Origin: Candidatus Latescibacterota bacterium
GTDB taxonomy: Bacteria > Latescibacterota > UBA2968 > UBA8231
Direction: 5' to 3'
Assembly: GCA_964291625.2 (NCBI GenBank)
Contig: OZ220089.1
Location: 128,001-192,000 of the forward strand
DNA length: 64,000 nt
Part shown: positions 1-64,000 of the stretch, piece after piece
Layout: the number at the start of each line of letters is the position of its first letter
How positions within the stretch are numbered: position 1 is the stretch's first letter
Made by a program: the position numbers and the translations under genes
Notes under the pieces: generated by a model
What the model saw: only the letters and a program-made list of their open reading frames with translations
The model's database searches: none
Told to the model about the DNA's origin: nothing

Positions 1-583
1 CCTCCTCGAGGGCTCCCGGCTGACCGCTGTCGACGACCAGGCGCATGCGATCCCCGGGAGCGACCCCGTAGAACGACGCCTCCCCGGGGTTCATGTGCAC
101 GTGGCGCGCCGCCCGGATCACGCCCTGGCGCATCTCCAGGCCGCCGGCGGGCCCCACGAGGTAGCACCCGGGCGAGCCGTCGATGTTGCCGCTGAGCCGC
201 ACCGGGGCATCGATCCCGAGAAAACGCGCGTCGGAGAAAGCGAGCTCCACCTGGCACGCCCCGCGCAACGGCCCGAGGACCCGCAGGTTGGAGATCATCT
301 GCTTGCGCGGCCCGAAGATGGCCACCGTCTCCTCGGCGGCGAAGGCGCCGTCCTGGTAGAGAGGCTTGAGGACGGTCAGCTCGGCGCCGCGACCGAAGAG
401 AGTCCGCAGAGCGCCCTCGTCCAGGTGACAGTGGCGGGCGGAGATGTTGGCGATCAGGCGGGGGGCCTCGCTCCGGGGACCCGCGTCGACAACGGCACGG
501 TCCGGCCGGCTGCGAAGGAGGGACTGGCGAACCAGCGCTTCGACCCGGGACCTGTCGACGGCGGCGACCACCTCTCCCCTCAC
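1..583 (-). CDS. pduL: PduL-type phosphotransacylase of the BMC, 3' end runs off the window
   Basis: Absent from the ORF track (no stop in window). Manual translation gives ..IANISARHCHL..LYQDGAFAAEETV..RVLGPLRGACQVELAFSDARFLGIDAPVRLSG..GVIRAARHVHMNP, with both PduL RHxH metal motifs. GTG start at 583 (overlapping the upstream TGA) or 571. Confidence 0.9.
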   Translation of the reverse strand, partial: MRGEVVAAVDRSRVEALVRQSLLRSRPDRAVVDAGPRSEAPRLIANISARHCHLDEGALRTLFGRGAELTVLKPLYQDGAFAAEETVAIFGPRKQMISNLRVLGPLRGACQVELAFSDARFLGIDAPVRLSGNIDGSPGCYLVGPAGGLEMRQGVIRAARHVHMNPGEASFYGVAPGDRMRLVVDSGQPGALEE

Positions 584-897
584 CCGGCCCCTTCGGCGAC
601 GCGTCCCAGATCGAGGCGCTCGCCGTCGGCGCTCAGCCCTTCGAGGATGGCGACGATGGCGGCGTCGGTGGGAACCGCACCCAGCTCGGGGGCGGTGCGC
701 GCCGAGCTGCCCATGACGACGAGGACGATCTCCCCCGTGCCGGCGCTGACGGCGTCGACACAGACGAGCTTGCGGCCGGTGGAGTGGAGCCCGTCGGGGC
801 GCACGGTGAGAACCTCGGCGAGGAGCAGCCTGCGGCCCGACAGGTTGTCGAGCTTGGCGCTGGCCACCACCGGACCCTTCACCTGGGCGAGGAGCAT
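580..897 (-). CDS. BMC vertex (pentamer) protein, EutN/CcmL family
   Basis: MLLAQVKGPVVASAK..VCVDAVSAGTGEIVLVVMGSSAR..DAAIVAI matches the EutN/CcmL pattern; 105 aa. Confidence 0.93.
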   Translation of the reverse strand: MLLAQVKGPVVASAKLDNLSGRRLLLAEVLTVRPDGLHSTGRKLVCVDAVSAGTGEIVLVVMGSSARTAPELGAVPTDAAIVAILEGLSADGERLDLGRVAEGAG

Positions 898-900
898 CGA

Positions 901-2325
901 TCAGGTGATGCGGAAGTAGTCCACCAGGGCGCAGCGGCGCCGGCGGGTGAAGGTGCGGGCCGTGGTCAGGCCCTCGCCGGTGGGACCGGCGATGGAGTAG
1001 GTGGAGAACCCTTCGCCGCCGACGCCGAGACCGGCGTAGGAAGGACCGTTCTTGACGAAGACGGTGGTGTCCACGGCGCGGGCCATGTTGTGCATGCTCT
1101 CCACGTTCCGGGAATGGATCATGGCCGTGTGTCGGTAGCCGTGCTCGGACTCCACGGCGGCGCGGATGCCCTCGTTCACGTCGCGCACGCGGACGATGGG
1201 CAGAAACGTCATCATCTGCTCCACCCTGACGAAGGGATGGTCGGCGCCGGTCTCGCCGATGAGCAGCCGCACCCGGTCGTCGAGATCGAGGCCGATGGCC
1301 CGGCCCAGGACGTTGGCATTGCGGCCGATGAACTCGCGCCCGGGGTGAGGCTGCCCGTCCCCTCCCCGGGGGAGGGCGACCCTGGTCAGGGCCTCGACCT
1401 GACCCGGGTCGAGCTCGACGGCGCTGTAGGCGACCATCTCCGCCTTGAGGTCATCGGCCACGTCGTCGACGACGAAGCACTGCTTCTCGCCGATGCAGAG
1501 GATGTTGTTGTCGAAGGCGGCGCCGTCGACGATGTCGCGCGCGGCCTTGCGGATGTCCGCGGTCTCGTCGACGACGACGGGGGGATTCCCGGGGCCGGCG
1601 ACGATCGACTTCTTGGGGCTGGCGAGGGCGGCTCGGGCCACGGCCGCCCCGCCGGTGACGAGAATGACCCGGACCCCTCGATGGTTGAACAGCTCTCCGG
1701 CGCTGTCGATCGTCGGCTCGGCGATGCAGGCGATCAGGTTCCCCGGTCCTCCGGCGGCGGCGATGGCGTCGTTCAGCAACTGCACGGAGTGGGCCGACAC
1801 CCCCTTGGCCCCGGGGTGGGGGTTGAAGACGACGGAGTTGCCCGCGGCGATGATGCCGATGGCGTTGTTCACCAGGGTCGGCACGGGATGGGTGGAAGGG
1901 GTGACGGCGCAGAAGACGCCGTACGGCGCCATCTCTTCAACCGTCAGGCCGTGGTCCCCCGTCCAGGAAACCGCCTCGAGATCCTCGACGCCGGGGGTGA
2001 GATCGGCTGCCAGATGGTGCTTCTGCACCTTGTCCTCGAAGCGGCCCATGCCGGTCTCTTCGAGGGCCATGCGCGAGAACGTCTCGGCGTGATCGCGGGT
2101 CGTCTGCCGGATCGCCTCGATGATCTTGCGCCGCAGCTCCAGGCTCTCGTCGACAAGGGCCCGCTGCGCCCGGCCGGCGGCGGCCACCGCCTCGTCGGCG
2201 GAACGGAACAGCCCGGACCCGGACCCGCCCGCCGACGAGGGGACCGGGGCGGACTCGGACCCGACGACCTGCTGCACCACCTCCTCGACGATGCGGCGGA
2301 CCCGCTCTTCGCTCACCTTGGACAC
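901..2325 (-). CDS. Acylating aldehyde dehydrogenase, EutE/PduP family, with N-terminal encapsulation peptide
   Basis: ETGMGR, VTPSTHP, AGPGNPP, FDNNILCIGEK (catalytic Cys), GPTGEGLT..FTRRRRC motifs; N-terminal amphipathic EERVRRIVEEVVQQV. Confidence 0.95.
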   Translation of the reverse strand: MSKVSEERVRRIVEEVVQQVVGSESAPVPSSAGGSGSGLFRSADEAVAAAGRAQRALVDESLELRRKIIEAIRQTTRDHAETFSRMALEETGMGRFEDKVQKHHLAADLTPGVEDLEAVSWTGDHGLTVEEMAPYGVFCAVTPSTHPVPTLVNNAIGIIAAGNSVVFNPHPGAKGVSAHSVQLLNDAIAAAGGPGNLIACIAEPTIDSAGELFNHRGVRVILVTGGAAVARAALASPKKSIVAGPGNPPVVVDETADIRKAARDIVDGAAFDNNILCIGEKQCFVVDDVADDLKAEMVAYSAVELDPGQVEALTRVALPRGGDGQPHPGREFIGRNANVLGRAIGLDLDDRVRLLIGETGADHPFVRVEQMMTFLPIVRVRDVNEGIRAAVESEHGYRHTAMIHSRNVESMHNMARAVDTTVFVKNGPSYAGLGVGGEGFSTYSIAGPTGEGLTTARTFTRRRRCALVDYFRIT

Positions 2326-2335
2326 GTCGGTCCCG

Positions 2336-2602
2336 TCAGATGCCGGCGGCGCTCTTGAGCTTGTCGATGGGCCTCGGGATCACGTGCACGCTGCGCAACT
2401 CCCCCACGTCCTGGGCAGCCTGGGCACCGGCGTCGACTGCCGACTTCACCGAGGCCACGTCCCCCTCCACCACAACCGACACCAGGCCTCCGCCCACACG
2501 CTTCTGGCCCGCGTAGCGGACGTCCGCCGTCTTCAGCATCGCGTCCAGCGCCTCCACCGCCGCCGCCAGACCCCGCGTCTCCACCATGCCGAGAGCACTC
2601 AT
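2336..2602 (-). CDS. BMC hexamer shell protein (PduA/EutM-like)
   Basis: [43 protein letters not shown]. Confidence 0.95.
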
Positions 2603-2615
2603 GGCCGTCTCCTCC

Positions 2616-3173
2616 TCAGCCCAGGTACAGGGAAAGGACCGCTTCGGACGGACGGGCGATCACGTGGCGGGTCAGGAGCTCGCCCACGCGCTCCGCCGCC
2701 TCCGCGCCCGACGTGACCGCCGACTGCACGCTGCCCACGTCCCCGGTTACGAGGACCGATATGTAGCCGCCTCCGATCTCCTGCACGCGGACGACCTCCA
2801 CCTCCGCCGCCTTCTCCATGGCGTCGGCGGCCTCGATGACCCCCGTGGAGCCGCGGGTCTCCACCATGCCCAGGGCGCGGACCCCGCTCACCTCCCCGCC
2901 TCCCTTCGATGGCAGGATCACCCCCAGATCGGAATGAGGGCGGGGGATCACGTGCACGGCGCGCACCTCCCCGACCTTCGACGCCTCCTGGGCGCCGGCG
3001 TCGACCGCCGACTTCACGGCCGCCACGTCGCCGCCGCAGAAGAGGGTGGTCATGCCCGAGCCCACCCGGTCCCAGCCCAGCAGCTCCACCTTCGCCGCCT
3101 TGGATATCGCGTCTCCCCCGGCGATGAGGCCCGTGAGCCCCACGGTCTCCAACATGCCCAGAGCCTCTGTCAT
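2616..3173 (-). CDS. BMC shell protein with two tandem canonical BMC domains
   Basis: Two copies of ALGM(L/V)ET..K..GDV..V.SAV..G..HVI(P/A)RP in 185 aa. Confidence 0.92.
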
Positions 3174-3460
3174 CTCTCTCCTGCCTGCTCAGCAGCGGTA
3201 TCGATGTGAACCCGGTCGACTCGCCCGATGATGGCCGCGTCGGCCGGAACCCCGTCCTCGAAGGCGTTGCATGCCTCCCGGGAAACCTCCACGACGACCA
3301 GGTCTCCCTCCGCCATGGCCTGCCAGCCGACGGCCACCTCCGGATCGCCCACGCCCCGCAACTCGCCGTCCACGTCCTGCACCAGGTGCAGGCTCTTGTC
3401 CTGGTACGGCTCGACGGCCCGCGACAGAACCACCTGTCCGAGAACGCGGGAGAGCTTCAC
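3170..3460 (-). CDS. Divergent BMC vertex protein, EutN/CcmL-like
   Basis: MKLSRVLGQVV..GDLVVV..PADAAIIGRVD; 96 aa; overlaps both neighbours by 4 nt. Confidence 0.8.
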   Translation of the reverse strand: MKLSRVLGQVVLSRAVEPYQDKSLHLVQDVDGELRGVGDPEVAVGWQAMAEGDLVVVEVSREACNAFEDGVPADAAIIGRVDRVHIDTAAEQAGER

Positions 3461-3717
3461 GGCGCCCCTTCGGCGCCGTCGACGATACCCACGACGACGC
3501 TGCGCACGGGAGGGAACTCCAGGCCCGTCACCTCGCTGCCGGCGGCGCCCGAGTCGGCCACCAGGACGCGGCAGCCGGGACCGGCGCCCACGGCGTCGAC
3601 CGCCAGTTGCAGGGCGGCGGCGCCGTCGCCGTCGTCGACGATCAGGATCCGGCGGCGGTCGAGGGCCGGATGGCGCTCACCGGCCACGACGTTGCCGATG
3701 ACCCGCGCCATCCTCAT
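3457..3717 (-). CDS. BMC vertex protein, EutN/CcmL-like
   Basis: Real gene is the last 86 aa of track ORF 3457..5970: MRMARVIGNVVA..AVDAVGAGPGCRVLV..SVVVGIVD; ATG at 3717 overlaps the upstream TGA. Confidence 0.88.
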   Translation of the reverse strand: MRMARVIGNVVAGERHPALDRRRILIVDDGDGAAALQLAVDAVGAGPGCRVLVADSGAAGSEVTGLEFPPVRSVVVGIVDGAEGAP

Positions 3718-4016
3718 GCGGCAGCCTGGGCAAAGCGACGGCCGCCGGAGCTCACCGAGTCGACGATGCCCACCAGAACGGCATCCACGGGCAGGTCTCC
3801 CATACCCGGGCACTGACGGGCCGAGCTGCCTTGCACCAGGAGCACGACCTGGCCCTGGCCGGCGCCCACGGAGTCGACGCAGACCAGGTGCCTGCGCGTG
3901 GGAAGGGCCTCCTCGCCATCGACGGTGAGCAACTCCACGAGCAGCAGTCTCCGGCCCTCGAGAGTGGCGGCCTTGGCCGAGGCCACCGCCTGCCCCTTGA
4001 CCCGCGCCAGGACCAT
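3714..4016 (-). CDS. BMC vertex protein, EutN/CcmL family
   Basis: MVLARVKGQAVASAK..VCVDSVGAGQGQVVLLVQGSSAR..DAVLVGIVD; close paralogue of 580..897. Confidence 0.93.
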   Translation of the reverse strand: MVLARVKGQAVASAKAATLEGRRLLLVELLTVDGEEALPTRRHLVCVDSVGAGQGQVVLLVQGSSARQCPGMGDLPVDAVLVGIVDSVSSGGRRFAQAAA

Positions 4017-4022
4017 CCCGCC

Positions 4023-5291
4023 TCAGGACACGGCCGCGGGCTCGTGCAGGGCCAGGTTCCTGAGTCCCGCCCGGATGTCGTCGCCGTCGTATCCGTAGTA
4101 CCCGGCGATGCGCTGCACCACGTCGTCCATGAGCACGTCGGGGCAACTGGCGCCGGAGGTGACCACCAGGCGCGCGGGCAACTCCTCGGGGAGCCACATG
4201 CCGGTCTCGACGACCTCCTTCCGGTGGATGTCGTAGTGACGGATGCGCTCGCGGGACAGAAGGTCGGCGGCCGAACCGATCAGGTAGCTCGGCATCACCC
4301 GTCCGCAGATCTCCACCAGATGGGATGTGTTGGAGCTGTTGTAGCCGCCGACGATGACCGCCAGGTCCGGTTCGCTGTCGAGGAGCGCCCGGGTGGCGTT
4401 CTGGTTCCAGTTGGTGGCGTAGCACAGGGTGTCGGCCGTATCGGCAAAGTGACGGTCGAGGTCCTCGGAGCCGTAGCGCTCGGCCATGGCGTCGCGGAGG
4501 ATGGCGGCCACCTCCTTGGTCTCCTCGGCGAGCATCGTCGTCTGGTTGACGACGGCCACCCGCGACAGGTCCCGTTCGGGGTCGAAACCCTCCGACCACT
4601 TGCCCTCGAAGACCTCGCGGAACTCGCCGACACCGGTCCGGCCGGTGATGAAGGCGGCCACGCTCAGCGCCTCCTCCCGGTCGAGGACGACAAGGGTCCT
4701 GCCGTACTGCTGGGTGTGGGAGCGCGTGGCCTGCGTCTCCTCGTGCCGGTACTTCCCGTGGATGATGATCGTGTAGCCCTCGCGGGCGAGCTCCTCGCCG
4801 CGGGTCCAGACCTTGGAGACGAAGGGACAGGTGGTGTCGTAGTGCTCGCGAAACTCCTCCGACGCGGTGTCGATGCCGCTGCGCTGCAGGGAATCCTCGA
4901 TCTCCCGCGTCGTCCCGAAGGCCGGTATCAGGACGACGTCGTCGGAGGAGATCTCCTCTTCGGAGACGAGGCGCTCCCCGTTCTGGTCGTGCATGAAGCG
5001 GACCCCCCGGCCTTCGAGGTCGTCGTTGACCAGGGGGTTGTGGATGATCTCGCTCACCAGGTTGAACCGCTTGTCGGGATGCCGGTCCATGGCGGAGAAG
5101 GCCATGTGGATGGCGCGCTCCACGCCGTAGCAGAACCCGAAGTGGCGTGGGACGAGGACTTCGAGCTGTCCGACGCTCAGGCGGGTCGGCGCCAGCGAGC
5201 GCTTGCCCTCGTTCTCCCGGAAGTCCTTGATCCGCTGAATCACGGGGCCGGCGTAGTGATTGGGCACCCGATCGAACTGCTTGAAGGCCAT
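4023..5291 (-). CDS. ispH: 4-hydroxy-3-methylbut-2-enyl diphosphate reductase
   Basis: FGFCYGVERA, EIIHNP, DTTCPFV, HEET, NQTT, DTLCYAT, GGYNSSNT, TSGASCP. Start moved to ATG 5291, just downstream of a promoter. Confidence 0.95.
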   Translation of the reverse strand: MAFKQFDRVPNHYAGPVIQRIKDFRENEGKRSLAPTRLSVGQLEVLVPRHFGFCYGVERAIHMAFSAMDRHPDKRFNLVSEIIHNPLVNDDLEGRGVRFMHDQNGERLVSEEEISSDDVVLIPAFGTTREIEDSLQRSGIDTASEEFREHYDTTCPFVSKVWTRGEELAREGYTIIIHGKYRHEETQATRSHTQQYGRTLVVLDREEALSVAAFITGRTGVGEFREVFEGKWSEGFDPERDLSRVAVVNQTTMLAEETKEVAAILRDAMAERYGSEDLDRHFADTADTLCYATNWNQNATRALLDSEPDLAVIVGGYNSSNTSHLVEICGRVMPSYLIGSAADLLSRERIRHYDIHRKEVVETGMWLPEELPARLVVTSGASCPDVLMDDVVQRIAGYYGYDGDDIRAGLRNLALHEPAAVS

Positions 5292-5299
5292 GGCGGAGG

Positions 5300-5327
5300 A
5301 ATCTATGGACCCCCCGGGGAGTGTCAA
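5300..5327 (-). promoter_or_regulatory. Sigma70-type promoter for the ispH-BMC transcript
   Basis: TTGACA-16 nt-TAGATT on the minus strand, ending 8 nt before the ispH ATG. Confidence 0.65.
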
Positions 5328-5352
5328 TCTTATATTGGGTCTCATCAAGACG

Positions 5353-6039
5353 ATGACCCGTCAGGTTCCCTCCATCACCGCCATCGCCCTCGTCAGCGGG
5401 GGCCTCGACAGTTGCGTCGCCCTCGCCGAGGCCGTGCACCAGACGGGCGGCGAGGTGGCGGCCCTGCACGCCGGCTACGGCCAGCGGACCGAGAGCCGCG
5501 AGCGCCGGGCCTTCCTGGAGATCGCCGATCACTACGGCCTGGCGCACCGCCGGGAGGTCGATCTCCGCTACCTGCGGCAACTCGGCGGTTCGAGCCTGAC
5601 CGACCGGACGATCCCCATGCCCGGGGAGGACCTTTTCGCCGACGAAGTACCGTCGACGTACGTCCCCTTCCGCAACGCCAGTCTGCTGTCGGCGGCCGTC
5701 GCCTGCGCCGAGGTCCTCGGCGCCCCGGAGATCTACTGCGGCGCCCACGGGCCCGGCTCGCCCTACCCGGATACGCAGCCGGCCTTCTTCGGCGCCTTCG
5801 GCCGTCTCGTGGAGGCGGCGACTCCGCCCTCGGTGCGGATCGGCGTGCGCACGCCCCTGCTCCATCTCGACAAGGCGGCCATCATCCGCCGCGGGATGCA
5901 GTTGGGAGCACCGCTGGACCTCACCTGGTCCTGCTACGTCGACACCGAGTCCCCTTGCGGCGACTGCCACAGCTGCCGGCTGCGTTCCCGCGGCTTCGCC
6001 GCCGCGGGCCTTCCCGACCCCCTGGAGAGCCGATGCTGA
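5353..6039 (+). CDS. queC: 7-cyano-7-deazaguanine (preQ0) synthase
   Basis: SGGLDS PP-loop, YGQR, STYVPFRN, YPD, Zn motif TWSCY..PCGDCHSC. Confidence 0.95.
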   Translation: MTRQVPSITAIALVSGGLDSCVALAEAVHQTGGEVAALHAGYGQRTESRERRAFLEIADHYGLAHRREVDLRYLRQLGGSSLTDRTIPMPGEDLFADEVPSTYVPFRNASLLSAAVACAEVLGAPEIYCGAHGPGSPYPDTQPAFFGAFGRLVEAATPPSVRIGVRTPLLHLDKAAIIRRGMQLGAPLDLTWSCYVDTESPCGDCHSCRLRSRGFAAAGLPDPLESRC

Positions 6040-7617
6040 TCGGATACGTGAGCGACGAGCGCTACGTGGCCCTGCCGGACACGCTCCTGGAGTTCACCGG
6101 ACCCGCGGGAGACGTGGTGCAGGCGCGGTCCGGCGCCTCCGGCGCCGTGTACGCGGATCTGCCGCCGGGGCCCTGCAAGGTGGTCCTCGCCCGCCAGGGC
6201 TACGGCAGCAAGCGCGTGAGCATCAGCGTCGTCGAGGGCCGCCCCTGCCACTTCCGGCTCCTCGCCGACGGGCTGCTTGGCTATGCCTGGCCCAAGTGGG
6301 TGCGCGGCGGCGAGCGCTCGGAGTTCCGCGTTCACAGCCACGAGGCCTACAAGCTGGAACTCTTCCGCTACGGCCGCGAGAAGGAGTTCGTGCGCACCAT
6401 CGGCTGGTACGACGAGCACGGCCCCCGGGCGAACGTGCAGCTGACGCCGGACGGGGACTACACGCAGACCGGCGTTCAGTGGAACCGCCACGGCTACACC
6501 AGCCCCCGCCATCCGCAGCAGGTGGCCGCACCCGAGCGCAGCGGCCTCTACTACTTCCACGCTTCCACCGAAAGGGGCCTCTTCTTCTCCTTCCCGTGGA
6601 TCGTGGCGCCCGCCGCCCCCGGAGCCCCGGTGGCGGTCCTGGCCAGCAACATCACCTGGAACGCCTACAACAACTTCGGCGGTCGCAGCAACTACATCCA
6701 TCCCGACCGGGTGCCGCCCACGCCGACGGTCAACGCCCGCCTCGACCTGGACCGCTACACCGACCCCGACCACGACACCTACGGCGCCGACGACTACGCC
6801 CCCCTCTCCTTCGACCGCCCCGAGCCGGTCAACCACATCCCCCTCGAGGCGCAACTCACCGGCCCCATCGAGGGGCGCGCGGCCTGCCACCTGGCCGAGG
6901 CCGAGTGGCGGCTCCTCGGATGGATGGAAAGGCAGGGCTTCTCGTACGACCTTTGGGCCGAGACCCAACTCCACTACGGCCAGCTGCGGCTCGACGACTA
7001 CCGGGTCCTGGTGATCAGCACCCATCCCGAGTACTGGTCCGAGGAGATGTACCGCGCCGTGAAGTCCTGGGTCTTCGAGCGCGGCGGCAAGCTCATGTAC
7101 CTGGGCGGCAACGGCCTCAACTGCAGAATCGAGATGCTCGACGGAGCCACGATGAAGGCCTTCAATGGCAACGCCCGGGAGCTCGCCCGCCTACGGGGCC
7201 GAGAGCCGCTTTCACCTCCAGGTCGAATCGGAGGCCAACCTCCTCGGCGTCGTCTACTCCGAATCGGGCATCATGACCGCGGCGCCGTACCGGGTTGTCG
7301 ACGCAGGCCACTGGACTCTCGCCGGCACCGGCCTCGCCGAGGGCGACCGCTTCGGCCAGTCCAGCCTGCACATGAGGATCCCCGGCGGCGCCTCGGGACA
7401 CGAGACCGACAAGACCTCGCCGAGCTCGCCCGCCAACGTGCACGTCGTCGCCAAGGGGATGAATCCCGACGAGGGCGGCGGCGAGATCGTGCACTTCGAC
7501 ACCGGCAGCGGCGGCGAGGTGTTCTCCGTGGGCTCCATCACCTGGCCCGCCTCGATCCTCGTGGACGACGCCGTCTCCCGCATCACGGCGAACGTGCTGA
7601 CCCGCTTCCTCGCCTGA
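6033..7617 (+). CDS. N,N-dimethylformamidase large (beta) subunit-like protein, with one +1 frameshift near 7191
   Basis: MLIGYVSDERYVAL.., SGLYYFH, TWNAYNNFGG, LSFDRP, STHPEYWS, LMYLGGNG. Continues in ORF 7165..7617 (ESRFH..EANLLGV..GHETD..VFSVGSITW). Removing one C at about 7191 gives ELARYGAESRFH. Confidence 0.75.
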
Positions 7618-7625
7618 GGCCCAAC

Positions 7626-7654
7626 TTGCCGGCCCGGAGGGCGTGGCCTAGTTT
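7626..7654 (+). promoter_or_regulatory. Candidate promoter for queF (near-leaderless transcript)
   Basis: TTGCCG-17 nt-TAGTTT, ending 8 nt before ATG 7663. Confidence 0.45.
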
Positions 7655-7662
7655 CCCGGGGG

Positions 7663-8010
7663 ATGCCCCATCCCGAGGAACTCCTTGAAATCTTCCCGAA
7701 CCCCGAACCGGGTCGGGAGTACACGATCGACATCGACTGTCCCGAGTTCACCTCGGTCTGTCCCCGAACCGGCCAACCGGACTTCGGTACCATCCATATC
7801 ACCTATGTCCCCGGCGACAGCTGCCTGGAGCTCAAGTCTCTCAAGCTCTACCTGCAGTCCTTTCGCCAGCAGGGCATCTTCTACGAAGCCGTGACCAACG
7901 CCATCCTCGATCATCTCGTGGCCGCATGCGCACCCAGGCGGATGACCGTGATCGGCGACTACAGCGCCCGCGGAGGCATCACCACCAAGGTGACGGCCGC
8001 CTACCCCTGA
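7663..8010 (+). CDS. queF: NADPH-dependent preQ0 reductase (unimodular QueF)
   Basis: [25 protein letters not shown] and RGGI motifs; 115 aa. Confidence 0.95.
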
Positions 8011-8068
8011 CCGTTCGGGGGGCCGTGGCGCCGCGGCTTCGCCATCCATCTCATCGGAGCGTATTCCC

Positions 8069-9031
8069 ATGGCAGAATCCAGGGATGAAGAGGAGGTCGT
8101 CGCCGGCGAGGGCGAGGGCCAGCAGGGCAAGGACAAGCCCTGGTATCCTTACATCACCAAGACCCAGTTCGAGAAGTTCCTCTCCCGACTGCAGAGCAAG
8201 ATTCCCGAGGAGATCGACCGCGACTACGTGCGCGCCATCATCCGCACGCCGTCGATGATCTACCGCTTCCTCCGCGGCGTCGAGGCGATGGGTCTGATCG
8301 ATGACGAGCAGCACCCCACGGACCGGCTGAAGAGTCTGGTGGAGAAGGAGTCCCGCCGGCAGGCCATCGGCGAGGTCCTCGACGACCTCTACCCCGAGCT
8401 GCTGGGCCAGTACCGCGACAGCAACGGCGAGATGACCGACCGCGACATGGTCGCCTACTTCCGCCGCGAGACGGGGATGGGGAACGACTCGGCCAACAAG
8501 ATGAAGATGTTCTTCAAGTATCTGCTCACCGAGGCCGAGGGAGGAGAGCCTGCCCCCGCCGCCGAAGAAGCGGAGGAGGCCGCCGAGGCCGAAGAGCCCG
8601 CCAAGGTCGACGCCGAGAGTGCCCCGGTCCGTGAGAGCCGTGAGCCCCCGGCGCCGAGTTCCGGCAACGGGCGTCGCGGTGAGGCCCGGGCTCAGCAAAC
8701 CGACCGGCGGCCCCAGGGCCGGGGTGGGGACCGCGGCGACCGGGAGCGTGGAGAGCGCGACCGGGAACGCGGCGAGCGGGGAGGCGGGGAGCGCGGCGAC
8801 CGTGGAGAGCGCGACCGGGAGCGCGGGGACCGGGGAGAGCGGGGAGAGCGTGAGCGCGACCGGGAACGGTCCGTGAACAGCAACCGCCCCCTCACCGAGG
8901 CCCAGCGAGCCTACCTCGACACTCTCAAGTCCGTGTTGCGCGTCAACGTCGACGGCGACTGGGACGACGACATGATCCGCCTGGCCTTCGATCGGCTGGA
9001 GCGGTTGTTCGACCGCGTGCGGCGCAACTAA
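8069..9031 (+). CDS. Hypothetical protein: helical N-domain (possibly DUF5343-like), acidic and RGDRER low-complexity linker, short C-terminal domain
   Basis: Normal amino-acid composition and GC-rich third positions; followed by a terminator hairpin. Family resemblance is weak. Confidence 0.75.
   Translation: MAESRDEEEVVAGEGEGQQGKDKPWYPYITKTQFEKFLSRLQSKIPEEIDRDYVRAIIRTPSMIYRFLRGVEAMGLIDDEQHPTDRLKSLVEKESRRQAIGEVLDDLYPELLGQYRDSNGEMTDRDMVAYFRRETGMGNDSANKMKMFFKYLLTEAEGGEPAPAAEEAEEAAEAEEPAKVDAESAPVRESREPPAPSSGNGRRGEARAQQTDRRPQGRGGDRGDRERGERDRERGERGGGERGDRGERDRERGDRGERGERERDRERSVNSNRPLTEAQRAYLDTLKSVLRVNVDGDWDDDMIRLAFDRLERLFDRVRRN
8729..8869 (+). repeat. Degenerate coding repeat encoding DRGDRERGER-type units
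   Basis: Recurrent gaccggga and gagcgcg units encoding alternating-charge R/D/E/G sequence. Confidence 0.8.
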
Positions 9032-9051
9032 GAGAGACTGCCAGAAGCACC

Positions 9052-9088
9052 GCAGCCCCCGTCTCGGCCTGGGCGAGACGGGGGCTGC
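9052..9088. terminator. Hairpin between convergent genes, probably a bidirectional terminator
   Basis: gcagcccccgtctcg-7 nt-cgagacgggggctgc, a perfect 15-bp stem. Confidence 0.75.
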
Positions 9089-9110
9089 TCGTTCTGCGGG
9101 CGATCCTCCT

Positions 9111-10073
9111 CTACTCCTCCCACACCCCCATGGCCGAGAACTTCTCGACGCGCTGATCGATCAGGTCCTGCGGTTGCAGAGGACGCAGTTCGGCCAGGGC
9201 CTCCTGGATATGGTGCTTCAGGCTCGAGGCGACCTGGTCGTAGTCGCGGTGAGCGCCGCCGAAGGGCTCGGGCACGACCCGGTCGATGACCTTGTGCTCG
9301 ATCAGGTCCGCCGCCGAGAGCCTGAGGGCTTCGGCCGCCTCCTCCTTGCGGTCACGCGTGCGGAAGAGGATGGTGGAGCAGCTCTCGGGGACGATCACCG
9401 AGTAGACGGCGTGCTCCAGCATCAGGATGCGGTCGCCCACGGTGATGCCGATGGCCCCGCCCGAAAAGGCCTGGCCGATGATGGCCACCACGATGGGAAC
9501 GGGCAGGTGGGACATCTCGTAGAGATTGCGGGCGATCGCCTCCGCCTGCCCCCGCTCCTCCGCTTCGACGCCGGGAAAGGCACCCGACGTGTCCACCAGG
9601 GTCAGGATCGGGCGCCGGAACTTGGCCGCCATCTGCATCAGGCGCAGGGCTTTGCGGTAGCCCTCGGGATGGGGCATGCCGAAGTTGCGCTGCTTGCGCT
9701 CGTCCACGTTGCGCCCGCTCTGGATGCCGACGACCATCAGCGGCTCGCCGTCGAGGCGGGCGGGTCCACCGACGATCGACTTGTCGTCGCCGTGGTAGCG
9801 GTCGCCGTGGAGCTCGACGAAATCGGTGAGGATCCGCCCGATGTAGTCGAGGGCGTAGGGGCGCAGTGGATGGCGGGAGATCTGCACGCGCTGCCAGCGC
9901 GTTAGGCGGGAGTAGATCTCTCGGCGAAGCCTCTTGACCCGCTCCTCCAGGGAGCGGATCTCGCGGCTCAGGTCGAGGCCGTCCGTCTCGGCCTGGGCCT
10001 CCATGTCGCTGATGCGCTTCTCGAGCTCCACGATGGGGCGCTCGAAGTCGAGGTGGAAGCTGTCGTCACTCAT
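9111..10073 (-). CDS. accA: Acetyl-CoA carboxylase carboxyltransferase alpha subunit
   Basis: [47 protein letters not shown]. Confidence 0.96.
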
Positions 10074-10140
10074 GGCCGGCGCCCCGGGTTGGGGGTAGGG
10101 TGGAGATCACTGGAGGAGACACCGGTTTCCTGGCTCTTCT

Positions 10141-11343
10141 TCACCCCAGCCTGGTCAGGGCCTCGCCGAGACGGTCCATGGCGCGGTGGAGATTCTCCAT
10201 CGAAGTGGCATAGGACAGGCGGAAGTGCGCTTCCGTGCCGAAGCCCGGCCCGGGCACGCAGGCGATCCGGGCCTCGTCGAGGAGGTAGTCGCACAGATCG
10301 GTGACGTCGGTGACCACCCGGTCCGCCGTCCCCAGCCCGAAGTAGGAGGAGACGTCGGGGTAGACGTAGAAGGCGCCCAGGGGCAGGGCGCAGGTGACGC
10401 CATCCAGCCCGTTGAGGCGGTCGACGACGAAGCGGCGGCGACGGTCGTACTCGAGTCGCATCTCCTCCACCACCTCCTGAGGTCCCTCGAGGGCGGCCAC
10501 GGAGGCCCTCTGTGAGATCGAGGAGGGATGGGAGACGGTCTGACTCTGGGCCTTGTCCATCAGGCCGATCACATCGCCGGGGCCGGCGGCGTAGCCGATC
10601 CGCCAGCCGGTCATGGCATAGGTCTTGGATACCCCGTTGACGATGATGGTGCGCGCCTTCAGCTCCGGGCCGAGCTGCGCCATCGACACGTGCTCCGCCC
10701 CATCGTAGACCAGCTTCTCGTAGATCTCGTCGCTGAGGACGTAGAGCCCGTGCTCGAGAGCGACCTCGCCGAGGGCGGCCAGCTCCTCCCGGGAGTAGAC
10801 GGCGCCGCTCGGGTTGGACGGACTGTTGATCAGGACCATCCGGGTCCTCGGCGTGATCGCGGCGCGCAGCTTCTCCGGCGTGAGCTTGAGGCCCCCTTCG
10901 TCCCGCGTCTCCACGATCACGGGATCGGCGCCGACGAGCTTGGGCTGCTCGGTGAAGGTCACCCAGTAGGGCGTGGGGATGACCATCTCGTCGCCCGGGT
11001 TCAGCACCGCCGCCACCGCCAGGGCCAGGGAGTGCTTGGCGCCGTTGTTGACGATCACCTCCTCCGGGGCGTACTCCAGGCCGTTGTCCCCGCTGAACTT
11101 GCCGCAGACGGCGGCCTTCAGCTCGGGAATGCCCGAGGGCGGGGACGTGTACTTGGTGAACCCCTCGTCCAGAGCCTGCTTGGCCGCGTCCTTGATGTGC
11201 TCAGGCGTATCGAAATCCGGCTCGCCGGCGGAGAGGGCGATCACGTCGACACCCTCCCTCCGGAGGGCCGCCGCCTTGGCCGAGGTGGCCATGGTCGCCG
11301 ATGGGGCGACGCGCTGGATGTAGGCAGACAACTTCCGGGTCAT
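10141..11343 (-). CDS. PLP-dependent class I/II aminotransferase (aspartate aminotransferase-like)
   Basis: GEPDFDTP, NSPSNPSG, SDEIYE, SKTYAMTGWRIG, RLSYA. Confidence 0.93.
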   Translation of the reverse strand: MTRKLSAYIQRVAPSATMATSAKAAALRREGVDVIALSAGEPDFDTPEHIKDAAKQALDEGFTKYTSPPSGIPELKAAVCGKFSGDNGLEYAPEEVIVNNGAKHSLALAVAAVLNPGDEMVIPTPYWVTFTEQPKLVGADPVIVETRDEGGLKLTPEKLRAAITPRTRMVLINSPSNPSGAVYSREELAALGEVALEHGLYVLSDEIYEKLVYDGAEHVSMAQLGPELKARTIIVNGVSKTYAMTGWRIGYAAGPGDVIGLMDKAQSQTVSHPSSISQRASVAALEGPQEVVEEMRLEYDRRRRFVVDRLNGLDGVTCALPLGAFYVYPDVSSYFGLGTADRVVTDVTDLCDYLLDEARIACVPGPGFGTEAHFRLSYATSMENLHRAMDRLGEALTRLG

Positions 11344-12554
11344 GTGGTGTACTCCGCGTTGAGTCGAACGTATTCGTAGGTCAGATCGCAGGTGAATATC
11401 TCGGACCGGGCTTCCCCCGCCTTGAGATCGATCTCGATGTCGACCTCATCCGACTTCATGGCGGCGCTCAGGGCCGCGGCGTCGAAGTCGATGCCGGCGC
11501 CGCCGCCGTAGACCGGCCGGCCGCAGAGGGACACGGCCACCGCCTCCGGGTCGAGGTCGACGCCGGCGTAGCCGACGGCGCAGAGGATCCGGCCCCAGTT
11601 GGGATCGTTGCCGAAGGCCGCAGTCTTCACGAGGCTGGAGTTGGCCACCGCCAGGCCCACCGCCCGCGCCTCGGCCTCGCTGCGTCCGCGCAGGACGCGG
11701 ACCGTGATGAGCTTGCTGGCCCCCTCTCCGTCGGCGGCGATGGCCCGCGCCATCCTGCGGCAGACGTGCTCCATGGCCTCGGCCAGCTTCTCGAAGGCCT
11801 CCTCCGACAGGCCGCGGGAGTCGCCGGCCCCGCCCATGGCGGCTCCGTTGGCCAGGGCGATCACGGTATCGCTGGTGCTCATGTCGCCGTCGACGGTGCA
11901 GCAGTTGAAGCTGCGCCCGACAGCGCGCACCAGGAGCTGCCGCAGCCGCCCCGCGGGGACGGCGGCATCGGTGGTGATCAGGGCGAGCATGGTGGCCATC
12001 TTCGGGGAGATCATGGCCGCTCCCTTGGCGACGGCCCCCACCGTCGCCGGATGACCGTCGAGGTCGACGCGGACGGCGGCGTGCTTGGCCACGGTATCCG
12101 TGGTCATCATCGCCTCCGCCGCCTCCACCCCGCCCTCCCCGGACAGTCCCGCCACCACCCGCGGGATCCCCTCCTCGATCCGCTCCATCGGCAGCGGCAC
12201 TCCGATGAGACCGGTGGAGCAGACGAGGACATCGCTGGTGGACAGGCCGAGCCGTTGCGCCGTGGCCTCGCACATGCGCACGGCGTCGGCGCGGCCCCGG
12301 TCGCCGTTGCAGACGTTGGCGATGCCGCTGTTGATGATCACCGCCCGGGCGCGGCCGTCGGCCAGGTGCTCGCGGCAGACCGGGATCGGCGCCCCCTGAA
12401 CGCGGTTGGTGGTGTACACCGCGGCGCCGGCTGCGGGCCTGTCGGATACCGTCAGGGACAGGTCCCTGCTGCCCGAGGGCTTGATGCCGCAGGTGACGCC
12501 GGCGGCCCGATACCCCCGGGGGGAGGTGACGCTGCCGCCTTCGATCTCGATCAT
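11340..12554 (-). CDS. argJ: Ornithine acetyltransferase / N-acetylglutamate synthase
   Basis: C-terminal 404 aa of track ORF 11340..13190: MTTDT, KGAAMISPKMATML, DGDMSTSDT, DGEGASK, DPNWGR, NAEYTT. Confidence 0.95.
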   Translation of the reverse strand: MIEIEGGSVTSPRGYRAAGVTCGIKPSGSRDLSLTVSDRPAAGAAVYTTNRVQGAPIPVCREHLADGRARAVIINSGIANVCNGDRGRADAVRMCEATAQRLGLSTSDVLVCSTGLIGVPLPMERIEEGIPRVVAGLSGEGGVEAAEAMMTTDTVAKHAAVRVDLDGHPATVGAVAKGAAMISPKMATMLALITTDAAVPAGRLRQLLVRAVGRSFNCCTVDGDMSTSDTVIALANGAAMGGAGDSRGLSEEAFEKLAEAMEHVCRRMARAIAADGEGASKLITVRVLRGRSEAEARAVGLAVANSSLVKTAAFGNDPNWGRILCAVGYAGVDLDPEAVAVSLCGRPVYGGGAGIDFDAAALSAAMKSDEVDIEIDLKAGEARSEIFTCDLTYEYVRLNAEYTT

Positions 12555-14122
12555 CGCCCGTCCTCGCGCATGAGCTTGCAGTGCAGGCTGTCGGTCAGGG
12601 CGATCCAGCTCGCCTCGATGATGTTCTCCGACACGCCCACGGTCCCCCACACGTCGTGGCCGTCCGAGGACTCGATGAGCACCCGGACCCGGGCGGCGGT
12701 GCCGTCGCTCGAGGACATGACGCGCACCTTGTAGTCCTCCAGGTGGACGGCTTTCAGGTCCGGGAAGACCGCCTCCAGGGCCTTGCGCAGGGCCCGGTCC
12801 ATGGCGTTCACGGGACCGTCCCCTTCGCCCACCGTGTGGTGGACGCGCCCGTTCACCTCCACCTTGACCACCGCCTCCGCCACCTCGGGCTCGCCCTCGG
12901 CCTCCTTGCGGCTGGAGACGTGGAAGCTCAGCGGCCGGAAGCGGTCGCGGTAGAGGCCCATGCAGCGCCGCGCGAGCAGCTCGAAGGAGCCCTCGGCGGC
13001 CTCGAACTGGTACCCCTGGTGCTCCAGCCGCTTGACCTCGGTCAGTACCTCGCCGACGGCTGGGTCCTTCTTGCTCAACTCGGGGAAGAAGCGCCCGAGC
13101 TTGGCCACCACGGTGCTGCCCCCCGACTGGTCCGAGACCAGGTAGCGGCGGCTGTTTCCGGTCGCCTCTGGATCCTCCTGCTCGTAACAACGGGGGTCCT
13201 TGTTCATGGCGTCGATGTGCACGCCGCCCTTGTGGGCATAGGCGCTCTCACCGACGAAGGGCTGGCGGTGGTCGTGGGCGACGTTGGCCGTCTCGGAGAG
13301 GAAGCGGGAGAATCCCATCAGCTGCGCCACCCGGTCGCGGCCGATGGTGGTCCGCCCCATCTTCAGCTCCAGGACGGGGATGACCGTGCACAGGTTGACG
13401 TTGCCGCAGCGTTCCCCGTAGCCGTTGAAGGTGCCCTGCACCTGAACCGCCCCCAGGTCGACGGCGGCGATGGTGTTGGCCACGGCCAGGCCGGCGTCGT
13501 TGTGGGTGTGGATCCCCAGGGGAGTGGTCACGGCCGCTGCTGCCTCCGCGTACATGCGCGCCACGTCCGCCGGCAGGGTCCCGCCGTTGGTGTCACAGAG
13601 AACGAGGACCCGCGCTCCCCCGCGTTCGGCGGCGCGCAGGGTCTCGAGGGCGTAGCCGGCGTCGGCGGCGCAGCCGTCGAAGAAGTGCTCGGCGTCGAAG
13701 GTCACCTCGCGGCCCCTGGCCACCAGGTAGGCCACCGAGTCCTCGATGAGCCTCAGGTTCTCCTCCCGTGTCGTCTTCAGCACCTCGGTGACGTGGAGGT
13801 CCCAGCTCTTGCCGAAGAGGGTGACGCTGTCGGTGCCGGCCTTGAGGAGCGTGTTGAGGGTGGCATCCTCCCCGGCGGCGTTGGCCGGCCGCCGGGTGCT
13901 GCCGAAGGCGGTTACCCGGGCCCGCAGGTTCAGCGCTCTCACCTGCTCGAAGAAGGCGAGGTCCTTAGGGTTCGTCGGATTCGGCCAGCCTCCCTCGATG
14001 TAGTGCACGCCGAGGTCGTCCAGCCGCTGGGCGATCTCCAGCTTGTCCTGGAGGGAATAGGTGATCCCCTCCGCCTGGGCCCCGTCCCGCAGCGTCGAAT
14101 CGTAGATCTCTACCGAGGACAT
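12551..14122 (-). CDS. cimA: Citramalate synthase
   Basis: DSTLRDGAQAEG, FGKSWDLHV, FDAEHFFDG, HTHND, GERCGN, FEAAEGSFEL, WGTVGVSENII. Confidence 0.92.
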   Translation of the reverse strand: MSSVEIYDSTLRDGAQAEGITYSLQDKLEIAQRLDDLGVHYIEGGWPNPTNPKDLAFFEQVRALNLRARVTAFGSTRRPANAAGEDATLNTLLKAGTDSVTLFGKSWDLHVTEVLKTTREENLRLIEDSVAYLVARGREVTFDAEHFFDGCAADAGYALETLRAAERGGARVLVLCDTNGGTLPADVARMYAEAAAAVTTPLGIHTHNDAGLAVANTIAAVDLGAVQVQGTFNGYGERCGNVNLCTVIPVLELKMGRTTIGRDRVAQLMGFSRFLSETANVAHDHRQPFVGESAYAHKGGVHIDAMNKDPRCYEQEDPEATGNSRRYLVSDQSGGSTVVAKLGRFFPELSKKDPAVGEVLTEVKRLEHQGYQFEAAEGSFELLARRCMGLYRDRFRPLSFHVSSRKEAEGEPEVAEAVVKVEVNGRVHHTVGEGDGPVNAMDRALRKALEAVFPDLKAVHLEDYKVRVMSSSDGTAARVRVLIESSDGHDVWGTVGVSENIIEASWIALTDSLHCKLMREDGR

Positions 14123-14131
14123 GGGCCCAGG

Positions 14132-15202
14132 TCAGGGAGACACGGCGGTGACCGCCCCGGCCACCATGTCCCCCACCTCGCTCGTGGAATACCCCATCTC
14201 GCCGGCGCCCATGCCCTTCAGTTGCTGCAGAGTCGACACGATGGCGGCCTCGAGGATTGCGGCCCCCTCGTGCTCTCCCAGGGTGTCGACCATGAGCTGG
14301 CAGGCGCCGATGGCGGCCATGGGGTTGATCACGTTCCGGCCCGTGTACTTCGGCGCCGATCCGCCGATGGGCTCGAACATCGACACGCCCTCGGGATTGA
14401 TGTTGCCCCCCGCGGCGATGCCCATCCCTCCCTGGATCATGGCGCCCAGGTCGGTGATGATGTCGCCGAAGATGTTGTCGGTGACGATCACGTCGAACCA
14501 TTCGGGGTTCTTCACCATCCACATGCAGATGGCGTCCACGTGGGCGTAGTCGCGCCGGATGTCGCCGTAGTCGGCCTCGCCCACCTCGTGGAAGGCCCGT
14601 TCCCAGAGGTCGAAGGCGTAGGTGAGGACGTTGGTCTTGCCGCACAGGGTGAGGGTCCTGTCCTTGTTGCGTCGGCGGGTGTAGTCGAAAGCGTAGCGCA
14701 GGCAGCGCTCGACCCCCTTGCGGGTGTTGATCGACTCCTGCACGGCGATCTCGTCCGGCGTCCCCTTCTTGAAGAGCCCGCCGGCCCCGGTGTAGATCCC
14801 CTCCGTGTTCTCGCGCACCACCACGAAGTCGATCTCCTCCGGCCCCTTGTCCTTGATGGGGGTCGGCACGTTCGGGTAGAGCTTCACCGGCCGCAGGTTG
14901 ATGTACTGGTCCAGCTCGAAACGCAACCTGAGGAGGATCCCCTTCTCGAGGATCCCCGGCTTCACGTCGGGATGTCCGATGGCCCCGAGATAGATGGCGT
15001 CGAACTGCCGCAACTCGTCGACGGCGGAGTCGGGCAGGGTCTCCCCGGTCTGGAGATAGCGGTCGCCGCCGAAGTCGAAGTCGGCGCTTTCGTATGAGAA
15101 TCCCACCCTCTCGGCCAGGGCGGCCAGGGCCTTCATCCCCTCGGCGACCACCTCGGGGCCGGTGCCGTCACCTGGCAGGACGGCGATCTTGTACGATCTC
15201 AC
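14132..15202 (-). CDS. leuB: 3-isopropylmalate dehydrogenase
   Basis: IAVLPGDGTGPEV, NLRP, RENTEG, NIFGDIITD, FEPIGGSAP; lies in the leu operon. GTG start inferred at 15202. Confidence 0.92.
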   Translation of the reverse strand: MRSYKIAVLPGDGTGPEVVAEGMKALAALAERVGFSYESADFDFGGDRYLQTGETLPDSAVDELRQFDAIYLGAIGHPDVKPGILEKGILLRLRFELDQYINLRPVKLYPNVPTPIKDKGPEEIDFVVVRENTEGIYTGAGGLFKKGTPDEIAVQESINTRKGVERCLRYAFDYTRRRNKDRTLTLCGKTNVLTYAFDLWERAFHEVGEADYGDIRRDYAHVDAICMWMVKNPEWFDVIVTDNIFGDIITDLGAMIQGGMGIAAGGNINPEGVSMFEPIGGSAPKYTGRNVINPMAAIGACQLMVDTLGEHEGAAILEAAIVSTLQQLKGMGAGEMGYSTSEVGDMVAGAVTAVSP

Positions 15203-15277
15203 TCTGCTCTCTTTCTCTTTCGAGCGGCCCGGCCGGCGCGGCCCGACGACCGCAGTACCGACGAGGGCCACACTCTC

Positions 15278-15898
15278 TCAGGGCTCTACTCCAAAGGACG
15301 ACAGGTACGGCAGCCTCCGCGCCGTTCGTCCGATCTCGTCTCCGGCCTCCAGCAACTGCCCGAGGGCGTCCCAGGTCCCGGTGACCAGCTGCTCGCGCGG
15401 CCCCTCGGGCATGGCGGCCTCCATCGACTCGCCGCCGAAGCGCGCGCTCTGCGCCTCCACGTCGACCTCCACCACCAAAGCCGGATCGTCTTCCACGGCT
15501 GCCATGAGGCGCTCCACGTCCCCTTCCGAGGCCCTGAGGCACGGGAGGCCCAGGGCGGTGCAGTTGCCGAAGAAGATCTCGGCGAAGGAGACGGCGACGA
15601 AGGCCTCGATGCCCCAGCGCATCAGGGCCTGGGGGGCGTGCTCCCGCGAGGAGCCGCAGCCGAAGTTGGCGTTGGCCACGAGGATGGAAGCCCCGGCGAA
15701 GCGCGGGTTGTCGAAGGGATGGCCGTCGGCGGCGCGGTCGTCCTCGAAGGCGTGCTCTCCGAGACCGTCGAAAGTGACGGTTCGCAGATATCGCGCCGGG
15801 ATGATGCGGTCCGTGTCGATATCGTTGCCGCGCACCGCTACGGCGCGGCCCCTGATCAGGCGGCGGATGCTGGAGGAGGTCTCGGCACTCGACGTCAT
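15278..15898 (-). CDS. leuD: 3-isopropylmalate dehydratase small subunit
   Basis: DIDTDRIIPARYL, NFGCGSSREHAPQAL, SFAEIFFGNC. Confidence 0.96.
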   Translation of the reverse strand: MTSSAETSSSIRRLIRGRAVAVRGNDIDTDRIIPARYLRTVTFDGLGEHAFEDDRAADGHPFDNPRFAGASILVANANFGCGSSREHAPQALMRWGIEAFVAVSFAEIFFGNCTALGLPCLRASEGDVERLMAAVEDDPALVVEVDVEAQSARFGGESMEAAMPEGPREQLVTGTWDALGQLLEAGDEIGRTARRLPYLSSFGVEP

Positions 15899-15899
15899 C

Positions 15900-17309
15900 T
15901 CACCCTCCGTTCAGCATGATGCGCACGTCGGTCACCCGTCCGCTCACCGCGGCGGCGGCGACCATGGCCGGGCTCATCAGCAAGGTCCGCCCGGTGGGAC
16001 TCCCCTGGCGGCCCTTGAAGTTGCGGTTGCTCGACGAAGCGCAGAGCTGCCGCCCCTCCAGCTTGTCGGGATTCATGGCCAGGCACATGGAGCAGCCGGC
16101 CTCGCGCCACTCGAAGCCGGCGGCCCGGAAGACCTCGTCCAGGCCTTCGCGGCGGGCCTGGTCCCCCACCTTCTGCGAGCCCGGGACGACGAGGGCCTTC
16201 ACGTCGGCGGCGGCCTTTCTCCCCTTGACCACCTTCGCAGCCTCGCGCAGATCGGAGATGCGCGAGTTGGTGCACGAGCCGATGAAGGCGACGTCCACCG
16301 GGGTCCCCGCGATGGGCTGACCAGCCTCGAACCCCATGTAGTCGAGGGCCTCGGCAACCGACCCGGCGTCGGCCCCGGCCTCCCCGGGGGCGGGCAGGGA
16401 ACCATCGACACTGCAGGACTGCCCCGGGTTGATGCCCCAGGTGACGGTGGGGGCAATCTCGGCGGCGTCTATCTCCACGACGTCGTCGTAATCGGCGCCG
16501 GGGCCGGAGGCGATAGAGCGCCACCAGTCGACGGCGCGGTCGAAGTCGGATCCCCGGGGCGCCTCCGGACGGCCCTGGAGATACTCGAAGGTGGTCTCGT
16601 CGGGGTTGACGTAGCCGCAGCGGGCGCCGCCCTCGATGGACATGTTGCAGACCGTCATGCGCTCTTCCATCGACATGCGGTCGAGAACTCCCCCGGCGTA
16701 CTCGTAGGCGTACCCGACGCCCCCCTTCACGCCCAGCGACCCGATGACGTGGAGGGTCAGGTCCTTGGCGTACACGCCAGGGCCGAGGGTTCCGTCCACC
16801 GCCACGCGGCGCACCTTGGGACGGGACATGGCCAGGCACTGGGAGGCGAGCACGTCCCGCACCTGGCTGGTGCCGATGCCGAAGGCGACGGCCCCGAAGG
16901 CGCCGTGGGTGGAGGTGTGGCTGTCGCCGCAGGCGATCGTCATCCCCGGCTGGGTCAGCCCGAGCTCGGGCCCGATGACGTGGACGATGCCCCGGCGGGG
17001 ATCGTCCATGCCGAAGAGGGGGATCTCGAACTCGGAGGCGTTCTCCTCCATGGCCACCATCATCCGCTCGGCGAGATCGTCGAGGAAGGGGCGGTCGCTC
17101 ACGTCGGTTGGAATGATGTGGTCCACCGTCGCCCAGGTGCGCTCGGGGTGCATCACCCGCAGGCCGCGCTCGCGCAGCATCTGGAAGGCCTGGGGGCTCG
17201 TGACCTCGTGGATCAGGTGCAGCCCGACGAAGAGCTGCGTCTGTCCCGATGGCAGCTCGCGGACCGTGTGGGCGTCCCAGACTTTCTCGAAGAGGTTCCT
17301 CTTCTCCAT
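15900..17309 (-). CDS. leuC: 3-isopropylmalate dehydratase large subunit
   Basis: [45 protein letters not shown]. Confidence 0.97.
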
Positions 17310-17340
17310 CTGCCTCGGTCTCCTTGCGGAAGGCCGGCGC

Positions 17341-18915
17341 TCAGCGAGCGCGGTCGGGGGCCTTCTGGTCGAGCCGCACCTGCCGCCCCCGGCGCAGCTC
17401 CAGCCGGTTGATGGCGTCCACGTAGGCCCGGGCGCTGGCCTCGATGATGTCGGTCGAGGTGCCCCGCCCCGTGGTCTTCAGGTCGCCGTCGCTGACGCGC
17501 ACCGTCACCTCTCCCATGGCCTGGCTGCCCCCCGTGATGGCCTGGATCGAGTACTCCTCGACCTTGGCCCGGGTGTTGGTCACCTGGTTGATCGCCTCGT
17601 ACGTGGCGTCCACCGGTCCGTCGCCCCAGGCCGACTCCTGCACCCGCTCCTCGCCGTCGACGCGGAGGCGCACCGTCGCCGAGGGCACCGTGCCCGTGCC
17701 GCTCACCGTGTGCAGGTACTCCAGCGCGAAGCGGCCGCCCTCGTCCCCCCGGATCTCGTCTTCGACGATGGCCATCAGGTCCTCGTCGAAGACCTCCTTC
17801 TTCTTGTCCGCCAGCTCCAGGAAGCGCTCGTAGATCTCGTCGAGGCGCTCGGCGTCCAGCTCGTAGCCCAGTTCCTCCAGCCGATGGCGCAGGGCGTGCC
17901 GGCCGGAGCGGGCCGTGAGGACGATGGAGGTCGCCTCCCAGCCCACCTCGGTGGGATCCATGATCTCGAAGGTGTCGCGGGACTTGAGCACGCCGTCCTG
18001 GTGGATGCCGGAGCTGTGGGCGAAGGCGTTGGCGCCGACGATCGCCTTGTTGGGCGCCACCGCGATCCCCATGAGACGGCTCACGAGACGGCTCGTGGAC
18101 AGGATCTCCCGGGCCACCACCTCCGTGCGCAGGCCGAAGTAGTCGGCCCGGGTCTTCAGGGCCATCACCACCTCCTCCAGCGAGGCGTTGCCGGCGCGCT
18201 CCCCCAGGCCGTTGAGGGTGCATTCCACCTGGCGCGCCCCGGCCTGCAGGGAGGCCAGGCTGTTGGAGACGGCCATGCCGAGGTCGTCGTGGCAGTGCAC
18301 GCTGATCACCGCCCGGTCGATGTTCGGCACCTGGCCACGCAGCCGCCGGATGAGATCGGCAAACTGCTCGGGCACGGTGTAGCCCACCGTGTCGGGGATG
18401 TTGATCGTCGACGCCCCCGCCTCGATGGCGGCCTGCACGATCTCGGCCAGGTAGGAGAACTCCGCCCGCGTCGCGTCCATGGGCGAGAACTCCACGTCCT
18501 CCGCGTACCCCCTGGCCTGGGTCACGGCCTTCACCGCCATGTCGAGGACCTCCGAGCCGCTCTTGTGCATCTGCCGCGCCAGGTGCGCCTCGGAGGTGCC
18601 CACGAAGGTGTGGATGCGCGGCCTGGGGGCATCCCTCAGGGCCTCGCCGGCGCGGTCGATGTCCTTCGGGACCACCCGCGCCAGGGCGCAGATCGCCGGC
18701 CCTTCCACCTCGAGCCCGACACGCTGCACGGCCTCGAAGTCCTCGTTGGAGGAGATCGGAAAACCCGCCTCGATGACGTCGACCCGGAGGCGGGCGAGCT
18801 GGTGTCCGATCTCGAGCTTGTCGCGCAGGGTCAGGGACGCCCCGGGCGACTGCTCGGCGTCGCGCAGGGTCGTGTCAAAGATGATTACGCGATCCTCGGA
18901 CTTGGATGGTGCCAT
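17341..18915 (-). CDS. leuA: 2-isopropylmalate synthase
   Basis: [42 protein letters not shown], and a C-terminal regulatory domain (GDGPVDA). Confidence 0.96.
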
Positions 18916-18949
18916 GGCCCTTGCTCCGTCAGATGCCGGTAGGCGCGCC

Positions 18950-19954
18950 CTAGGACCCGTTCCCGGGCTCCCCCAGCCAGCTCATCATGCCGCGCAGGCG
19001 GCTGCCGACCTCCTCGATCAGGTGCTCGGCGTCGCGGCGTTTCCTGGCGTTGTAGTTCGGTCGGCCCACCTGGTTCTCCAGCAGCCACTCCTTGGCGAAC
19101 TGCCCGTTCTGAACCTGCGCCAGGATGCGCTTCATCTCCTGCCGCGTCTCCTCGGTGACGACGCGGCCGCCGCGGGTCAGGTCGCCGAACTCGGCGGTGT
19201 CGCTGATGGAGGAGCGCATGTTGGCGATGCCGCCTTCGTAGATCAGGTCGACGATCAGCTTGACCTCGTGGAGACACTCGAAGTAGGCGACCTCGGGCTG
19301 GTACCCCGCCTCCACGAGGGTATCGAAGCCGGCCCGGATCAGCTCGGTGAGGCCGCCGCAGAGGACGACCTGCTCGCCGAAGAGATCGGTCTCGGTCTCC
19401 TCGCGGAAGGTCGTCTGGATGACGCCGCCGCGCGTGCAGCCGATGCCCTTGGCATAGGCGAGGCCGATCTCCTGGGCGCGCCCGGTGGCGTCCTGCTCGA
19501 CGGCCAGCAGACCCGGAACACCGCCCCCCTCGCTGTAGACCCGGCGCACGAGATGGCCGGGCCCCTTGGGGGCGACCATGAAGACATCGGCGTCGGCGGG
19601 CGGCACGACCTGCCCGAAGTGGATGTTGAAGCCGTGGGCGAAGGCGAGGGCGTTCCCGGCCTCCAGGTTGGGGCGGATGTCGGCCTCGTAGACGCTGCGC
19701 TGCACCTCGTCGTTGATCAGGATCATGATGATGTCGCCGCCGGCGGCGGCCTCGGCGACGGTGGCCACCTTCAGTCCCGCGCTCTCGGCCTCGGCCCGGC
19801 GGGCGCTGCCCTCGCGGAGACCGACGACGACGCCGACGCCGCTCTCCTTCAGGTTGAGGGAGTGGGCGTGTCCCTGGCTGCCGTAACCGATGACGGCGAC
19901 CGTCCTGTCGCTCAGCAGCTCGAGGTTGGCGTCGTCGTCGTAGTACATCTGCAT
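18950..19954 (-). CDS. ilvC: Ketol-acid reductoisomerase
   Basis: [41 protein letters not shown]. Confidence 0.97.
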
Positions 19955-20105
19955 CGCTATGCTCCTTGCCCCGGGAAGGGGCGGCGGCGCTGCCGCCTTG
20001 TGGGGTCACCGGAGTGGGCACAACTCCGTCACCGCCCGTGAAATCGCTTCAGAGGCTCCGTCCGGCGTCTTCGATTGAGGTGCGTGAGAAGGGAAGCGGC
20101 GGAGC

Positions 20106-20246
20106 CTATTCGATCGGCCCGGCAAGGAGAAGGCCGGGAATCGGAATCGGGCGATCGAGCGGAATGAGCGACAGGGAGCGCAGGGAGAGACGAGCCCGGG
20201 GTGTCGGGTCTCGACGCGGGCTCGGGGCGCTCGATGCGATGCTCAT
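20106..20246 (-). CDS. Candidate Leu/Ile-rich leader (attenuator) peptide of the ilvC-leu-cimA operon
   Basis: Manual translation MSIASSAPSPRRDPTPRARLSLRSLSLIPLDRPIPIPGLLLAGPIE*; sits between the promoter and ilvC. Confidence 0.6.
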   Translation of the reverse strand: MSIASSAPSPRRDPTPRARLSLRSLSLIPLDRPIPIPGLLLAGPIE

Positions 20247-20282
20247 GGGAAGGCCGGAACCGGTATCTGGTGGAAAGCGCGC

Positions 20283-20311
20283 AATATAGAGGGGACCCCC
20301 AAGGATGTCAA
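20283..20311 (-). promoter_or_regulatory. Near-consensus sigma70 promoter of the ilvC-leu operon
   Basis: TTGACA-17 nt-TATATT on the minus strand. Confidence 0.85.
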
Positions 20312-20376
20312 GAATGAGGGGCGCGTCCCCTTGGAGCCCGTACCCCGGAGCGGGCCTGGCGATGCCGCCGGCAGGG

Positions 20377-21834
20377 TCACCCCCCGAACAGCTTCGGAAG
20401 CTGGTTGCTCAAGGTGACGATGGTGAAGTAGCCGAAGAACGCGCTGGCCCACACCATCGCCAGGAAACGCACGACGGGCGTGCGCAAGGTCCCGCCCAGG
20501 ACGCGGCTGTTCATCCACAACAGCAGCAGCGAGTAGATCAGCATGACGCCGCCGTTCAGGGCGGCGCTGAGGACGAGCAGCACCAGCGGCTGCGCCAGGC
20601 CGGGCACGACCAGCCCCGCCAGCAGGATGGCGCACCCGAGCAGGATCTGGCCCCACAGGAGCAGGAAGTAGAGGCGGCTGTCGGTCCAGACCTCGCTGTC
20701 GCGCAGCCAGTTGACCTTGATGATGTCCGTCGAGATGCGGGCGCAGGCGTCGAGGAGCCCCAGCTCCGTCGTCAGCAGGATGGCGATCCCCATCCAGTGG
20801 AAGGCGTGCTGCATCCACGGCCCGTAGCGGTCGCCGATGAACCGCCCCTCGGCGCGGATGAAGCCGAAGCCCTTCTCCAGCCCCGGGGTCCCCTGGGTAG
20901 TGGCGTAGGCGATGAGGGAGAGCATCATCAGGGAGAGCACCGACAGCAGGTAGAAGTTGAGCAGGTGCTCGCGGTTGGCGGCTCCCCACCAGTCCTTCCA
21001 CCGGCGCAGGTTGTCGGCGCCGTGCTCGAAGTGGGCGCCGATGCCGGCCACCACCTCGGCGCGCCCCGTGAGGGGACTCGTCAGGCGGCCGGCGAAGCGC
21101 CCCATGGCATAGCCCTTCTCGCGCACGTAGTTGCTCTGGGAGAGGTTCATCGTGCCCCCGGCGCCGGCGAAGGCCAGGGCTCCGAGGAGCAGGGGCAGCT
21201 CCATGCCCTCGGGGATGTGGCCCACGTTGGCGATGCCGCGCGCCATCTCCCCCACGTGCACCAGATCGACCACGAGGAAGGCGAGGATCGCCATGAACAG
21301 GAAGATGAAGGTCACCAGGATCTTCTGAAGCCGCTCCACCGTGTTGTAGACCACGGGTCCCAGGGTCAGGGCGGCACCGATGGCCAGCAGGCTGAGGATG
21401 GAGATCAGGGTGCGCGCCTGCTCGCCTCCGCCGATCTCCCAGGTGAGCATGGTCGCCGCTCCCGCCGCCCAGCCCGGCCACATCCAGGGGATGACGTTGC
21501 AGACGAGGAAGACGGCGGCCCAGCCCTTCCAAAGGCGGCAGAACCCCGTAATCGCCGACTCGCCCGTGGCCAGGGTCCAGCGCTCGATCTCCATGTTGAT
21601 GAAGTACTGGGTGGTGACCCCCACCATGCACGCCCAGAAGGCGACGAAGCCGAAGCGGTAGGTGATGTAGGGCCAGAGGACGAACTCGCCGCTGCCGAGG
21701 GAGAGGCCGAGGAGCAGGACGCTGGGACCGAGGAGCCTGCGCCACGACGGCGCCTCCGGCAGATCCTGGTATCGAGCCGCCGGCAGCCGATCGCTGGGAA
21801 TGACTTCGTGGGGGACGGGCCGGGACCCGCTCAC
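20377..21834 (-). CDS. Nramp/MntH-related (YcsG-like) polytopic membrane transporter
   Basis: About 11 hydrophobic helices; GPSVLLLGLSLGSGEFVLWP and ERWTLATGES motifs. Confidence 0.75.
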   Translation of the reverse strand: MSGSRPVPHEVIPSDRLPAARYQDLPEAPSWRRLLGPSVLLLGLSLGSGEFVLWPYITYRFGFVAFWACMVGVTTQYFINMEIERWTLATGESAITGFCRLWKGWAAVFLVCNVIPWMWPGWAAGAATMLTWEIGGGEQARTLISILSLLAIGAALTLGPVVYNTVERLQKILVTFIFLFMAILAFLVVDLVHVGEMARGIANVGHIPEGMELPLLLGALAFAGAGGTMNLSQSNYVREKGYAMGRFAGRLTSPLTGRAEVVAGIGAHFEHGADNLRRWKDWWGAANREHLLNFYLLSVLSLMMLSLIAYATTQGTPGLEKGFGFIRAEGRFIGDRYGPWMQHAFHWMGIAILLTTELGLLDACARISTDIIKVNWLRDSEVWTDSRLYFLLLWGQILLGCAILLAGLVVPGLAQPLVLLVLSAALNGGVMLIYSLLLLWMNSRVLGGTLRTPVVRFLAMVWASAFFGYFTIVTLSNQLPKLFGG

Positions 21835-22928
21835 CGGGGGCGGCGCTCCCGGAAGGCGACCAGCGGATGCTCGCGGTTGGCCATGGGCATGGTCACCCGG
21901 GCGCCGGTGATCTGCGACTCGTAGGCCCCCAGGATCATCTCCAGGGCGGCCACGGCGCCGGCGGCGCTCGACAGGGGCTCGCGATCCTCATCGGCCGCCT
22001 CGATCAGGTCGGCGACGGCGCGCTGATTCCCGGTGAGCAGCTGGTCGTCGGGCAGTCCTTCCAGCGGCTCCCAGCCCTGCCCGGCCTCGGCGGGACGGAA
22101 TACCGGATGGGGGTAGATCATCAACTCGGAGCCGCTGCCGCCGCGCAGCGAGATGGTGCCCTCGCTGCCGATGATCTCCATGCCGTAACGCTGGTTCGAC
22201 CCGGCCTGGTCCTTGCGCGAGTCGAAGAACCCGGCCACCCCCGACTCGAAGGCGAAGTAGGAGTTCACGCAGTCCCCGGCCACCGGACCGACGGGCTCGC
22301 CCGCCTCGCGCACGTCGTCCGGGGCGAGCTCCCGTCCCTCCACCGTGACCTGCGCCGACATCCAGCGCACGTCGCCGACGAAGAACCGCATCATGTTGAA
22401 GAGGTGGGTTCCGAGGACGATCATGTCCTCGCCGCCGCCGCGGCGGTCCTGCTTGCCGTGGGCGTGAATCGCCTGGAGCTGCCCGATGCGCCCCTCCCGC
22501 AAGATCCGCCGGAGTCCCTGGATGCGGGGCAGGTACACGGCCTGGTGGGCCACGGCGACCTTGAGCCCCGCCTCCCGCGCCCTGGCGACGATGGCGTCGC
22601 CCTCGGCCAGGTTCCACGTCATCGGTTTCTCGCAGTAGACGTGGGCCCCCGCCTCGAGGCAGGCGATGACCATCTCCAGGTGGCAGTCCGTCCAGCGCGG
22701 GCAGACGCTGACGATGTCCGGGGACTGCTCCCGCAGCATCTCCCGGTAGTCCGGGTAGGCGGCGGCGGCCCCGGTCTCCGTCTGCGCCCTGGTCCGCCCC
22801 TCGTCGTCGGGATCGGCGACCGCCACGAAGTCGACGGCCGGGTGGTCGGTGTAGGCCATGTGCAGGCCGTGGCCGTAGTTTCCGCGGCCGGTTCGGCCGA
22901 TCGCAGCCGCTCGATAGCGTCGAGTCAC
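21831..22928 (-). CDS. Gfo/Idh/MocA-family NAD(P)-dependent oxidoreductase
   Basis: VAVADPD, YPDYREML, HVYCEKPM, LGTHLFN; GTG start at 22928 after AGGAG. Confidence 0.9.
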   Translation of the reverse strand: MTRRYRAAAIGRTGRGNYGHGLHMAYTDHPAVDFVAVADPDDEGRTRAQTETGAAAAYPDYREMLREQSPDIVSVCPRWTDCHLEMVIACLEAGAHVYCEKPMTWNLAEGDAIVARAREAGLKVAVAHQAVYLPRIQGLRRILREGRIGQLQAIHAHGKQDRRGGGEDMIVLGTHLFNMMRFFVGDVRWMSAQVTVEGRELAPDDVREAGEPVGPVAGDCVNSYFAFESGVAGFFDSRKDQAGSNQRYGMEIIGSEGTISLRGGSGSELMIYPHPVFRPAEAGQGWEPLEGLPDDQLLTGNQRAVADLIEAADEDREPLSSAAGAVAALEMILGAYESQITGARVTMPMANREHPLVAFRERRPR

Positions 22929-22991
22929 TTCACGTCTCCTGGTGGGATCAGGCGCCTCGGATACGGGCGCCCAAGGGTAGTGCCGGCCGCC

Positions 22992-23020
22992 TTGACCCGC
23001 CAGAAGGCTCCCGCCATCTT
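22992..23020 (+). promoter_or_regulatory. Candidate promoter giving a leaderless transcript of the endonuclease III-like gene
   Basis: TTGACC-17 nt-CATCTT, ending 6 nt before GTG 23027. Confidence 0.5.
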
Positions 23021-23026
23021 GCCCGG

Positions 23027-23767
23027 GTGGCACTGAGCGTCCTCCAGACCTACGAGCGGCTCCTCGGGCACTACGGCCCCCAGGGATGGTGGCCGACCAC
23101 GGCGCGTGGAGGGGTTCGTCCCGTGTACCGCCCGGGCACGGCCGGCGCCGTGCCCTCGCCGCGGCAGCAGTGGGAGATCGTCGTCGGCTCCGTCCTCGCG
23201 CAGAACACGGCCTGGCGGAACGCCTCCGCGGCCCTGTCGGAGCTGGTCCGCAGGCGGATCCTGAGCCTCCGCCGCATGGCCGCCCTGCCCCGGGCGGACC
23301 TGGCGGCTGCCATCCGCAGCGCCGGCTACTTCAATCAGAAGGCCCGCAACCTGCAGGAACTGGCGGCCCATCTGCTGTCGGTGAGCGGCGGCCGCATCGC
23401 CCCTTTCCTCTCACGGCCGGCCCCGGAGCTGCGGGCCGAGCTGCTCGCGCGGCGCGGCGTCGGTCCCGAGACGGCGGACAGCATTCTGCTGTACGCCGCC
23501 GGGCGCCCCTTCTTCGTCATCGATGCCTACGCCCGGCGCATCGCCTCCCGCCTCGCCTGGGTGCCGGAGACGATCGCCTACCAACCACTGCAGGAACTCT
23601 TCGAGTCGCGCCTGCCACGGGACCCCGCGATCTACAACGAGTACCACGCCCTGCTCGTGCGCCACGCCGTGGAACACTGCAGGGCCCGACCCCTGTGCGA
23701 GGGGTGCTGCCTGCGGGATGCCTGCCCTGCCGGCCGATCCCTCGCCGCTGCCGGAGACCGACCGTGA
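23027..23767 (+). CDS. Endonuclease III-related HhH-GPD DNA glycosylase with 4Fe-4S motif
   Basis: YGPQGWWP, LAQNTAW, GYFNQKA, GVGPETADSILLY, FVIDAY, C-x6-C-x2-C-x5-C-like tail (HCRARPLCEGCCLRDAC). Confidence 0.88.
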   Translation: MALSVLQTYERLLGHYGPQGWWPTTARGGVRPVYRPGTAGAVPSPRQQWEIVVGSVLAQNTAWRNASAALSELVRRRILSLRRMAALPRADLAAAIRSAGYFNQKARNLQELAAHLLSVSGGRIAPFLSRPAPELRAELLARRGVGPETADSILLYAAGRPFFVIDAYARRIASRLAWVPETIAYQPLQELFESRLPRDPAIYNEYHALLVRHAVEHCRARPLCEGCCLRDACPAGRSLAAAGDRP

Positions 23768-24714
23768 CCGCCCTGGACTGCCTCGGGGGACAACGCCCCC
23801 TGGCGACGGAGGAATTCGCCCGCCGCGCCCACGCCTATGCCTTGAACCCGAACCGCAACCCGGTGAAGGAGGTCCTCGACAGCCACGGGTCGGTGGAGGA
23901 GACCCCGCCCCTGGTCGGGATCTTCAACGACGTCCCCTGGTACCAGGTCCGCGATGACGAGGTGCACGCCTGGGCGCGGGCCGGCCTGTCGTGGATCGTC
24001 AACGACGCCGAGCACCTCCAGCGGGAGGGCTGGTACGGTCGGCAGCAGAATGCCATGGAGGGGCGCGTGGGACTGCTCCAGGTGCAGCGTCTCCACCGCG
24101 AGGCCTTCAGCGCCCACGGCGACGTCTTCCAGCTGGGGGCGCGGGCGACGATGAAGCCGTACGGGACCACCCTCGAGGAGGCGGAGAGGTTCTACCGCGC
24201 GGTGAACTTCCCCACGCCGGGCGAGGCCACCCGCGACGACCGCGGCGGCTATCCCGTGCGCTACGGCGATCGCAAGTTCGCCTTCACTCCCGATTCACTG
24301 CGGGGCCAGGAGACCGAGACCCAGGGGTGGATCCAGTTCGAGACGGCCGAGTACATCGTCGACCGCGAGGTCCGCGACCGGGTCCTCGACCTGATGCAGA
24401 GCCAGGGCCCGAACAAGGCCTGCGGTTTCGTCGGCCCCTTCGACGCCATCCTGCGCCAGGGCGAGATCCCGGAGATCGAGGAGGCGATCGACGCCCTCTT
24501 CCGGGCGGCCTCCCGGCGGGGCATTCACATGGGCCGTGTCGTGGGCTCCGGGTCCATGGAGGACCCCGGCGAGATCGAGGACAACATCGTCCGCGCCATG
24601 GAGAACGGCGCCCGGCTGATCTGCGTTCACCCCTTCACCAGCGACCTGGTCTTCCGCGGAGCGATGAACGTGACCGAGCCGTTCTTCAGGGCCGCCGAGC
24701 GGTGCGGCTTCTGA
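23764..24714 (+). CDS. HpcH/HpaI-family class II aldolase-like protein
   Basis: C-terminal 316 aa of track ORF 23086..24714; WIVNDAEH, IQFET and FVGPFD resemble the DxEH, QIET and GPxD motifs of the family. Confidence 0.65.
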   Translation: MTALDCLGGQRPLATEEFARRAHAYALNPNRNPVKEVLDSHGSVEETPPLVGIFNDVPWYQVRDDEVHAWARAGLSWIVNDAEHLQREGWYGRQQNAMEGRVGLLQVQRLHREAFSAHGDVFQLGARATMKPYGTTLEEAERFYRAVNFPTPGEATRDDRGGYPVRYGDRKFAFTPDSLRGQETETQGWIQFETAEYIVDREVRDRVLDLMQSQGPNKACGFVGPFDAILRQGEIPEIEEAIDALFRAASRRGIHMGRVVGSGSMEDPGEIEDNIVRAMENGARLICVHPFTSDLVFRGAMNVTEPFFRAAERCGF

Positions 24715-24722
24715 TCCTCCGA

Positions 24723-24751
24723 TTGCGCCCCCCGGGAGTCCCGCGTATTTT
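24723..24751 (+). promoter_or_regulatory. Orphan promoter-like element facing a non-coding interval
   Basis: TTGCGC-17 nt-TATTTT right after the aldolase stop codon. Confidence 0.4.
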
Positions 24752-25035
24752 GGACAACCCCCCCGAAGTGCCGCACGACGTTCCCTCGCAACCCCCCTCC
24801 CTCTGACAAACGACGAGCCGGCTGCCGCTCAGGCGCCTCGGTCCGTCGATCCCCTCCTCGGTCCCGGCTGCCGCACCGTTTCTGCGGACGATCCGACAGC
24901 ATACGAGCTCGGGACCCACCGGACATCGACCCGGCCCAGCCTGCCGACATCACCGGAACTCCGAGTCCAGGAGATCGGTCCCGGCCGGCGGGCGCGGTTC
25001 GTCAAGGGCTCACCGCGGTCTCCCCGACCGGAACG

Positions 25036-25070
25036 GAGAGGGCCTGGCGCGACGGCGCCCGGCCCTCTTC
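25036..25070. terminator. GC-rich hairpin, possible terminator
   Basis: gagagggcctggcgc-gacg-gcgcccggccctcttc, just beyond the stop of the convergent minus-strand gene. Confidence 0.55.
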
Positions 25071-25084
25071 GCGTACCGCCGGTC

Positions 25085-26368
25085 CTACCGGGAGACGAAC
25101 TTCGGGCGGCCGAACCCGTCGTTGACCACCAGGCTGCGCGCCGGGATGTCGGCGTGGTCGGGGATGGCGAGATCGCTCTCGAGCCGGTTCTCGAGGATCG
25201 TCCCGTCGCCGATGGTCACGTCGGACCCCAGCAGGATCCTCCCCGGCATGGCCCCTCCCGCCCGCACCGTGCCGATGACGACGGAGGCGCTGACCCGGCA
25301 CCGCGGGCCTGTCTCGACGAGACCGTAGATCTCCACGCTCGGCCCGATGACCGAGTGGTCTCCCACCCGCACCGGGCCGAAGAGGTCGGCGTCGGTGCCG
25401 ATGAAGACGAAGTCCCCGATCTCCGGGTGGCGCCGGTAGAGGCGCCGGGTCAGGCCGCCCAGGGTGCAGGGATAGAAGTGGCATCCGGAACCGATGACGC
25501 CCGTCTGGCCCGTGGTCAGGCCCCGGTGCGGATGGTCCAGGAAGTTGGCGTCCCCGATGCGGGTCTCGGGATGGATGTCGGCCTGGTAGTACCGCCCCCC
25601 CAGCTCCGAGATGGCCCGCGGAAGCAGGGGCACGGGATCCCGGTGCAGGCGCGGCTCTCCGTCGAGGGGGCCGCTGCGGGTCAGGGCATGGGCCACGTCG
25701 TGGTAGAACAGGACCCGCCATCCCGGGTAGGTGCTGGTGACCAGCTGCATCTGGTACCCGAAGACCCCTTCACCCGGGAGGCCCTCGAGAAACTCCTGGT
25801 AGCAGGCCTGGTCGCGCAGGGAGATGGCGGTGTCGATGTGCGCCGCGAAATCCAGTTCCGCCAGGTCCGCCTCGCCCAGACCGCAGGCCCGGCGCAGGTA
25901 GGCGTCCCAGACGGCCGGGTCCTTCAGGGAGGCGAAGCGGTTCCACTGGGCTCGCTGCTTGAGCTCCACGAGCTCCCACAGGACCGAGTAGGCCGCCGCC
26001 AGGGCCCGGTCCTCCAGATCCTCGTCGGCGCCCACGGCCAGGTGGGACTGGGCCACCATGGCGTACAGCTGATCGGCCACCTCGGCGATGGACGCGCTGA
26101 AGTCGCCCACCGGATGCCCGGCTTCCAGGGCGTTGTGCGAGCCGGGAGCGACGCACTCCAGCAGGTTGCCGAGGACGGTCTCAAGGATGTCGCGGTTCAC
26201 GAAGCCCCGGCCCGACCGCTGAGACAGGATGGCGGGGTTGACGCGATCGATGCGCAGGGCTGCCAGCTCCTCGGCGGAATAGCAGGAGCGCAGGCGCTCG
26301 AGGATCCTCCCCAGCAACTCGCGCTTGCGCTTTTCGTAGCGCTGGTCGAAGAGGGTGGCCGTGCTCAT
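25085..26368 (-). CDS. Serine O-acetyltransferase-like hexapeptide-repeat acyltransferase with long N-terminal extension
   Basis: ADIHPETRIG..FLDH..TLGG..RHPEIGD followed by extended left-handed beta-helix repeats. Confidence 0.7.
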   Translation of the reverse strand: MSTATLFDQRYEKRKRELLGRILERLRSCYSAEELAALRIDRVNPAILSQRSGRGFVNRDILETVLGNLLECVAPGSHNALEAGHPVGDFSASIAEVADQLYAMVAQSHLAVGADEDLEDRALAAAYSVLWELVELKQRAQWNRFASLKDPAVWDAYLRRACGLGEADLAELDFAAHIDTAISLRDQACYQEFLEGLPGEGVFGYQMQLVTSTYPGWRVLFYHDVAHALTRSGPLDGEPRLHRDPVPLLPRAISELGGRYYQADIHPETRIGDANFLDHPHRGLTTGQTGVIGSGCHFYPCTLGGLTRRLYRRHPEIGDFVFIGTDADLFGPVRVGDHSVIGPSVEIYGLVETGPRCRVSASVVIGTVRAGGAMPGRILLGSDVTIGDGTILENRLESDLAIPDHADIPARSLVVNDGFGRPKFVSR

Positions 26369-26389
26369 GGGGGAGGCCGCACCGGGGCC

Positions 26390-26698
26390 TCAGTCCATGT
26401 GGAACGCTTCCTCGAGGGGTGTGATGACCGGCGAGCTGTCCGGGTTGCACTCCATGAGAGGCTCCATGTAGCGCCACCACTCCCGCATCAGCTCCTCCCG
26501 GGGCAATCCCTCCAGGGCCTCCGGATCGTCGATCTCGAGGCAGGCGAAGAGCGTCGTCCCGTCGCGGAAGATGGTGTAGTTGCGGATCCCCGTGTCCCGC
26601 AGCAGCCGGACCAGGTCGGGCCAGACCTCGTCGTGGCGTCGCTTGTACTCCTCCTCGGTCCCCGCCTTGAGCTGCATCCTGAACCCCACACGAGCCAT
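26390..26698 (-). CDS. rhaM: L-rhamnose mutarotase family protein
   Basis: FRMQLKAG..EEYKRRHDEVWP..GIRNYTIF..WWRYMEPLM..LEEAFHMD; ATG 26698 follows GGAGG. Confidence 0.88.
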   Translation of the reverse strand: MARVGFRMQLKAGTEEEYKRRHDEVWPDLVRLLRDTGIRNYTIFRDGTTLFACLEIDDPEALEGLPREELMREWWRYMEPLMECNPDSSPVITPLEEAFHMD

Positions 26699-26826
26699 GA
26701 ACGCGCCTCCCTCGATCGGTGATCGGCCCTGCGCAAGGGTACTCCGTTGCGCCCTCCCCGGCAATCGCTATCTTGTGGTTTTTTCACGGACTTGAGTGCG
26801 TTTTCCCCCATCGCCGGAAGGTCGGC

Positions 26827-27615
26827 ATGCACCCCTTCGAGGACCTCCAGGTACCCCGGGACGGCATCGGTCTCCACTGGTTCGGCCAGAGCAGCTTCGG
26901 CCTGCGCCATCCCGACGGCAGCATCCTGCAGGCCGACCCGTACTTTCCCCGGCACCGCCCCGCCGAACGGTTCGTCCACGCCCGGCCGCCCCTGATGGAG
27001 GAGTCCCTGCGGACCGACTGGGTCCTGCTGACCCACGACCACGGGGACCACACCTGCATGGAGAGCATCGACCGCATCCGCGGCGCCTTCCCCGAGGTCC
27101 GCTTCGCCGGCCCCCCGGAGAGCTGCGAACGACTGGGCCGGGGAGGCGTCTCCCGCGACCGGATCACCGAGCTGACCGCCGGGGTCTCCGCCGACCTCGG
27201 GCCGTTCACGAGCCACGCTGTCTGGGCCAAGCCGCCCGGCGGCGATCCGGCCGCCGGTATCGACCCCCCCGACGTGCAGCACCTCGGCTACGTGGTCGAC
27301 GCCGGCGCCGTGCGGGTCTATCTCTCGGGAGATCCGATCAACAACTTCGCCGATCACGAGGATCTCCTGGCGCCGATCCGCAGTCTGGAGCCCCACGTCG
27401 GCCTGATGACCACCCACCCGACGGAGGGCGAGTTCCCATTCTTCGAGGGTTGCGCCCGGATCGCCGGCGCCCTGGGCCTGCGCACCGCGGTGCCCGCTCA
27501 CTACGGCTGCTTCGTGGCCCGCGACTACGATCCCCGGGAATGGGCCGGCCACCTGCCCGACGGCATCGACCCCTTGATCGTCCCCTACAACCAGAGTTGT
27601 GTCCTCAGCCTCTGA
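26827..27615 (+). CDS. Metallo-beta-lactamase-fold hydrolase (UlaG-like)
   Basis: WFGQSSF, DPY, THDHGDH, YLSGD, VPAHY. Confidence 0.88.
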   Translation: MHPFEDLQVPRDGIGLHWFGQSSFGLRHPDGSILQADPYFPRHRPAERFVHARPPLMEESLRTDWVLLTHDHGDHTCMESIDRIRGAFPEVRFAGPPESCERLGRGGVSRDRITELTAGVSADLGPFTSHAVWAKPPGGDPAAGIDPPDVQHLGYVVDAGAVRVYLSGDPINNFADHEDLLAPIRSLEPHVGLMTTHPTEGEFPFFEGCARIAGALGLRTAVPAHYGCFVARDYDPREWAGHLPDGIDPLIVPYNQSCVLSL

Positions 27616-27654
27616 CCCTCGCGGCGAGGGCTCCCGGCGTGGCGACCGGACCGT

Positions 27655-28566
27655 CTAACCGCCGGCCGACCACAGCGCCCGCAGGCGGGGCAGCAGGATC
27701 TCCGTCTCCCGGTCGTGCGGCTCTCCCTGCCAGCGGTCGTTGATCTCGGGGCTGCTGCGCTCCCTCGAGGCCGCGAGCACCTCGGGCAGGTCCAGCTGGT
27801 GCCAGATGGCGGTGAGCAACCCGTCCTCCCCCAGGTGGATCTCGCGGAATCCCATGGGGAAGCCGATGAGGCAGGCCGTGTCGACGATCAGGAAGTCCCG
27901 GTACATGCGGATGCGGTTGATGTGCCGGTGGCCGGTGAAGACGGCGACCACGGCCGGCTGGTTCGAGACCGTCTCGATCAGCCGCTCCGCTTCCTTGACG
28001 AGGCCTTGATTCGGGTTTTCCGGCGGAGCGAAGCCGGGGAGCACCCACGGGTGGATCACCAGGATGACGGCGCAGCCGTCGGCCAGCGCCTGGCGGCCGG
28101 CCTCGGCCAGGGCGGCGTCCAGATCCTCCGTCCACTCGCCGGAGCCCACCTCCATGGGGTTCGCCTGGTAGATGTTGGCCAGGGCCAGCCGCAGACGCGG
28201 GGCCACGTCGACGACGTCGAGCAGCTCGGGGAGATGGATCTGCTCGGCCAGGGGAGCGAAGGTGCCGGTGCCGGCATCGCAGTCGTGGTTCCCCGGCACG
28301 CAGTAGAAGGGCGCCCGGAACCGCTCGAAGGCGGCGGCCACGTCGTCCACCGACTGCCGGTACAGCTCCCAGGGCAGCTCGAAGGCCGATCCGCCGCAGA
28401 GCAGATCGCCCCCGTGGACGATGAACTCCGGGGCCGAGGCGTTGATCTCGTCCACCATCGCCTCGAGGACGGCCCTCCCCTTCGTGAGCATCTTCGGCGG
28501 TCCGAAGTCCTTCTCGGCCCGCGGGTGGTAGTGGCTGTCGGTGACGAATACGAAACGAGCTGTCAT
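27655..28566 (-). CDS. Calcineurin-like metallophosphoesterase
   Basis: TDSH, GGDL, PGNHD, GHRH motifs. Confidence 0.88.
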   Translation of the reverse strand: MTARFVFVTDSHYHPRAEKDFGPPKMLTKGRAVLEAMVDEINASAPEFIVHGGDLLCGGSAFELPWELYRQSVDDVAAAFERFRAPFYCVPGNHDCDAGTGTFAPLAEQIHLPELLDVVDVAPRLRLALANIYQANPMEVGSGEWTEDLDAALAEAGRQALADGCAVILVIHPWVLPGFAPPENPNQGLVKEAERLIETVSNQPAVVAVFTGHRHINRIRMYRDFLIVDTACLIGFPMGFREIHLGEDGLLTAIWHQLDLPEVLAASRERSSPEINDRWQGEPHDRETEILLPRLRALWSAGG

Positions 28567-28639
28567 GCCCTCTCCTCATCGCGGTCCGGTCCCGGGCGCA
28601 TCTCCGCCCGGCGGCGTGCGCATCCTCCCCCCCGGGCGC

Positions 28640-29479
28640 TCACCACGGCCTGAACTCCGCCATGCGCCCGAAGCCCGCGAAGCCGGGCGCGCCCACGTAC
28701 TGCACCGCGGTCCGGCTCAGGCTGTCGGCGTGGGGGATGTGGATGTGGCCGCAGAAGGTGGCCACCAGGTTCTCCGCCCCGGCCAGGGTCTCGACGAAGG
28801 CCTCCGTCGCCTGGGGGTCCCACCACTCCACCTCGGGGTGCCACTCGGGATCGGCCATCAGGTTGTGGCCCACCGAGGCGATGGAGTCGTCGCGGAGGGT
28901 GGGCAGGCTGATGGGGATGTGGTAGAGCAGCACCGTGGGCAGCTGCTTGCCGAGGCATTCCCGGACGAAGGCGAGCTGCTCCTCGTCGACCCGGAAGGTG
29001 GAGTTGTCGACGCAGACGAACTCGATCCCTCCCACCTCCCGGCTGCAGTGCGACGGACTCCCCTTGTGCAGCGGCTCCAGGCGGTCCCACCAGGCCTCGC
29101 GCAGCAGGCCGTCCTCGTTCTCCACGCCCGGCAGGAGCCAGTCGTGGTTTCCGGAGGTGAAGAGCCAGGGGGTCTCGATCCCGCGGAGCACACCGGTCAC
29201 GAATTCGATGCTGGAGGGGGTGGGGAAATTGATGATGTCTCCCGTGAGGGAGATGAGATCGACGTCGCTGGCCGAGACCCGCTCGATGGTCTGGCGGAAG
29301 ATCACCTCCCTGGCGTGCCCCATGGTCGAGATGCGGTCCACACGGGCCGGGTTCGGCCCCTTCTCCTCCTCGGGGACGGCCACGTGGGCGTCGGTGCAGT
29401 GGTACATGGTCACCGTCTCCCGGATCCCTTCCAGGCGGATGCGGGCGGTGTCGTCAAGCCAGGTATGGGTCACGCGCAA
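28640..29479 (-). CDS. Calcineurin-like metallophosphoesterase
   Basis: TDAH, TGDI, GNHD, YHIP, GHIH motifs; TTG start at 29479 after AGGAGG. Confidence 0.85.
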   Translation of the reverse strand: MRVTHTWLDDTARIRLEGIRETVTMYHCTDAHVAVPEEEKGPNPARVDRISTMGHAREVIFRQTIERVSASDVDLISLTGDIINFPTPSSIEFVTGVLRGIETPWLFTSGNHDWLLPGVENEDGLLREAWWDRLEPLHKGSPSHCSREVGGIEFVCVDNSTFRVDEEQLAFVRECLGKQLPTVLLYHIPISLPTLRDDSIASVGHNLMADPEWHPEVEWWDPQATEAFVETLAGAENLVATFCGHIHIPHADSLSRTAVQYVGAPGFAGFGRMAEFRPW

Positions 29480-29570
29480 GGGTTCCTCCTGCTCTGAAGG
29501 CGGATTGAGGTGACGGCTCCCCGAGCCGGTGCTCCGCGGGTGGAGCGCTGCCACCGGGCGAGGTTCCCGG

Positions 29571-31217
29571 TCATCGGTCCTCCTGCACCACGCGGAGGAC
29601 CTGGTCGGCGGCCACGCCGGGGATGCGCTGCGTCGAGCCATCGGGCCAGCGGACCTCCACGTCGGCCCGGGTGGCCCGGTCCAGCCCGAAGTGGAGACGC
29701 GGATCGTGGCTGGAGAGGTAGCTGCTTCCCGACTGCCGTTCCTTGACCTGACGCCGTCCGTCCGCCGTCACCGTCACCCGGGCGCCCAGGGCATCGGGAT
29801 GGCGCGCTCCGACGAGCTGGACGAAGAGCCAGCGGCGCCGGTTGCCGCCGTCGTTTCTCAGCAGCCGGGCCGAGGCGGCCACCGTCGTCACGAGGAGGTC
29901 CAGGTCGCCGTCGTTGTCGTAGTCGCCCACGGCCGTGCCGCGCCCGACATCCGGCTCGATGAACTGCGGCCCCAGCTCCGCCGAGACATCGGTGAAGCGG
30001 ACGCCGCCGTCGTTGCGGAACATCTGGTTCGGCTGGCGGTACCTCTGGGCCGGGTCGGCCTCCTGGACCCGGTGGACGACGTGGCCGTTGGCGACGAACA
30101 GGTCGAGATCGGCGTCGTTGTCGCAGTCGATGAACTTCATGCCGAACCCCAGTGGGAGCTTCGACGGCCCGTCCAGTCCGACCTCATCGGAGACGATGCC
30201 GAAGCGGCCCTGGCCCTCGTTCCGATACAAGGTGTTCGTCTCGCCGGCGAAGTTGGTGATGAAGAGATCCTGGTCGCCGTCGTTGTCGTAGTCCCCGAAG
30301 TCGACACCCATGCCGGCTTCGGGGTGGCCGAACTCGTTGTAGCGAGTGCCGCTGGTCAGTCCGACCTCGGCGAAGGTGCCGCGGCGGTTGTCGTAGAGGA
30401 AGTTCATGGTGCCGTCGTTGGCCACGTAGATGTCGGTGTCCCCATCCAGATCGTAGTCGGAGAAGGCGACTCCCAGGCCGCGGCCCTCCAGGGTGATGCC
30501 GACGGCGCGGGTCACGTCGGTGAAGCGGTCGCCGTCGTTGCGGTAGAGAATATCGTCGATCGGCTCGTAGACCGCGGGCTCGCAGTAGGAGCGATGGCCC
30601 GCGCCGTCGCCGCAAGGGACGTTGATCTCCAGGGTGAAGTGGACGTAGTTGGGGACGAAGAGGTCGATGTCCCCGTCCAGGTCGTAGTCGAGGAAGCCGG
30701 GGCTGCTGGCCCAGCGCGGGTCCCCCAGGCGGGCCTCGTCGGTGACGTCGGCGAAACGGCCGCCTCCCTCGTTCCGGAGCAGGACATTGGGCCCGAAGTT
30801 GGCCACGAACAGGTCCTGGTCGCCGTCGCCGTCGTAGTCGGCAGCCGCCACTCCCTGTCCGTACCCCGGATCGCCGGCGCCCGAGGCGGCGGTCACGTCC
30901 GAGAAGGTGCCGTCGCGCCGGTTGCGGAAGAGCCGGTTCACCGGTGGCTCTTCGGGAGGCCTGCCGGTCAGGTCGGTGCCGTTGACCAGGTAGATGTCCT
31001 GCCAGCCGTCGCCGTCGGCGTCGAAGAAGGCGGCGCCGGAGCCGTAGGTCTCCGGGTAGTAGAACTCCCCGGAGAAGCCGTTGTAATGGACGAAGTCGAG
31101 CCCGGAGGCGTCAGCGACATCCGGGAACCTGGGGAACCCCCCCGGGCCCTGCGACGGATCGCCGCAGGCCAGGGTACCCAGCACCGCGAGCAGGGCCGGG
31201 AGGGGAATCCGCGACAT
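29571..31217 (-). CDS. CRTAC1/ASPIC-UnbV family FG-GAP-repeat lipoprotein
   Basis: Lipobox TLAC; repeated D(Y/A)DxDGDxDLFV repeats; C-terminal GSSYLSSHDPRLHFGL..VRWPDG. Confidence 0.9.
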   Translation of the reverse strand: MSRIPLPALLAVLGTLACGDPSQGPGGFPRFPDVADASGLDFVHYNGFSGEFYYPETYGSGAAFFDADGDGWQDIYLVNGTDLTGRPPEEPPVNRLFRNRRDGTFSDVTAASGAGDPGYGQGVAAADYDGDGDQDLFVANFGPNVLLRNEGGGRFADVTDEARLGDPRWASSPGFLDYDLDGDIDLFVPNYVHFTLEINVPCGDGAGHRSYCEPAVYEPIDDILYRNDGDRFTDVTRAVGITLEGRGLGVAFSDYDLDGDTDIYVANDGTMNFLYDNRRGTFAEVGLTSGTRYNEFGHPEAGMGVDFGDYDNDGDQDLFITNFAGETNTLYRNEGQGRFGIVSDEVGLDGPSKLPLGFGMKFIDCDNDADLDLFVANGHVVHRVQEADPAQRYRQPNQMFRNDGGVRFTDVSAELGPQFIEPDVGRGTAVGDYDNDGDLDLLVTTVAASARLLRNDGGNRRRWLFVQLVGARHPDALGARVTVTADGRRQVKERQSGSSYLSSHDPRLHFGLDRATRADVEVRWPDGSTQRIPGVAADQVLRVVQEDR

Positions 31218-31240
31218 GGAAGCCGGAACGGTGCGCCGCC

Positions 31241-32830
31241 CTACCGGAGGGGCGACAGCAGCGTCACCACCAGCAGGGCCAAGCCGATCCAGCCCAGCAG
31301 GGCCTGGAGATTTGCGAGGAAGCGGAGCGCGCCGGTGGGGCGCCAGGATGTCTGGCCGGCGCGCACGAAGGTCTGCAGGCTGAAGAAGAGGCAGTCCAGG
31401 AGGGAGGCCCTCGCGCCGCCGGTGACCGGCACCAGTCCGCCGCGTCCGAGGCGGTACAGGAGGCCGAAGAGGAGGACGGCGGAGGCCGCGGCGCCGGCGA
31501 AGCGGCCGGGGTCGGTGCCGTAGCGAGTGCTCCGGCCGAACAGCTCCAGGCCCCAGCGGGCCGGGTCGGTCCAGCCGAGATGCCGGCGGCGCAGGTCCAT
31601 CCACTCGACGTGGCAGGCCTCGGCGTCGCGCAACCGGCCCTGGCGGCGCAACTGGGCCCCCAGGTCGGCGTAGACCGGCTCGAGGTCGTCGATCGACTCC
31701 GGGTCGGCCGCTGCCAGCCGCCCGCGCAACTCGGGCCAGCGAAAGCGCAACTCATCCCAGCGCGCCTCCTCCAGGTAGAGGGTGGCGCTGTCGCCGAAGG
31801 TGACCTGGGCTGAATCCGGCGCCAGAAGGGTGATCGTCGAGCTTCGGACCCGGCGCAGGTCCAGCCTCTTCTGGATCCTCCCGGCGAGGTTCAGCTCCCC
31901 GGAGAAGGTGCCGCCGCGGAAGTCCGCGTCCTTGCGGAAGTAGGCGCCAGCGAAGCCGATCTCCTCAAGAGCCCTGACGCCTGAGAAGCCCGCGGGATCG
32001 GCGAAGATGAACTCCTGAAAGGAGGCCGGGCCCTCGAAGCGGGCGCGGTCGAAGGAGACCTGGCGCTCGGCGCGGGCCTTGTCGAAGCGGGCGGTCCCGG
32101 CGAAGACGGACTCCCAGAAGAGGAGGCGGCCCCAGAAGCGGGACCCGGCGAAGGAGAGATCCGACCACTCCGTCTCCTTGAAGGAGGCGACGTCGCCGAA
32201 GGTCGCGCTGCGGAAGTCCGCGGGGACGCCGAAACGGGCGCCCTCGAAGTAGGCGCCGCTGCGGAACCGGACCCGGCGGAAGGTGCTCTCCGCGCCCTCG
32301 AAGCGGGTCTCGATGAAGGAGCCGACCCCCAGGAACTCGCTGTCGGTGAAGTCGGCTCCGGCGAGGAAGGCCGCCCCTCTCAGGTTGGCCTGCCGCTCGA
32401 CCTTGATGGACCCGAAGCCGGCGGCGGCGTCGAACCGCGCCCCCTGGAGGGAGAGGCCCCCGCCGAAGACCGATCCCTGGACCCGCACGGGGGCCAGGAA
32501 GACGACGCGAGGCAGAGAGACCTCCCCCGTAAAGCGCACGTCCTCCAGGTCGAGGGGGCGACGAACCGTGTCGAGCCCGGCCGACGCCCCGTCGAGGAAG
32601 CCCGTGACCTCGGCGTGACGGAGCCGGATGGGGGCCTCCGAGTCGCGCCCCATCCCGGCCAGAAGATCCGCCGCGGACAGCCGGGTGCGAGCCTCTTCGG
32701 GCGGCGAAGGGGCCGCCGCCGGGACCGGCCAGGGGAGGCCGAGACAGAGAATTGCCGGGAGGAACCAGGGGAATCCCCGTGGAGAAAGCCCGCCGGGGCG
32801 GGTGCGATGTCCTCCTCTGGGAGCAGGCAT
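31241..32830 (-). CDS. Pentapeptide-repeat protein with C-terminal two-helix, channel-like membrane domain
   Basis: Many A(D/S)FxxxxF repeats; TRYGTDP..TM..LFFSLQTF..P.G..RFLA..ALLG..TM. Start codon uncertain. Confidence 0.75.
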   Translation of the reverse strand: MPAPRGGHRTRPGGLSPRGFPWFLPAILCLGLPWPVPAAAPSPPEEARTRLSAADLLAGMGRDSEAPIRLRHAEVTGFLDGASAGLDTVRRPLDLEDVRFTGEVSLPRVVFLAPVRVQGSVFGGGLSLQGARFDAAAGFGSIKVERQANLRGAAFLAGADFTDSEFLGVGSFIETRFEGAESTFRRVRFRSGAYFEGARFGVPADFRSATFGDVASFKETEWSDLSFAGSRFWGRLLFWESVFAGTARFDKARAERQVSFDRARFEGPASFQEFIFADPAGFSGVRALEEIGFAGAYFRKDADFRGGTFSGELNLAGRIQKRLDLRRVRSSTITLLAPDSAQVTFGDSATLYLEEARWDELRFRWPELRGRLAAADPESIDDLEPVYADLGAQLRRQGRLRDAEACHVEWMDLRRRHLGWTDPARWGLELFGRSTRYGTDPGRFAGAAASAVLLFGLLYRLGRGGLVPVTGGARASLLDCLFFSLQTFVRAGQTSWRPTGALRFLANLQALLGWIGLALLVVTLLSPLR

Positions 32831-32931
32831 GGCGGTCCGGGTCTACGGCGAGCGGAAGTCCTTCCGGCTTGGACAGAGATTCGACAAAGGGCCACCTTGA
32901 CGCAACCGTTGCCCCCCGTCCTCCCATGCAG

Positions 32932-32967
32932 TTTGATAGCGTCCTGCCCCGATATACTATTCATAGT
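32932..32967 (+). promoter_or_regulatory. Candidate promoter and operator for the exported-protein cluster
   Basis: TTGATA-16 nt-TACTAT; inverted repeat ACTAT-tc-ATAGT (32956-32967) overlaps the -10 box. Confidence 0.5.
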
Positions 32968-33069
32968 GCAGCACAGGAACTTGGATGGTGTCCGGAGTCC
33001 TTTTTGCGGACCCCGTCCGTTACCCTAACTTAGGGCCTGCCACCCGTAAAACGGGCTGAAGCGAAGCTC

Positions 33070-35250
33070 ATGAAACCTCTTGCCCTCTGCGCCAGCGCCG
33101 TTCTCGTGCTCAGCACGGCCGCCTCCGCCGAGGTCGTCGTCCTGGGGGGCCCCGGGAGTCCCTGGGAGGAGGGCGGAGGCGGGATCCCGGCGCAGGTGAT
33201 CCGCGGCGAGTCCGTGGAGGACACCAACACCCCGGGCGGCGTCATCGACTTCTCGGTCGAGGGCTACGACAACTGGATCTTTCCCCAGCGCGCCGACCCG
33301 GAGCTGAACATCGCGGTCGGTACCCTCGGGCGCGGCGGCGAGATCTCCACTCCCACCCACCGGGCCATCCGCAACGATCTCGGGAAGATCATCGACGACA
33401 GAGGCACCACAGGGCTGGATCTCCGCGAGACACCGGTCCTGGGCCTGATCGTCGACCTGGATCTCGGCGCCCGCTTCGGGGTCAATCGCTTCCGCTTCTT
33501 CCCCCGCAACGCCCTTCCGGAGATGCCGGCCGCCGACTTCCCCTTCCAGAACGACTTCCTGCGCGGCTACGAGCTCTTCCTCAACGACGGCACACCCGAG
33601 TCGGCAAGCCAGGGAAGGCCGATCCTCACGAGCGTGGCCGTGGAGGGGCAGAACGAGGAACCCGTCGTCGAGATCCGCATCCCGGCCCAGTACGTCCGGC
33701 TCATCCGCCTCAAGTCGCTCACCGCGGTCGGATTCGACCTGGCCGAGTTCCAGGTCTTCGGGACCGGTTTCGTGCCCGAGGCGGCCTACATCTCCAACAT
33801 CATCGACTTCGGCGCGCCGACCCTTCTCGGCAACCTCCGCTGGGCCCAGGATAAGGTGGGAGACGAGGTCTTCTCACGGATCAGGGTGCGCACCCGCTCG
33901 GGGATCGACCCCCAGCCCCTGATCTTCAACAAGATCCGCCCCGCCGAGGACATCTTCCGCATCTCCGGCCAGTTCTCTCCGCGAGAGTCCCACGTGCCCT
34001 GGAAGTTCGCCGACAAGGTCGACGACCCCGAGCTCAAGGCGCTCGTCGAGAACGTCCTGGACAACATCGATGTCGACATCCGCGACGCCACCCAGACTTT
34101 CAACGAGCTGTCCCTCGAACAGCGCGAGGAGCTCAGTCTGACCGAGGCGGACCACGGATCCCTGGCCCGGAAGGACAGGGGCGCGATCCGCCACGACGTG
34201 ACCGGCTGGAGCGAGTGGTCAGCGGTCTATCCCGCCGAGGCCGTGGTCGCGGCCGACGACCTCGAGGTGGAAGGGCTCGGCGTCCCGATCGTCTCGCCCA
34301 GTCCGCGGCGGTACTTCCAGGTACTGATCGAGTTCTACAGCGATGAGTTCGAATCGGCCACCGGCGTCGGCGGACTCGCCTTCGACGTTCTCACCCGGCC
34401 CTTCTCCCGGGCTCTCGTCGGGGAGATCCGGCCGCGAAGGACGGAACTCGGGGAGAAGACCCGGTTCACCTACGCGGTCCGCACCCTCTTCGAGCCGGGC
34501 CGCGACCGGGGTTTTGACCGGTTGAAGATCCAGACGCCCCTGCGCGTGGAGGAGGTGGGATCGGTGGAGATCCGGCGGTCCGACGGCACCGTGGAGTCGG
34601 CGGACTTCACCGGCAGCTCCCTGTCGGACCCGAGTCTGCCCGTGGCCCGGGGAGACTTCTCCATCCTCGAGGTGGAGGAGAAGTCCTTCACCGTAGGGTT
34701 CCCGGCCGTGGCCGAGGACGGGGTCGAGCTGCGCGTCACCTTCGACAACGCCGTGCTCCGCTTCGGCACGACCTTCTCCGGCCAGGCCCTGAACTCGGAG
34801 ACCGGCAACCTGCTGGGACAGCACCTTCTCCCCGGCAACGCCGCCGATCTGGGAGAGGGCGACGGCGACACCCTCCCGCTGGGCTCGCAGGTGGCGGGCA
34901 ACCTGGCCGTAAACGTGGGGATCACCGACGACCTCCTCGTCAACGTGAAAGCCTCGCCGGCGGTGATCACGCCCAACGGTGACGGGGCCAACGACGAGAG
35001 CTCGATCGGCTACGACCTGACCACGATCGGCGCGCCGACGCCGGTGGAGGTCGTCCTTCGCGACCTCTCCGGCCGTCCGGTCCGCCGCCTGTACGCCGGG
35101 AACGACGTGAGCGGACGCTTCGCCCTGCCCTGGGACGGCCGCGATGACTCCGGCCGGATCGTGCCGCCGGGAAACTACGTCTTCAGCGTGACGGTTGACG
35201 CGAAGACGGGACAGGCGCGGGCCTTCGGCACCGTCGCCGTGACCTACTAG
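33070..35250 (+). CDS. Exported protein with discoidin-like region and C-terminal FlgD-Ig/T9SS-CTD-like domain (paralogue A)
   Basis: Signal peptide (ASA-E); DLGARFGVNRFRFFPR; C-terminus ITPNGDGAND..DLSGRPVR..WDGRDDSGRIVPPGNY..AVTY. Confidence 0.8.
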   Translation: MKPLALCASAVLVLSTAASAEVVVLGGPGSPWEEGGGGIPAQVIRGESVEDTNTPGGVIDFSVEGYDNWIFPQRADPELNIAVGTLGRGGEISTPTHRAIRNDLGKIIDDRGTTGLDLRETPVLGLIVDLDLGARFGVNRFRFFPRNALPEMPAADFPFQNDFLRGYELFLNDGTPESASQGRPILTSVAVEGQNEEPVVEIRIPAQYVRLIRLKSLTAVGFDLAEFQVFGTGFVPEAAYISNIIDFGAPTLLGNLRWAQDKVGDEVFSRIRVRTRSGIDPQPLIFNKIRPAEDIFRISGQFSPRESHVPWKFADKVDDPELKALVENVLDNIDVDIRDATQTFNELSLEQREELSLTEADHGSLARKDRGAIRHDVTGWSEWSAVYPAEAVVAADDLEVEGLGVPIVSPSPRRYFQVLIEFYSDEFESATGVGGLAFDVLTRPFSRALVGEIRPRRTELGEKTRFTYAVRTLFEPGRDRGFDRLKIQTPLRVEEVGSVEIRRSDGTVESADFTGSSLSDPSLPVARGDFSILEVEEKSFTVGFPAVAEDGVELRVTFDNAVLRFGTTFSGQALNSETGNLLGQHLLPGNAADLGEGDGDTLPLGSQVAGNLAVNVGITDDLLVNVKASPAVITPNGDGANDESSIGYDLTTIGAPTPVEVVLRDLSGRPVRRLYAGNDVSGRFALPWDGRDDSGRIVPPGNYVFSVTVDAKTGQARAFGTVAVTY

Positions 35251-35262
35251 GGAGGAGCGAGC

Positions 35263-38079
35263 TTGAGGGCAATCAGGCTTCTCGCCGTCACCGCCGCGCT
35301 GCTGTCCAGCGCCCCGGTGCTCGGCCAGCAGGACTACGGAACGCGGCTCGGACTCCAGCGCGGGGGCGAGGTGAGCTTCGCGCCCCAGGGTTCCGGGGTG
35401 CTCTTCGGGGCCCTCGATCCCTCGATCAAGAAGTGGTACATCCCGCAGGAGCTGTTCAACTACTACGGCTGGCGCCAGTGGGAGTACACCAACTACGCCC
35501 GGGAGCCCTACCAGCGCTACGTGGGAACGAACCGGGAAGGCGATTTCTTCTACGACGTCTACGGCAACTTCACCACCCACGGCTGGCTCATCTACGACTG
35601 GCGGCAGTTCCAGCCCCAGTCCGAGGGCAGCGGCATCTTCCAGTCGACTCGCTTCAACTCCTGGTTCAACGCGGTCACCGTCAGCGGCGACTCCCAGGGG
35701 CAGTACGCCTACTCCATCACCGTGGGGGACCGCATCCGCACGACCCTGACGCCGATGACCTTCTCCAAGCCGGGGTTCAACGGGGTGCAGATCGACTTCT
35801 CCTCCGACAAGTACCACGCCACGGTGCTGTCGTCGCGCATCAGCGAACCGATCCACGGCTCCTCCCAGGGCCTGGCGGGTGTCACCGCGCCGACCCGGCG
35901 GACGAACCTCACCTCCCTCTTCGGAGGCCGCGCCACCTTCCAGGTGGGCGACTTCATCCTCCTGGGCGCCACCGTGGTGAACGCCACCAACGGCACCACC
36001 GTCCTCGACATGTTCGACGGCGACCCGGTGGCCGGCAACCTGACCTCGGGGCAGAGCACGGCCCCCCTCACGGCGATCGCCGTCGTCCTGAGCGACGACT
36101 CGCCCGAGGACGGCAGCGGAGGCGCCGCCCTCTTCAGCCACGACGTGCGAATCACGGCGCGGAACTTCGACACGGGGGCGGAGACGGTCTACACGCTGAG
36201 CGACGTGGTGCGCCCCGGCAGCCAGTGGCCCATCGTCTTCGGTGGCGCCCCGGGCTCAGGCTTCCTCGCCGCCGACGGCGAGGAGCGCATCATCCTCAAC
36301 TACGACTTCAACGACCCGGCTTTCGCCCCGCCCGCGGGAGTCGATCCCACGACGATCGTCAGGATCGAGTTCGACTACGTCCTGGCCAACGACTACAAGG
36401 TCGAGTTGTGGTCCGACCGGCAGAGTGCCCGCCGGGGCATTCCCCAGGCTCCGCTCACCGCGGATGTCATCGACGAGGCCAGGCCCGCCCTCCTCACCCT
36501 GCGCCGGGCCGAGGGCAACGTCGCCGACCTGACGAACCTGCAGCGCATCCGCTTCGACTACGGGCTGCCTACGGCCAACCTCGTGGGCGGCTTCACCATC
36601 GAGGGGACCGGTCTCTTCGGCCTCGATTTCTACGGGGAGTGGGACCGCAACAAGCGCTACACCCAGTATCCGAACGCCGAGCTTTTCAATCTGCGGGAGC
36701 AGCACAAGATCGCGTCGGAGTCGTCAGACGCCTGGTACGTCAACCTGTCGCGGGACGAGTATCCCTGGTTCGCCTTCGGCGAGGCCTACTCCATCGACGG
36801 CGCCTACTCGACCACGGCCTACCTGGTCAACAACGAGGGCAACACCGTCTACGACGACACCCAGCTCTATTTCTACGAGTTCGTCGATGACAACGACGAC
36901 CAGGACAGTGCCCCGGACTGGATCCGTTTCGACTCGCCCAGGGACCGGGCCATCTACCCGGGGTGGGACCAGAACAACGACTTCATCTCCGACTTCAACC
37001 AGAACGACAACGCCTCGGCGAACAACACCATCCCCGACTACGACGAGCCCTTCCTACGCTATCGCGTCGATCGTCCGGAGTTCCTCTTCGGCATCGATCT
37101 GAACAACAACGACTGGATCGACCGATTCGAGGACGACGACCTGCCCGACTATCCATACAAGCCCGACCGGCAGGGCTACAACGCCTTCGCCGGCTACCAC
37201 CTGACCCCCTGGGCGCGGCTCTCCCTGGGCCGAACCGACGAAGAGTCGCCCTCCTCCGACGCGGCGAACCAGACGAACTACGCCCTCTTCACCGTCGATT
37301 GGCAGCAGGCGGGCCTCGGCCGTCTGCGCCTCTTCGACATGCTCAAGCTGGCCCGTGACACGATCCCCGACGACCGCCGGGAGCCCACCCCCCATGTCCT
37401 GGCCCTCACCGTCCAGCCCCTCGTGCGGGACATCCTGCCCGCCCAGGACACCTGGGTGAACTCGGCTTACGCCGAGCTGATTTTCGAGGGCGTCCCCCGG
37501 CTCCAGATGGTGCACAAGCTGAAGTGGGAGACCTACCGGCAGAACATGGAGGGCCCACGCGACAGCGACGGCCGGCGCCTGCGGAGCGAGACCGACTTCT
37601 TCGGTCTCATCAACAAGGCCGACTACACCCTCGGCCTGGGACGGTTCGACCTGCAGCCGCGGATCAAGAGCGAGTACCTGAGACGCCAGGCCTTTGCCCT
37701 GGTGGACCCACGCAGGGAGGAGTGGACCCTCACTCTGCAGCTCATCGGACGCCTGCCCGTCATGCGCCACACCGTCATCGAATCCGGCCTGGAGCAGCTC
37801 TGGTTCGGCGACCTGGTGCAGGACGAGGATACCCTTCTGGCCGAGGCGTTGCAGCGAGAGACGGGCGACTGGCGCTCGACCAACGTGGCCTTCCAACTGT
37901 CGACAACCTCCGACTACCTCGGCTACAAGCTCACGACCCAGGTCGGCTTGCGCCTGGGTCGCATTCTCACCGAGCAGGTCGTCGAGGAGGACGATCGTCC
38001 GGGCTCATTCGTCCTCGAGAACCAGGGGAAGACCGAGACGACGACTTTCATCACCGTCTACGCGGGGCTTGAGCAGTGA
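35263..38079 (+). CDS. Large exported protein, probably outer-membrane beta-rich, with Asp/Asn-rich Ca-binding-like loops (paralogue 1)
   Basis: TTG start after GGAGGAG; signal peptide; aromatic-rich alternating strands; C-terminus TFITVYAGLEQ. Function unknown. Confidence 0.75.
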   Translation: MRAIRLLAVTAALLSSAPVLGQQDYGTRLGLQRGGEVSFAPQGSGVLFGALDPSIKKWYIPQELFNYYGWRQWEYTNYAREPYQRYVGTNREGDFFYDVYGNFTTHGWLIYDWRQFQPQSEGSGIFQSTRFNSWFNAVTVSGDSQGQYAYSITVGDRIRTTLTPMTFSKPGFNGVQIDFSSDKYHATVLSSRISEPIHGSSQGLAGVTAPTRRTNLTSLFGGRATFQVGDFILLGATVVNATNGTTVLDMFDGDPVAGNLTSGQSTAPLTAIAVVLSDDSPEDGSGGAALFSHDVRITARNFDTGAETVYTLSDVVRPGSQWPIVFGGAPGSGFLAADGEERIILNYDFNDPAFAPPAGVDPTTIVRIEFDYVLANDYKVELWSDRQSARRGIPQAPLTADVIDEARPALLTLRRAEGNVADLTNLQRIRFDYGLPTANLVGGFTIEGTGLFGLDFYGEWDRNKRYTQYPNAELFNLREQHKIASESSDAWYVNLSRDEYPWFAFGEAYSIDGAYSTTAYLVNNEGNTVYDDTQLYFYEFVDDNDDQDSAPDWIRFDSPRDRAIYPGWDQNNDFISDFNQNDNASANNTIPDYDEPFLRYRVDRPEFLFGIDLNNNDWIDRFEDDDLPDYPYKPDRQGYNAFAGYHLTPWARLSLGRTDEESPSSDAANQTNYALFTVDWQQAGLGRLRLFDMLKLARDTIPDDRREPTPHVLALTVQPLVRDILPAQDTWVNSAYAELIFEGVPRLQMVHKLKWETYRQNMEGPRDSDGRRLRSETDFFGLINKADYTLGLGRFDLQPRIKSEYLRRQAFALVDPRREEWTLTLQLIGRLPVMRHTVIESGLEQLWFGDLVQDEDTLLAEALQRETGDWRSTNVAFQLSTTSDYLGYKLTTQVGLRLGRILTEQVVEEDDRPGSFVLENQGKTETTTFITVYAGLEQ

Positions 38080-39734
38080 GGCGTCTGCTCGTACCGGCGG
38101 CCGGACTCGCCCTCGTCATCTCCGGGTGCGGTTCCGATCCGGGGGAGCCCGTCCTGGCCACCGTCGCCGGCGATCCGATCACCCTCTCCGAGTTCCGCTC
38201 CTTCGCCGAGCGCATCCCGGAGGGTATGAAGGAAGGCGAGACGCCCTACGAGCGGGACCGCCAGCTCCTGGAGAGCCTGGTAGACAGGGAGCTGCTGCTG
38301 AAGGCCGCGTTGGACACCGGCGTCGAGTCCGACCCCGAGGTGCAGGACGATCTGGAGCAGTTCGAGCACCGGTACCTCCGCAAGCTGCACTATCGGGAGT
38401 ACATCGCCCGCCGGGTGACGATCACGCCGGAGGAAGTGGAGGCTCACCATCGCGCCACCGGGCGCCACCGGGCCCTGCGGCTGGGCGCCATCATGCTGCA
38501 TGAAGCGGCCGAGGCGGACTCGATTCACGCCCTCCTGAAGGCTGGAGCCGACTTCAAGACCCTGGCGAGAAAGCACTCGGTCCACGAGCCGACAGCCCCG
38601 AAAGGAGGAGACTTCGGCACCTATCTCGTCCGGGATTACATGCCCCCGGTGGCCGGCAAGGTGGCCGCAGACCTCGAGGTGGGGGCCTTCACCGAGCCCT
38701 TGCGCGAGACTCTGCGCCGCGTGGGCCGCTTCCACGTGATCTACATGGTTATCGACGAGGTCCCCTCCCCCCTGAGCGCTTCCGAGGGGATCGTCGTCGA
38801 GGAAGTGGCCCGGCGCAAGAGCGACGAGCGCATGCTGGAGTACCTCGACTCCCTGCGGTCCGTCTACCCCGTCCGGGTGCGCGGCGCGACGGTGCGCCTG
38901 GCGGCGGAGCGGATCTCCGAAGCCGGGGAAACCGGCCCCGACCTGAGCGACGCGGAAGTCGGGGAGGTGATCGCCACCTACGGCGACCGGGAGGTCACGT
39001 TGGGCCGTTTCTTCGAGATGGCGCGCCAGGCGCAGGCGAAGGGAGTCGAAGAGGCGGACAGCCTCGCCATCGCGCAACTGCTGGACGACCAGATCCTCTC
39101 GGAGCTGTTCATCCAGGCCGAGATCGAGGCCGCCGGGCTGCGGGAGGAGGCCGGCCTCCGCAAGGCGGTGGGCCTCAAGCGGCAGGAATTGCTCGTCACC
39201 GCCCTGCGGCGCCGCGAGGTGACCAGTCACGTCCGCGCTTCCGACGAAGAGGCCCGTCGGTTCTACGACGAGAATCCGGACCAGTTCACCCGGCCGGAGT
39301 ACACCTCCGTCGTCGAGATCGTCGTCGCCTCCGACACCATGGCCATGCGCCTGCGGCAGGAGCTGGAGGAGGGCGCCGACGCCGAGACGCTGGCGGCGGA
39401 GCACACCCTGCGCCCGGGGGCCGCCCATCACAACGGCCGGCTCAACGTGAGCATCTTCACCCGGAGCTTCTTTCCCGTCCTGGCCGAGAAGGTTTCCGAG
39501 GTGGAGGTCGGCGGCGTCGGAGGCCCCTTCGAGGTAGCCATGGGGCATTCCGTCTTCAAGGTGCTGGAGCGGGAGGCCTACAAGGACCCCTACAACGAGG
39601 AGTCGAAGCGCCGCGCCAGGGCCTACGTGCGCATCGCCAAGGCCCAGCGAGGGTACTCGGAGTATGTCCGCGGTCTCCGCGAGGAGTATCCCGTGCAGAT
39701 CTTCGAGGATCGGCTGCGAAGGATCGAGGGATGA
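38076..39734 (+). CDS. Lipoprotein foldase with duplicated SurA/PrsA-type chaperone plus parvulin modules
   Basis: Lipobox ISGC; VLATVAGDPITLSEF and VIATYGDREVTLGRF; DFKTLARKHS..KGGDFG. Confidence 0.8.
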   Translation: MRRLLVPAAGLALVISGCGSDPGEPVLATVAGDPITLSEFRSFAERIPEGMKEGETPYERDRQLLESLVDRELLLKAALDTGVESDPEVQDDLEQFEHRYLRKLHYREYIARRVTITPEEVEAHHRATGRHRALRLGAIMLHEAAEADSIHALLKAGADFKTLARKHSVHEPTAPKGGDFGTYLVRDYMPPVAGKVAADLEVGAFTEPLRETLRRVGRFHVIYMVIDEVPSPLSASEGIVVEEVARRKSDERMLEYLDSLRSVYPVRVRGATVRLAAERISEAGETGPDLSDAEVGEVIATYGDREVTLGRFFEMARQAQAKGVEEADSLAIAQLLDDQILSELFIQAEIEAAGLREEAGLRKAVGLKRQELLVTALRRREVTSHVRASDEEARRFYDENPDQFTRPEYTSVVEIVVASDTMAMRLRQELEEGADAETLAAEHTLRPGAAHHNGRLNVSIFTRSFFPVLAEKVSEVEVGGVGGPFEVAMGHSVFKVLEREAYKDPYNEESKRRARAYVRIAKAQRGYSEYVRGLREEYPVQIFEDRLRRIEG

Positions 39735-42718
39735 GGATGAACGCCATCCATGGAGTCCGGAGAAACGGACCCGGCAGGGGTCTCCTCGTCCTCCTTCTCC
39801 TGGCCGGCGCCCCGGCCACGGCGGGCGCCCAGGTCGACTACGGCCACCGGTTCGGGAACCAGGAGCGGGGCCCTTCCCGGTACAGCGTCAGCGGTCCGAG
39901 GGTGCTGATGGAAGCCCTCGACCCGACGATCAAGCGGTGGTACCTGCCGCAGGAGCTCTTCCGGGAGTACGGCCGGCGCCAGTGGTCCTACACGAATCAC
40001 GCCCGCCAGCCCTACCTGCCGTACGTCAGCCACGCCCACGAGGGCGAGTATTTCTACGACTACTACGGCAACCTCGTCACCCAGGGGTGGCTGGTCTACG
40101 ACTGGCGCCAGACCCAGGCCCGGACCGTCGACAGCAGCCGCATCACCAAGCTCGCCCGCTATGACGGCTGGTTTCACCGCCTCATCATCTCCTCCGACGG
40201 CATCGGCGACAACAGCTACTCCCTGACCGTGGGCGACGAGATCTTCGCGAGCCTGACGCCGATGACGTTCCGCAAGGCCGGCTTCAATGGCGTCGTGACG
40301 GATTTCGCCTCCAACCGCCTGCGGGCCACGGGGCTCTTCGCCCGCCCCTCCGACCCGGTGGTGCTGATCTTCGGAGGCATCGCCGGCGTCCCCCAGAGCA
40401 ACTACACCAACCTGATGGCGGGACGCCTCGAGGCGGACGTGACCGACTTCATGACCCTCGGGGCCACCTTCGTCAACGCCCACAACGCGGCGGGAATCCG
40501 CGACTCCTTCCAGAGCAACCCCCTGAGAGGGGCCCTGACCACGGGACAGCTGAGCAGCCGCGTGAACCTGCTCCTCGTGCGGCTGCGGGACGACTCGCCC
40601 GAGGACGGCGAGGGCGGGCCCATCCTCTTCGACTCCGACATCGAGATCACCACCTCCCTGTGGCACGAGGTCGTCGTCGAGGGCGGGACCCAGCGCGTCC
40701 TCCGGGACACCACGATCAGCGGCCGGAGCATCGGCTTCTACCCCGCCATCGAGGGCGGCGAGGTGCGGGACGGTTTCCGCCGGGCCGACGGTCAGCACAG
40801 CGTTACCATGTACTACACCCTGGCCCCGGAGGAGGGGGAATCCGAGGCCGGGACTTTCAGGCTGCTGCTGCAGAGGGCCCTCGATCTCAACCTCGACGAA
40901 GCGGACGAAGCCGTCACCCGGATCAGGAACGTGCGCTTCCGCCTGCGCCTGGCCAACGACTACGCCATCGAGGTCGCCTCCGACCGCCAGATCGACCGCC
41001 ACGACGTCCCCCAGTTCCTCGAGGTGGCGCGGGCGGCTGGCAACGTCAAGAACCAGCTGAACCCGGAGGAGGTCGTCTTCGACTACGGCCTGCCCACGGC
41101 GACACAGGTCGCCGGCCTGACCACGGAGATCCGCGATCTGGCGGGGTTCGACTTCTACGGCGAGTTCAACCTGAGCACGAGTGTCCGCCAGTATCCCGGC
41201 ACCCTCCTCGAGAAGCACGACAGCTTCTCGGGCATCGTCGGCGACGAGCACGCCATCGGCTTCCAGGTCAACCTGTCGAAGAAGGCCGGACCGCTGCGGC
41301 TCTTCCTCGAGGGCTTCGGCATGGACGACGCCTACTCCACGAGCATCAAGCCGGTCACCACCCGGGGAATCGTGGACTACTCGCCGGAGGCGACCGAGGG
41401 GATCTACGACTTCGTCGACGACAACGACGACCAGGACCGCCACCCCGATCAGGCTCGGAGGTTCCACGGCGGACTGATCCGGCCCCTCGGGACGTCGGTC
41501 AGGGGCTTCCTGGAGACTCCGTTGGGTGTCGCCGACCCGGCCGTCTTCCCGGGCTACGACGAGAACGGGGACCTCATCTCCGACTTCAACCAGAACAGCA
41601 ACGGCGACCAGGACAACTACTTCCCCGACTACGAGGAGCCCTTCCTGCGCCACAGGAGCGACCGTCCGGAGTTCCTCTTCGGCATCGATCTCGACAACAA
41701 CGGCGTGGCCGAGCGCTTCGAGAACGACGACCTCCCCGACTATCCCTACAAGAAGGGCCACTGGGGCTACAACGCCCACGCCACCCTTCGCGTCAACCCC
41801 GACCTCGAGCTCACGGCAGGCTACCTGCGCCAGGACCTGCGCAGCGCCGACCGCACCAACCGCACTCCGTACGGCCTCGTCGAGCTGGTGCGGGACCATC
41901 CGAGGTGGGGACGGCTGCAGCTCTTCGACATGGTCAAGCTCGCCCGGGACACGATCGCCGATCCCGTCAACCTGTGGATGATGCCCAGTCTCGACTACGG
42001 AGCCGCCGGCCAGTCGGTGGGCGTCAGCATTCCCCGGCCCGACCCTCTTGCGGCAGAGGACACCTGGATCAACAGCTTTGCCGCCGACTGGAGCTACGTG
42101 AGCCCACGGGGCTGGTCGATGCGGCACCGGGTCAAGTGGGACTGGTGGCGGCAGCGGAACGCGGAGCCCACCTTCGCCGTCGACGAGGAGGGCGCCGCCC
42201 TGCTGAACGAGGAAGGAGAGCCCGTGGTGCTCTTCGACCCCCTCGGACCCGGGGCCCGCAACGGCCGGGAGACCTCCGGCTTCGCCGGCGTCATCAACAA
42301 GGCGGACCTGCTCTTCCACGTGGGGCGGCTGTCCTTGTCGCCGCGGATCAAGAGCGAGTGGCGCAACGAGGCGCCCTTCTCCCGGGACGAGGAGCGGCGC
42401 CGGTCCTGGGACGGCATCGCCTCCCTGCTCGTGCGCATGCCCTTCATGGCACACACCCATCTCGAGTTCGGGATCGAGGGACGCAATTTCGCCGAGTTGA
42501 GGGCCGACGAGGAGGAGCTTTCGCCCAGTACCCTGACCGGGGACTTCCGCGGCGTGGTCTACGCCGTTCAGTTGACCAATCGCCGGCCTTTCAAGAGCTA
42601 CCTCGCCACCACCCAGGTGGGACTCCGCTTCGACCGGCGTTCCCTGGAGGTCGTCGAGGGGAACCGCGGGCAGCGCACGGCCGGGCTGGCCTTTGTCACC
42701 GTATTCATGGGTCTCTAA
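39731..42718 (+). CDS. Large exported protein, probably outer-membrane beta-rich (paralogue 2)
   Basis: Signal peptide (AGA-Q); collinear similarity with 35263..38079; C-terminus AFVTVFMGL. Confidence 0.75.
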   Translation: MRMNAIHGVRRNGPGRGLLVLLLLAGAPATAGAQVDYGHRFGNQERGPSRYSVSGPRVLMEALDPTIKRWYLPQELFREYGRRQWSYTNHARQPYLPYVSHAHEGEYFYDYYGNLVTQGWLVYDWRQTQARTVDSSRITKLARYDGWFHRLIISSDGIGDNSYSLTVGDEIFASLTPMTFRKAGFNGVVTDFASNRLRATGLFARPSDPVVLIFGGIAGVPQSNYTNLMAGRLEADVTDFMTLGATFVNAHNAAGIRDSFQSNPLRGALTTGQLSSRVNLLLVRLRDDSPEDGEGGPILFDSDIEITTSLWHEVVVEGGTQRVLRDTTISGRSIGFYPAIEGGEVRDGFRRADGQHSVTMYYTLAPEEGESEAGTFRLLLQRALDLNLDEADEAVTRIRNVRFRLRLANDYAIEVASDRQIDRHDVPQFLEVARAAGNVKNQLNPEEVVFDYGLPTATQVAGLTTEIRDLAGFDFYGEFNLSTSVRQYPGTLLEKHDSFSGIVGDEHAIGFQVNLSKKAGPLRLFLEGFGMDDAYSTSIKPVTTRGIVDYSPEATEGIYDFVDDNDDQDRHPDQARRFHGGLIRPLGTSVRGFLETPLGVADPAVFPGYDENGDLISDFNQNSNGDQDNYFPDYEEPFLRHRSDRPEFLFGIDLDNNGVAERFENDDLPDYPYKKGHWGYNAHATLRVNPDLELTAGYLRQDLRSADRTNRTPYGLVELVRDHPRWGRLQLFDMVKLARDTIADPVNLWMMPSLDYGAAGQSVGVSIPRPDPLAAEDTWINSFAADWSYVSPRGWSMRHRVKWDWWRQRNAEPTFAVDEEGAALLNEEGEPVVLFDPLGPGARNGRETSGFAGVINKADLLFHVGRLSLSPRIKSEWRNEAPFSRDEERRRSWDGIASLLVRMPFMAHTHLEFGIEGRNFAELRADEEELSPSTLTGDFRGVVYAVQLTNRRPFKSYLATTQVGLRFDRRSLEVVEGNRGQRTAGLAFVTVFMGL

Positions 42719-42729
42719 GGACTGGGATC

Positions 42730-44649
42730 ATGACCAGGACGGGACGTACCATCGCGCAGGCCCTGACCCTGCTGCTGGGCCTCGGCACCACCGCCCAGGG
42801 ACTGACCATCTACCGCATCGGGGGCTCGATTCTACCACCGCCCGAGCTGCCCGAGGGGGCCGACTTCGTGCAACTGGAGTGGCAGGCCGCCAAGGACAGC
42901 GATCACGGCGCCATCGATCTGCTGCACGGGCTCGAGCCGGACGCCCTGGAGCCGGACAAGCTGGACCCGACGGTGAACCTGGCCCCCGTTTTCGACGAGA
43001 TCGGCGGGAGCATCTACAGCTACGCCACGCACGGCTTCGTGGCCGGGTTCAAGGCAGAGGCCGCCCTCTTTGACGGCGATCCCGAGACCGTGCTTCTCGG
43101 GGACGGCCACTGGGGCGGAGCCAGCCACTATCGCTTCCTGGAAATCGTCTTCGACTTCCCGGGCACCTTCACCATCTCGCGGATCAGGATGTATCCGCGC
43201 GAGCGATACATCGCGAGCCGCTTCGTCCAGTGGTTTCGCATCGGGTTCAACGACGCCGAACGCACCAGAAGGGGCGGCCCGGTCATCCGCGCCCGCAACT
43301 GGGAGTTCGAGGTCGTCTACGAGGACCTCGAGAACTCCCGGGGGCTCATCGAGTTGACCGCCCTGCCCGAGTACCCGGTGAAGGAGCTGCTCGTCTCGCT
43401 GGCCGAGAACACGCAAGGCATCTGGGAAATGGCCGAAATCGAGGTCTACGGCCGGGGCTACACGCCCGAGGCCGCCTACGTGAGCCAGGTCATCGACCTC
43501 GGGGGCCCCTCCGCGCTGGGGGACCTCAGTTGGTCCGCCGAGGTCGACCCCGGAGCCGACCTGACGTTGCGCATGCGGGCCGGGGACGATCCGGTTCCCA
43601 ACACTTACTGGCGTTACACCTTCCGCGGCAGCGGGGCCACCAGCCGCTTGGACGAGCAAGGCCAGCCCCTGACAAAGGGCGGATACCTGAGCCTGGACAG
43701 GCGGGAACGGGCCGGGACCACGCCGGACACCGAGAACTGGGACGGTTGGAGCACATCCTTCGATCACTCCGAAGGGACCGTGCCTTTCCAGGCCTCACGG
43801 CCCCGTCAGTACCTCCAGGTGCGCGCTGATTTCAACTCCACCGTCGACGCCGGCTCCCGCCTCCAGTACCTCCAGTTCGCGGTCTCCCAGCCGCCGGCCG
43901 CCACCGTGGTCCTCGGGGAGATCACCCCGACCGTGGCCTCCGTCGACGAGGTGACGCCCTTCACCTACCTGATGACGCCTGTCATGCGCTCCGGGAACTT
44001 CGGGTTCGACCGCATCCGCATCGACACGCCCACCACCGCGGCCGGCGTCGACGGTGTGCGCTTCAACGGCCAGCCCGTCGCCTACGAGGTCCTTCACCTC
44101 GACGAGTCGGGCTTCGAGATCGCCATCCCCCGGGTCGACGAGAGCCGCGACGGCGAGCTCATCGAGATTGACTTCCGCTCCCGGATCTTCCGCTTCGGCA
44201 CCGTCTTTACCGGCCGGGTCATGGACAGCCAGCGCCCCGAGGAGGTGGCGCAGGTGGTCTCCCCCGGCGAGGCGGACCCGATCGTCGACAGCAACACCCT
44301 GAGCGTCGGCCTGGAGGAGGTGGGACGGCGGACGGTCAATGCCCTCACCCTCGAGCCGCCGGTCTTCAGCCCCAACGGAGACGGCATCAACGACCGGGTG
44401 AGTCTCGATTACGAGCTGGTGAATGTGGAGGGCGACGCCGAGGTGGCCATCGTCCTCTACGACCTGCGGGGCTCGCCCGTGGAGGAGGTCTTCCGCGGCC
44501 CGGCCGGTAGCGGCCGGTTCCGTGCGGAGTGGGACGGCCGCGATGCCGGGGGACGCCTCCTCGGGCCGGGGATCTACATCCTGCGGATCGAGGTCGAGTC
44601 GGACCTCGGAATCAGGTCCAGGGAAAGGGTCGTCTCCCTTGTCTACTAG
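42730..44649 (+). CDS. Exported protein with C-terminal FlgD-Ig/T9SS-CTD-like domain (paralogue B)
   Basis: Last 639 aa of track ORF 40660..44649; signal peptide MTRTGRTIAQALTLLLGLGTTAQG; FSPNGDGIND..WDGRDAGGRLLGPGIY..SLVY. Confidence 0.8.
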   Translation: MTRTGRTIAQALTLLLGLGTTAQGLTIYRIGGSILPPPELPEGADFVQLEWQAAKDSDHGAIDLLHGLEPDALEPDKLDPTVNLAPVFDEIGGSIYSYATHGFVAGFKAEAALFDGDPETVLLGDGHWGGASHYRFLEIVFDFPGTFTISRIRMYPRERYIASRFVQWFRIGFNDAERTRRGGPVIRARNWEFEVVYEDLENSRGLIELTALPEYPVKELLVSLAENTQGIWEMAEIEVYGRGYTPEAAYVSQVIDLGGPSALGDLSWSAEVDPGADLTLRMRAGDDPVPNTYWRYTFRGSGATSRLDEQGQPLTKGGYLSLDRRERAGTTPDTENWDGWSTSFDHSEGTVPFQASRPRQYLQVRADFNSTVDAGSRLQYLQFAVSQPPAATVVLGEITPTVASVDEVTPFTYLMTPVMRSGNFGFDRIRIDTPTTAAGVDGVRFNGQPVAYEVLHLDESGFEIAIPRVDESRDGELIEIDFRSRIFRFGTVFTGRVMDSQRPEEVAQVVSPGEADPIVDSNTLSVGLEEVGRRTVNALTLEPPVFSPNGDGINDRVSLDYELVNVEGDAEVAIVLYDLRGSPVEEVFRGPAGSGRFRAEWDGRDAGGRLLGPGIYILRIEVESDLGIRSRERVVSLVY

Positions 44650-44679
44650 ATGCCCAGATGCTGACAGGAGGATCCGCAC

Positions 44680-47334
44680 ATGACACGGATCATCAGCTTC
44701 ACCGCCCTTCTGGTCCTGGTTGCCGCCACTGGCCTGACGGCCCAGGGCCGGGCGTACCGGATCGCCGGCGACGAGCTTGTCGTCGACCGCCGCAGCCTCT
44801 GGCAGAACTGGATCTATTCCGAGGAAACCCTCGAGGTCTCCCCCTCGGGAGAGGTGAGCCCCCTCGCCCTGCGCAAGGACATCAACGCCGTCCCCGAGAT
44901 CGTCCGCTACCTGCGCCTCCATCCACCGCCGCACCTCAAGAACAAGGAGCCCGAGGAGATCACCCTCGCCGACGCCTTGCAGGCCGGCTCCAACCCCCGT
45001 GACGTGGTCAACGTCCTCGACGGGGACCCGACCACATACTGGCAGCCCGACCTGACCGACGCCCCCCCCGTCGAGCTCGGCGCGCGCTGGTGGCTCATGG
45101 TCGACCTGGGACGGAACGTCATCGCCAAGAGGCTGGTACTTCGGTTCGCGGAGGAGGAACTGGGCGATCCGTTCCTTCAGTTCGACGTCCTCGTCTCAAA
45201 CGGCGAGCGTTCGCCGTCGGCCGCCGCTTCGAAACACCCGTTCTTCGCAACGGTGTACCGAACGTTGAGGCCCAACAAGGACGTCCGGGTGCTGGACCTC
45301 ACCTTCGAGGACGTAAACGCCGATTCCGTCGTCGGCGAGGCGCCGCTGGCCGCCATCCTGCCGCCATCCACCGTCGACCGCGACCACAGCGTGCAGGCCC
45401 CCAGGGAACTCGCGGGCGCCTCGCTGCGATACGTCATGGTGGTCGTCCGTGACAGCGACTTCGACCGCGGCCGGCTGGTCAGCCCCGAGGCCTACGCCGC
45501 CCTGCCCGAGGACGACAAGGGCGCCGTCGTCCACCACAAGCTGCAGCGGGACGGCCGGCTCACCGAGTTGAGCGAAGCCGACTACCTGCGTCTGCCCGCC
45601 GGACAGCAGGGAGAGATCCTCCACTACCGCAAGGAGCGGCCCCGCCTGGCCGACATCGAGGTGTGGACCGAGGGGGACAACGTCATGCCCGCCATCTACA
45701 AGCGCGGCGGGGAAATCAGCGGCAACGCGAACCTGAACTACGGCAGGCTGGTGGACGGCCTCGTGGGCTCCTTCACCGAGGTCAACATGGGCCGAGAAGG
45801 GTACGTCCTCTTCGACCTGGGGGCCACCTTCTGGCTCGACGCCTACCGGCTGATGTACGGCGGCGTCACGAACCGCGAGAGGAAGAGCTTCAACTCCTAC
45901 GATCTCGAGGCCTCCGACGGATCCCTGAACCCCGACGGCACCCTGAAGTTCAAGACCGTGGCCCGCCGCATACAGAAGCAGATGCGCAAGGACTTCGAGG
46001 TTCACGACTTCGACCTCGTGAAGACCCGGTTCTTCCGCCTCGTCTTCGAGTTGGGCTTCACCCACGAGCAACCTCACACCTCCGCGCCAGGGGAGATCTA
46101 CCTCTATGGCCGGGGATACATCGCCGAAGTCCGCATGGAGTCGGGCCTGGTCGAGCTAGGAGCCCGCCGCAACCTTCTGAGCATGTCCTGGGAAGCGGAC
46201 ACCCCGCCCGGGACCGCAATCTCGATCCAGACCCGCGCCGGCAACGAGCTGCGGGAGGTCCTCCACTACTACAAGGCCGACGGCACGGAGATCAGCGAGA
46301 AGGCCTACAACAATCCGTCCCTGCTGGCTTCCTTGAAGGGCCCCATCGTCGCCGAGATGGTGGAAGGAGACGACTGGAGCGGCTGGAGCCAGCCCTACGA
46401 GGACGCCTCGGGAAGTCCCTTCCTCTCTCCCTCCCCTAGGGAGTTCCTCAACATCGCCGCCACCCTGGTCTCGGACGATCCCGATCTGCACCCTACGCTT
46501 CGCTCCCTCCGGCTGCGCTTCAGCAACCCCGTCGCCCAGGGGCTCCTTGCGGAGGTGACCCCCACCCGGGTCGACTCGCTGGGGGTCCCGCGGGACTTCT
46601 CCCTCTTCCTGCGGCCCGAGTTCGACAGGCGGGACCCGGGATTCGACGAGCTGCTGCTCAGGACGCCCCCCGACATGTCCCTGGAATTCGCCGGGCTCTA
46701 CGCCGGGACGGCCGAGGAGTTCGACGGCGGGGGCGGTACCCTGGTAGAGGATGTGGAGGTCATTCCCACCGGTCCCGACAGCCTGCGCCTCTCCTTCCCC
46801 ATGGTGGAGCCCCGCGGGATCGAGGTGTTGCGCCTCGACTTCCGAACCGCCCTGTTCACCATCGGCGCCCAGTTGCAGGCCGCGGTCAAGCGGGCCCGGG
46901 ACGGTGAGGACGCCTGGCAGCGGGTCGATCCCGGCGACGCCCTCGCCAGCGTCGAAAGCGAAGCGATCACCCTCATCGGCGAAGCCACCGGCGGCAGCCT
47001 GCTTGCCGGTGTGAACCTGAGTTCCCCGGTCATCACGCCCAACGGCGACGGGATCAACGACGAAGCCCTGTTCTCGCTCAAGGTCGTCCGCGTCGCCGAC
47101 GGGAGTCCCGTGGACCTGCGGATCCACGACCTTGGGGGCCGGCTCGTTCGCCGGATCGTCGAGCACGGGTCCGCGGGTACCGGTCTCTACGAGATCGCCT
47201 GGGACGGCCTCGACGCCAACGGGCTCGTCGTGCCCCCGGGGATCTACCTCGCGCGCCTGCGGGTCGACACCGACGACGGCGGGCGCCGCCTGGAGGGCCG
47301 CGAGGCGATGCGGACCCTGGCCGTGTCCTACTGA
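44680..47334 (+). CDS. Exported protein with C-terminal FlgD-Ig/T9SS-CTD-like domain (paralogue C, extra N-terminal region)
   Basis: GGAGG RBS; signal peptide; ITPNGDGIND..DLGGRLVR..WDGLDANGLVVPPGIY..AVSY. Confidence 0.8.
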   Translation: MTRIISFTALLVLVAATGLTAQGRAYRIAGDELVVDRRSLWQNWIYSEETLEVSPSGEVSPLALRKDINAVPEIVRYLRLHPPPHLKNKEPEEITLADALQAGSNPRDVVNVLDGDPTTYWQPDLTDAPPVELGARWWLMVDLGRNVIAKRLVLRFAEEELGDPFLQFDVLVSNGERSPSAAASKHPFFATVYRTLRPNKDVRVLDLTFEDVNADSVVGEAPLAAILPPSTVDRDHSVQAPRELAGASLRYVMVVVRDSDFDRGRLVSPEAYAALPEDDKGAVVHHKLQRDGRLTELSEADYLRLPAGQQGEILHYRKERPRLADIEVWTEGDNVMPAIYKRGGEISGNANLNYGRLVDGLVGSFTEVNMGREGYVLFDLGATFWLDAYRLMYGGVTNRERKSFNSYDLEASDGSLNPDGTLKFKTVARRIQKQMRKDFEVHDFDLVKTRFFRLVFELGFTHEQPHTSAPGEIYLYGRGYIAEVRMESGLVELGARRNLLSMSWEADTPPGTAISIQTRAGNELREVLHYYKADGTEISEKAYNNPSLLASLKGPIVAEMVEGDDWSGWSQPYEDASGSPFLSPSPREFLNIAATLVSDDPDLHPTLRSLRLRFSNPVAQGLLAEVTPTRVDSLGVPRDFSLFLRPEFDRRDPGFDELLLRTPPDMSLEFAGLYAGTAEEFDGGGGTLVEDVEVIPTGPDSLRLSFPMVEPRGIEVLRLDFRTALFTIGAQLQAAVKRARDGEDAWQRVDPGDALASVESEAITLIGEATGGSLLAGVNLSSPVITPNGDGINDEALFSLKVVRVADGSPVDLRIHDLGGRLVRRIVEHGSAGTGLYEIAWDGLDANGLVVPPGIYLARLRVDTDDGGRRLEGREAMRTLAVSY

Positions 47335-47345
47335 CCTCAAAGTGG

Positions 47346-47374
47346 TTGATTTTCCGGTTTCTTTTTCGTAGTAT
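47346..47374 (+). promoter_or_regulatory. Promoter of duplicated cassette, copy 1
   Basis: TTGATT-17 nt-TAGTAT, bracketed by inverted repeat gtggttga (47342) / tcaaccac (47389). Confidence 0.65.
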
Positions 47375-47455
47375 TCGGCTGCTAACCGTCAACCACACTC
47401 AGGACCGAGGGTATCCCAACCTCGATCTTCACCCTACCATCATGCGATTGGAGAC

Positions 47456-48394
47456 ATGATCATGAGAAAGACCCTCACCATGGCGGTCCTGCTGCTGGGC
47501 TTCGGCTCGGCGCAGGCCCACATTCCCCCTGGCAGTGTGCTCGGGGTCTGGCAGTGGCCCTCGAATGCCCTGCCCGAGTTGGACGGCGACATCAGCGAGT
47601 GGGAGATCATCCCGGATTACCTGTGGCTCAATCCGGCCACCAGCCTGGACAACGACGGCAACCCCGTGTTCACCGGCGTCCATGGCAATGACAAGGGCAT
47701 GACCGGCCCCGAGGGTGACGCCTCCGATCTCACCATACGCGTCGCCGTCGCCTGGAACGACGAATACGACCGCATGTACTTCGCCCAGGAGCGCTTCGAC
47801 GACGTGTACGACCGCGACGTTGCGGAGCCGCCCGGCGAGTGCGGCGGCGACGACAGCATCGAGATCCACGTCGACGCCGACCACACCGGCGGCGTCATGG
47901 TCACCGGCGACGACGAGACGCAAGCCAGGTCGGCCCAGATCGCGCACTGGCGCTGGCCGCCCATCGGAGAAGGCAACAACGCCTGGAGCTGGATGTGGGT
48001 GAGCTCCGCCACCTGGCACGACAAGGAGCCCTATGCCTGCTGCCCCGACGCCTTCGACATCGACGGTGGGCACGGCGACACCGATGTGACGCTGGTATCC
48101 GAGTGGTGGACCGTCTACTTCAACGGCCTGGTTCACGAGTCGCCCGAGGAGAGCGTGGTCGCCCCCCTTTCGGAGGGCCAGATCATCGGCATGACCTTGG
48201 CCCTTTGCGACATCGACGCAGCCGACCAGGAGGGCCCCAATACGGTCTGGGTGTCGGGAGGTGAAGGCGCGGCGAGGTATTACGCTGACAGCGATGTCCT
48301 CGGCGACTGGGTTCTGCTGCCCGTGGATGAAGCCTTGATGACCGCCGTCGAGTCCAACAGCTGGGGCCAGGTCAAGGCCAGTCTCCAGCAGTAA
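47456..48394 (+). CDS. Exported acidic protein, CBM9/DOMON-like, with C-terminal TAVESNSWGQVKAS motif (copy 1)
   Basis: Signal peptide (AQA-H); LDGDISEW, VAWND..MYF, DDSIEIHVDAD, L.EGQIIGM. Start at 47456 or 47462. Confidence 0.75.
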   Translation: MIMRKTLTMAVLLLGFGSAQAHIPPGSVLGVWQWPSNALPELDGDISEWEIIPDYLWLNPATSLDNDGNPVFTGVHGNDKGMTGPEGDASDLTIRVAVAWNDEYDRMYFAQERFDDVYDRDVAEPPGECGGDDSIEIHVDADHTGGVMVTGDDETQARSAQIAHWRWPPIGEGNNAWSWMWVSSATWHDKEPYACCPDAFDIDGGHGDTDVTLVSEWWTVYFNGLVHESPEESVVAPLSEGQIIGMTLALCDIDAADQEGPNTVWVSGGEGAARYYADSDVLGDWVLLPVDEALMTAVESNSWGQVKASLQQ

Positions 48395-48425
48395 GAAGCG
48401 GCTGTTAGTCCACGCCGCTGTTTCC

Positions 48426-48462
48426 AGTGAGGCAGGCCCTCGAGGGCCTGCCTCACTCTTTT
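48426..48462 (+). terminator. Intrinsic terminator, copy 1
   Basis: Perfect 32-nt palindrome agtgaggcaggccctcgagggcctgcctcact followed by ctttt. Confidence 0.85.
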
Positions 48463-48481
48463 GTGCCTGAGCAGGAATGCG

Positions 48482-48510
48482 TTGATTTTGCGGGGGTTTG
48501 GTGGTAGCTT
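48482..48510 (+). promoter_or_regulatory. Promoter of duplicated cassette, copy 2
   Basis: TTGATT-17 nt-TAGCTT, in the same position as in copy 1. Confidence 0.65.
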
Positions 48511-48579
48511 ACGCCAAGCCGCTCAGGATCGAGGTACCGCGCCCCGATCGTTCACCCCTCCCACCTGGCGATTGGAGAC

Positions 48580-49550
48580 ATGACCATGAGAAAGACCCTA
48601 ACCATGGCGGTTCTGCTGCTGGCCTTCGGCTCGGCGCAGGCCCACATTCCCCCGGGCGTCGTCCTCGGCGTCTGGCAGTGGCCTTCGGATGCCCTGCCCA
48701 CCATGGACGGCGACATCGGCGAGTGGGAGGTCATACCCGACTACCTCTGGCTTACCCCGTCCACCCTGGACACCGACGGCAACGCCCTGTTCCACGCCGT
48801 TGCGGGCGATCACAAGGGCATGGACGGCACCGAGAATGACGCCTCCGACCTCACCATCCGCGTCGCCGTCGCCTGGAACGACGAGTTCGACCGCATGTAC
48901 TTCGCCCAGGAGCGCTTCGACGACGTGTACGACCGCGACGTGGCGGAGCCGCCCGGCGCGTGCGGCGGCGACGACAGCATCGAGGTCCACGTCGACGCCG
49001 ACCACAGCGGCGGCCTCCTCTACTACTCCGGCGACGACTTTCCCGACACCGACGACGGGCGGGCGGCACGGACGGCTGCCAACGGCCGGAATGCCCAGAT
49101 CGCCCACTTCCGCTTCCCGCCGATCGGAGAAGGGAACAACGCCTGGCACTGGCTGTGGGTGAGCGCCGCCACCTGGCACGACAGGGAGCCCTACTCCTGC
49201 TGCCCCGACTCCTACGACTTGGACGGTGAGCACGGCGGCACCGATGTGACCCTGACCGCCGAGTGGTGGTCGGTCTACTTCAACGCCCTGGACCACCAGT
49301 CGCCCGAGGAGAGCGTGATCGCCCCCTTGTCGGAGGGTCAGATCATCGGAATGGGCGTCGCCTTCTGCGACATCGACGGGGCCTCCAACGACGCGATGGC
49401 CACAACTCGGTCTGGCGGTCGGGCGGTCCCGGCGGCGCGAGGTGGTACGCTGACAGCGAGTTCGTCAGCGACTGGATCCTGCTGGAGGACATGATGACGG
49501 CCGTCGAGTCCAACAGTTGGGGGCACGTCAAGGCCAGCTTCCAGCAGTAA
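48580..49550 (+). CDS. Exported CBM9/DOMON-like protein, copy 2, with frameshift near 49394
   Basis: Highly similar to 47456..48394. The homologous C-terminus (GHNSVWRSGG..TAVESNSWGHVKASFQQ) lies in the frame of ORF 49263..49550. Confidence 0.75.
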
Positions 49551-49590
49551 GAGCGGCTGCCCCAGCCGCCGCTGGTATGGCGATATTCCA

Positions 49591-49625
49591 GGGGAGGCAG
49601 GCCCCCGCGGCCTGCCTCCCCTTTT
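49591..49625 (+). terminator. Intrinsic terminator, copy 2
   Basis: ggggaggcaggcc-5 nt-ggcctgcctcccc followed by tttt. Confidence 0.85.
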
Positions 49626-49670
49626 CTTGCGCCAGGACCTGAGCGACCACCCCGGGAAGGAATCGACTCG

Positions 49671-51132
49671 ATGGACAGCAAGGGCGCGAAGACCGCCGAC
49701 GAGAGCTCGGCTCCCGCCGCGCTCTGGCGCCGAGGAGCGGACCTGTGGGACGTCAAGGGCCACGTGGACCGTCCCGCGAAGCGGGTCCCCGTGGTCGAGG
49801 AGGTCGACGTTCTGGTCGCCGGGGGCGGCATCACCGGGATCATCGCCGCCCTGGCCGCGGGCCGGCTGGGGGCCCGGACCCTGGTGGTGGAACCCTTCGG
49901 CAGCCTGGGCGGCAACATGGGCCCCGGCATGTTCGCCGGTGGGTCCCTGCACCTGGCCCTGAAGAACCCGGAGGCCTTCCCCGACGGCCTCGGGGGCATC
50001 CCCCAGGAGTTCAACGAGCGGGTCGTCGACCACGAGGAGCGCCGCGTCGGCTCCGACTACCTGCGCGACAGCAAGACCGTGCCCTACGTGGCCACCCGGA
50101 TGCTCGAGGAGGCGGGAGTGGACATCCTTCTCTTCAGCGCCGTCGTCGACGTGGTGAAGGAGGGCGACCGGCTCACCGGCATCCTGGTGGAGAACAAGTC
50201 GGGCACCCTGGCGATCCGCTCCCGGGTCGCCGTGGACTGCACGGGCACGGCGGACGTGGCCGACCGCGCCGGCGCCCCCGTGGTCGAGCTGGAGGAGAAC
50301 CCCTCCATGGGCGTCTACTTCGGCATCATGGGAGTCGACGCGGAGCGGTGGGCGCGGGCCCGGGACAATTGCCCCGCCCTCTCGGCGGACGACGAAGCCT
50401 GGCTGGAGGAGCACCAGGTACCGCCGCAGCTCATGCCCTGGGCGCGCCAGGCCTGGGAGGCGGGGGACTTCCGGATCGTCCAGGTCGTCGACGGTTTCGC
50501 CACCCTCGAGATCACCCTCATGGAGCCCAAAGGGGATCCGCCGTCGGTCAACTTCCGGACCCGCGTCAACGGACGGTTCCATCCCGGCGACGGCCTCGCT
50601 CTCTCCCGGATCCAGCAGCAGCAGTGGTGCTTCATCTACGAGTTCGTCGAGTTCATGAACCGCTACGTCCCGGGGTACGAGGACGCCTACCTCTATGTCG
50701 TCTCGCCGTACTTCCAGGCCCGTGGCGGCAAGAGCATCGAGAGCGAGCGCGCCCTGACCATGGAGGACGTGGCCGCCGGAGACCCGCTTCGACGACGTGA
50801 TCTACACCTACTACGACGACAAGCGTTTCGTGGAGGGCGGCGTCGACGTCCCCTTCCGCATGCTGATCCCAAAAGGGGTGGACGGCCTCATCGCCTCCGG
50901 GCGCAGCGCCATGAAGCGCGGACCCCAGTTCCGCCAGCGCTACAGCGCCCAGCAGATGGGTCAGGTCGCCGGCACGGCGGCGGCCTTGGCCGCCCGCAAG
51001 GGCGTCTCCCCCCGCGACATGGACGTCCGCCTCCTGCAGGAGACGCTGCTGGCCGCCCGGCACCACATCGCCCCGCCGGAGCGGCTGCGGCAACTCGGCC
51101 TCACCCCGCCGGCTTCCGCGCAGGAGGGTTGA
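49671..51132 (+). CDS. FAD-dependent oxidoreductase (FAD_oxidored type) with +1 frameshift near 50778
   Basis: DVLVAGGGITG, VDCTGTADVA. C-terminus VPFRMLIPKGVDGLIASGR..MGQVAGTAAA is in the frame of ORF 50797..51132; deleting one G restores AAETRFDDVIY. Confidence 0.8.
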
Positions 51133-51133
51133 C

Positions 51134-52105
51134 TTGAGCAGCGAGCCCGGCGAACGCTTCTCCTTCATCCAGATCACCGACTGCCACCTGCTGGACACGC
51201 CGGACAGCCTGCTGCGTGGGCTCTGCCTGCACTTCACCCTGCAGCGGGTGCTGCAGCACATCGCCCGCCACGAAGCCGAAGGGGCGGACTTCATCCTCGG
51301 CACCGGCGACTACGTGAGCTTCCCCCTGGACCGGCCCTACCAGTGCTTCGCCGCCGCCATCCACCTGCGCCCCGCCGCCCCCTTCCCCGGCCCGCAGCGC
51401 CTTGACTTTCCGGGCATGGAGGGGATGCCCATGTACTTCGTCCCCGGCAACCACGACCAGAACGAGCCCTTCCTCCGCCACCTCTTCCCCGGATCGCCGG
51501 CTCCCGACTCTCTCGACTTCGCCTTCACCCACAAGGGGGTCCGGTTTCTCTGCCTCGACACGCCGAGGTTCGTCAACCGCCCCATCCCGCCGCCCCGGCG
51601 GGACCGCATGCCGGACTCCTCCGTGCGGCTGCTGGAAGAGGAGTGTGGCCGGCTACCGCGGGAGACGCCGATCATCGTCGTCATGCACCTGCCCGCCGCC
51701 CCGGTGGCGGAGATGCCCTGGGTGGAGGGGGAGATGCCCGAGGACATGGACCGCGTGTGGGAGCTCCTCGATGGGCGGAAGGTACTGGCCCTCCTGCACG
51801 GCCACATCCACGCCACCAAGGAGCGCGAGGTGGAGGGCGTGCCCGTCCTCGGTCTGCGCTCCACGGGGAACCAGTGGGCCGACGGGGACGTGCAGGTCCT
51901 GATCCCCACGACCCTGGCGCCGCACTTCCGCGTCGTCACCGTGGAGGAGGGCCGCCTGAGCCACCGAAACGTCGAGGTGGACACGACCTGGGGCAACGTC
52001 CGCCTCCAGCCCGGCCTGCCCCTGACGGAGCGCGCCTTCCTTGAAGAGGGCGGCCCCTCCGTGCGCCACCTCATCCACGGCGATCCGCCCACCAGGGAGT
52101 GGTGA
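51134..52105 (+). CDS. Icc/CpdA-like metallophosphoesterase
   Basis: QITDCHL, TGD, PGNHD, GHIH motifs. Confidence 0.85.
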   Translation: MSSEPGERFSFIQITDCHLLDTPDSLLRGLCLHFTLQRVLQHIARHEAEGADFILGTGDYVSFPLDRPYQCFAAAIHLRPAAPFPGPQRLDFPGMEGMPMYFVPGNHDQNEPFLRHLFPGSPAPDSLDFAFTHKGVRFLCLDTPRFVNRPIPPPRRDRMPDSSVRLLEEECGRLPRETPIIVVMHLPAAPVAEMPWVEGEMPEDMDRVWELLDGRKVLALLHGHIHATKEREVEGVPVLGLRSTGNQWADGDVQVLIPTTLAPHFRVVTVEEGRLSHRNVEVDTTWGNVRLQPGLPLTERAFLEEGGPSVRHLIHGDPPTREW

Positions 52106-53643
52106 TGGAGATCGGCTCCGGCCGCCGGGAGGTAGAGCCCCTGCACGTGGGCCGCGTCGAGCAGATGCTCGTGGACGACCACGTCGTGGAGGACGCCTGG
52201 GACCTGCGCCGCTGCCTCCATCAGCCGCTGCGCCACCCGGCGTGCCCCGTGCTCCTGGCCGACCGCCCCTGGGAGGACGGCATCCGCACCTGCAATGTGC
52301 TGCGAGACGAGCGGGACGGCCTCTACCATATGCTCTACCAGTCGGTCAACGTGGAGGCCTACCAGCGCTACATGAACTACTTCGGCCTCGAGCCCCATCC
52401 CTGGGACCGCGCCGCCCACGGCACGCCGAAGTACGTCTGCTACGCCCGCAGCACGGACGGGCTCAACTGGGAGAAGCCGGACCTGGAAGGGTTCCCCTGG
52501 CGGGACCACCCGCGGACGAACGTCGTCTTTCCGGGCGCGACCCGCGCCCAGTCGCCGGAGGTCGTATGGAACCCCGACCGCGGCGACGAGGAGCGCCGCC
52601 TGGTGATGCTCTACCGGGACACGATCGGCTACCCGGATCCGCAGCAGCGCGACGGACGCTGCCTCGCCTACTCCGCCGACGGCATCCACTGGACCCCGGA
52701 CGAGGCCAACCCCGTGACCCGGGGCGGCAGCGACGGCCAGAACCCGGTCTGCTGGGACCCCGAGACGAGCCAGTGGTTCTGCTTCTGCCGCCCCAAGGTG
52801 ATGGCCTTCGACGCCGCCGCCACTCCCCGTCCCTCGCGGGGCAACACCCGCCGGCGCATGGCGGTCATGACCAGCCCGGACCTGCGCTCCTGGTCCTTCC
52901 CCCGGAGCGCCATCGTCCCCGACGAGCTCGACATCAACACCTTCTGCGTCGAGGGGTCGGCGGCGGCCTTCAAGTGGGGCAGCCACTTCTTCTCCTTCGT
53001 GCCGATCTCCGACCATCACGGCTCGGGCCGCTGGCGGACCCAGCTGGCCTTCAGCGCCGACGGCTACCGCTGGAGCCGCCTGCCGGAACGCCCGGACTAC
53101 CTCGATCCGAGCCCCGAGGGCAGCTGGGACGAGCACGCCGCGGTTCCCGCCTGCCCGCCGGTGGAGATGGGGGACAACTGGCTCTTCTACTACATCGGGC
53201 AGCGGCAGCCCGCTCTGCGCCACGCCCATTCCTTCTCCCTCACCGCCGTGGGCGTCGCCGTCGTCCCCCGGGGACGCCTCGTGGGCCGCTTCGCCGGCGA
53301 CGACGACGGCTTCCTTCTGACACGGGAACTGCTCGTGGGGGGCCGCCACCTGGAGATCCACTGCGAGCGTGTCGTCGACCGGGACGGCCGGCCGCCCTGC
53401 GAGATCCGGGTCGGGCTGGCGCGGCGGTCGGGGGAAGCCGGGGACCACCGCGACGGCGGCTACCACGAGGGGTTCGCCCTGGAGGACTGCCTGCCCATGG
53501 GGATGACCAGTTCCGCCCTCCGGGTGCGCTGGCGCGGGGGGGACGACCTCGGAGCCCTTGTGGGCCAGCCGGCCTTCCTGCGCTTCCACCTGCGCAACGC
53601 CGGACTCTACAGCTTCCGCTTCACCGACGGCCAGGAGCCCTAG
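52105..53643 (+). CDS. Putative five-bladed beta-propeller glycoside hydrolase-like protein with C-terminal beta-sandwich
   Basis: Repeated S.DG..W Asp-box-like motifs (STDGLNWEKP, SADGIHW, SPDLRSWS, SADGYRW); C-terminal LRFHLRNAGLYSF. Confidence 0.65.
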   Translation: MEIGSGRREVEPLHVGRVEQMLVDDHVVEDAWDLRRCLHQPLRHPACPVLLADRPWEDGIRTCNVLRDERDGLYHMLYQSVNVEAYQRYMNYFGLEPHPWDRAAHGTPKYVCYARSTDGLNWEKPDLEGFPWRDHPRTNVVFPGATRAQSPEVVWNPDRGDEERRLVMLYRDTIGYPDPQQRDGRCLAYSADGIHWTPDEANPVTRGGSDGQNPVCWDPETSQWFCFCRPKVMAFDAAATPRPSRGNTRRRMAVMTSPDLRSWSFPRSAIVPDELDINTFCVEGSAAAFKWGSHFFSFVPISDHHGSGRWRTQLAFSADGYRWSRLPERPDYLDPSPEGSWDEHAAVPACPPVEMGDNWLFYYIGQRQPALRHAHSFSLTAVGVAVVPRGRLVGRFAGDDDGFLLTRELLVGGRHLEIHCERVVDRDGRPPCEIRVGLARRSGEAGDHRDGGYHEGFALEDCLPMGMTSSALRVRWRGGDDLGALVGQPAFLRFHLRNAGLYSFRFTDGQEP

Positions 53644-55592
53644 CCGTAGAAGATGATATTGCCCACCATGCCGGTGAAGTGATCGATGATCAGGTAGATC
53701 CCCCCCGGGACCACGAAGCCGAGGATGATGCCGAGGAAGAAGGGCCGGGTGCGCAGGTAGAGGCGCACGCCGCCGTAGCGCAGGACGATGACCTTCACCA
53801 GCCAGGCGAGGAACATGTTGAACCACAAGTGGTCCAGGATCCACACCGGCCCGACGACGTAGCCGATGGGGTGCAGGGGCCACCACAGGAAGACCGCCCG
53901 CGCCAGCATGAGGCCGCCCATGATGAGGCTTCCCGCACCGATGTGGAGCCAGGTCAGCAGCTGCGGCCCCGTGGGCGTGCGGATCATGCGCTCGGCGAAG
54001 TCGTATCCGCCGCCGTAGGGCCGGTAGAGATTGATCGCCCCCGAGGCGTGGCCCAACTCCATGATCGTCCACACCGCCCCGAAGAAGGCGATGGCCACGG
54101 CGGCCACCATGACCCAGAACAGGGGCCGCTTCGACGACGGCTCCATGTCGTCGCTGAGGCGTAGCGACTGGGCCGCCGAGGTCATGACGAAGTTGCGGCC
54201 CTCGGACCACCAGATGCAGAGGCCGAGGATCACCATGCTCGGCTCTCCCAGCCTCGCCGAGCCGATGAGGGAGGCCATGATCCCCGCCGGGACCACCGGA
54301 GGCGCTCCGTCGGAGAGCCCGCCCTCGGCGACGATGCGGGAGTAGCCCACGAGGAGGACCCCCACGAGGAAGACGAGGGCGACGCCGTAGATGACGGGCA
54401 GACCGGCGAGGGCCAGCCAGCCGACCATGACCAGGCAGCCGGCCACGAGGATGATGACGGCCGCCCGGTACGAGAGGATCTCGTCGCTGTCGTCGACCCC
54501 GGGATCGCCGTAGAGGGCCTTGCGGAAGACGGCCTTGAGGTGGGTCCGCCCCATCCACAGGCCTCCGAAGAACAGGGCCAGCATGCCGCCCATGGCCTGG
54601 TAGGCGAGGATCAGGTTGGGGACCGCGTGGCCCACGTCCTCGGTGGCCACCATGCCCGTCTCGGTGATCCCGATGCCGAGGCGGGCGAAGACCCCCCGGG
54701 CCACGAAGGAGAGGAGGTTGAAGAACCAGATGCTGAAGGCGATGTCCGTTTTGAGGAAGTAGAAGAACCCGAGGATATTGAAGCGCAGGAGGAAGTAGAG
54801 GTCGTGGACGCCGTCGAAGATGGGCAGGGTGAAGTGGATGGGGTCGACCCGGGTGGCCACGGCGACGATGCCGGGGAAGTAGTTGTAGAGCCCGTGGAGG
54901 GTGCCGTAGAGAGCCGGCACGGCGAAGCCGGCCCACATGACCGGGTCCTTGTAGAACCGCCCGAGCCTCCCCTTGTCGCCGTCCTCGCCGACCATGGCCA
55001 GGGGCACCTGCAGGAGGGGAAAGATAAGGCGCTCGTTCTCCACCCACTGGCGCCGCATGATCACCATGGAGGCGATCATGACCAGGAACAAGGCCCAGAG
55101 GAAGGGCTGCCAGGCGGCGAAGACGCGCAGCCAGGGACCCCACGGGATCTCCTGGCCCTGGGCTACGCCTTCGAAGAAGAGCTGCACCAGCTCGGGCGAG
55201 TGGGGCACGATCCAGTCGGGCAGGTGCGGCAGGACGATGTTGCGCCAGTCGTTCTCCGGCGTGGCGTAGTAGAAGGGGTAGGTCAGGGAGCAGATGAACT
55301 TGTAGACGAACAGGCGCGGCAGGGGCGAGGCCATGACGAGCATGACGTAGACGAGGAGCAGCTCGCCGCGCCGCAGACCCGCTCCCGGGGAGATCAGCTT
55401 GAGGGCGGGATTGACCAGCAGGGTGATGAGGAAGAGAACGAAGACGGCGCCGGGCATGCTCGTGCCCGTGGACATGAGGGAACCCTTCAGGTACAGGGCC
55501 CCGTACGCCGTGCCCGCCGAGACGATGAAGGCGCCGATGGAGCCGACGAGGAGGGCGCGAAGGGTGAAGATGCGTTCGGGCTGCTTCGGCAT
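53640..55592 (-). CDS. Large polytopic membrane protein (DUF6785/DUF6784-like, possible transporter)
   Basis: About 16 hydrophobic segments; YYATPENDW, QWVENERLIFPL, WWPLHPIGY, RYGG..Y..RPFFLG. Start at ATG 55592. Confidence 0.7.
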   Translation of the reverse strand: MPKQPERIFTLRALLVGSIGAFIVSAGTAYGALYLKGSLMSTGTSMPGAVFVLFLITLLVNPALKLISPGAGLRRGELLLVYVMLVMASPLPRLFVYKFICSLTYPFYYATPENDWRNIVLPHLPDWIVPHSPELVQLFFEGVAQGQEIPWGPWLRVFAAWQPFLWALFLVMIASMVIMRRQWVENERLIFPLLQVPLAMVGEDGDKGRLGRFYKDPVMWAGFAVPALYGTLHGLYNYFPGIVAVATRVDPIHFTLPIFDGVHDLYFLLRFNILGFFYFLKTDIAFSIWFFNLLSFVARGVFARLGIGITETGMVATEDVGHAVPNLILAYQAMGGMLALFFGGLWMGRTHLKAVFRKALYGDPGVDDSDEILSYRAAVIILVAGCLVMVGWLALAGLPVIYGVALVFLVGVLLVGYSRIVAEGGLSDGAPPVVPAGIMASLIGSARLGEPSMVILGLCIWWSEGRNFVMTSAAQSLRLSDDMEPSSKRPLFWVMVAAVAIAFFGAVWTIMELGHASGAINLYRPYGGGYDFAERMIRTPTGPQLLTWLHIGAGSLIMGGLMLARAVFLWWPLHPIGYVVGPVWILDHLWFNMFLAWLVKVIVLRYGGVRLYLRTRPFFLGIILGFVVPGGIYLIIDHFTGMVGNIIFYG

Positions 55593-55681
55593 GGGTCGTG
55601 GAGGCGGCTTTCTCGGGGGTTTTTCGAAGCCCGTGAATATAGACGGAATCCGCGTCTGGAGCCCGGGGGGGTGAGGCCTGA

Positions 55682-57467
55682 ATGAGGGCCTGCCTCGGGA
55701 TCCTCGTCCTGGCCCTCGTGCTGCGCCTCCTCCACGCCTGGCTGATGGCCTCGAGTCCCCTCTACGACGAGCCGGCGGTGGACGGAATGACCTACGTGGC
55801 CCACGCCCGGGAGCTGGCCGCCGGCGACTGGCTGGGCCGCGACAGGCCCGTCTTCTGGCAGCCGCCTCTCTACCCCTACGTGCTGGGCCTGGTGAAGCTC
55901 GCCTTCCCCGGACTCCTTCTATCACGCCGTCCGCTGGTTGCAGGCCCTGTGGGGGGCCCTCGCCTGCGGTCTCACCTGCCTGGTGGGGACCCGCCTGTTC
56001 TCAGCCAGGGTGGGTCTCGCCGCCGGACTGGCCGCCGCCCTCTGCGGCCCCCTGATCTACTTCGACGGCGAGATCCTGCCGGCCAGCCTGGCCACGGTCC
56101 TCGGCCTGTCGGGCCTGCTGCTGCTGCTGCGCGCCCGTGGGCGGGGCACACCGGCCGCCTTCCTCGGGGCGGGTCTCGTCTACGGACTGGCGGCGCTGGC
56201 CGTGCCCACGGTCCTCGGTTTCTGCCTCCTGGCGGCCGCCTGGATCGCCTGGAAGGGACCTTCGCGCCTCGGGGCGGCGCTCTTCCTCCTCGGCATCGCA
56301 GCGGCGCTCCTGCCCGTGGCCTGGCGCAACTACGCCGTCGGCGGCGAGCCGGTCCTCATCTCCTACAACTCGGGGGTCAACTTCCACATCGGCAACAGCG
56401 CCGACCACGAGCGCCTGGTGCGGATCCGCCCCGGGTGGGAGTGGGACGACCTCGTGGCCGAGCCGGTGGAGGCCGGCATCGAGGACAGGTCGGAGCGCTC
56501 CGCCTGGTTCTGGCGGCGCGCCCTGGGGTACATGCGCGCCGAGCCCCTGCACTATGCCGCCCTGCAGGCACGCAAGAGCCTGAGGCTCCTGAACGGCCAC
56601 GAGGAGGGCCGCAACCAGGGCATCTACTACTGGCGCCACCACTCCGGGGTCCTGGCGGCCACCCTCTGGAAGCGGGTCATCGCCTTCCCCTTCGGCGTCG
56701 TCGCCCCTCTCGCCGTCCTCGGCCTGGTCCTGGCCATCCACCGACGGGGCCTCGACCCGGCGACGCTCTTCGTCCTGGCCTACGCGGCCGCGGTGGTCGC
56801 CTTCTTCCCCACCTCCCGCTACAGGGCCCCCATGCTCCCCGTCCTGCTGGTGCTGGCGGCGCACGCGGGGTGGTGGCTGTGGGACCGCTTCCGCGAGGGC
56901 CGGTACCGGCCGGCGGTTCCGGCCGCCGGGGCGGTGGCCCTTGTCGGGCTGTTCAGCAACCTCGGCGCCGGCCCCATGGAGATGGCCGGCGACGCCGCCA
57001 TCCACTACAACATCGGCCAGGCCCACTCCCGCCAGGGCCGCGCCGCCGAGGCCGGGAAAGCCCTCACCCGCGCCGTGGAGCTGGACCCCGCCTACTGGCA
57101 GGCCTGGAACGACCTCGGCACGATCCAGGCTCAGCAGGGGGATGCCGCCGGAGCCGCCGTCATCTTCGAGCGCGTCACCCGGGCGCGCCCCGACCGCCCC
57201 GAGCCCTGGGTCAACCTCGCCCACTCCTGCAGGGCCCTCGGGCGGCTCGACGAAGCCGTCCCCGCCTACGAGCGAGCCTTGTCCGCCAGCGGTCACCTGC
57301 CAACCCTCTACGCCGGACTCATGCACCTGCACTTCGAGCGCGGCGACCCCGACGCGGCCCGGCGGGTCCTGGCGGAGGCCCTCGAGCACCGGCCGGACGA
57401 GCGGGAGAGACTGCTCCACATCTTCGCCCGCCTGCAGTCGCCGGCCGCCCCGGGCCGCCGCCGGTGA
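55682..57467 (+). CDS. GT-C fold (PMT/ArnT-like) membrane glycosyltransferase with C-terminal TPR repeats; +1 frameshift near 55910
   Basis: VDGMTY..FWQPPLYPYVLG, then continues in ORF 55938..57467 (RNY, SGVNFHIGN, SRYRAP, TPRs). Deleting one base gives AFPDSFYHAVRWLQAL. Confidence 0.75.
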
Positions 57468-57523
57468 CCGCTACCGTGAGCCGCGGCCTGGCACGTCAAC
57501 CCCCACCCCCTCCTGGAGCTCCC

Positions 57524-59038
57524 ATGGTCACTCACCGGGTGCGGACGCACCCCGAAGGGCATGTCCTGCCGCCGCAGGAGCAGCTGGCGTGGAAAATCGC
57601 CGCCGTGGCCGCCGCCGCTCCGGCCGGCGCCGACGACGCTGCCGAGATGGTCGGCAACCGGATCATCGACAACGCCGCGGTGGCCGCCGCCGCCTTCGAT
57701 CGCGCCCCCGTGCGGAACGCCCGCCTCCTCGCCCTCGGCTATCCCCACCCCGGGGGCCGGGGGGCCAGCCTCTTCGGCCTGCCGCCGGAGCGCACCGTCC
57801 ACTGCGAATGGGCCGCCCTGGCCAACGGCGTGGCCGTGCGCGAGCTCGACTTCCACGACTGCTTCCTCGCCGCCGACTACTCCCATCCTGCCGACACGAT
57901 CCCCGGCGTGCTGGCCGCCGCCCAGCAGACAGGCCGCGCCGGCGCCGACCTGGTGCGCGGCATCCTGGTGGCCTACGAGACCCAGATCTCCCTAGTGCGG
58001 AGCGTCTGCCTGCACGAGCACAAGATCGACCACGTGGCCCACCTCGCCCCCGCCGTCGCTGCCGGCGTCGGCGCCCTGCTGAAGCTGCCGGTGGAGACGA
58101 TCTTCCAGGCCGTGAACCAGGCCGTTCACCTCGGGTGCTCGACGCGGCAGTCGCGCAAGGGGGACATCACCAGCTGGAAGGCGTATGCCCCGGGCCAGTC
58201 CGGCAAGACCGCCCTGGAGGCGGTGGGCCGCTCACTCCTCGGCGAGCGCGCGCCCTCGCCGATCTACGAGGGGCGCGACGGCGTCATCGCCTGGCTCCTC
58301 TCCGGTCCCGACGCCGAGTACGAGGTCTCCCTGCCGCCCCCGGGAGAGCCCACGCGGGCGATCCTCGATTCCTACACCAAGGAGCACTCCGCCGAGTACC
58401 AGGCCCAGGCCCTGATCGACATCGGGTTCGCTCTCCACGCCCGCGGCCTCGACCTGGAAGCCGTGCGCGAGGTGATTGTGCGCACCAGCCACCACACCCA
58501 CTTCGTCATCGGCACGGGTTCCAGGGACCCGGAGAAAATGGATCCTTCCGCCTCGCGGGAAACCCTCGACCACAGCGGCATGTACATCCTCACCGTGGCC
58601 TGGGAGGACGGCCGCTGGCACCACGTCGACTCGTACACGCCGGAGCGGGCCAACCGCCCGTCCACGATCTCCCTGTGGCGGAAGGTGCGCACCGAGGAGG
58701 TGGAGGAGTGGACCCGGGCCTACCACGAGTCCGACTTCCGGCGGCGGAGGTTCGGCGCCGAGGTGGTGGTGCGGATGGCCGACGGTTCCGAGGTGGTGGA
58801 GCGCCTCGACAACCCCAACGCCCACTCCCTGGGAGCGCGTCCCTTCGAGCGCCCGGACTACATCGGCAAGCTGCGGTCGCTTGGGGAAGGACTCGCCGCC
58901 CCGGAGGAGGTCGAACGCTTCCTGGGACTGGTGGAGCGGCTGCCGGAGCTGGTGCCGGAGGAGGTGCGGCGGCTCAGCCTGACCCTGCGGGCGGGCCGGG
59001 AGGATGAAGGGGTGGAGCGCGTTGGGATCCTGGCCTGA
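57524..59038 (+). CDS. prpD: MmgE/PrpD-family 2-methylcitrate dehydratase
   Basis: C-terminal 504 aa of track ORF 55682..59038: VRELDFHD..SHP, KIDHVAH, QSRKGDITSWK, KEHSAEYQAQ, SRETLDHS. Confidence 0.88.
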   Translation: MVTHRVRTHPEGHVLPPQEQLAWKIAAVAAAAPAGADDAAEMVGNRIIDNAAVAAAAFDRAPVRNARLLALGYPHPGGRGASLFGLPPERTVHCEWAALANGVAVRELDFHDCFLAADYSHPADTIPGVLAAAQQTGRAGADLVRGILVAYETQISLVRSVCLHEHKIDHVAHLAPAVAAGVGALLKLPVETIFQAVNQAVHLGCSTRQSRKGDITSWKAYAPGQSGKTALEAVGRSLLGERAPSPIYEGRDGVIAWLLSGPDAEYEVSLPPPGEPTRAILDSYTKEHSAEYQAQALIDIGFALHARGLDLEAVREVIVRTSHHTHFVIGTGSRDPEKMDPSASRETLDHSGMYILTVAWEDGRWHHVDSYTPERANRPSTISLWRKVRTEEVEEWTRAYHESDFRRRRFGAEVVVRMADGSEVVERLDNPNAHSLGARPFERPDYIGKLRSLGEGLAAPEEVERFLGLVERLPELVPEEVRRLSLTLRAGREDEGVERVGILA

Positions 59039-59048
59039 GCCGGAGGCC

Positions 59049-59852
59049 TCAGTTGCGGCGCAGCAGTTCCTCCCAGGTGTCGGCGGCTTCCCAGCCCAGC
59101 AGGCGGCGGGCCTTGTCGACGCGGTACTTCCGGTGCGGCTGCCCGGCGCAGATGAGAAAGACCTCATGGGGAGAGGGCATGGCCGGGGCTCGAAGGCCGT
59201 GGAGCATGGCCCGGCCCGTGTCCTCCCAGGAGACGGTGAAGGGACCGACGCCGCCCCCGCGCTCCTCGGGGAGGATCTCCCTCGGCCGGAAGAGGCAGTA
59301 GAGGAATGTCAGGGTCTCGACTCCTCGGCTCTCGGCGAAGACCCTGGTGATCTCGCCTCCCAGGTACTTGGTCAGCGCGTAGAGATCGTCCCCCGGGTGC
59401 AGGGGGACCTCGTCCGGTACGTCGTGGTCGTGCCAGGAGTCGGCGGCGTGGTGGAGGGCCACGTGGAAGGGCCCGGTGTGGATCAGCCGCTCGAGCCCGC
59501 ACTCGGCGGCGGCCCGGGCCACGTGGAAGGCGCCCACGGTGTTGACGGTGAAAGCCTTCTCCGGATGGTCCCTCAGGACGGTGACATTGATGGCCGCGTC
59601 CATGCCCCGGCAGGCCTCCAGGACCTGGTCGTAGCGGGTGATGTCCACGACTCTGCGCTCGTGGGGCGCAGGTAGGAGCGGGGGCAGGGGCGCCCTGGCG
59701 CTCTGGCGCCGCTCCTCGGCCACGATCCGGTCGAGGGGCGCCAGATCGGTGCAGCGCAGCGTATAGTGGTCCTTCAGGGCCTCCATCGTCGTCGCCCCCA
59801 CCGGCCCGCCGGCCCCGAAGATCACCACCTTCCCCCCGTCGACCGCGGCCAT
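59049..59852 (-). CDS. NAD-dependent epimerase/dehydratase (extended SDR, uronate dehydrogenase-like)
   Basis: FGAGGPVG Rossmann motif and YALTK catalytic motif. Confidence 0.8.
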   Translation of the reverse strand: MAAVDGGKVVIFGAGGPVGATTMEALKDHYTLRCTDLAPLDRIVAEERRQSARAPLPPLLPAPHERRVVDITRYDQVLEACRGMDAAINVTVLRDHPEKAFTVNTVGAFHVARAAAECGLERLIHTGPFHVALHHAADSWHDHDVPDEVPLHPGDDLYALTKYLGGEITRVFAESRGVETLTFLYCLFRPREILPEERGGGVGPFTVSWEDTGRAMLHGLRAPAMPSPHEVFLICAGQPHRKYRVDKARRLLGWEAADTWEELLRRN

Positions 59853-59853
59853 C

Positions 59854-60492
59854 TCAACTCCCGCCGGTGAGGACGTGGTCCACGCTCCAGCAGTACCCGT
59901 CGGCAGCCGCTTCGCGGCCCAGGGCCGCGGCGACGGCCTGCACGGCTTCCCAGGAGGACGTGCCTTCCGGATCGTCGAGATCCCCCATGCGCAGACACCG
60001 CACCTCGACGGCGCCCGTGCGCGCGATCTCGCGGCAGACGAGCTCCGCCAGGTACGGCGCCAGGGACTCGCCGTCGGGGCGCGGCCGGGGACGCCACCAC
60101 GGTTCGACGACGTAGTCCGCGGGGTAGTCCTGCATGAGCGAGAAGGGACTCACGAGGACGATGCGGCCGATCCCCGCCTCGCGGGCGGTCTGCACGAGGA
60201 CGTAGGTGCCCCGGCTGAGAGCGTCCAGCCACTCCGCCTCCGCCGCGGAGCCCTCCCCCGCGGACGGACCATGGGGCTGAGCGTGGACGACGGCCGCGGC
60301 GCCCTGCAGGGCCTCGCGGGCGCCCTCGGGGAGGCGCAGGTCGGAGGATCGGTAGTCCATGACTCCATCGAGATCGGCCGCGGGACCTGGGCTCTCGCCG
60401 ATGGCGATGACCCCTCCGGCAGCAGACAGGCCCCGGCAGAGCGCCGCCCCCATGGGCCGGTCGGCTCCGGTGACGGCCACGGGGCCGGTCAC
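59854..60492 (-). CDS. Degenerate extended-SDR family protein
   Basis: VAVTGADRPMG, GTYVL..AREAGIGRIV, LRMG; no clear YxxxK motif. Confidence 0.65.
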   Translation of the reverse strand: MTGPVAVTGADRPMGAALCRGLSAAGGVIAIGESPGPAADLDGVMDYRSSDLRLPEGAREALQGAAAVVHAQPHGPSAGEGSAAEAEWLDALSRGTYVLVQTAREAGIGRIVLVSPFSLMQDYPADYVVEPWWRPRPRPDGESLAPYLAELVCREIARTGAVEVRCLRMGDLDDPEGTSSWEAVQAVAAALGREAAADGYCWSVDHVLTGGS

Positions 60493-61307
60493 CACGACAG
60501 CTTGGAGGTCAGGTTGTGGAAGAAGTAACTCGGCTCGAAGTAGATCAGCCGCGCCGTGCGCTCCGAGGAGCCGATCTCCACGTCGTCGCCCGGGGCGAGC
60601 TCTCCCATGCGCCGGCCGTCAGCGGTGAGCAGAACCTCGGGCTCCCGGGTCTCGGGGCTCACATGGAGTCGCACCCGGGCCTCGGGCCGCAGGATCAGGG
60701 ACCGGGAGGTGAAGTTGTATTCGTTGATCCCGTCGAGCACGAGACAGCGGACCTCGGGGGTCACGATGGGAGCGCCCGTGGCCAGGAGGAAGCCGGTGCT
60801 CCCGGTGGGGGTGCCGACGACGACGCCGTCGCCGCATATCGTCCGGATCTTCGATCCGTCGACGAAGACGTCGATGAAGACGAGGCGGTTGCTGCTGCGT
60901 ACCAGCACCTCGTTCACGGCGCGCACCTCGCCGCCGGGGTAGCGGCAGGTGAGGGCGAGCCGCTCACTGAGGATGTAGTCACCGGCCGCCAGGCGGCCGA
61001 GGATTCCTTCCAGGTCGGAGCGGTCGCCGGCGGTGAGGAAGCCAACGGTGCCGTAGTTGATGGCCAGCACCGGGGCCTCCGGACAGAGATCCAGGGCGCG
61101 CAGGACGGTGCCGTCCCCGCCCATGGCCATCACCAGGTCGAGATCTTCCGGCGGCTGCGCACCGTCCTCCAGAACGCACAACTCGATACCGTGCCCGTGC
61201 AGCAGGCGGCGCATCTCTTCGAGGGGAAAGGGCTGTCCCTCGTCGCGCAGGAGGGCACCGATCCTGCGGAGGGAGGGCACCCCGGCCGGTCCCGTCCTAT
61301 CCGGCAC
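60489..61307 (-). CDS. nadK: NAD(+) kinase
   Basis: GGDGT, GTVGFL, AVNE, GDGVVVGTPTGSTG motifs. Confidence 0.9.
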   Translation of the reverse strand: MPDRTGPAGVPSLRRIGALLRDEGQPFPLEEMRRLLHGHGIELCVLEDGAQPPEDLDLVMAMGGDGTVLRALDLCPEAPVLAINYGTVGFLTAGDRSDLEGILGRLAAGDYILSERLALTCRYPGGEVRAVNEVLVRSSNRLVFIDVFVDGSKIRTICGDGVVVGTPTGSTGFLLATGAPIVTPEVRCLVLDGINEYNFTSRSLILRPEARVRLHVSPETREPEVLLTADGRRMGELAPGDDVEIGSSERTARLIYFEPSYFFHNLTSKLSW

Positions 61308-62214
61308 GCGCCTCCGTGCCGGCCTGGGCCTCGTACGCCTTGATCAGCGCCTGGGTGCCGTCGTCGGCGCCGCCGAGGCGCTCGACGATGTTGAAGTACT
61401 GGTGGGCGATACTCGTGCCCGGCAGGGCCAGCTTGACGTCGTTGGCCGCCTCGAGGACGAGCTTGAGGTCCTTCTGCTGCAAGCGCACCATGAACCCCGG
61501 ATCGAAGTCCCCCTTGAGAATCCGCGGGCCCAGATTGGTCATCTGCCAGGAGCCGGCGGCGCCGCCGGAGATGGCGTCGAGGACCTTCCCCACGTCCATG
61601 TCGGAGGCCGCCGCCAGCATCAGGGCCTCGGCCATGGCCAGGTTGGCGCAGGCCACGGCGATCTGATTGCAGGCCTTGGTCGTCTGCCCGGCGCCGCTGC
61701 CGCCGATGAGGTTGACATTCTTTCCCATGGCCTCGAAGACGGGCAGACAGTCGTCGAAGACGGACTGCTCGCCCCCTACCATGATCGACAGCGTCCCCTG
61801 CTGGGCCCCCACGTCGCCGCCGCTCACCGGCGCGTCGAGCATGTGCACGCCCGACTCCTGCAGGCGTGCGGAGATCTCGCGGGTGGCGCGGGGCGAGATG
61901 GTGCTCATGTCGATGACGGTAGCCCCCCTGCGGGCGCCGTGGACGACGCCCTCCTCGCCGAGGATCACCGCCTCCACGTCGGGGGTGTCGGTGACGATGG
62001 TGATGATCACATCGCTGCCTTCGGCCGCCTCCCTCGGGGAGGCCGCACGGAGGCCGCCGGCCTCGACCACCTCCTGCACGCCGGGACGGTCGGAGCGGTT
62101 GTAGACCTTCAGCGAAAACCCGGCCTTCATGAGATTCAGAGCCATGGGGGCGCCCATGATCCCGAGGCCGACGAAGCCGATGCGCGTCTCTGTGGGTGTG
62201 GCTGGCATGACCAA
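61297..62214 (-). CDS. Beta-hydroxyacid dehydrogenase (2-hydroxy-3-oxopropionate reductase GarR/GlxR-like)
   Basis: GFVGLGIMGAPMA, DAPVSGG, GAGQTTKACNQ, FDPGF..KDL. Confidence 0.88.
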   Translation of the reverse strand: MVMPATPTETRIGFVGLGIMGAPMALNLMKAGFSLKVYNRSDRPGVQEVVEAGGLRAASPREAAEGSDVIITIVTDTPDVEAVILGEEGVVHGARRGATVIDMSTISPRATREISARLQESGVHMLDAPVSGGDVGAQQGTLSIMVGGEQSVFDDCLPVFEAMGKNVNLIGGSGAGQTTKACNQIAVACANLAMAEALMLAAASDMDVGKVLDAISGGAAGSWQMTNLGPRILKGDFDPGFMVRLQQKDLKLVLEAANDVKLALPGTSIAHQYFNIVERLGGADDGTQALIKAYEAQAGTEARAG

Positions 62215-62227
62215 GTGCTCTCCTGGG

Positions 62228-64000
62228 TCAGAAGTTCGAATAGAACTGGTGCCGGTTGTCCTCGATGTCGGCGTTCTCGTAGATCTGCGCGTACCACACC
62301 TGCAGCGACTCGGCGCGGCGCATCTGCAGCAGCTCCGCCTCGACCGAGGCCCGCTCCTCCTCGAAGGCGGCCTCGTCGATGGCGGTCTTCTCGGTCAGGT
62401 GCAGGAGGTAGGCGCCGTTGCCCTGGACCACGACGCCGCTCACCTGGCCGGCCTCCAGGGCGAAGGCGGCGCCGGCGAACTCGCCGCCCCGGCCGACACC
62501 GGGGACGAAGTCCATTCTCGCGAAGGGCCCGCCGGTGCGGACCTCGAGTCCCTCGGCGGCCACGGCGTCGGCAAAGCCCTGCCCCGCCTCCACCGCCTCC
62601 TTCACCGGGAGCAGCTTCTCGCCGGCGATCTCGGAGCGCTTGAGGCGCCGCACCGACGACTCCAGCTGCGGCCGGACCTCCTCGAGAGGGAGGACGCCCT
62701 CGGCCCGGCGCCCGGTGAGCTCGGCCACGAAGTACCCCGCCTCGGTGCTGCCCACGGGACTCTGCTCGCCGACCTCGCTGTCGAAGAGCCGGCCCACGAC
62801 CCAGCCCGTGCCGCCGCCCGTCACGCCCGGAAGCGACCCCCCGCGGCCGATCCAGCCGGCCTCGCGGACCTCCAGCCCCTCGCCGAGCGCCGCCTGGCGC
62901 AACCCGCCCTCGGCCGCGGCGGCCGCCAGGGCCTCGGCCCGCTCGAGGATCTCGTCTTCCGACTGCGGCGAGGCCCGGTGCTTGAGCAGGAGGTGCCGGG
63001 CCCGGACGCGCTCCTCCTCCCCGGGCTCGGCGGCGGGCCTCTCCTCTACCTTGATGAGGTGCCAGCCGTACATGGTCTGCACCGGCTGAGAGACCTCGCC
63101 CGGGGCCAAGGCGAAGGCCGCCTCCTCGAACTCGGGTACCATGGAGCCGCGGCCGAAGAGACCGAGGTCGCCGCCGTTCTCCGCGGTGCCCTCGTCGTCC
63201 GACATGGCCGACGCCATGTCGCCGAAGTCGGCTCCCGCCTCGACGATCTCGCGCCGCAGGCGAAGGATCTCCTCGGCCACCCCGGCCGAGTCCGCGGCGC
63301 TCGGTTGGCGGGGCATGAGCACGTAGATCACCTGGATCTGCTCGGGGTGCAGGAAGTCGGACTCGCGCTCCTCGTACCGGGCCCGCAGATCCTCGTCGGT
63401 CACCGTCACGCCTGCGGCCGGGACCGTCGACACCGGCACGAAGGCGTACTCGACGGTGGCCCTCTCGTTGCGGTCCTCGTAGTGCCGGCGGACCTCCTGG
63501 GGGGTCACACGGGCCGTCTCGGCCAGCAACCCCTGCAGGCGCCGGGCGATCAGCTGCTGGTGGATCATGCGCTCCACCTGGGCGATGAAGGGGCGTTGCT
63601 CCCGCACCGTGGTCTCGTCGCTGAAGATCTGCTGGTAGAGCTCGAGGTCGAACTCGCCGTCGCGCTGGAAGGCGGACAGCTCCCGAACCACGTCCGGCGG
63701 CGAGTTCCTCGCGTAGAAGGCGAGCTCCTCGTCGGTGATCTCGATGCCCAGGCGGTGGACCTCCTGGCGCAGCAGGACCTCCGAGACCAGGGCCTGCCAG
63801 ACCTCGCCCACGAGCTGATCGGTCTCCCCCCCCTCCTGCCGGCGCAGGCGCGCCGCGTTCTGCAGCGCCTGCTGGAAGAGGCGGTAGGAGACCTGCTCCC
63901 CGTTGATGGAGCCCACCACGTCCGTGCCCCGCCCAGTGGACGTGCCGGAGTAGTCGGCTCCCCATTCCACGACGATCAGCCCTACAAAGGCGAGGATCAC
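62228..64000 (-). CDS. PpiD/SurA-like membrane-anchored peptidyl-prolyl isomerase, 5' end off the window
   Basis: N-terminal TM segment, VGSINGEQVS, parvulin motif GGDLGLFGRGSMVPEFEEAAF..GEVSQPVQTMYGWHLIK. Confidence 0.88.
   Translation of the reverse strand: MILAFVGLIVVEWGADYSGTSTGRGTDVVGSINGEQVSYRLFQQALQNAARLRRQEGGETDQLVGEVWQALVSEVLLRQEVHRLGIEITDEELAFYARNSPPDVVRELSAFQRDGEFDLELYQQIFSDETTVREQRPFIAQVERMIHQQLIARRLQGLLAETARVTPQEVRRHYEDRNERATVEYAFVPVSTVPAAGVTVTDEDLRARYEERESDFLHPEQIQVIYVLMPRQPSAADSAGVAEEILRLRREIVEAGADFGDMASAMSDDEGTAENGGDLGLFGRGSMVPEFEEAAFALAPGEVSQPVQTMYGWHLIKVEERPAAEPGEEERVRARHLLLKHRASPQSEDEILERAEALAAAAAEGGLRQAALGEGLEVREAGWIGRGGSLPGVTGGGTGWVVGRLFDSEVGEQSPVGSTEAGYFVAELTGRRAEGVLPLEEVRPQLESSVRRLKRSEIAGEKLLPVKEAVEAGQGFADAVAAEGLEVRTGGPFARMDFVPGVGRGGEFAGAAFALEAGQVSGVVVQGNGAYLLHLTEKTAIDEAAFEEERASVEAELLQMRRAESLQVWYAQIYENADIEDNRHQFYSNF

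Follow-up and report, generated by a model that had tools for sequence, protein, structure and literature searches.

The window, a 64,000-nucleotide stretch of a Latescibacterota genome (contig OZ220089.1, positions 128,001 to 192,000), carries between positions 33070 and 49550 eight consecutive ORFs, all on the + strand and belonging to four protein families, as a sequence-only reading had noted and as comparisons of barrel with barrel, of cargo A with B and with C, and of SWG1 with SWG2 support. These genes, together with candidate signals and two recurrent neighbors of such cassettes, are as follows.

33070..35250, + strand: cargo A, 726 aa, with a signal peptide, a CBM32/discoidin-like N-terminal domain, an array of Ig-like beta-sandwiches, and a "PNGDG...VTY" C-terminal domain
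35263..38079, + strand: giant barrel 1, 938 aa, with an N-terminal region, a predicted outer-membrane beta-barrel, and an Asp-rich loop segment
38076..39734, + strand: SurA-like lipoprotein (PPIase), 552 aa, with two parvulin PPIase domains
39731..42718, + strand: giant barrel 2, 995 aa, a paralogue of barrel 1
42730..44649, + strand: cargo B, 639 aa, lectin-like, with the same tail class as cargo A
44680..47334, + strand: cargo C, 884 aa, with an F5/8-type-C (NedA-like galactose-binding) domain and the same tail class as cargo A
47456..48394, + strand: SWG1, 312 aa, a CBM9-like secreted protein with the C-terminal tag SWGQVKASLQQ
48580..49550, + strand: SWG2, a paralogue of SWG1, frameshifted near 49392
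32933..32960, + strand: sigma-70-like promoter match, ~110 nt upstream of gene A, a consensus match only
48426..48457, + strand: terminator-like hairpin with a 14-bp stem, after SWG1
49590..49622, + strand: terminator-like hairpin with a 14-bp stem, after SWG2
29571..31604, - strand: FG-GAP/ASPIC (CRTAC1-like) protein, a recurrent cassette neighbor
53640..56000, - strand: DUF6785/DUF6784 membrane protein (379.5 and 96.9 bits), a recurrent cassette neighbor

According to the coordinates, the spacings from gene A to SWG2 are +12, -4, -4, +11, +30, +121, and +185 nt, which bears out the tight packing (30 nt or less) described earlier for the first six genes. The promoter-like match upstream of gene A is the sole one between positions 32500 and 50000. 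Hydrophobic N-termini, read by eye from the sequence and without a predictor, are present throughout, in line with the signal peptides ascribed to all eight proteins, and Pfam gives no catalytic domain in the eight proteins outside the parvulin domains, as had also been said. Both genes of the SWG pair exist, sharing 81% DNA identity, but the description of two SWG-tailed proteins needs amending, since SWG2 carries a frameshift in the window: near 49392 it is two bases longer than in a 99%-identical genome of the same genus, and three genomes of this genus in all have an uninterrupted ORF.

The 938- and 995-aa proteins, which the sequence-only reading had proposed as a new barrel family, are predicted to be outer-membrane barrels of ~26 strands. 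They are 39% identical to each other over their full length (580 bits), and neither belongs to a Pfam (searched at E <= 0.01) or NCBIfam family; no Pfam family recurs among 36 aligned members of the family (E <= 1), and a profile search with the family found no match among PDB sequences (E <= 10). The nearest Atlas clusters are unnamed, with DUF6029 at 0.89 being a lead only, and on the strength of these searches we regard the barrels as a large unnamed protein family. In the AF2 model of barrel 1 (pLDDT 69.8, pTM 0.67), 25 strands of at least 8 residues lie between residues 148 and 935, where pLDDT is mostly 75-94, and the signal peptide and the closed antiparallel barrel thus predicted are the general features of an outer-membrane beta-barrel. 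The strong fold matches of the model are all large outer-membrane barrels and not soluble non-barrel folds, which fits the earlier proposal, although these matches are generic (TM 0.18-0.27, 6-11% identity) and structures of TBDTs match only as generic barrels. The top Foldseek matches are the barrels of SlpA and the S-layer deinoxanthin-binding complex (7zgx and 8ae1; E about 2e-7), this SlpA-type match having a VIA Z of 12.4 over 405 residues and a TM of 0.21, and the ushers FimD and PapC also appear (E 4.5e-5 to 1e-3, TM about 0.2). The family resembles LptD-LptE, MtrB-MtrA/MtrC, FimD, and SlpA in predicted strand number and in having co-encoded soluble or surface partners, but the cassette comes without LptE, multihaem cytochromes, pilins, or SLH domains. 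The N-terminal region of barrel 1 (~115 aa), which is conserved and did not model, and the Asp-rich loops (residues 540-631) are the best-conserved parts of the family and are invariant across paralogues.

Cargo A is related to both B (E 6e-56) and C (E 5e-33), and the best Pfam match of the C-terminal domain of all three proteins is FlgD_ig (36, 22.3, and 30.5 bits in A, B, and C; above the cut-off in A and C). The AF2 model of cargo A (pLDDT 88.3), which matches galactose oxidase, the CBM32 structure 4zz5_A, and MG/Ig arrays, consists of a CBM32/discoidin domain plus an Ig-like array without a catalytic fold, and its last ~80 residues form a strand-only domain. Cargo C matches F5_F8_type_C_2 with 29.5 bits. 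For SWG1 and SWG2, the CBM9_1 (PF06452) scores of 20.2 and 18.8 bits lie under the cut-off of 23.4, a paralogue from a different cassette reaches 27.6 bits, and CBM9_1 is found in 13-94% of the members of the Atlas clusters nearest to SWG1; a search of SWG1 against PDB sequences gave a chance-level match only. The lipoprotein, whose lipobox reads VISGC in the sequence, matches Rotamase_2 (64.6 bits), Rotamase (61.6 bits, two stretches), and Rotamase_3 (38.9 bits), while its SurA_N_3 score of 26.7 bits is barely under the cut-off of 27.2. It thus combines a SurA-like N-terminal domain with parvulin domains, as SurA/PpiD/PrsA-type parvulin chaperones do.

The gene set is found eight times in this genome, which holds four further, divergent cassettes (12 loci altogether), and in 78 related loci, a repetition that is far beyond chance. 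In 71 of the 78 related loci, an A-type gene immediately precedes a barrel gene of the same orientation, and 76 contain some cargo gene. The SurA-like lipoprotein regularly accompanies the other genes, with homologs in 7 of the 8 cassettes of this genome and in 56 of the 78 related loci. The divergent cassettes have three barrels for one "PNGDG...VAY" tail and carry a MotA/ExbB gene. Of 151 sampled genomes of the phylum, 94 yielded the barrel and 85 yielded cargo A, with both occurring together in 84 of these 85. In the organism's own family, both are present in 63 of 63 genomes, whereas two sister families have neither (0/30 and 0/19 for both). The barrel family is thus linked, both in gene order and in the lineages in which it is found, to proteins with this C-terminal tail.

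The locus is covered by contigs from four RNA libraries (30 of 30 bins in X1, 22 in X2, 18 in X6, and 16 in X10), which are labeled sponge or marine metagenome. These contigs show neither strand nor transcript ends and may stem from carried-over DNA, and we therefore derive from them neither an operon transcript nor a ranking of gene expression. The labels, together with the SlpA and S-layer barrels at the top of the Foldseek list and the similarity of the Ig-like arrays of cargo A to adhesins and to the matrix protein RbmA, would agree with a structural coat or adhesion layer, in which the barrels are abundant SlpA-like anchors that carry lectin-like adhesins for host surfaces or particles, without any transport. 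We consider such a layer very unlikely, given the low TM-scores of the matches (0.21), given that neither SLH nor coiled-coil parts were observed, and given that twelve cassettes, each with its own sugar-related neighbors, fit a specialization for substrates better than a single coat.

The flanks of the present cassette encode RhaM, three metallophosphoesterases, an FAD oxidoreductase, and a GH32-like protein; those of other cassettes hold PcRGLX-like, GDSL, BNR, and GlcNAc-2-epimerase genes, and the FG-GAP/ASPIC architecture also adjoins four other cassettes. Of the 27 copies of DUF6785 in the genome, 10 are no more than 15 kb away from a barrel gene (such zones make up 7.3% of the genome; binomial p = 1e-5), and the DUF6785/DUF6784 protein is by this association a possible inner-membrane partner; the other 17 copies are far from any barrel. 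In Bacteroidota, SusC/SusD loci occur as many paralogues per genome and combine a large barrel with non-catalytic glycan-binding proteins and varied carbohydrate-related flanks. The cassettes are alike in forming paralogous loci, in pairing a barrel with surface proteins of glycan-binding type, and in having carbohydrate-related flanks that differ between loci. A Sus-like uptake system can thus be envisaged, in which the barrels import large glycans, cargo A, B, and C and the CBM9-like SWG proteins bind them, and DUF6785/DUF6784 takes them across the inner membrane. Such a system would be consistent with the lectin-type folds and domains that come without enzymes (CBM32-like, F5/8-C, and weak CBM9), with the 8 + 4 cassettes in this one genome and their different sugar-related flanking genes, with the enrichment of DUF6785 near barrels, with a ~26-strand predicted barrel that is roomy enough for large solutes, and with the MotA/ExbB gene of the divergent cassettes. 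However, we found no Plug (PF07715), TonB_dep_Rec, or SusD-like domain in the 36 barrel-family members (E <= 1) or in the eight cassette proteins, and no SusD-family match in the flanking genes scanned. The Pfam scans of neighbors, one of which covered 82 of 127 ORFs near cassettes, namely those outside the four families, returned no MotA_ExbB among the neighbors of this cassette type, and few clear glycoside hydrolases lie within the cassettes. The cassettes also differ from SusC/SusD in that no TonB box, SusD fold, or TonB/ExbBD gene is seen in this cassette type, in that their barrel family has no sequence kinship with SusC, and in that the binding proteins bear a T9SS-type tail where those of Sus loci have a lipid anchor. 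The distance of most DUF6785 genes from barrels adds to these objections, and uptake by itself leaves unexplained why exactly one class of tails is tied to the barrels. We rate uptake as unlikely, though as a serious contender, and it is compatible with the anchoring of surface proteins by the barrels that we discuss below: the two can coexist.

In this genome, 122 ORFs end in a FlgD_ig-like domain, and the addition of gene B gives 123 T9SS-type tails. A single split of their tree (support 0.968) sets 28 "PNGDG...VAY" tails apart from 95 "PNPFN...LLK/R" tails, and 27 of the 28 have a barrel gene no more than 10 kb away. When the tails are sorted by their last residues, 25 of the 26 that end in [VILA][AVS]Y are this close to a barrel gene compared with 5 of the 96 others (Fisher p = 5e-20), one of these five being gene A, which ends in VTY. 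We compared the tails with TIGR04131 (type B), TIGR04183 (type A), and CHU_C (PF13585), whose cut-offs are 35, 23, and 27 bits. TIGR04131 matches 25 of 26 tested cassette tails at 13.2-29.2 bits, frequently along positions 4-77 of the 85 in the model, a similarity that is real yet below the cut-off; in the window it gives 14.7-17.7 bits in A, B, and C (17.6 in A and 17.7 in B), and CHU_C gives 17-23 bits (17.1 in A and 22.6 in B). The cassette tails also stay under the type A cut-off (11.9-20.6 bits with TIGR04183), whereas the tails tested from the other class, four in number, all exceed it (26.7-38.7 bits) and give no match with the type B model. The 95 "PNPFN...LLK/R" tails thus appear to be type A-like, and the 28 "PNGDG...VAY" tails have a sub-threshold similarity to type B. 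Of the earlier claim that the cargo proteins carry a type B C-terminal domain, the resemblance to type B models stands, but it is sub-threshold and FlgD_ig remains the best match.

The cargo proteins show the general traits of T9SS cargo, namely a signal peptide and a C-terminal Ig-like domain of the FlgD_ig type, in a genome that encodes SprA (607 bits), two PorU proteins (572 and 537 bits), and, beside one of the latter, a PorV-like protein (114 bits, below cut-off). PorP/SprF (TIGR03519) has no match over the cut-off in this genome, where the best score (20 bits) falls on the PorV-like gene, and none in the 151 sampled genomes of the phylum; the barrel to which the cargo genes are linked comes from a different family, and no sequence kinship between it and PorP/SprF can be detected. 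SprA is found in 146 of the 151 genomes, including lineages without barrels, from which we conclude that the barrels are not a general part of the T9SS; for the same reason, SprA was rejected as a discriminator for barrels. The GldM model has no match here or in control genomes and the GldK model matches with its C-terminal half only, below cut-off, so that a working T9SS motor is only putative.

That a GldKLMN-type motor was not detected with the GldM and GldK models would suit a private, usher-like export, in which the barrels serve as pores for A, B, and C without SprA, their N-terminal region docks the cargo, and the parvulin lipoprotein delivers it. The conserved ~115-aa region ahead of the barrel, the gene for a dedicated periplasmic chaperone between the two barrel genes, and the presence of FimD and PapC among the Foldseek matches point in the same direction. 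Nevertheless, the tails are homologous to T9SS tails in a genome that has SprA, PorU, and a PorV-like gene, and LptD, MtrB, and SlpA match at least as well as the ushers do. SurA-type chaperones, moreover, are known for outer-membrane-protein biogenesis and not for cargo delivery. Export of this kind seems to us improbable.

The reading that we favor, tentatively and with a little less than even confidence, is that the giant barrels are partners of the PorP/SprF kind, which keep lectins at the cell surface after their export by the T9SS. In Bacteroidota, type B cargo proteins are genetically linked to PorP/SprF-like barrels and depend on or bind them, as exemplified by SprB-SprF, Fjoh_3952-Fjoh_3951, and PG1035-PorP-PorE in two articles (PMC12618676, PMC9143113), the first of which delimits the type B sorting domain by five conserved motifs, A-E, within the last 100 residues. 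Besides this analogy, we base our proposal on the clean split of the tails into two classes (28 versus 95), on the near-exclusive linkage of the "PNGDG...VAY" tails to barrel genes, and on the model scores, with the other class passing type A and the cassette tails matching type B sub-threshold. It is further supported by PorP/SprF being absent over the cut-off while SprA, PorU, and a PorV-like gene are present, by the gene order (71/78) and the shared lineage distribution (84/85), and by the folds, since the barrel matches large outer-membrane barrels and cargo A is lectin-like and non-catalytic. In such a scheme, cargo A, B, and C would be exported through SprA, the barrels would receive these lectins from the T9SS and retain them at the surface, the parvulin lipoprotein would fold and insert the barrels, and the surface complex would catch glycans, which would thus be ligands.

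The likeness to the type B and PorP/SprF pairs lies in a minority class of T9SS-type tails that is distinct from a type A majority, in the proximity of its genes to genes for outer-membrane barrels, in a TPNGDGxND-type N-terminal stretch of a tail that aligns to most of TIGR04131, and in a genome with SprA, PorU, and the sub-threshold PorV-like gene. The differences are that the cassette barrels have 900-1000 aa and ~26 predicted strands, compared with 292 positions in the NCBIfam model of PorP/SprF, that the cassettes often have two paralogous barrels, that a SurA-like lipoprotein of their own and CBM9-like proteins with a tag form part of them, and that the tails are under the type B cut-off and the cassettes come in 12 copies in this genome, outside Bacteroidota. 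Several of these points weigh against anchoring: the cassette tails fall short of the curated type B threshold, the barrels are about three times as large as PorP/SprF without a detectable sequence relation, and anchoring alone does not explain their size. In addition, the numbers are not one to one, as three cargo and two SWG genes accompany two barrels here, and the invariance of the N-terminal region and of the Asp-rich loops across paralogues fits a common partner better than cassette-specific cargo. Finally, GldM is without a match, GldK has only its sub-threshold half, and no SprA match was obtained in 4 of the 94 barrel-positive genomes, these four being 64-96% complete. A bolder and decidedly unlikely extension, to which we give somewhat less credence than to Sus-like uptake, is that the cassettes constitute a third, independent route by which FCB-group bacteria feed on complex sugars, a machine for capture and import in which giant barrels would act with lectins that the T9SS loads onto them by a private tail, and a C-terminal "SWGxIK" tag shared by unrelated families would dock CBM9-, Cache-, and LRR-type binding modules onto the conserved N-terminal region of the barrel.

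The earlier view of the system as undescribed agrees with our survey of the literature on Latescibacter, type IX secretion, and FlgD Ig-like domains, in which we found no description of it. Queries with the tail motifs WGRIK, WGxIK, SWGxIK, and WGQVK returned only one unrelated virus paper, and the gemmatimonad literature on T9SS and polysaccharides gave a review-type mention only. The 2015 Latescibacteria genome paper assumes unspecific porins and, in the portion of its text that was available, makes no mention of the gene set. If the barrels are indeed partners of a private tail class, the logic of type A and type B sorting would extend beyond Bacteroidota, with a different and much larger partner, and the pairing of barrel and tail would bear on how T9SS cargo is sorted after translocation. 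With 12 loci here, and up to ~190 barrel candidates in related genomes according to a loose first pass, the cassette ranks with the most expanded gene sets in a largely uncultured group. Since its proteins are all annotated as "hypothetical" or left unnamed, metabolic reconstructions overlook what may be the principal contact of these bacteria with polysaccharides or the surfaces of hosts.

Eight consecutive forward-strand ORFs lie between window positions 33070 and 49550, as the sequence-only reading had described, and its claim of a signal-type hydrophobic N-terminus on every protein holds for all eight, judged by eye from the sequence rather than by a predictor. The lipobox of the peptidyl-prolyl isomerase (PPIase) lipoprotein was recognized in the same way.

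Features of the cassette (promoter and hairpins are consensus matches only)
32933-32960: promoter-like match, the sole one in the region
33070-35250, +: cargo A, lectin-like protein with a C-terminal secretion tail, 726 aa
35263-38079, +: barrel 1, giant predicted outer-membrane beta-barrel, 938 aa
38076-39734, +: PPIase lipoprotein, 552 aa
39731-42718, +: barrel 2, 995 aa
42730-44649, +: cargo B, 639 aa
44680-47334, +: cargo C, 884 aa
47456-48394, +: SWG1, 312 aa
48426-48457: terminator-like hairpin with a 14-bp stem, 3' of SWG1
48580-49550, +: SWG2, frameshifted
49590-49622: terminator-like hairpin with a 14-bp stem, 3' of SWG2

The intergenic spacings are, in order, +12, -4, -4, +11, +30, +121, and +185 nt. 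Relative to a 99%-identical congeneric genome, SWG2 has an insertion of two bases near 49392; the ORF is intact in that genome and in two more of the genus (three in all), and one base at 49392 is absent from one RNA-library contig. Either SWG2 was recently disrupted by mutation and is now a pseudogene, or the assembly is wrong at this point. The cassette locus is matched at ≥95% likeness by contigs of four RNA libraries, each from a different study; in library X1, 30/30 bins are covered and 40 of the 93 contigs reach ≥99%. Expression of the cassette genes is thereby weakly indicated, the contigs being compatible with DNA carry-over and uninformative as to a single transcript.

Full-length identity between barrels 1 and 2 is 39%, and neither has a match in Pfam or NCBIfam; no recurrent Pfam match emerged among 36 aligned family members at E ≤ 1, a family profile retrieved nothing from the PDB sequences at E ≤ 10, and the Atlas neighbours of the barrels are unnamed clusters only. 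The barrel family is large. Scoring of 8000 candidates gave 911 members at E ≤ 1e-3; none of the best 120 has a Pfam domain, and any name given to them is "hypothetical protein". A search at 50% clustering yielded 710 representatives, of which many are fragments. An AlphaFold2 model built from the 36 sequences is of middling confidence (mean pLDDT 69.8, pTM 0.67) and places 25 strands of at least 8 residues between residues 148 and 935, mostly at pLDDT 75 to 94. The pLDDT drops below 50 at residues 15-146 and 540-631, which nevertheless show the highest conservation in the alignment; the N-terminal region has many invariant aromatic residues, and the 540-631 segment has Asp/Asn-rich stretches of the DxDxD type. 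Foldseek and VIA-align matched the model to outer-membrane barrels only, which supports the fold class, an outer-membrane barrel of very large size, as a prediction. SlpA/SDBC reached an E value of about 2e-7 and a Z score of 12.4 over 405 residues, and LptD, MtrB, FimD, TonB-dependent receptors, and porins gave TM scores of 0.18 to 0.27; neither program supported a specific structural relative. That the barrels act as private exporters in the manner of an usher seems to us improbable. Our literature searches retrieved no published description of the cassette; unspecific porins are what the consulted passages of the 2015 Latescibacteria genome paper assume.

The three cargo proteins share their C-terminal half (E values of 6e-56 and 5e-33), and the last ~80 residues score 36 (A), 22.3 (B), and 30.5 (C) bits against the Pfam FlgD_ig model, whose cut-off is 27; cargo C also has an F5/8-type-C-like domain in Pfam. 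The model of cargo A is confident (pLDDT 88.3, pTM 0.78) and matches galactose oxidase at the galactose-binding and Ig-like parts of the latter, the chitosan-binding CBM32 module 4zz5_A (TM 0.71 on the target), the CBM of EndoS2, the MG-domain arrays of complement and alpha-2-macroglobulin, and RbmA. On this model, cargo A is an all-beta lectin/Ig array without a catalytic fold. A structural or adhesive coat made by the barrels and their cargo we consider quite unlikely. The SWG proteins match CBM9 below the Pfam threshold. The PPIase lipoprotein has two parvulin domains and a SurA-like N-terminal domain (Pfam), and a second SurA/PpiD-like parvulin protein at 62228-64000 on the reverse strand (Rotamase_2, 104 bits; SurA_N_2, 77 bits) outscores it. 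Since that second protein is probably a housekeeping chaperone, the PPIase of the cassette would be a dedicated paralogue.

The genome (5.9 Mb in two contigs, C1 and C2, the window being C1:128001-192000) contains 24 barrel ORFs in all, and a phmmer census with the eight cassette proteins as queries found the four families together at 8 loci. Outside the window, genes were called with our own ORF filter based on third-position GC; gene B, and possibly others, escaped it. The PPIase is present in 7/8 of these window-type loci and an SWG gene in 8/8, and in 5/8 an A-type gene immediately precedes a barrel. In the cassette at 4.20-4.22 Mb of C1, the second barrel (4213593-4216399) matches as two overlapping pieces, 4213593-4215890 and 4215872-4216399, an indication that the gene is split or frameshifted. 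Four additional loci (C1:13953-26626, 360363-376436, and 4444740-4457745; C2:41689-58000) are of a divergent type, with three tandem giant barrels each, at about 100-170 bits, and one such cargo. By tail class, they have one "VAY" protein and one type A protein; they also hold a 1082-aa TPR protein, and some carry DUF4159 (three loci), DUF5683 (two), or MotA/ExbB (one).

The arrangement recurs in other genomes. Among 78 related loci, taken from the best 80 of 652 confirmed matches and thus a non-random set with many close relatives, an A-type gene immediately precedes a barrel on the same strand in 71, at least two barrels are present in 66, the PPIase in 56, an SWG gene in 54, and any cargo gene in 76; 188 of their 206 cargo ORFs end in xY. 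By record label, 58 loci belong to Latescibacterota/Latescibacteria, 17 to Gemmatimonad-, 2 to Planctomycetota, and 1 to Myxococcales. We counted lineages in one common sample of 151 genomes of the phylum and, the relatives not being independent, give the counts without a test.

Genomes positive for each family (all; own family; sister family f2; sister family f3)
Barrel family: 94/151; 63/63; 0/30; 0/19
Cargo A family: 85/151; 63/63; 0/30; 0/19
SprA: 146/151; 63/63; 30/30; 19/19

A barrel was found in 84 of the 85 cargo-A-positive genomes. Across lineages, the barrel and cargo families are present together and absent together. The barrel-free lineages still have SprA, which was missed in four barrel-positive genomes with a completeness of 64-96%.

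The two SWG proteins end in ...SWGQVKASLQQ and ...SWGHVKASFQQ. The pattern [ST]W[GA]x[IVL]K occurs in the last 16 residues of 58 of the 34,120 ORFs of at least 80 aa and of 35 of the 5,139 likely genes; in four control windows further upstream it occurs in 0/5,139, and the likely genes hold only 36 occurrences in 2.4 million residues. Only 19 of the 58 tagged ORFs belong to the SWG/CBM9-like family, and 20 others that we scanned comprise five Cache-domain proteins, two LRR proteins, one weak match each to CBM9, lipocalin, and DUF4992, and ten with no match, so that the motif is a strictly C-terminal tag shared by unrelated binding-type families. We consider it a candidate sorting or docking signal, of which our literature searches found no description. 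A DNA pattern for the S/T-W-G-R-I-K-A subset is present in 63/151 genomes, with up to 64 copies per genome (own family, 53/63; f2, 2/30; f3, 0/19), and its reversed control in 0/151. This narrow form is almost confined to barrel-bearing lineages, f2 and f3 being barrel-free, and both listed f2 matches (G047 and G074) start with TGA. Only ~10 of the 58 tagged ORFs are close to barrels. Two tandem arrays of SWG/CBM9-like paralogues, one of six (C1:3471490-3491447) and one of three (3545436-3548268), are distant from every giant barrel gene; all of these proteins end in ...SSWGRIKAAL....

The cassette of the window is flanked by rhaM, three metallophosphoesterases, a hexapeptide transferase, an FG-GAP/ASPIC protein, a pentapeptide protein, an FAD oxidoreductase, a GH32-like protein, a DUF6785/DUF6784 protein, and a TPR protein, and other cassettes have PcRGLX-like, GDSL, BNR, amidohydrolase, and GlcNAc-2-epimerase enzymes; FG-GAP/ASPIC, TPR, PMT_2-TPR, and DUF6785/6784 recur across cassettes. 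The large DUF6785/DUF6784 membrane protein of the window (53640-56000, reverse strand) has 26 other paralogues in the genome. Ten of the 27 genes are found at most 15 kb from a barrel, a distance range that takes in 7.3% of the sequence (binomial p = 1e-5). The protein is a possible inner-membrane permease of the barrel loci. A Sus-like import role for the barrels, which is compatible with anchoring, is in our view unlikely but worth keeping in mind. No MotA_ExbB was found among the scanned neighbours of the window-type cassettes. Elsewhere in the window, an aldehyde dehydrogenase adjoins a protein with two bacterial microcompartment shell (BMC) domains (901-3188, reverse strand), and a 536-aa ORF with gene-like codon bias (20377-21987, reverse strand) has no Pfam family.

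The genome encodes SprA (607 bits, ~24 kb upstream of the window) and two PorU proteins (572 and 537 bits), one of which adjoins a PorV-like gene (114 bits, under the cut-off). PorP/SprF, the barrel partner of type B cargo in Bacteroidota, does not exceed its cut-off in this genome or in any of the 151 sampled (best score, 52.7 versus 90.55 bits). The Bacteroidota GldM model had no match in the genome and the GldK model matched with its C-terminal half alone, under the cut-off; in this group, the component that powers the T9SS may have diverged strongly or may belong to a different type.

An iterated HMM search gave 122 ORFs of the genome with a C-terminal FlgD_ig-type domain. Twenty-six have tails of the cassette kind, ending in [VILA][AVS]Y and with a PNGDG-type motif in 25, and 25/26 have a barrel gene no more than 10 kb away. 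Of the remaining 96, 89 have a PNPF-type motif and end in LLK or LLR; only 5 of the 96 lie within that distance, namely four in divergent cassettes and gene A, whose tail ends in VTY (Fisher p = 5e-20 for tail class versus barrel proximity). With gene B added, a FastTree phylogeny separates 28 from 95 tails by a single split without exception (support, 0.968). When tails alone were scored with the NCBIfam models, all four tested tails of the other kind passed the type A model (26.7-38.7 bits; cut-off, 23) with no match to type B, and one reference had no match whatever. The cassette tails score 11.9-20.6 bits against type A, and 25/26 match the type B model TIGR04131, often over nearly its whole length, at 13.2-29.2 bits, all under the cut-off of 35. 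The designation "type B CTD" in the sequence-only reading therefore stands as a resemblance and not as membership. Five type B motifs are described in PMC12618676.

The cleanest fact of our analysis is that a minority T9SS-type tail class is encoded, with almost no exception, beside giant barrel genes. In the Bacteroidota pairs SprB-SprF and PG1035-PorP, type B tails are partnered by the PorP/SprF family, according to PMC12618676 and PMC9143113, and by analogy with these pairs we propose, as a tentative yet plausible reading, that the barrels are partners of the lectins. It leaves the barrel size, the invariant N-terminal region, and the uneven gene numbers without explanation. According to this proposal, the giant barrels would serve as the cognate outer-membrane partners of the lectins, and the parvulin lipoprotein would help to fold the barrels.
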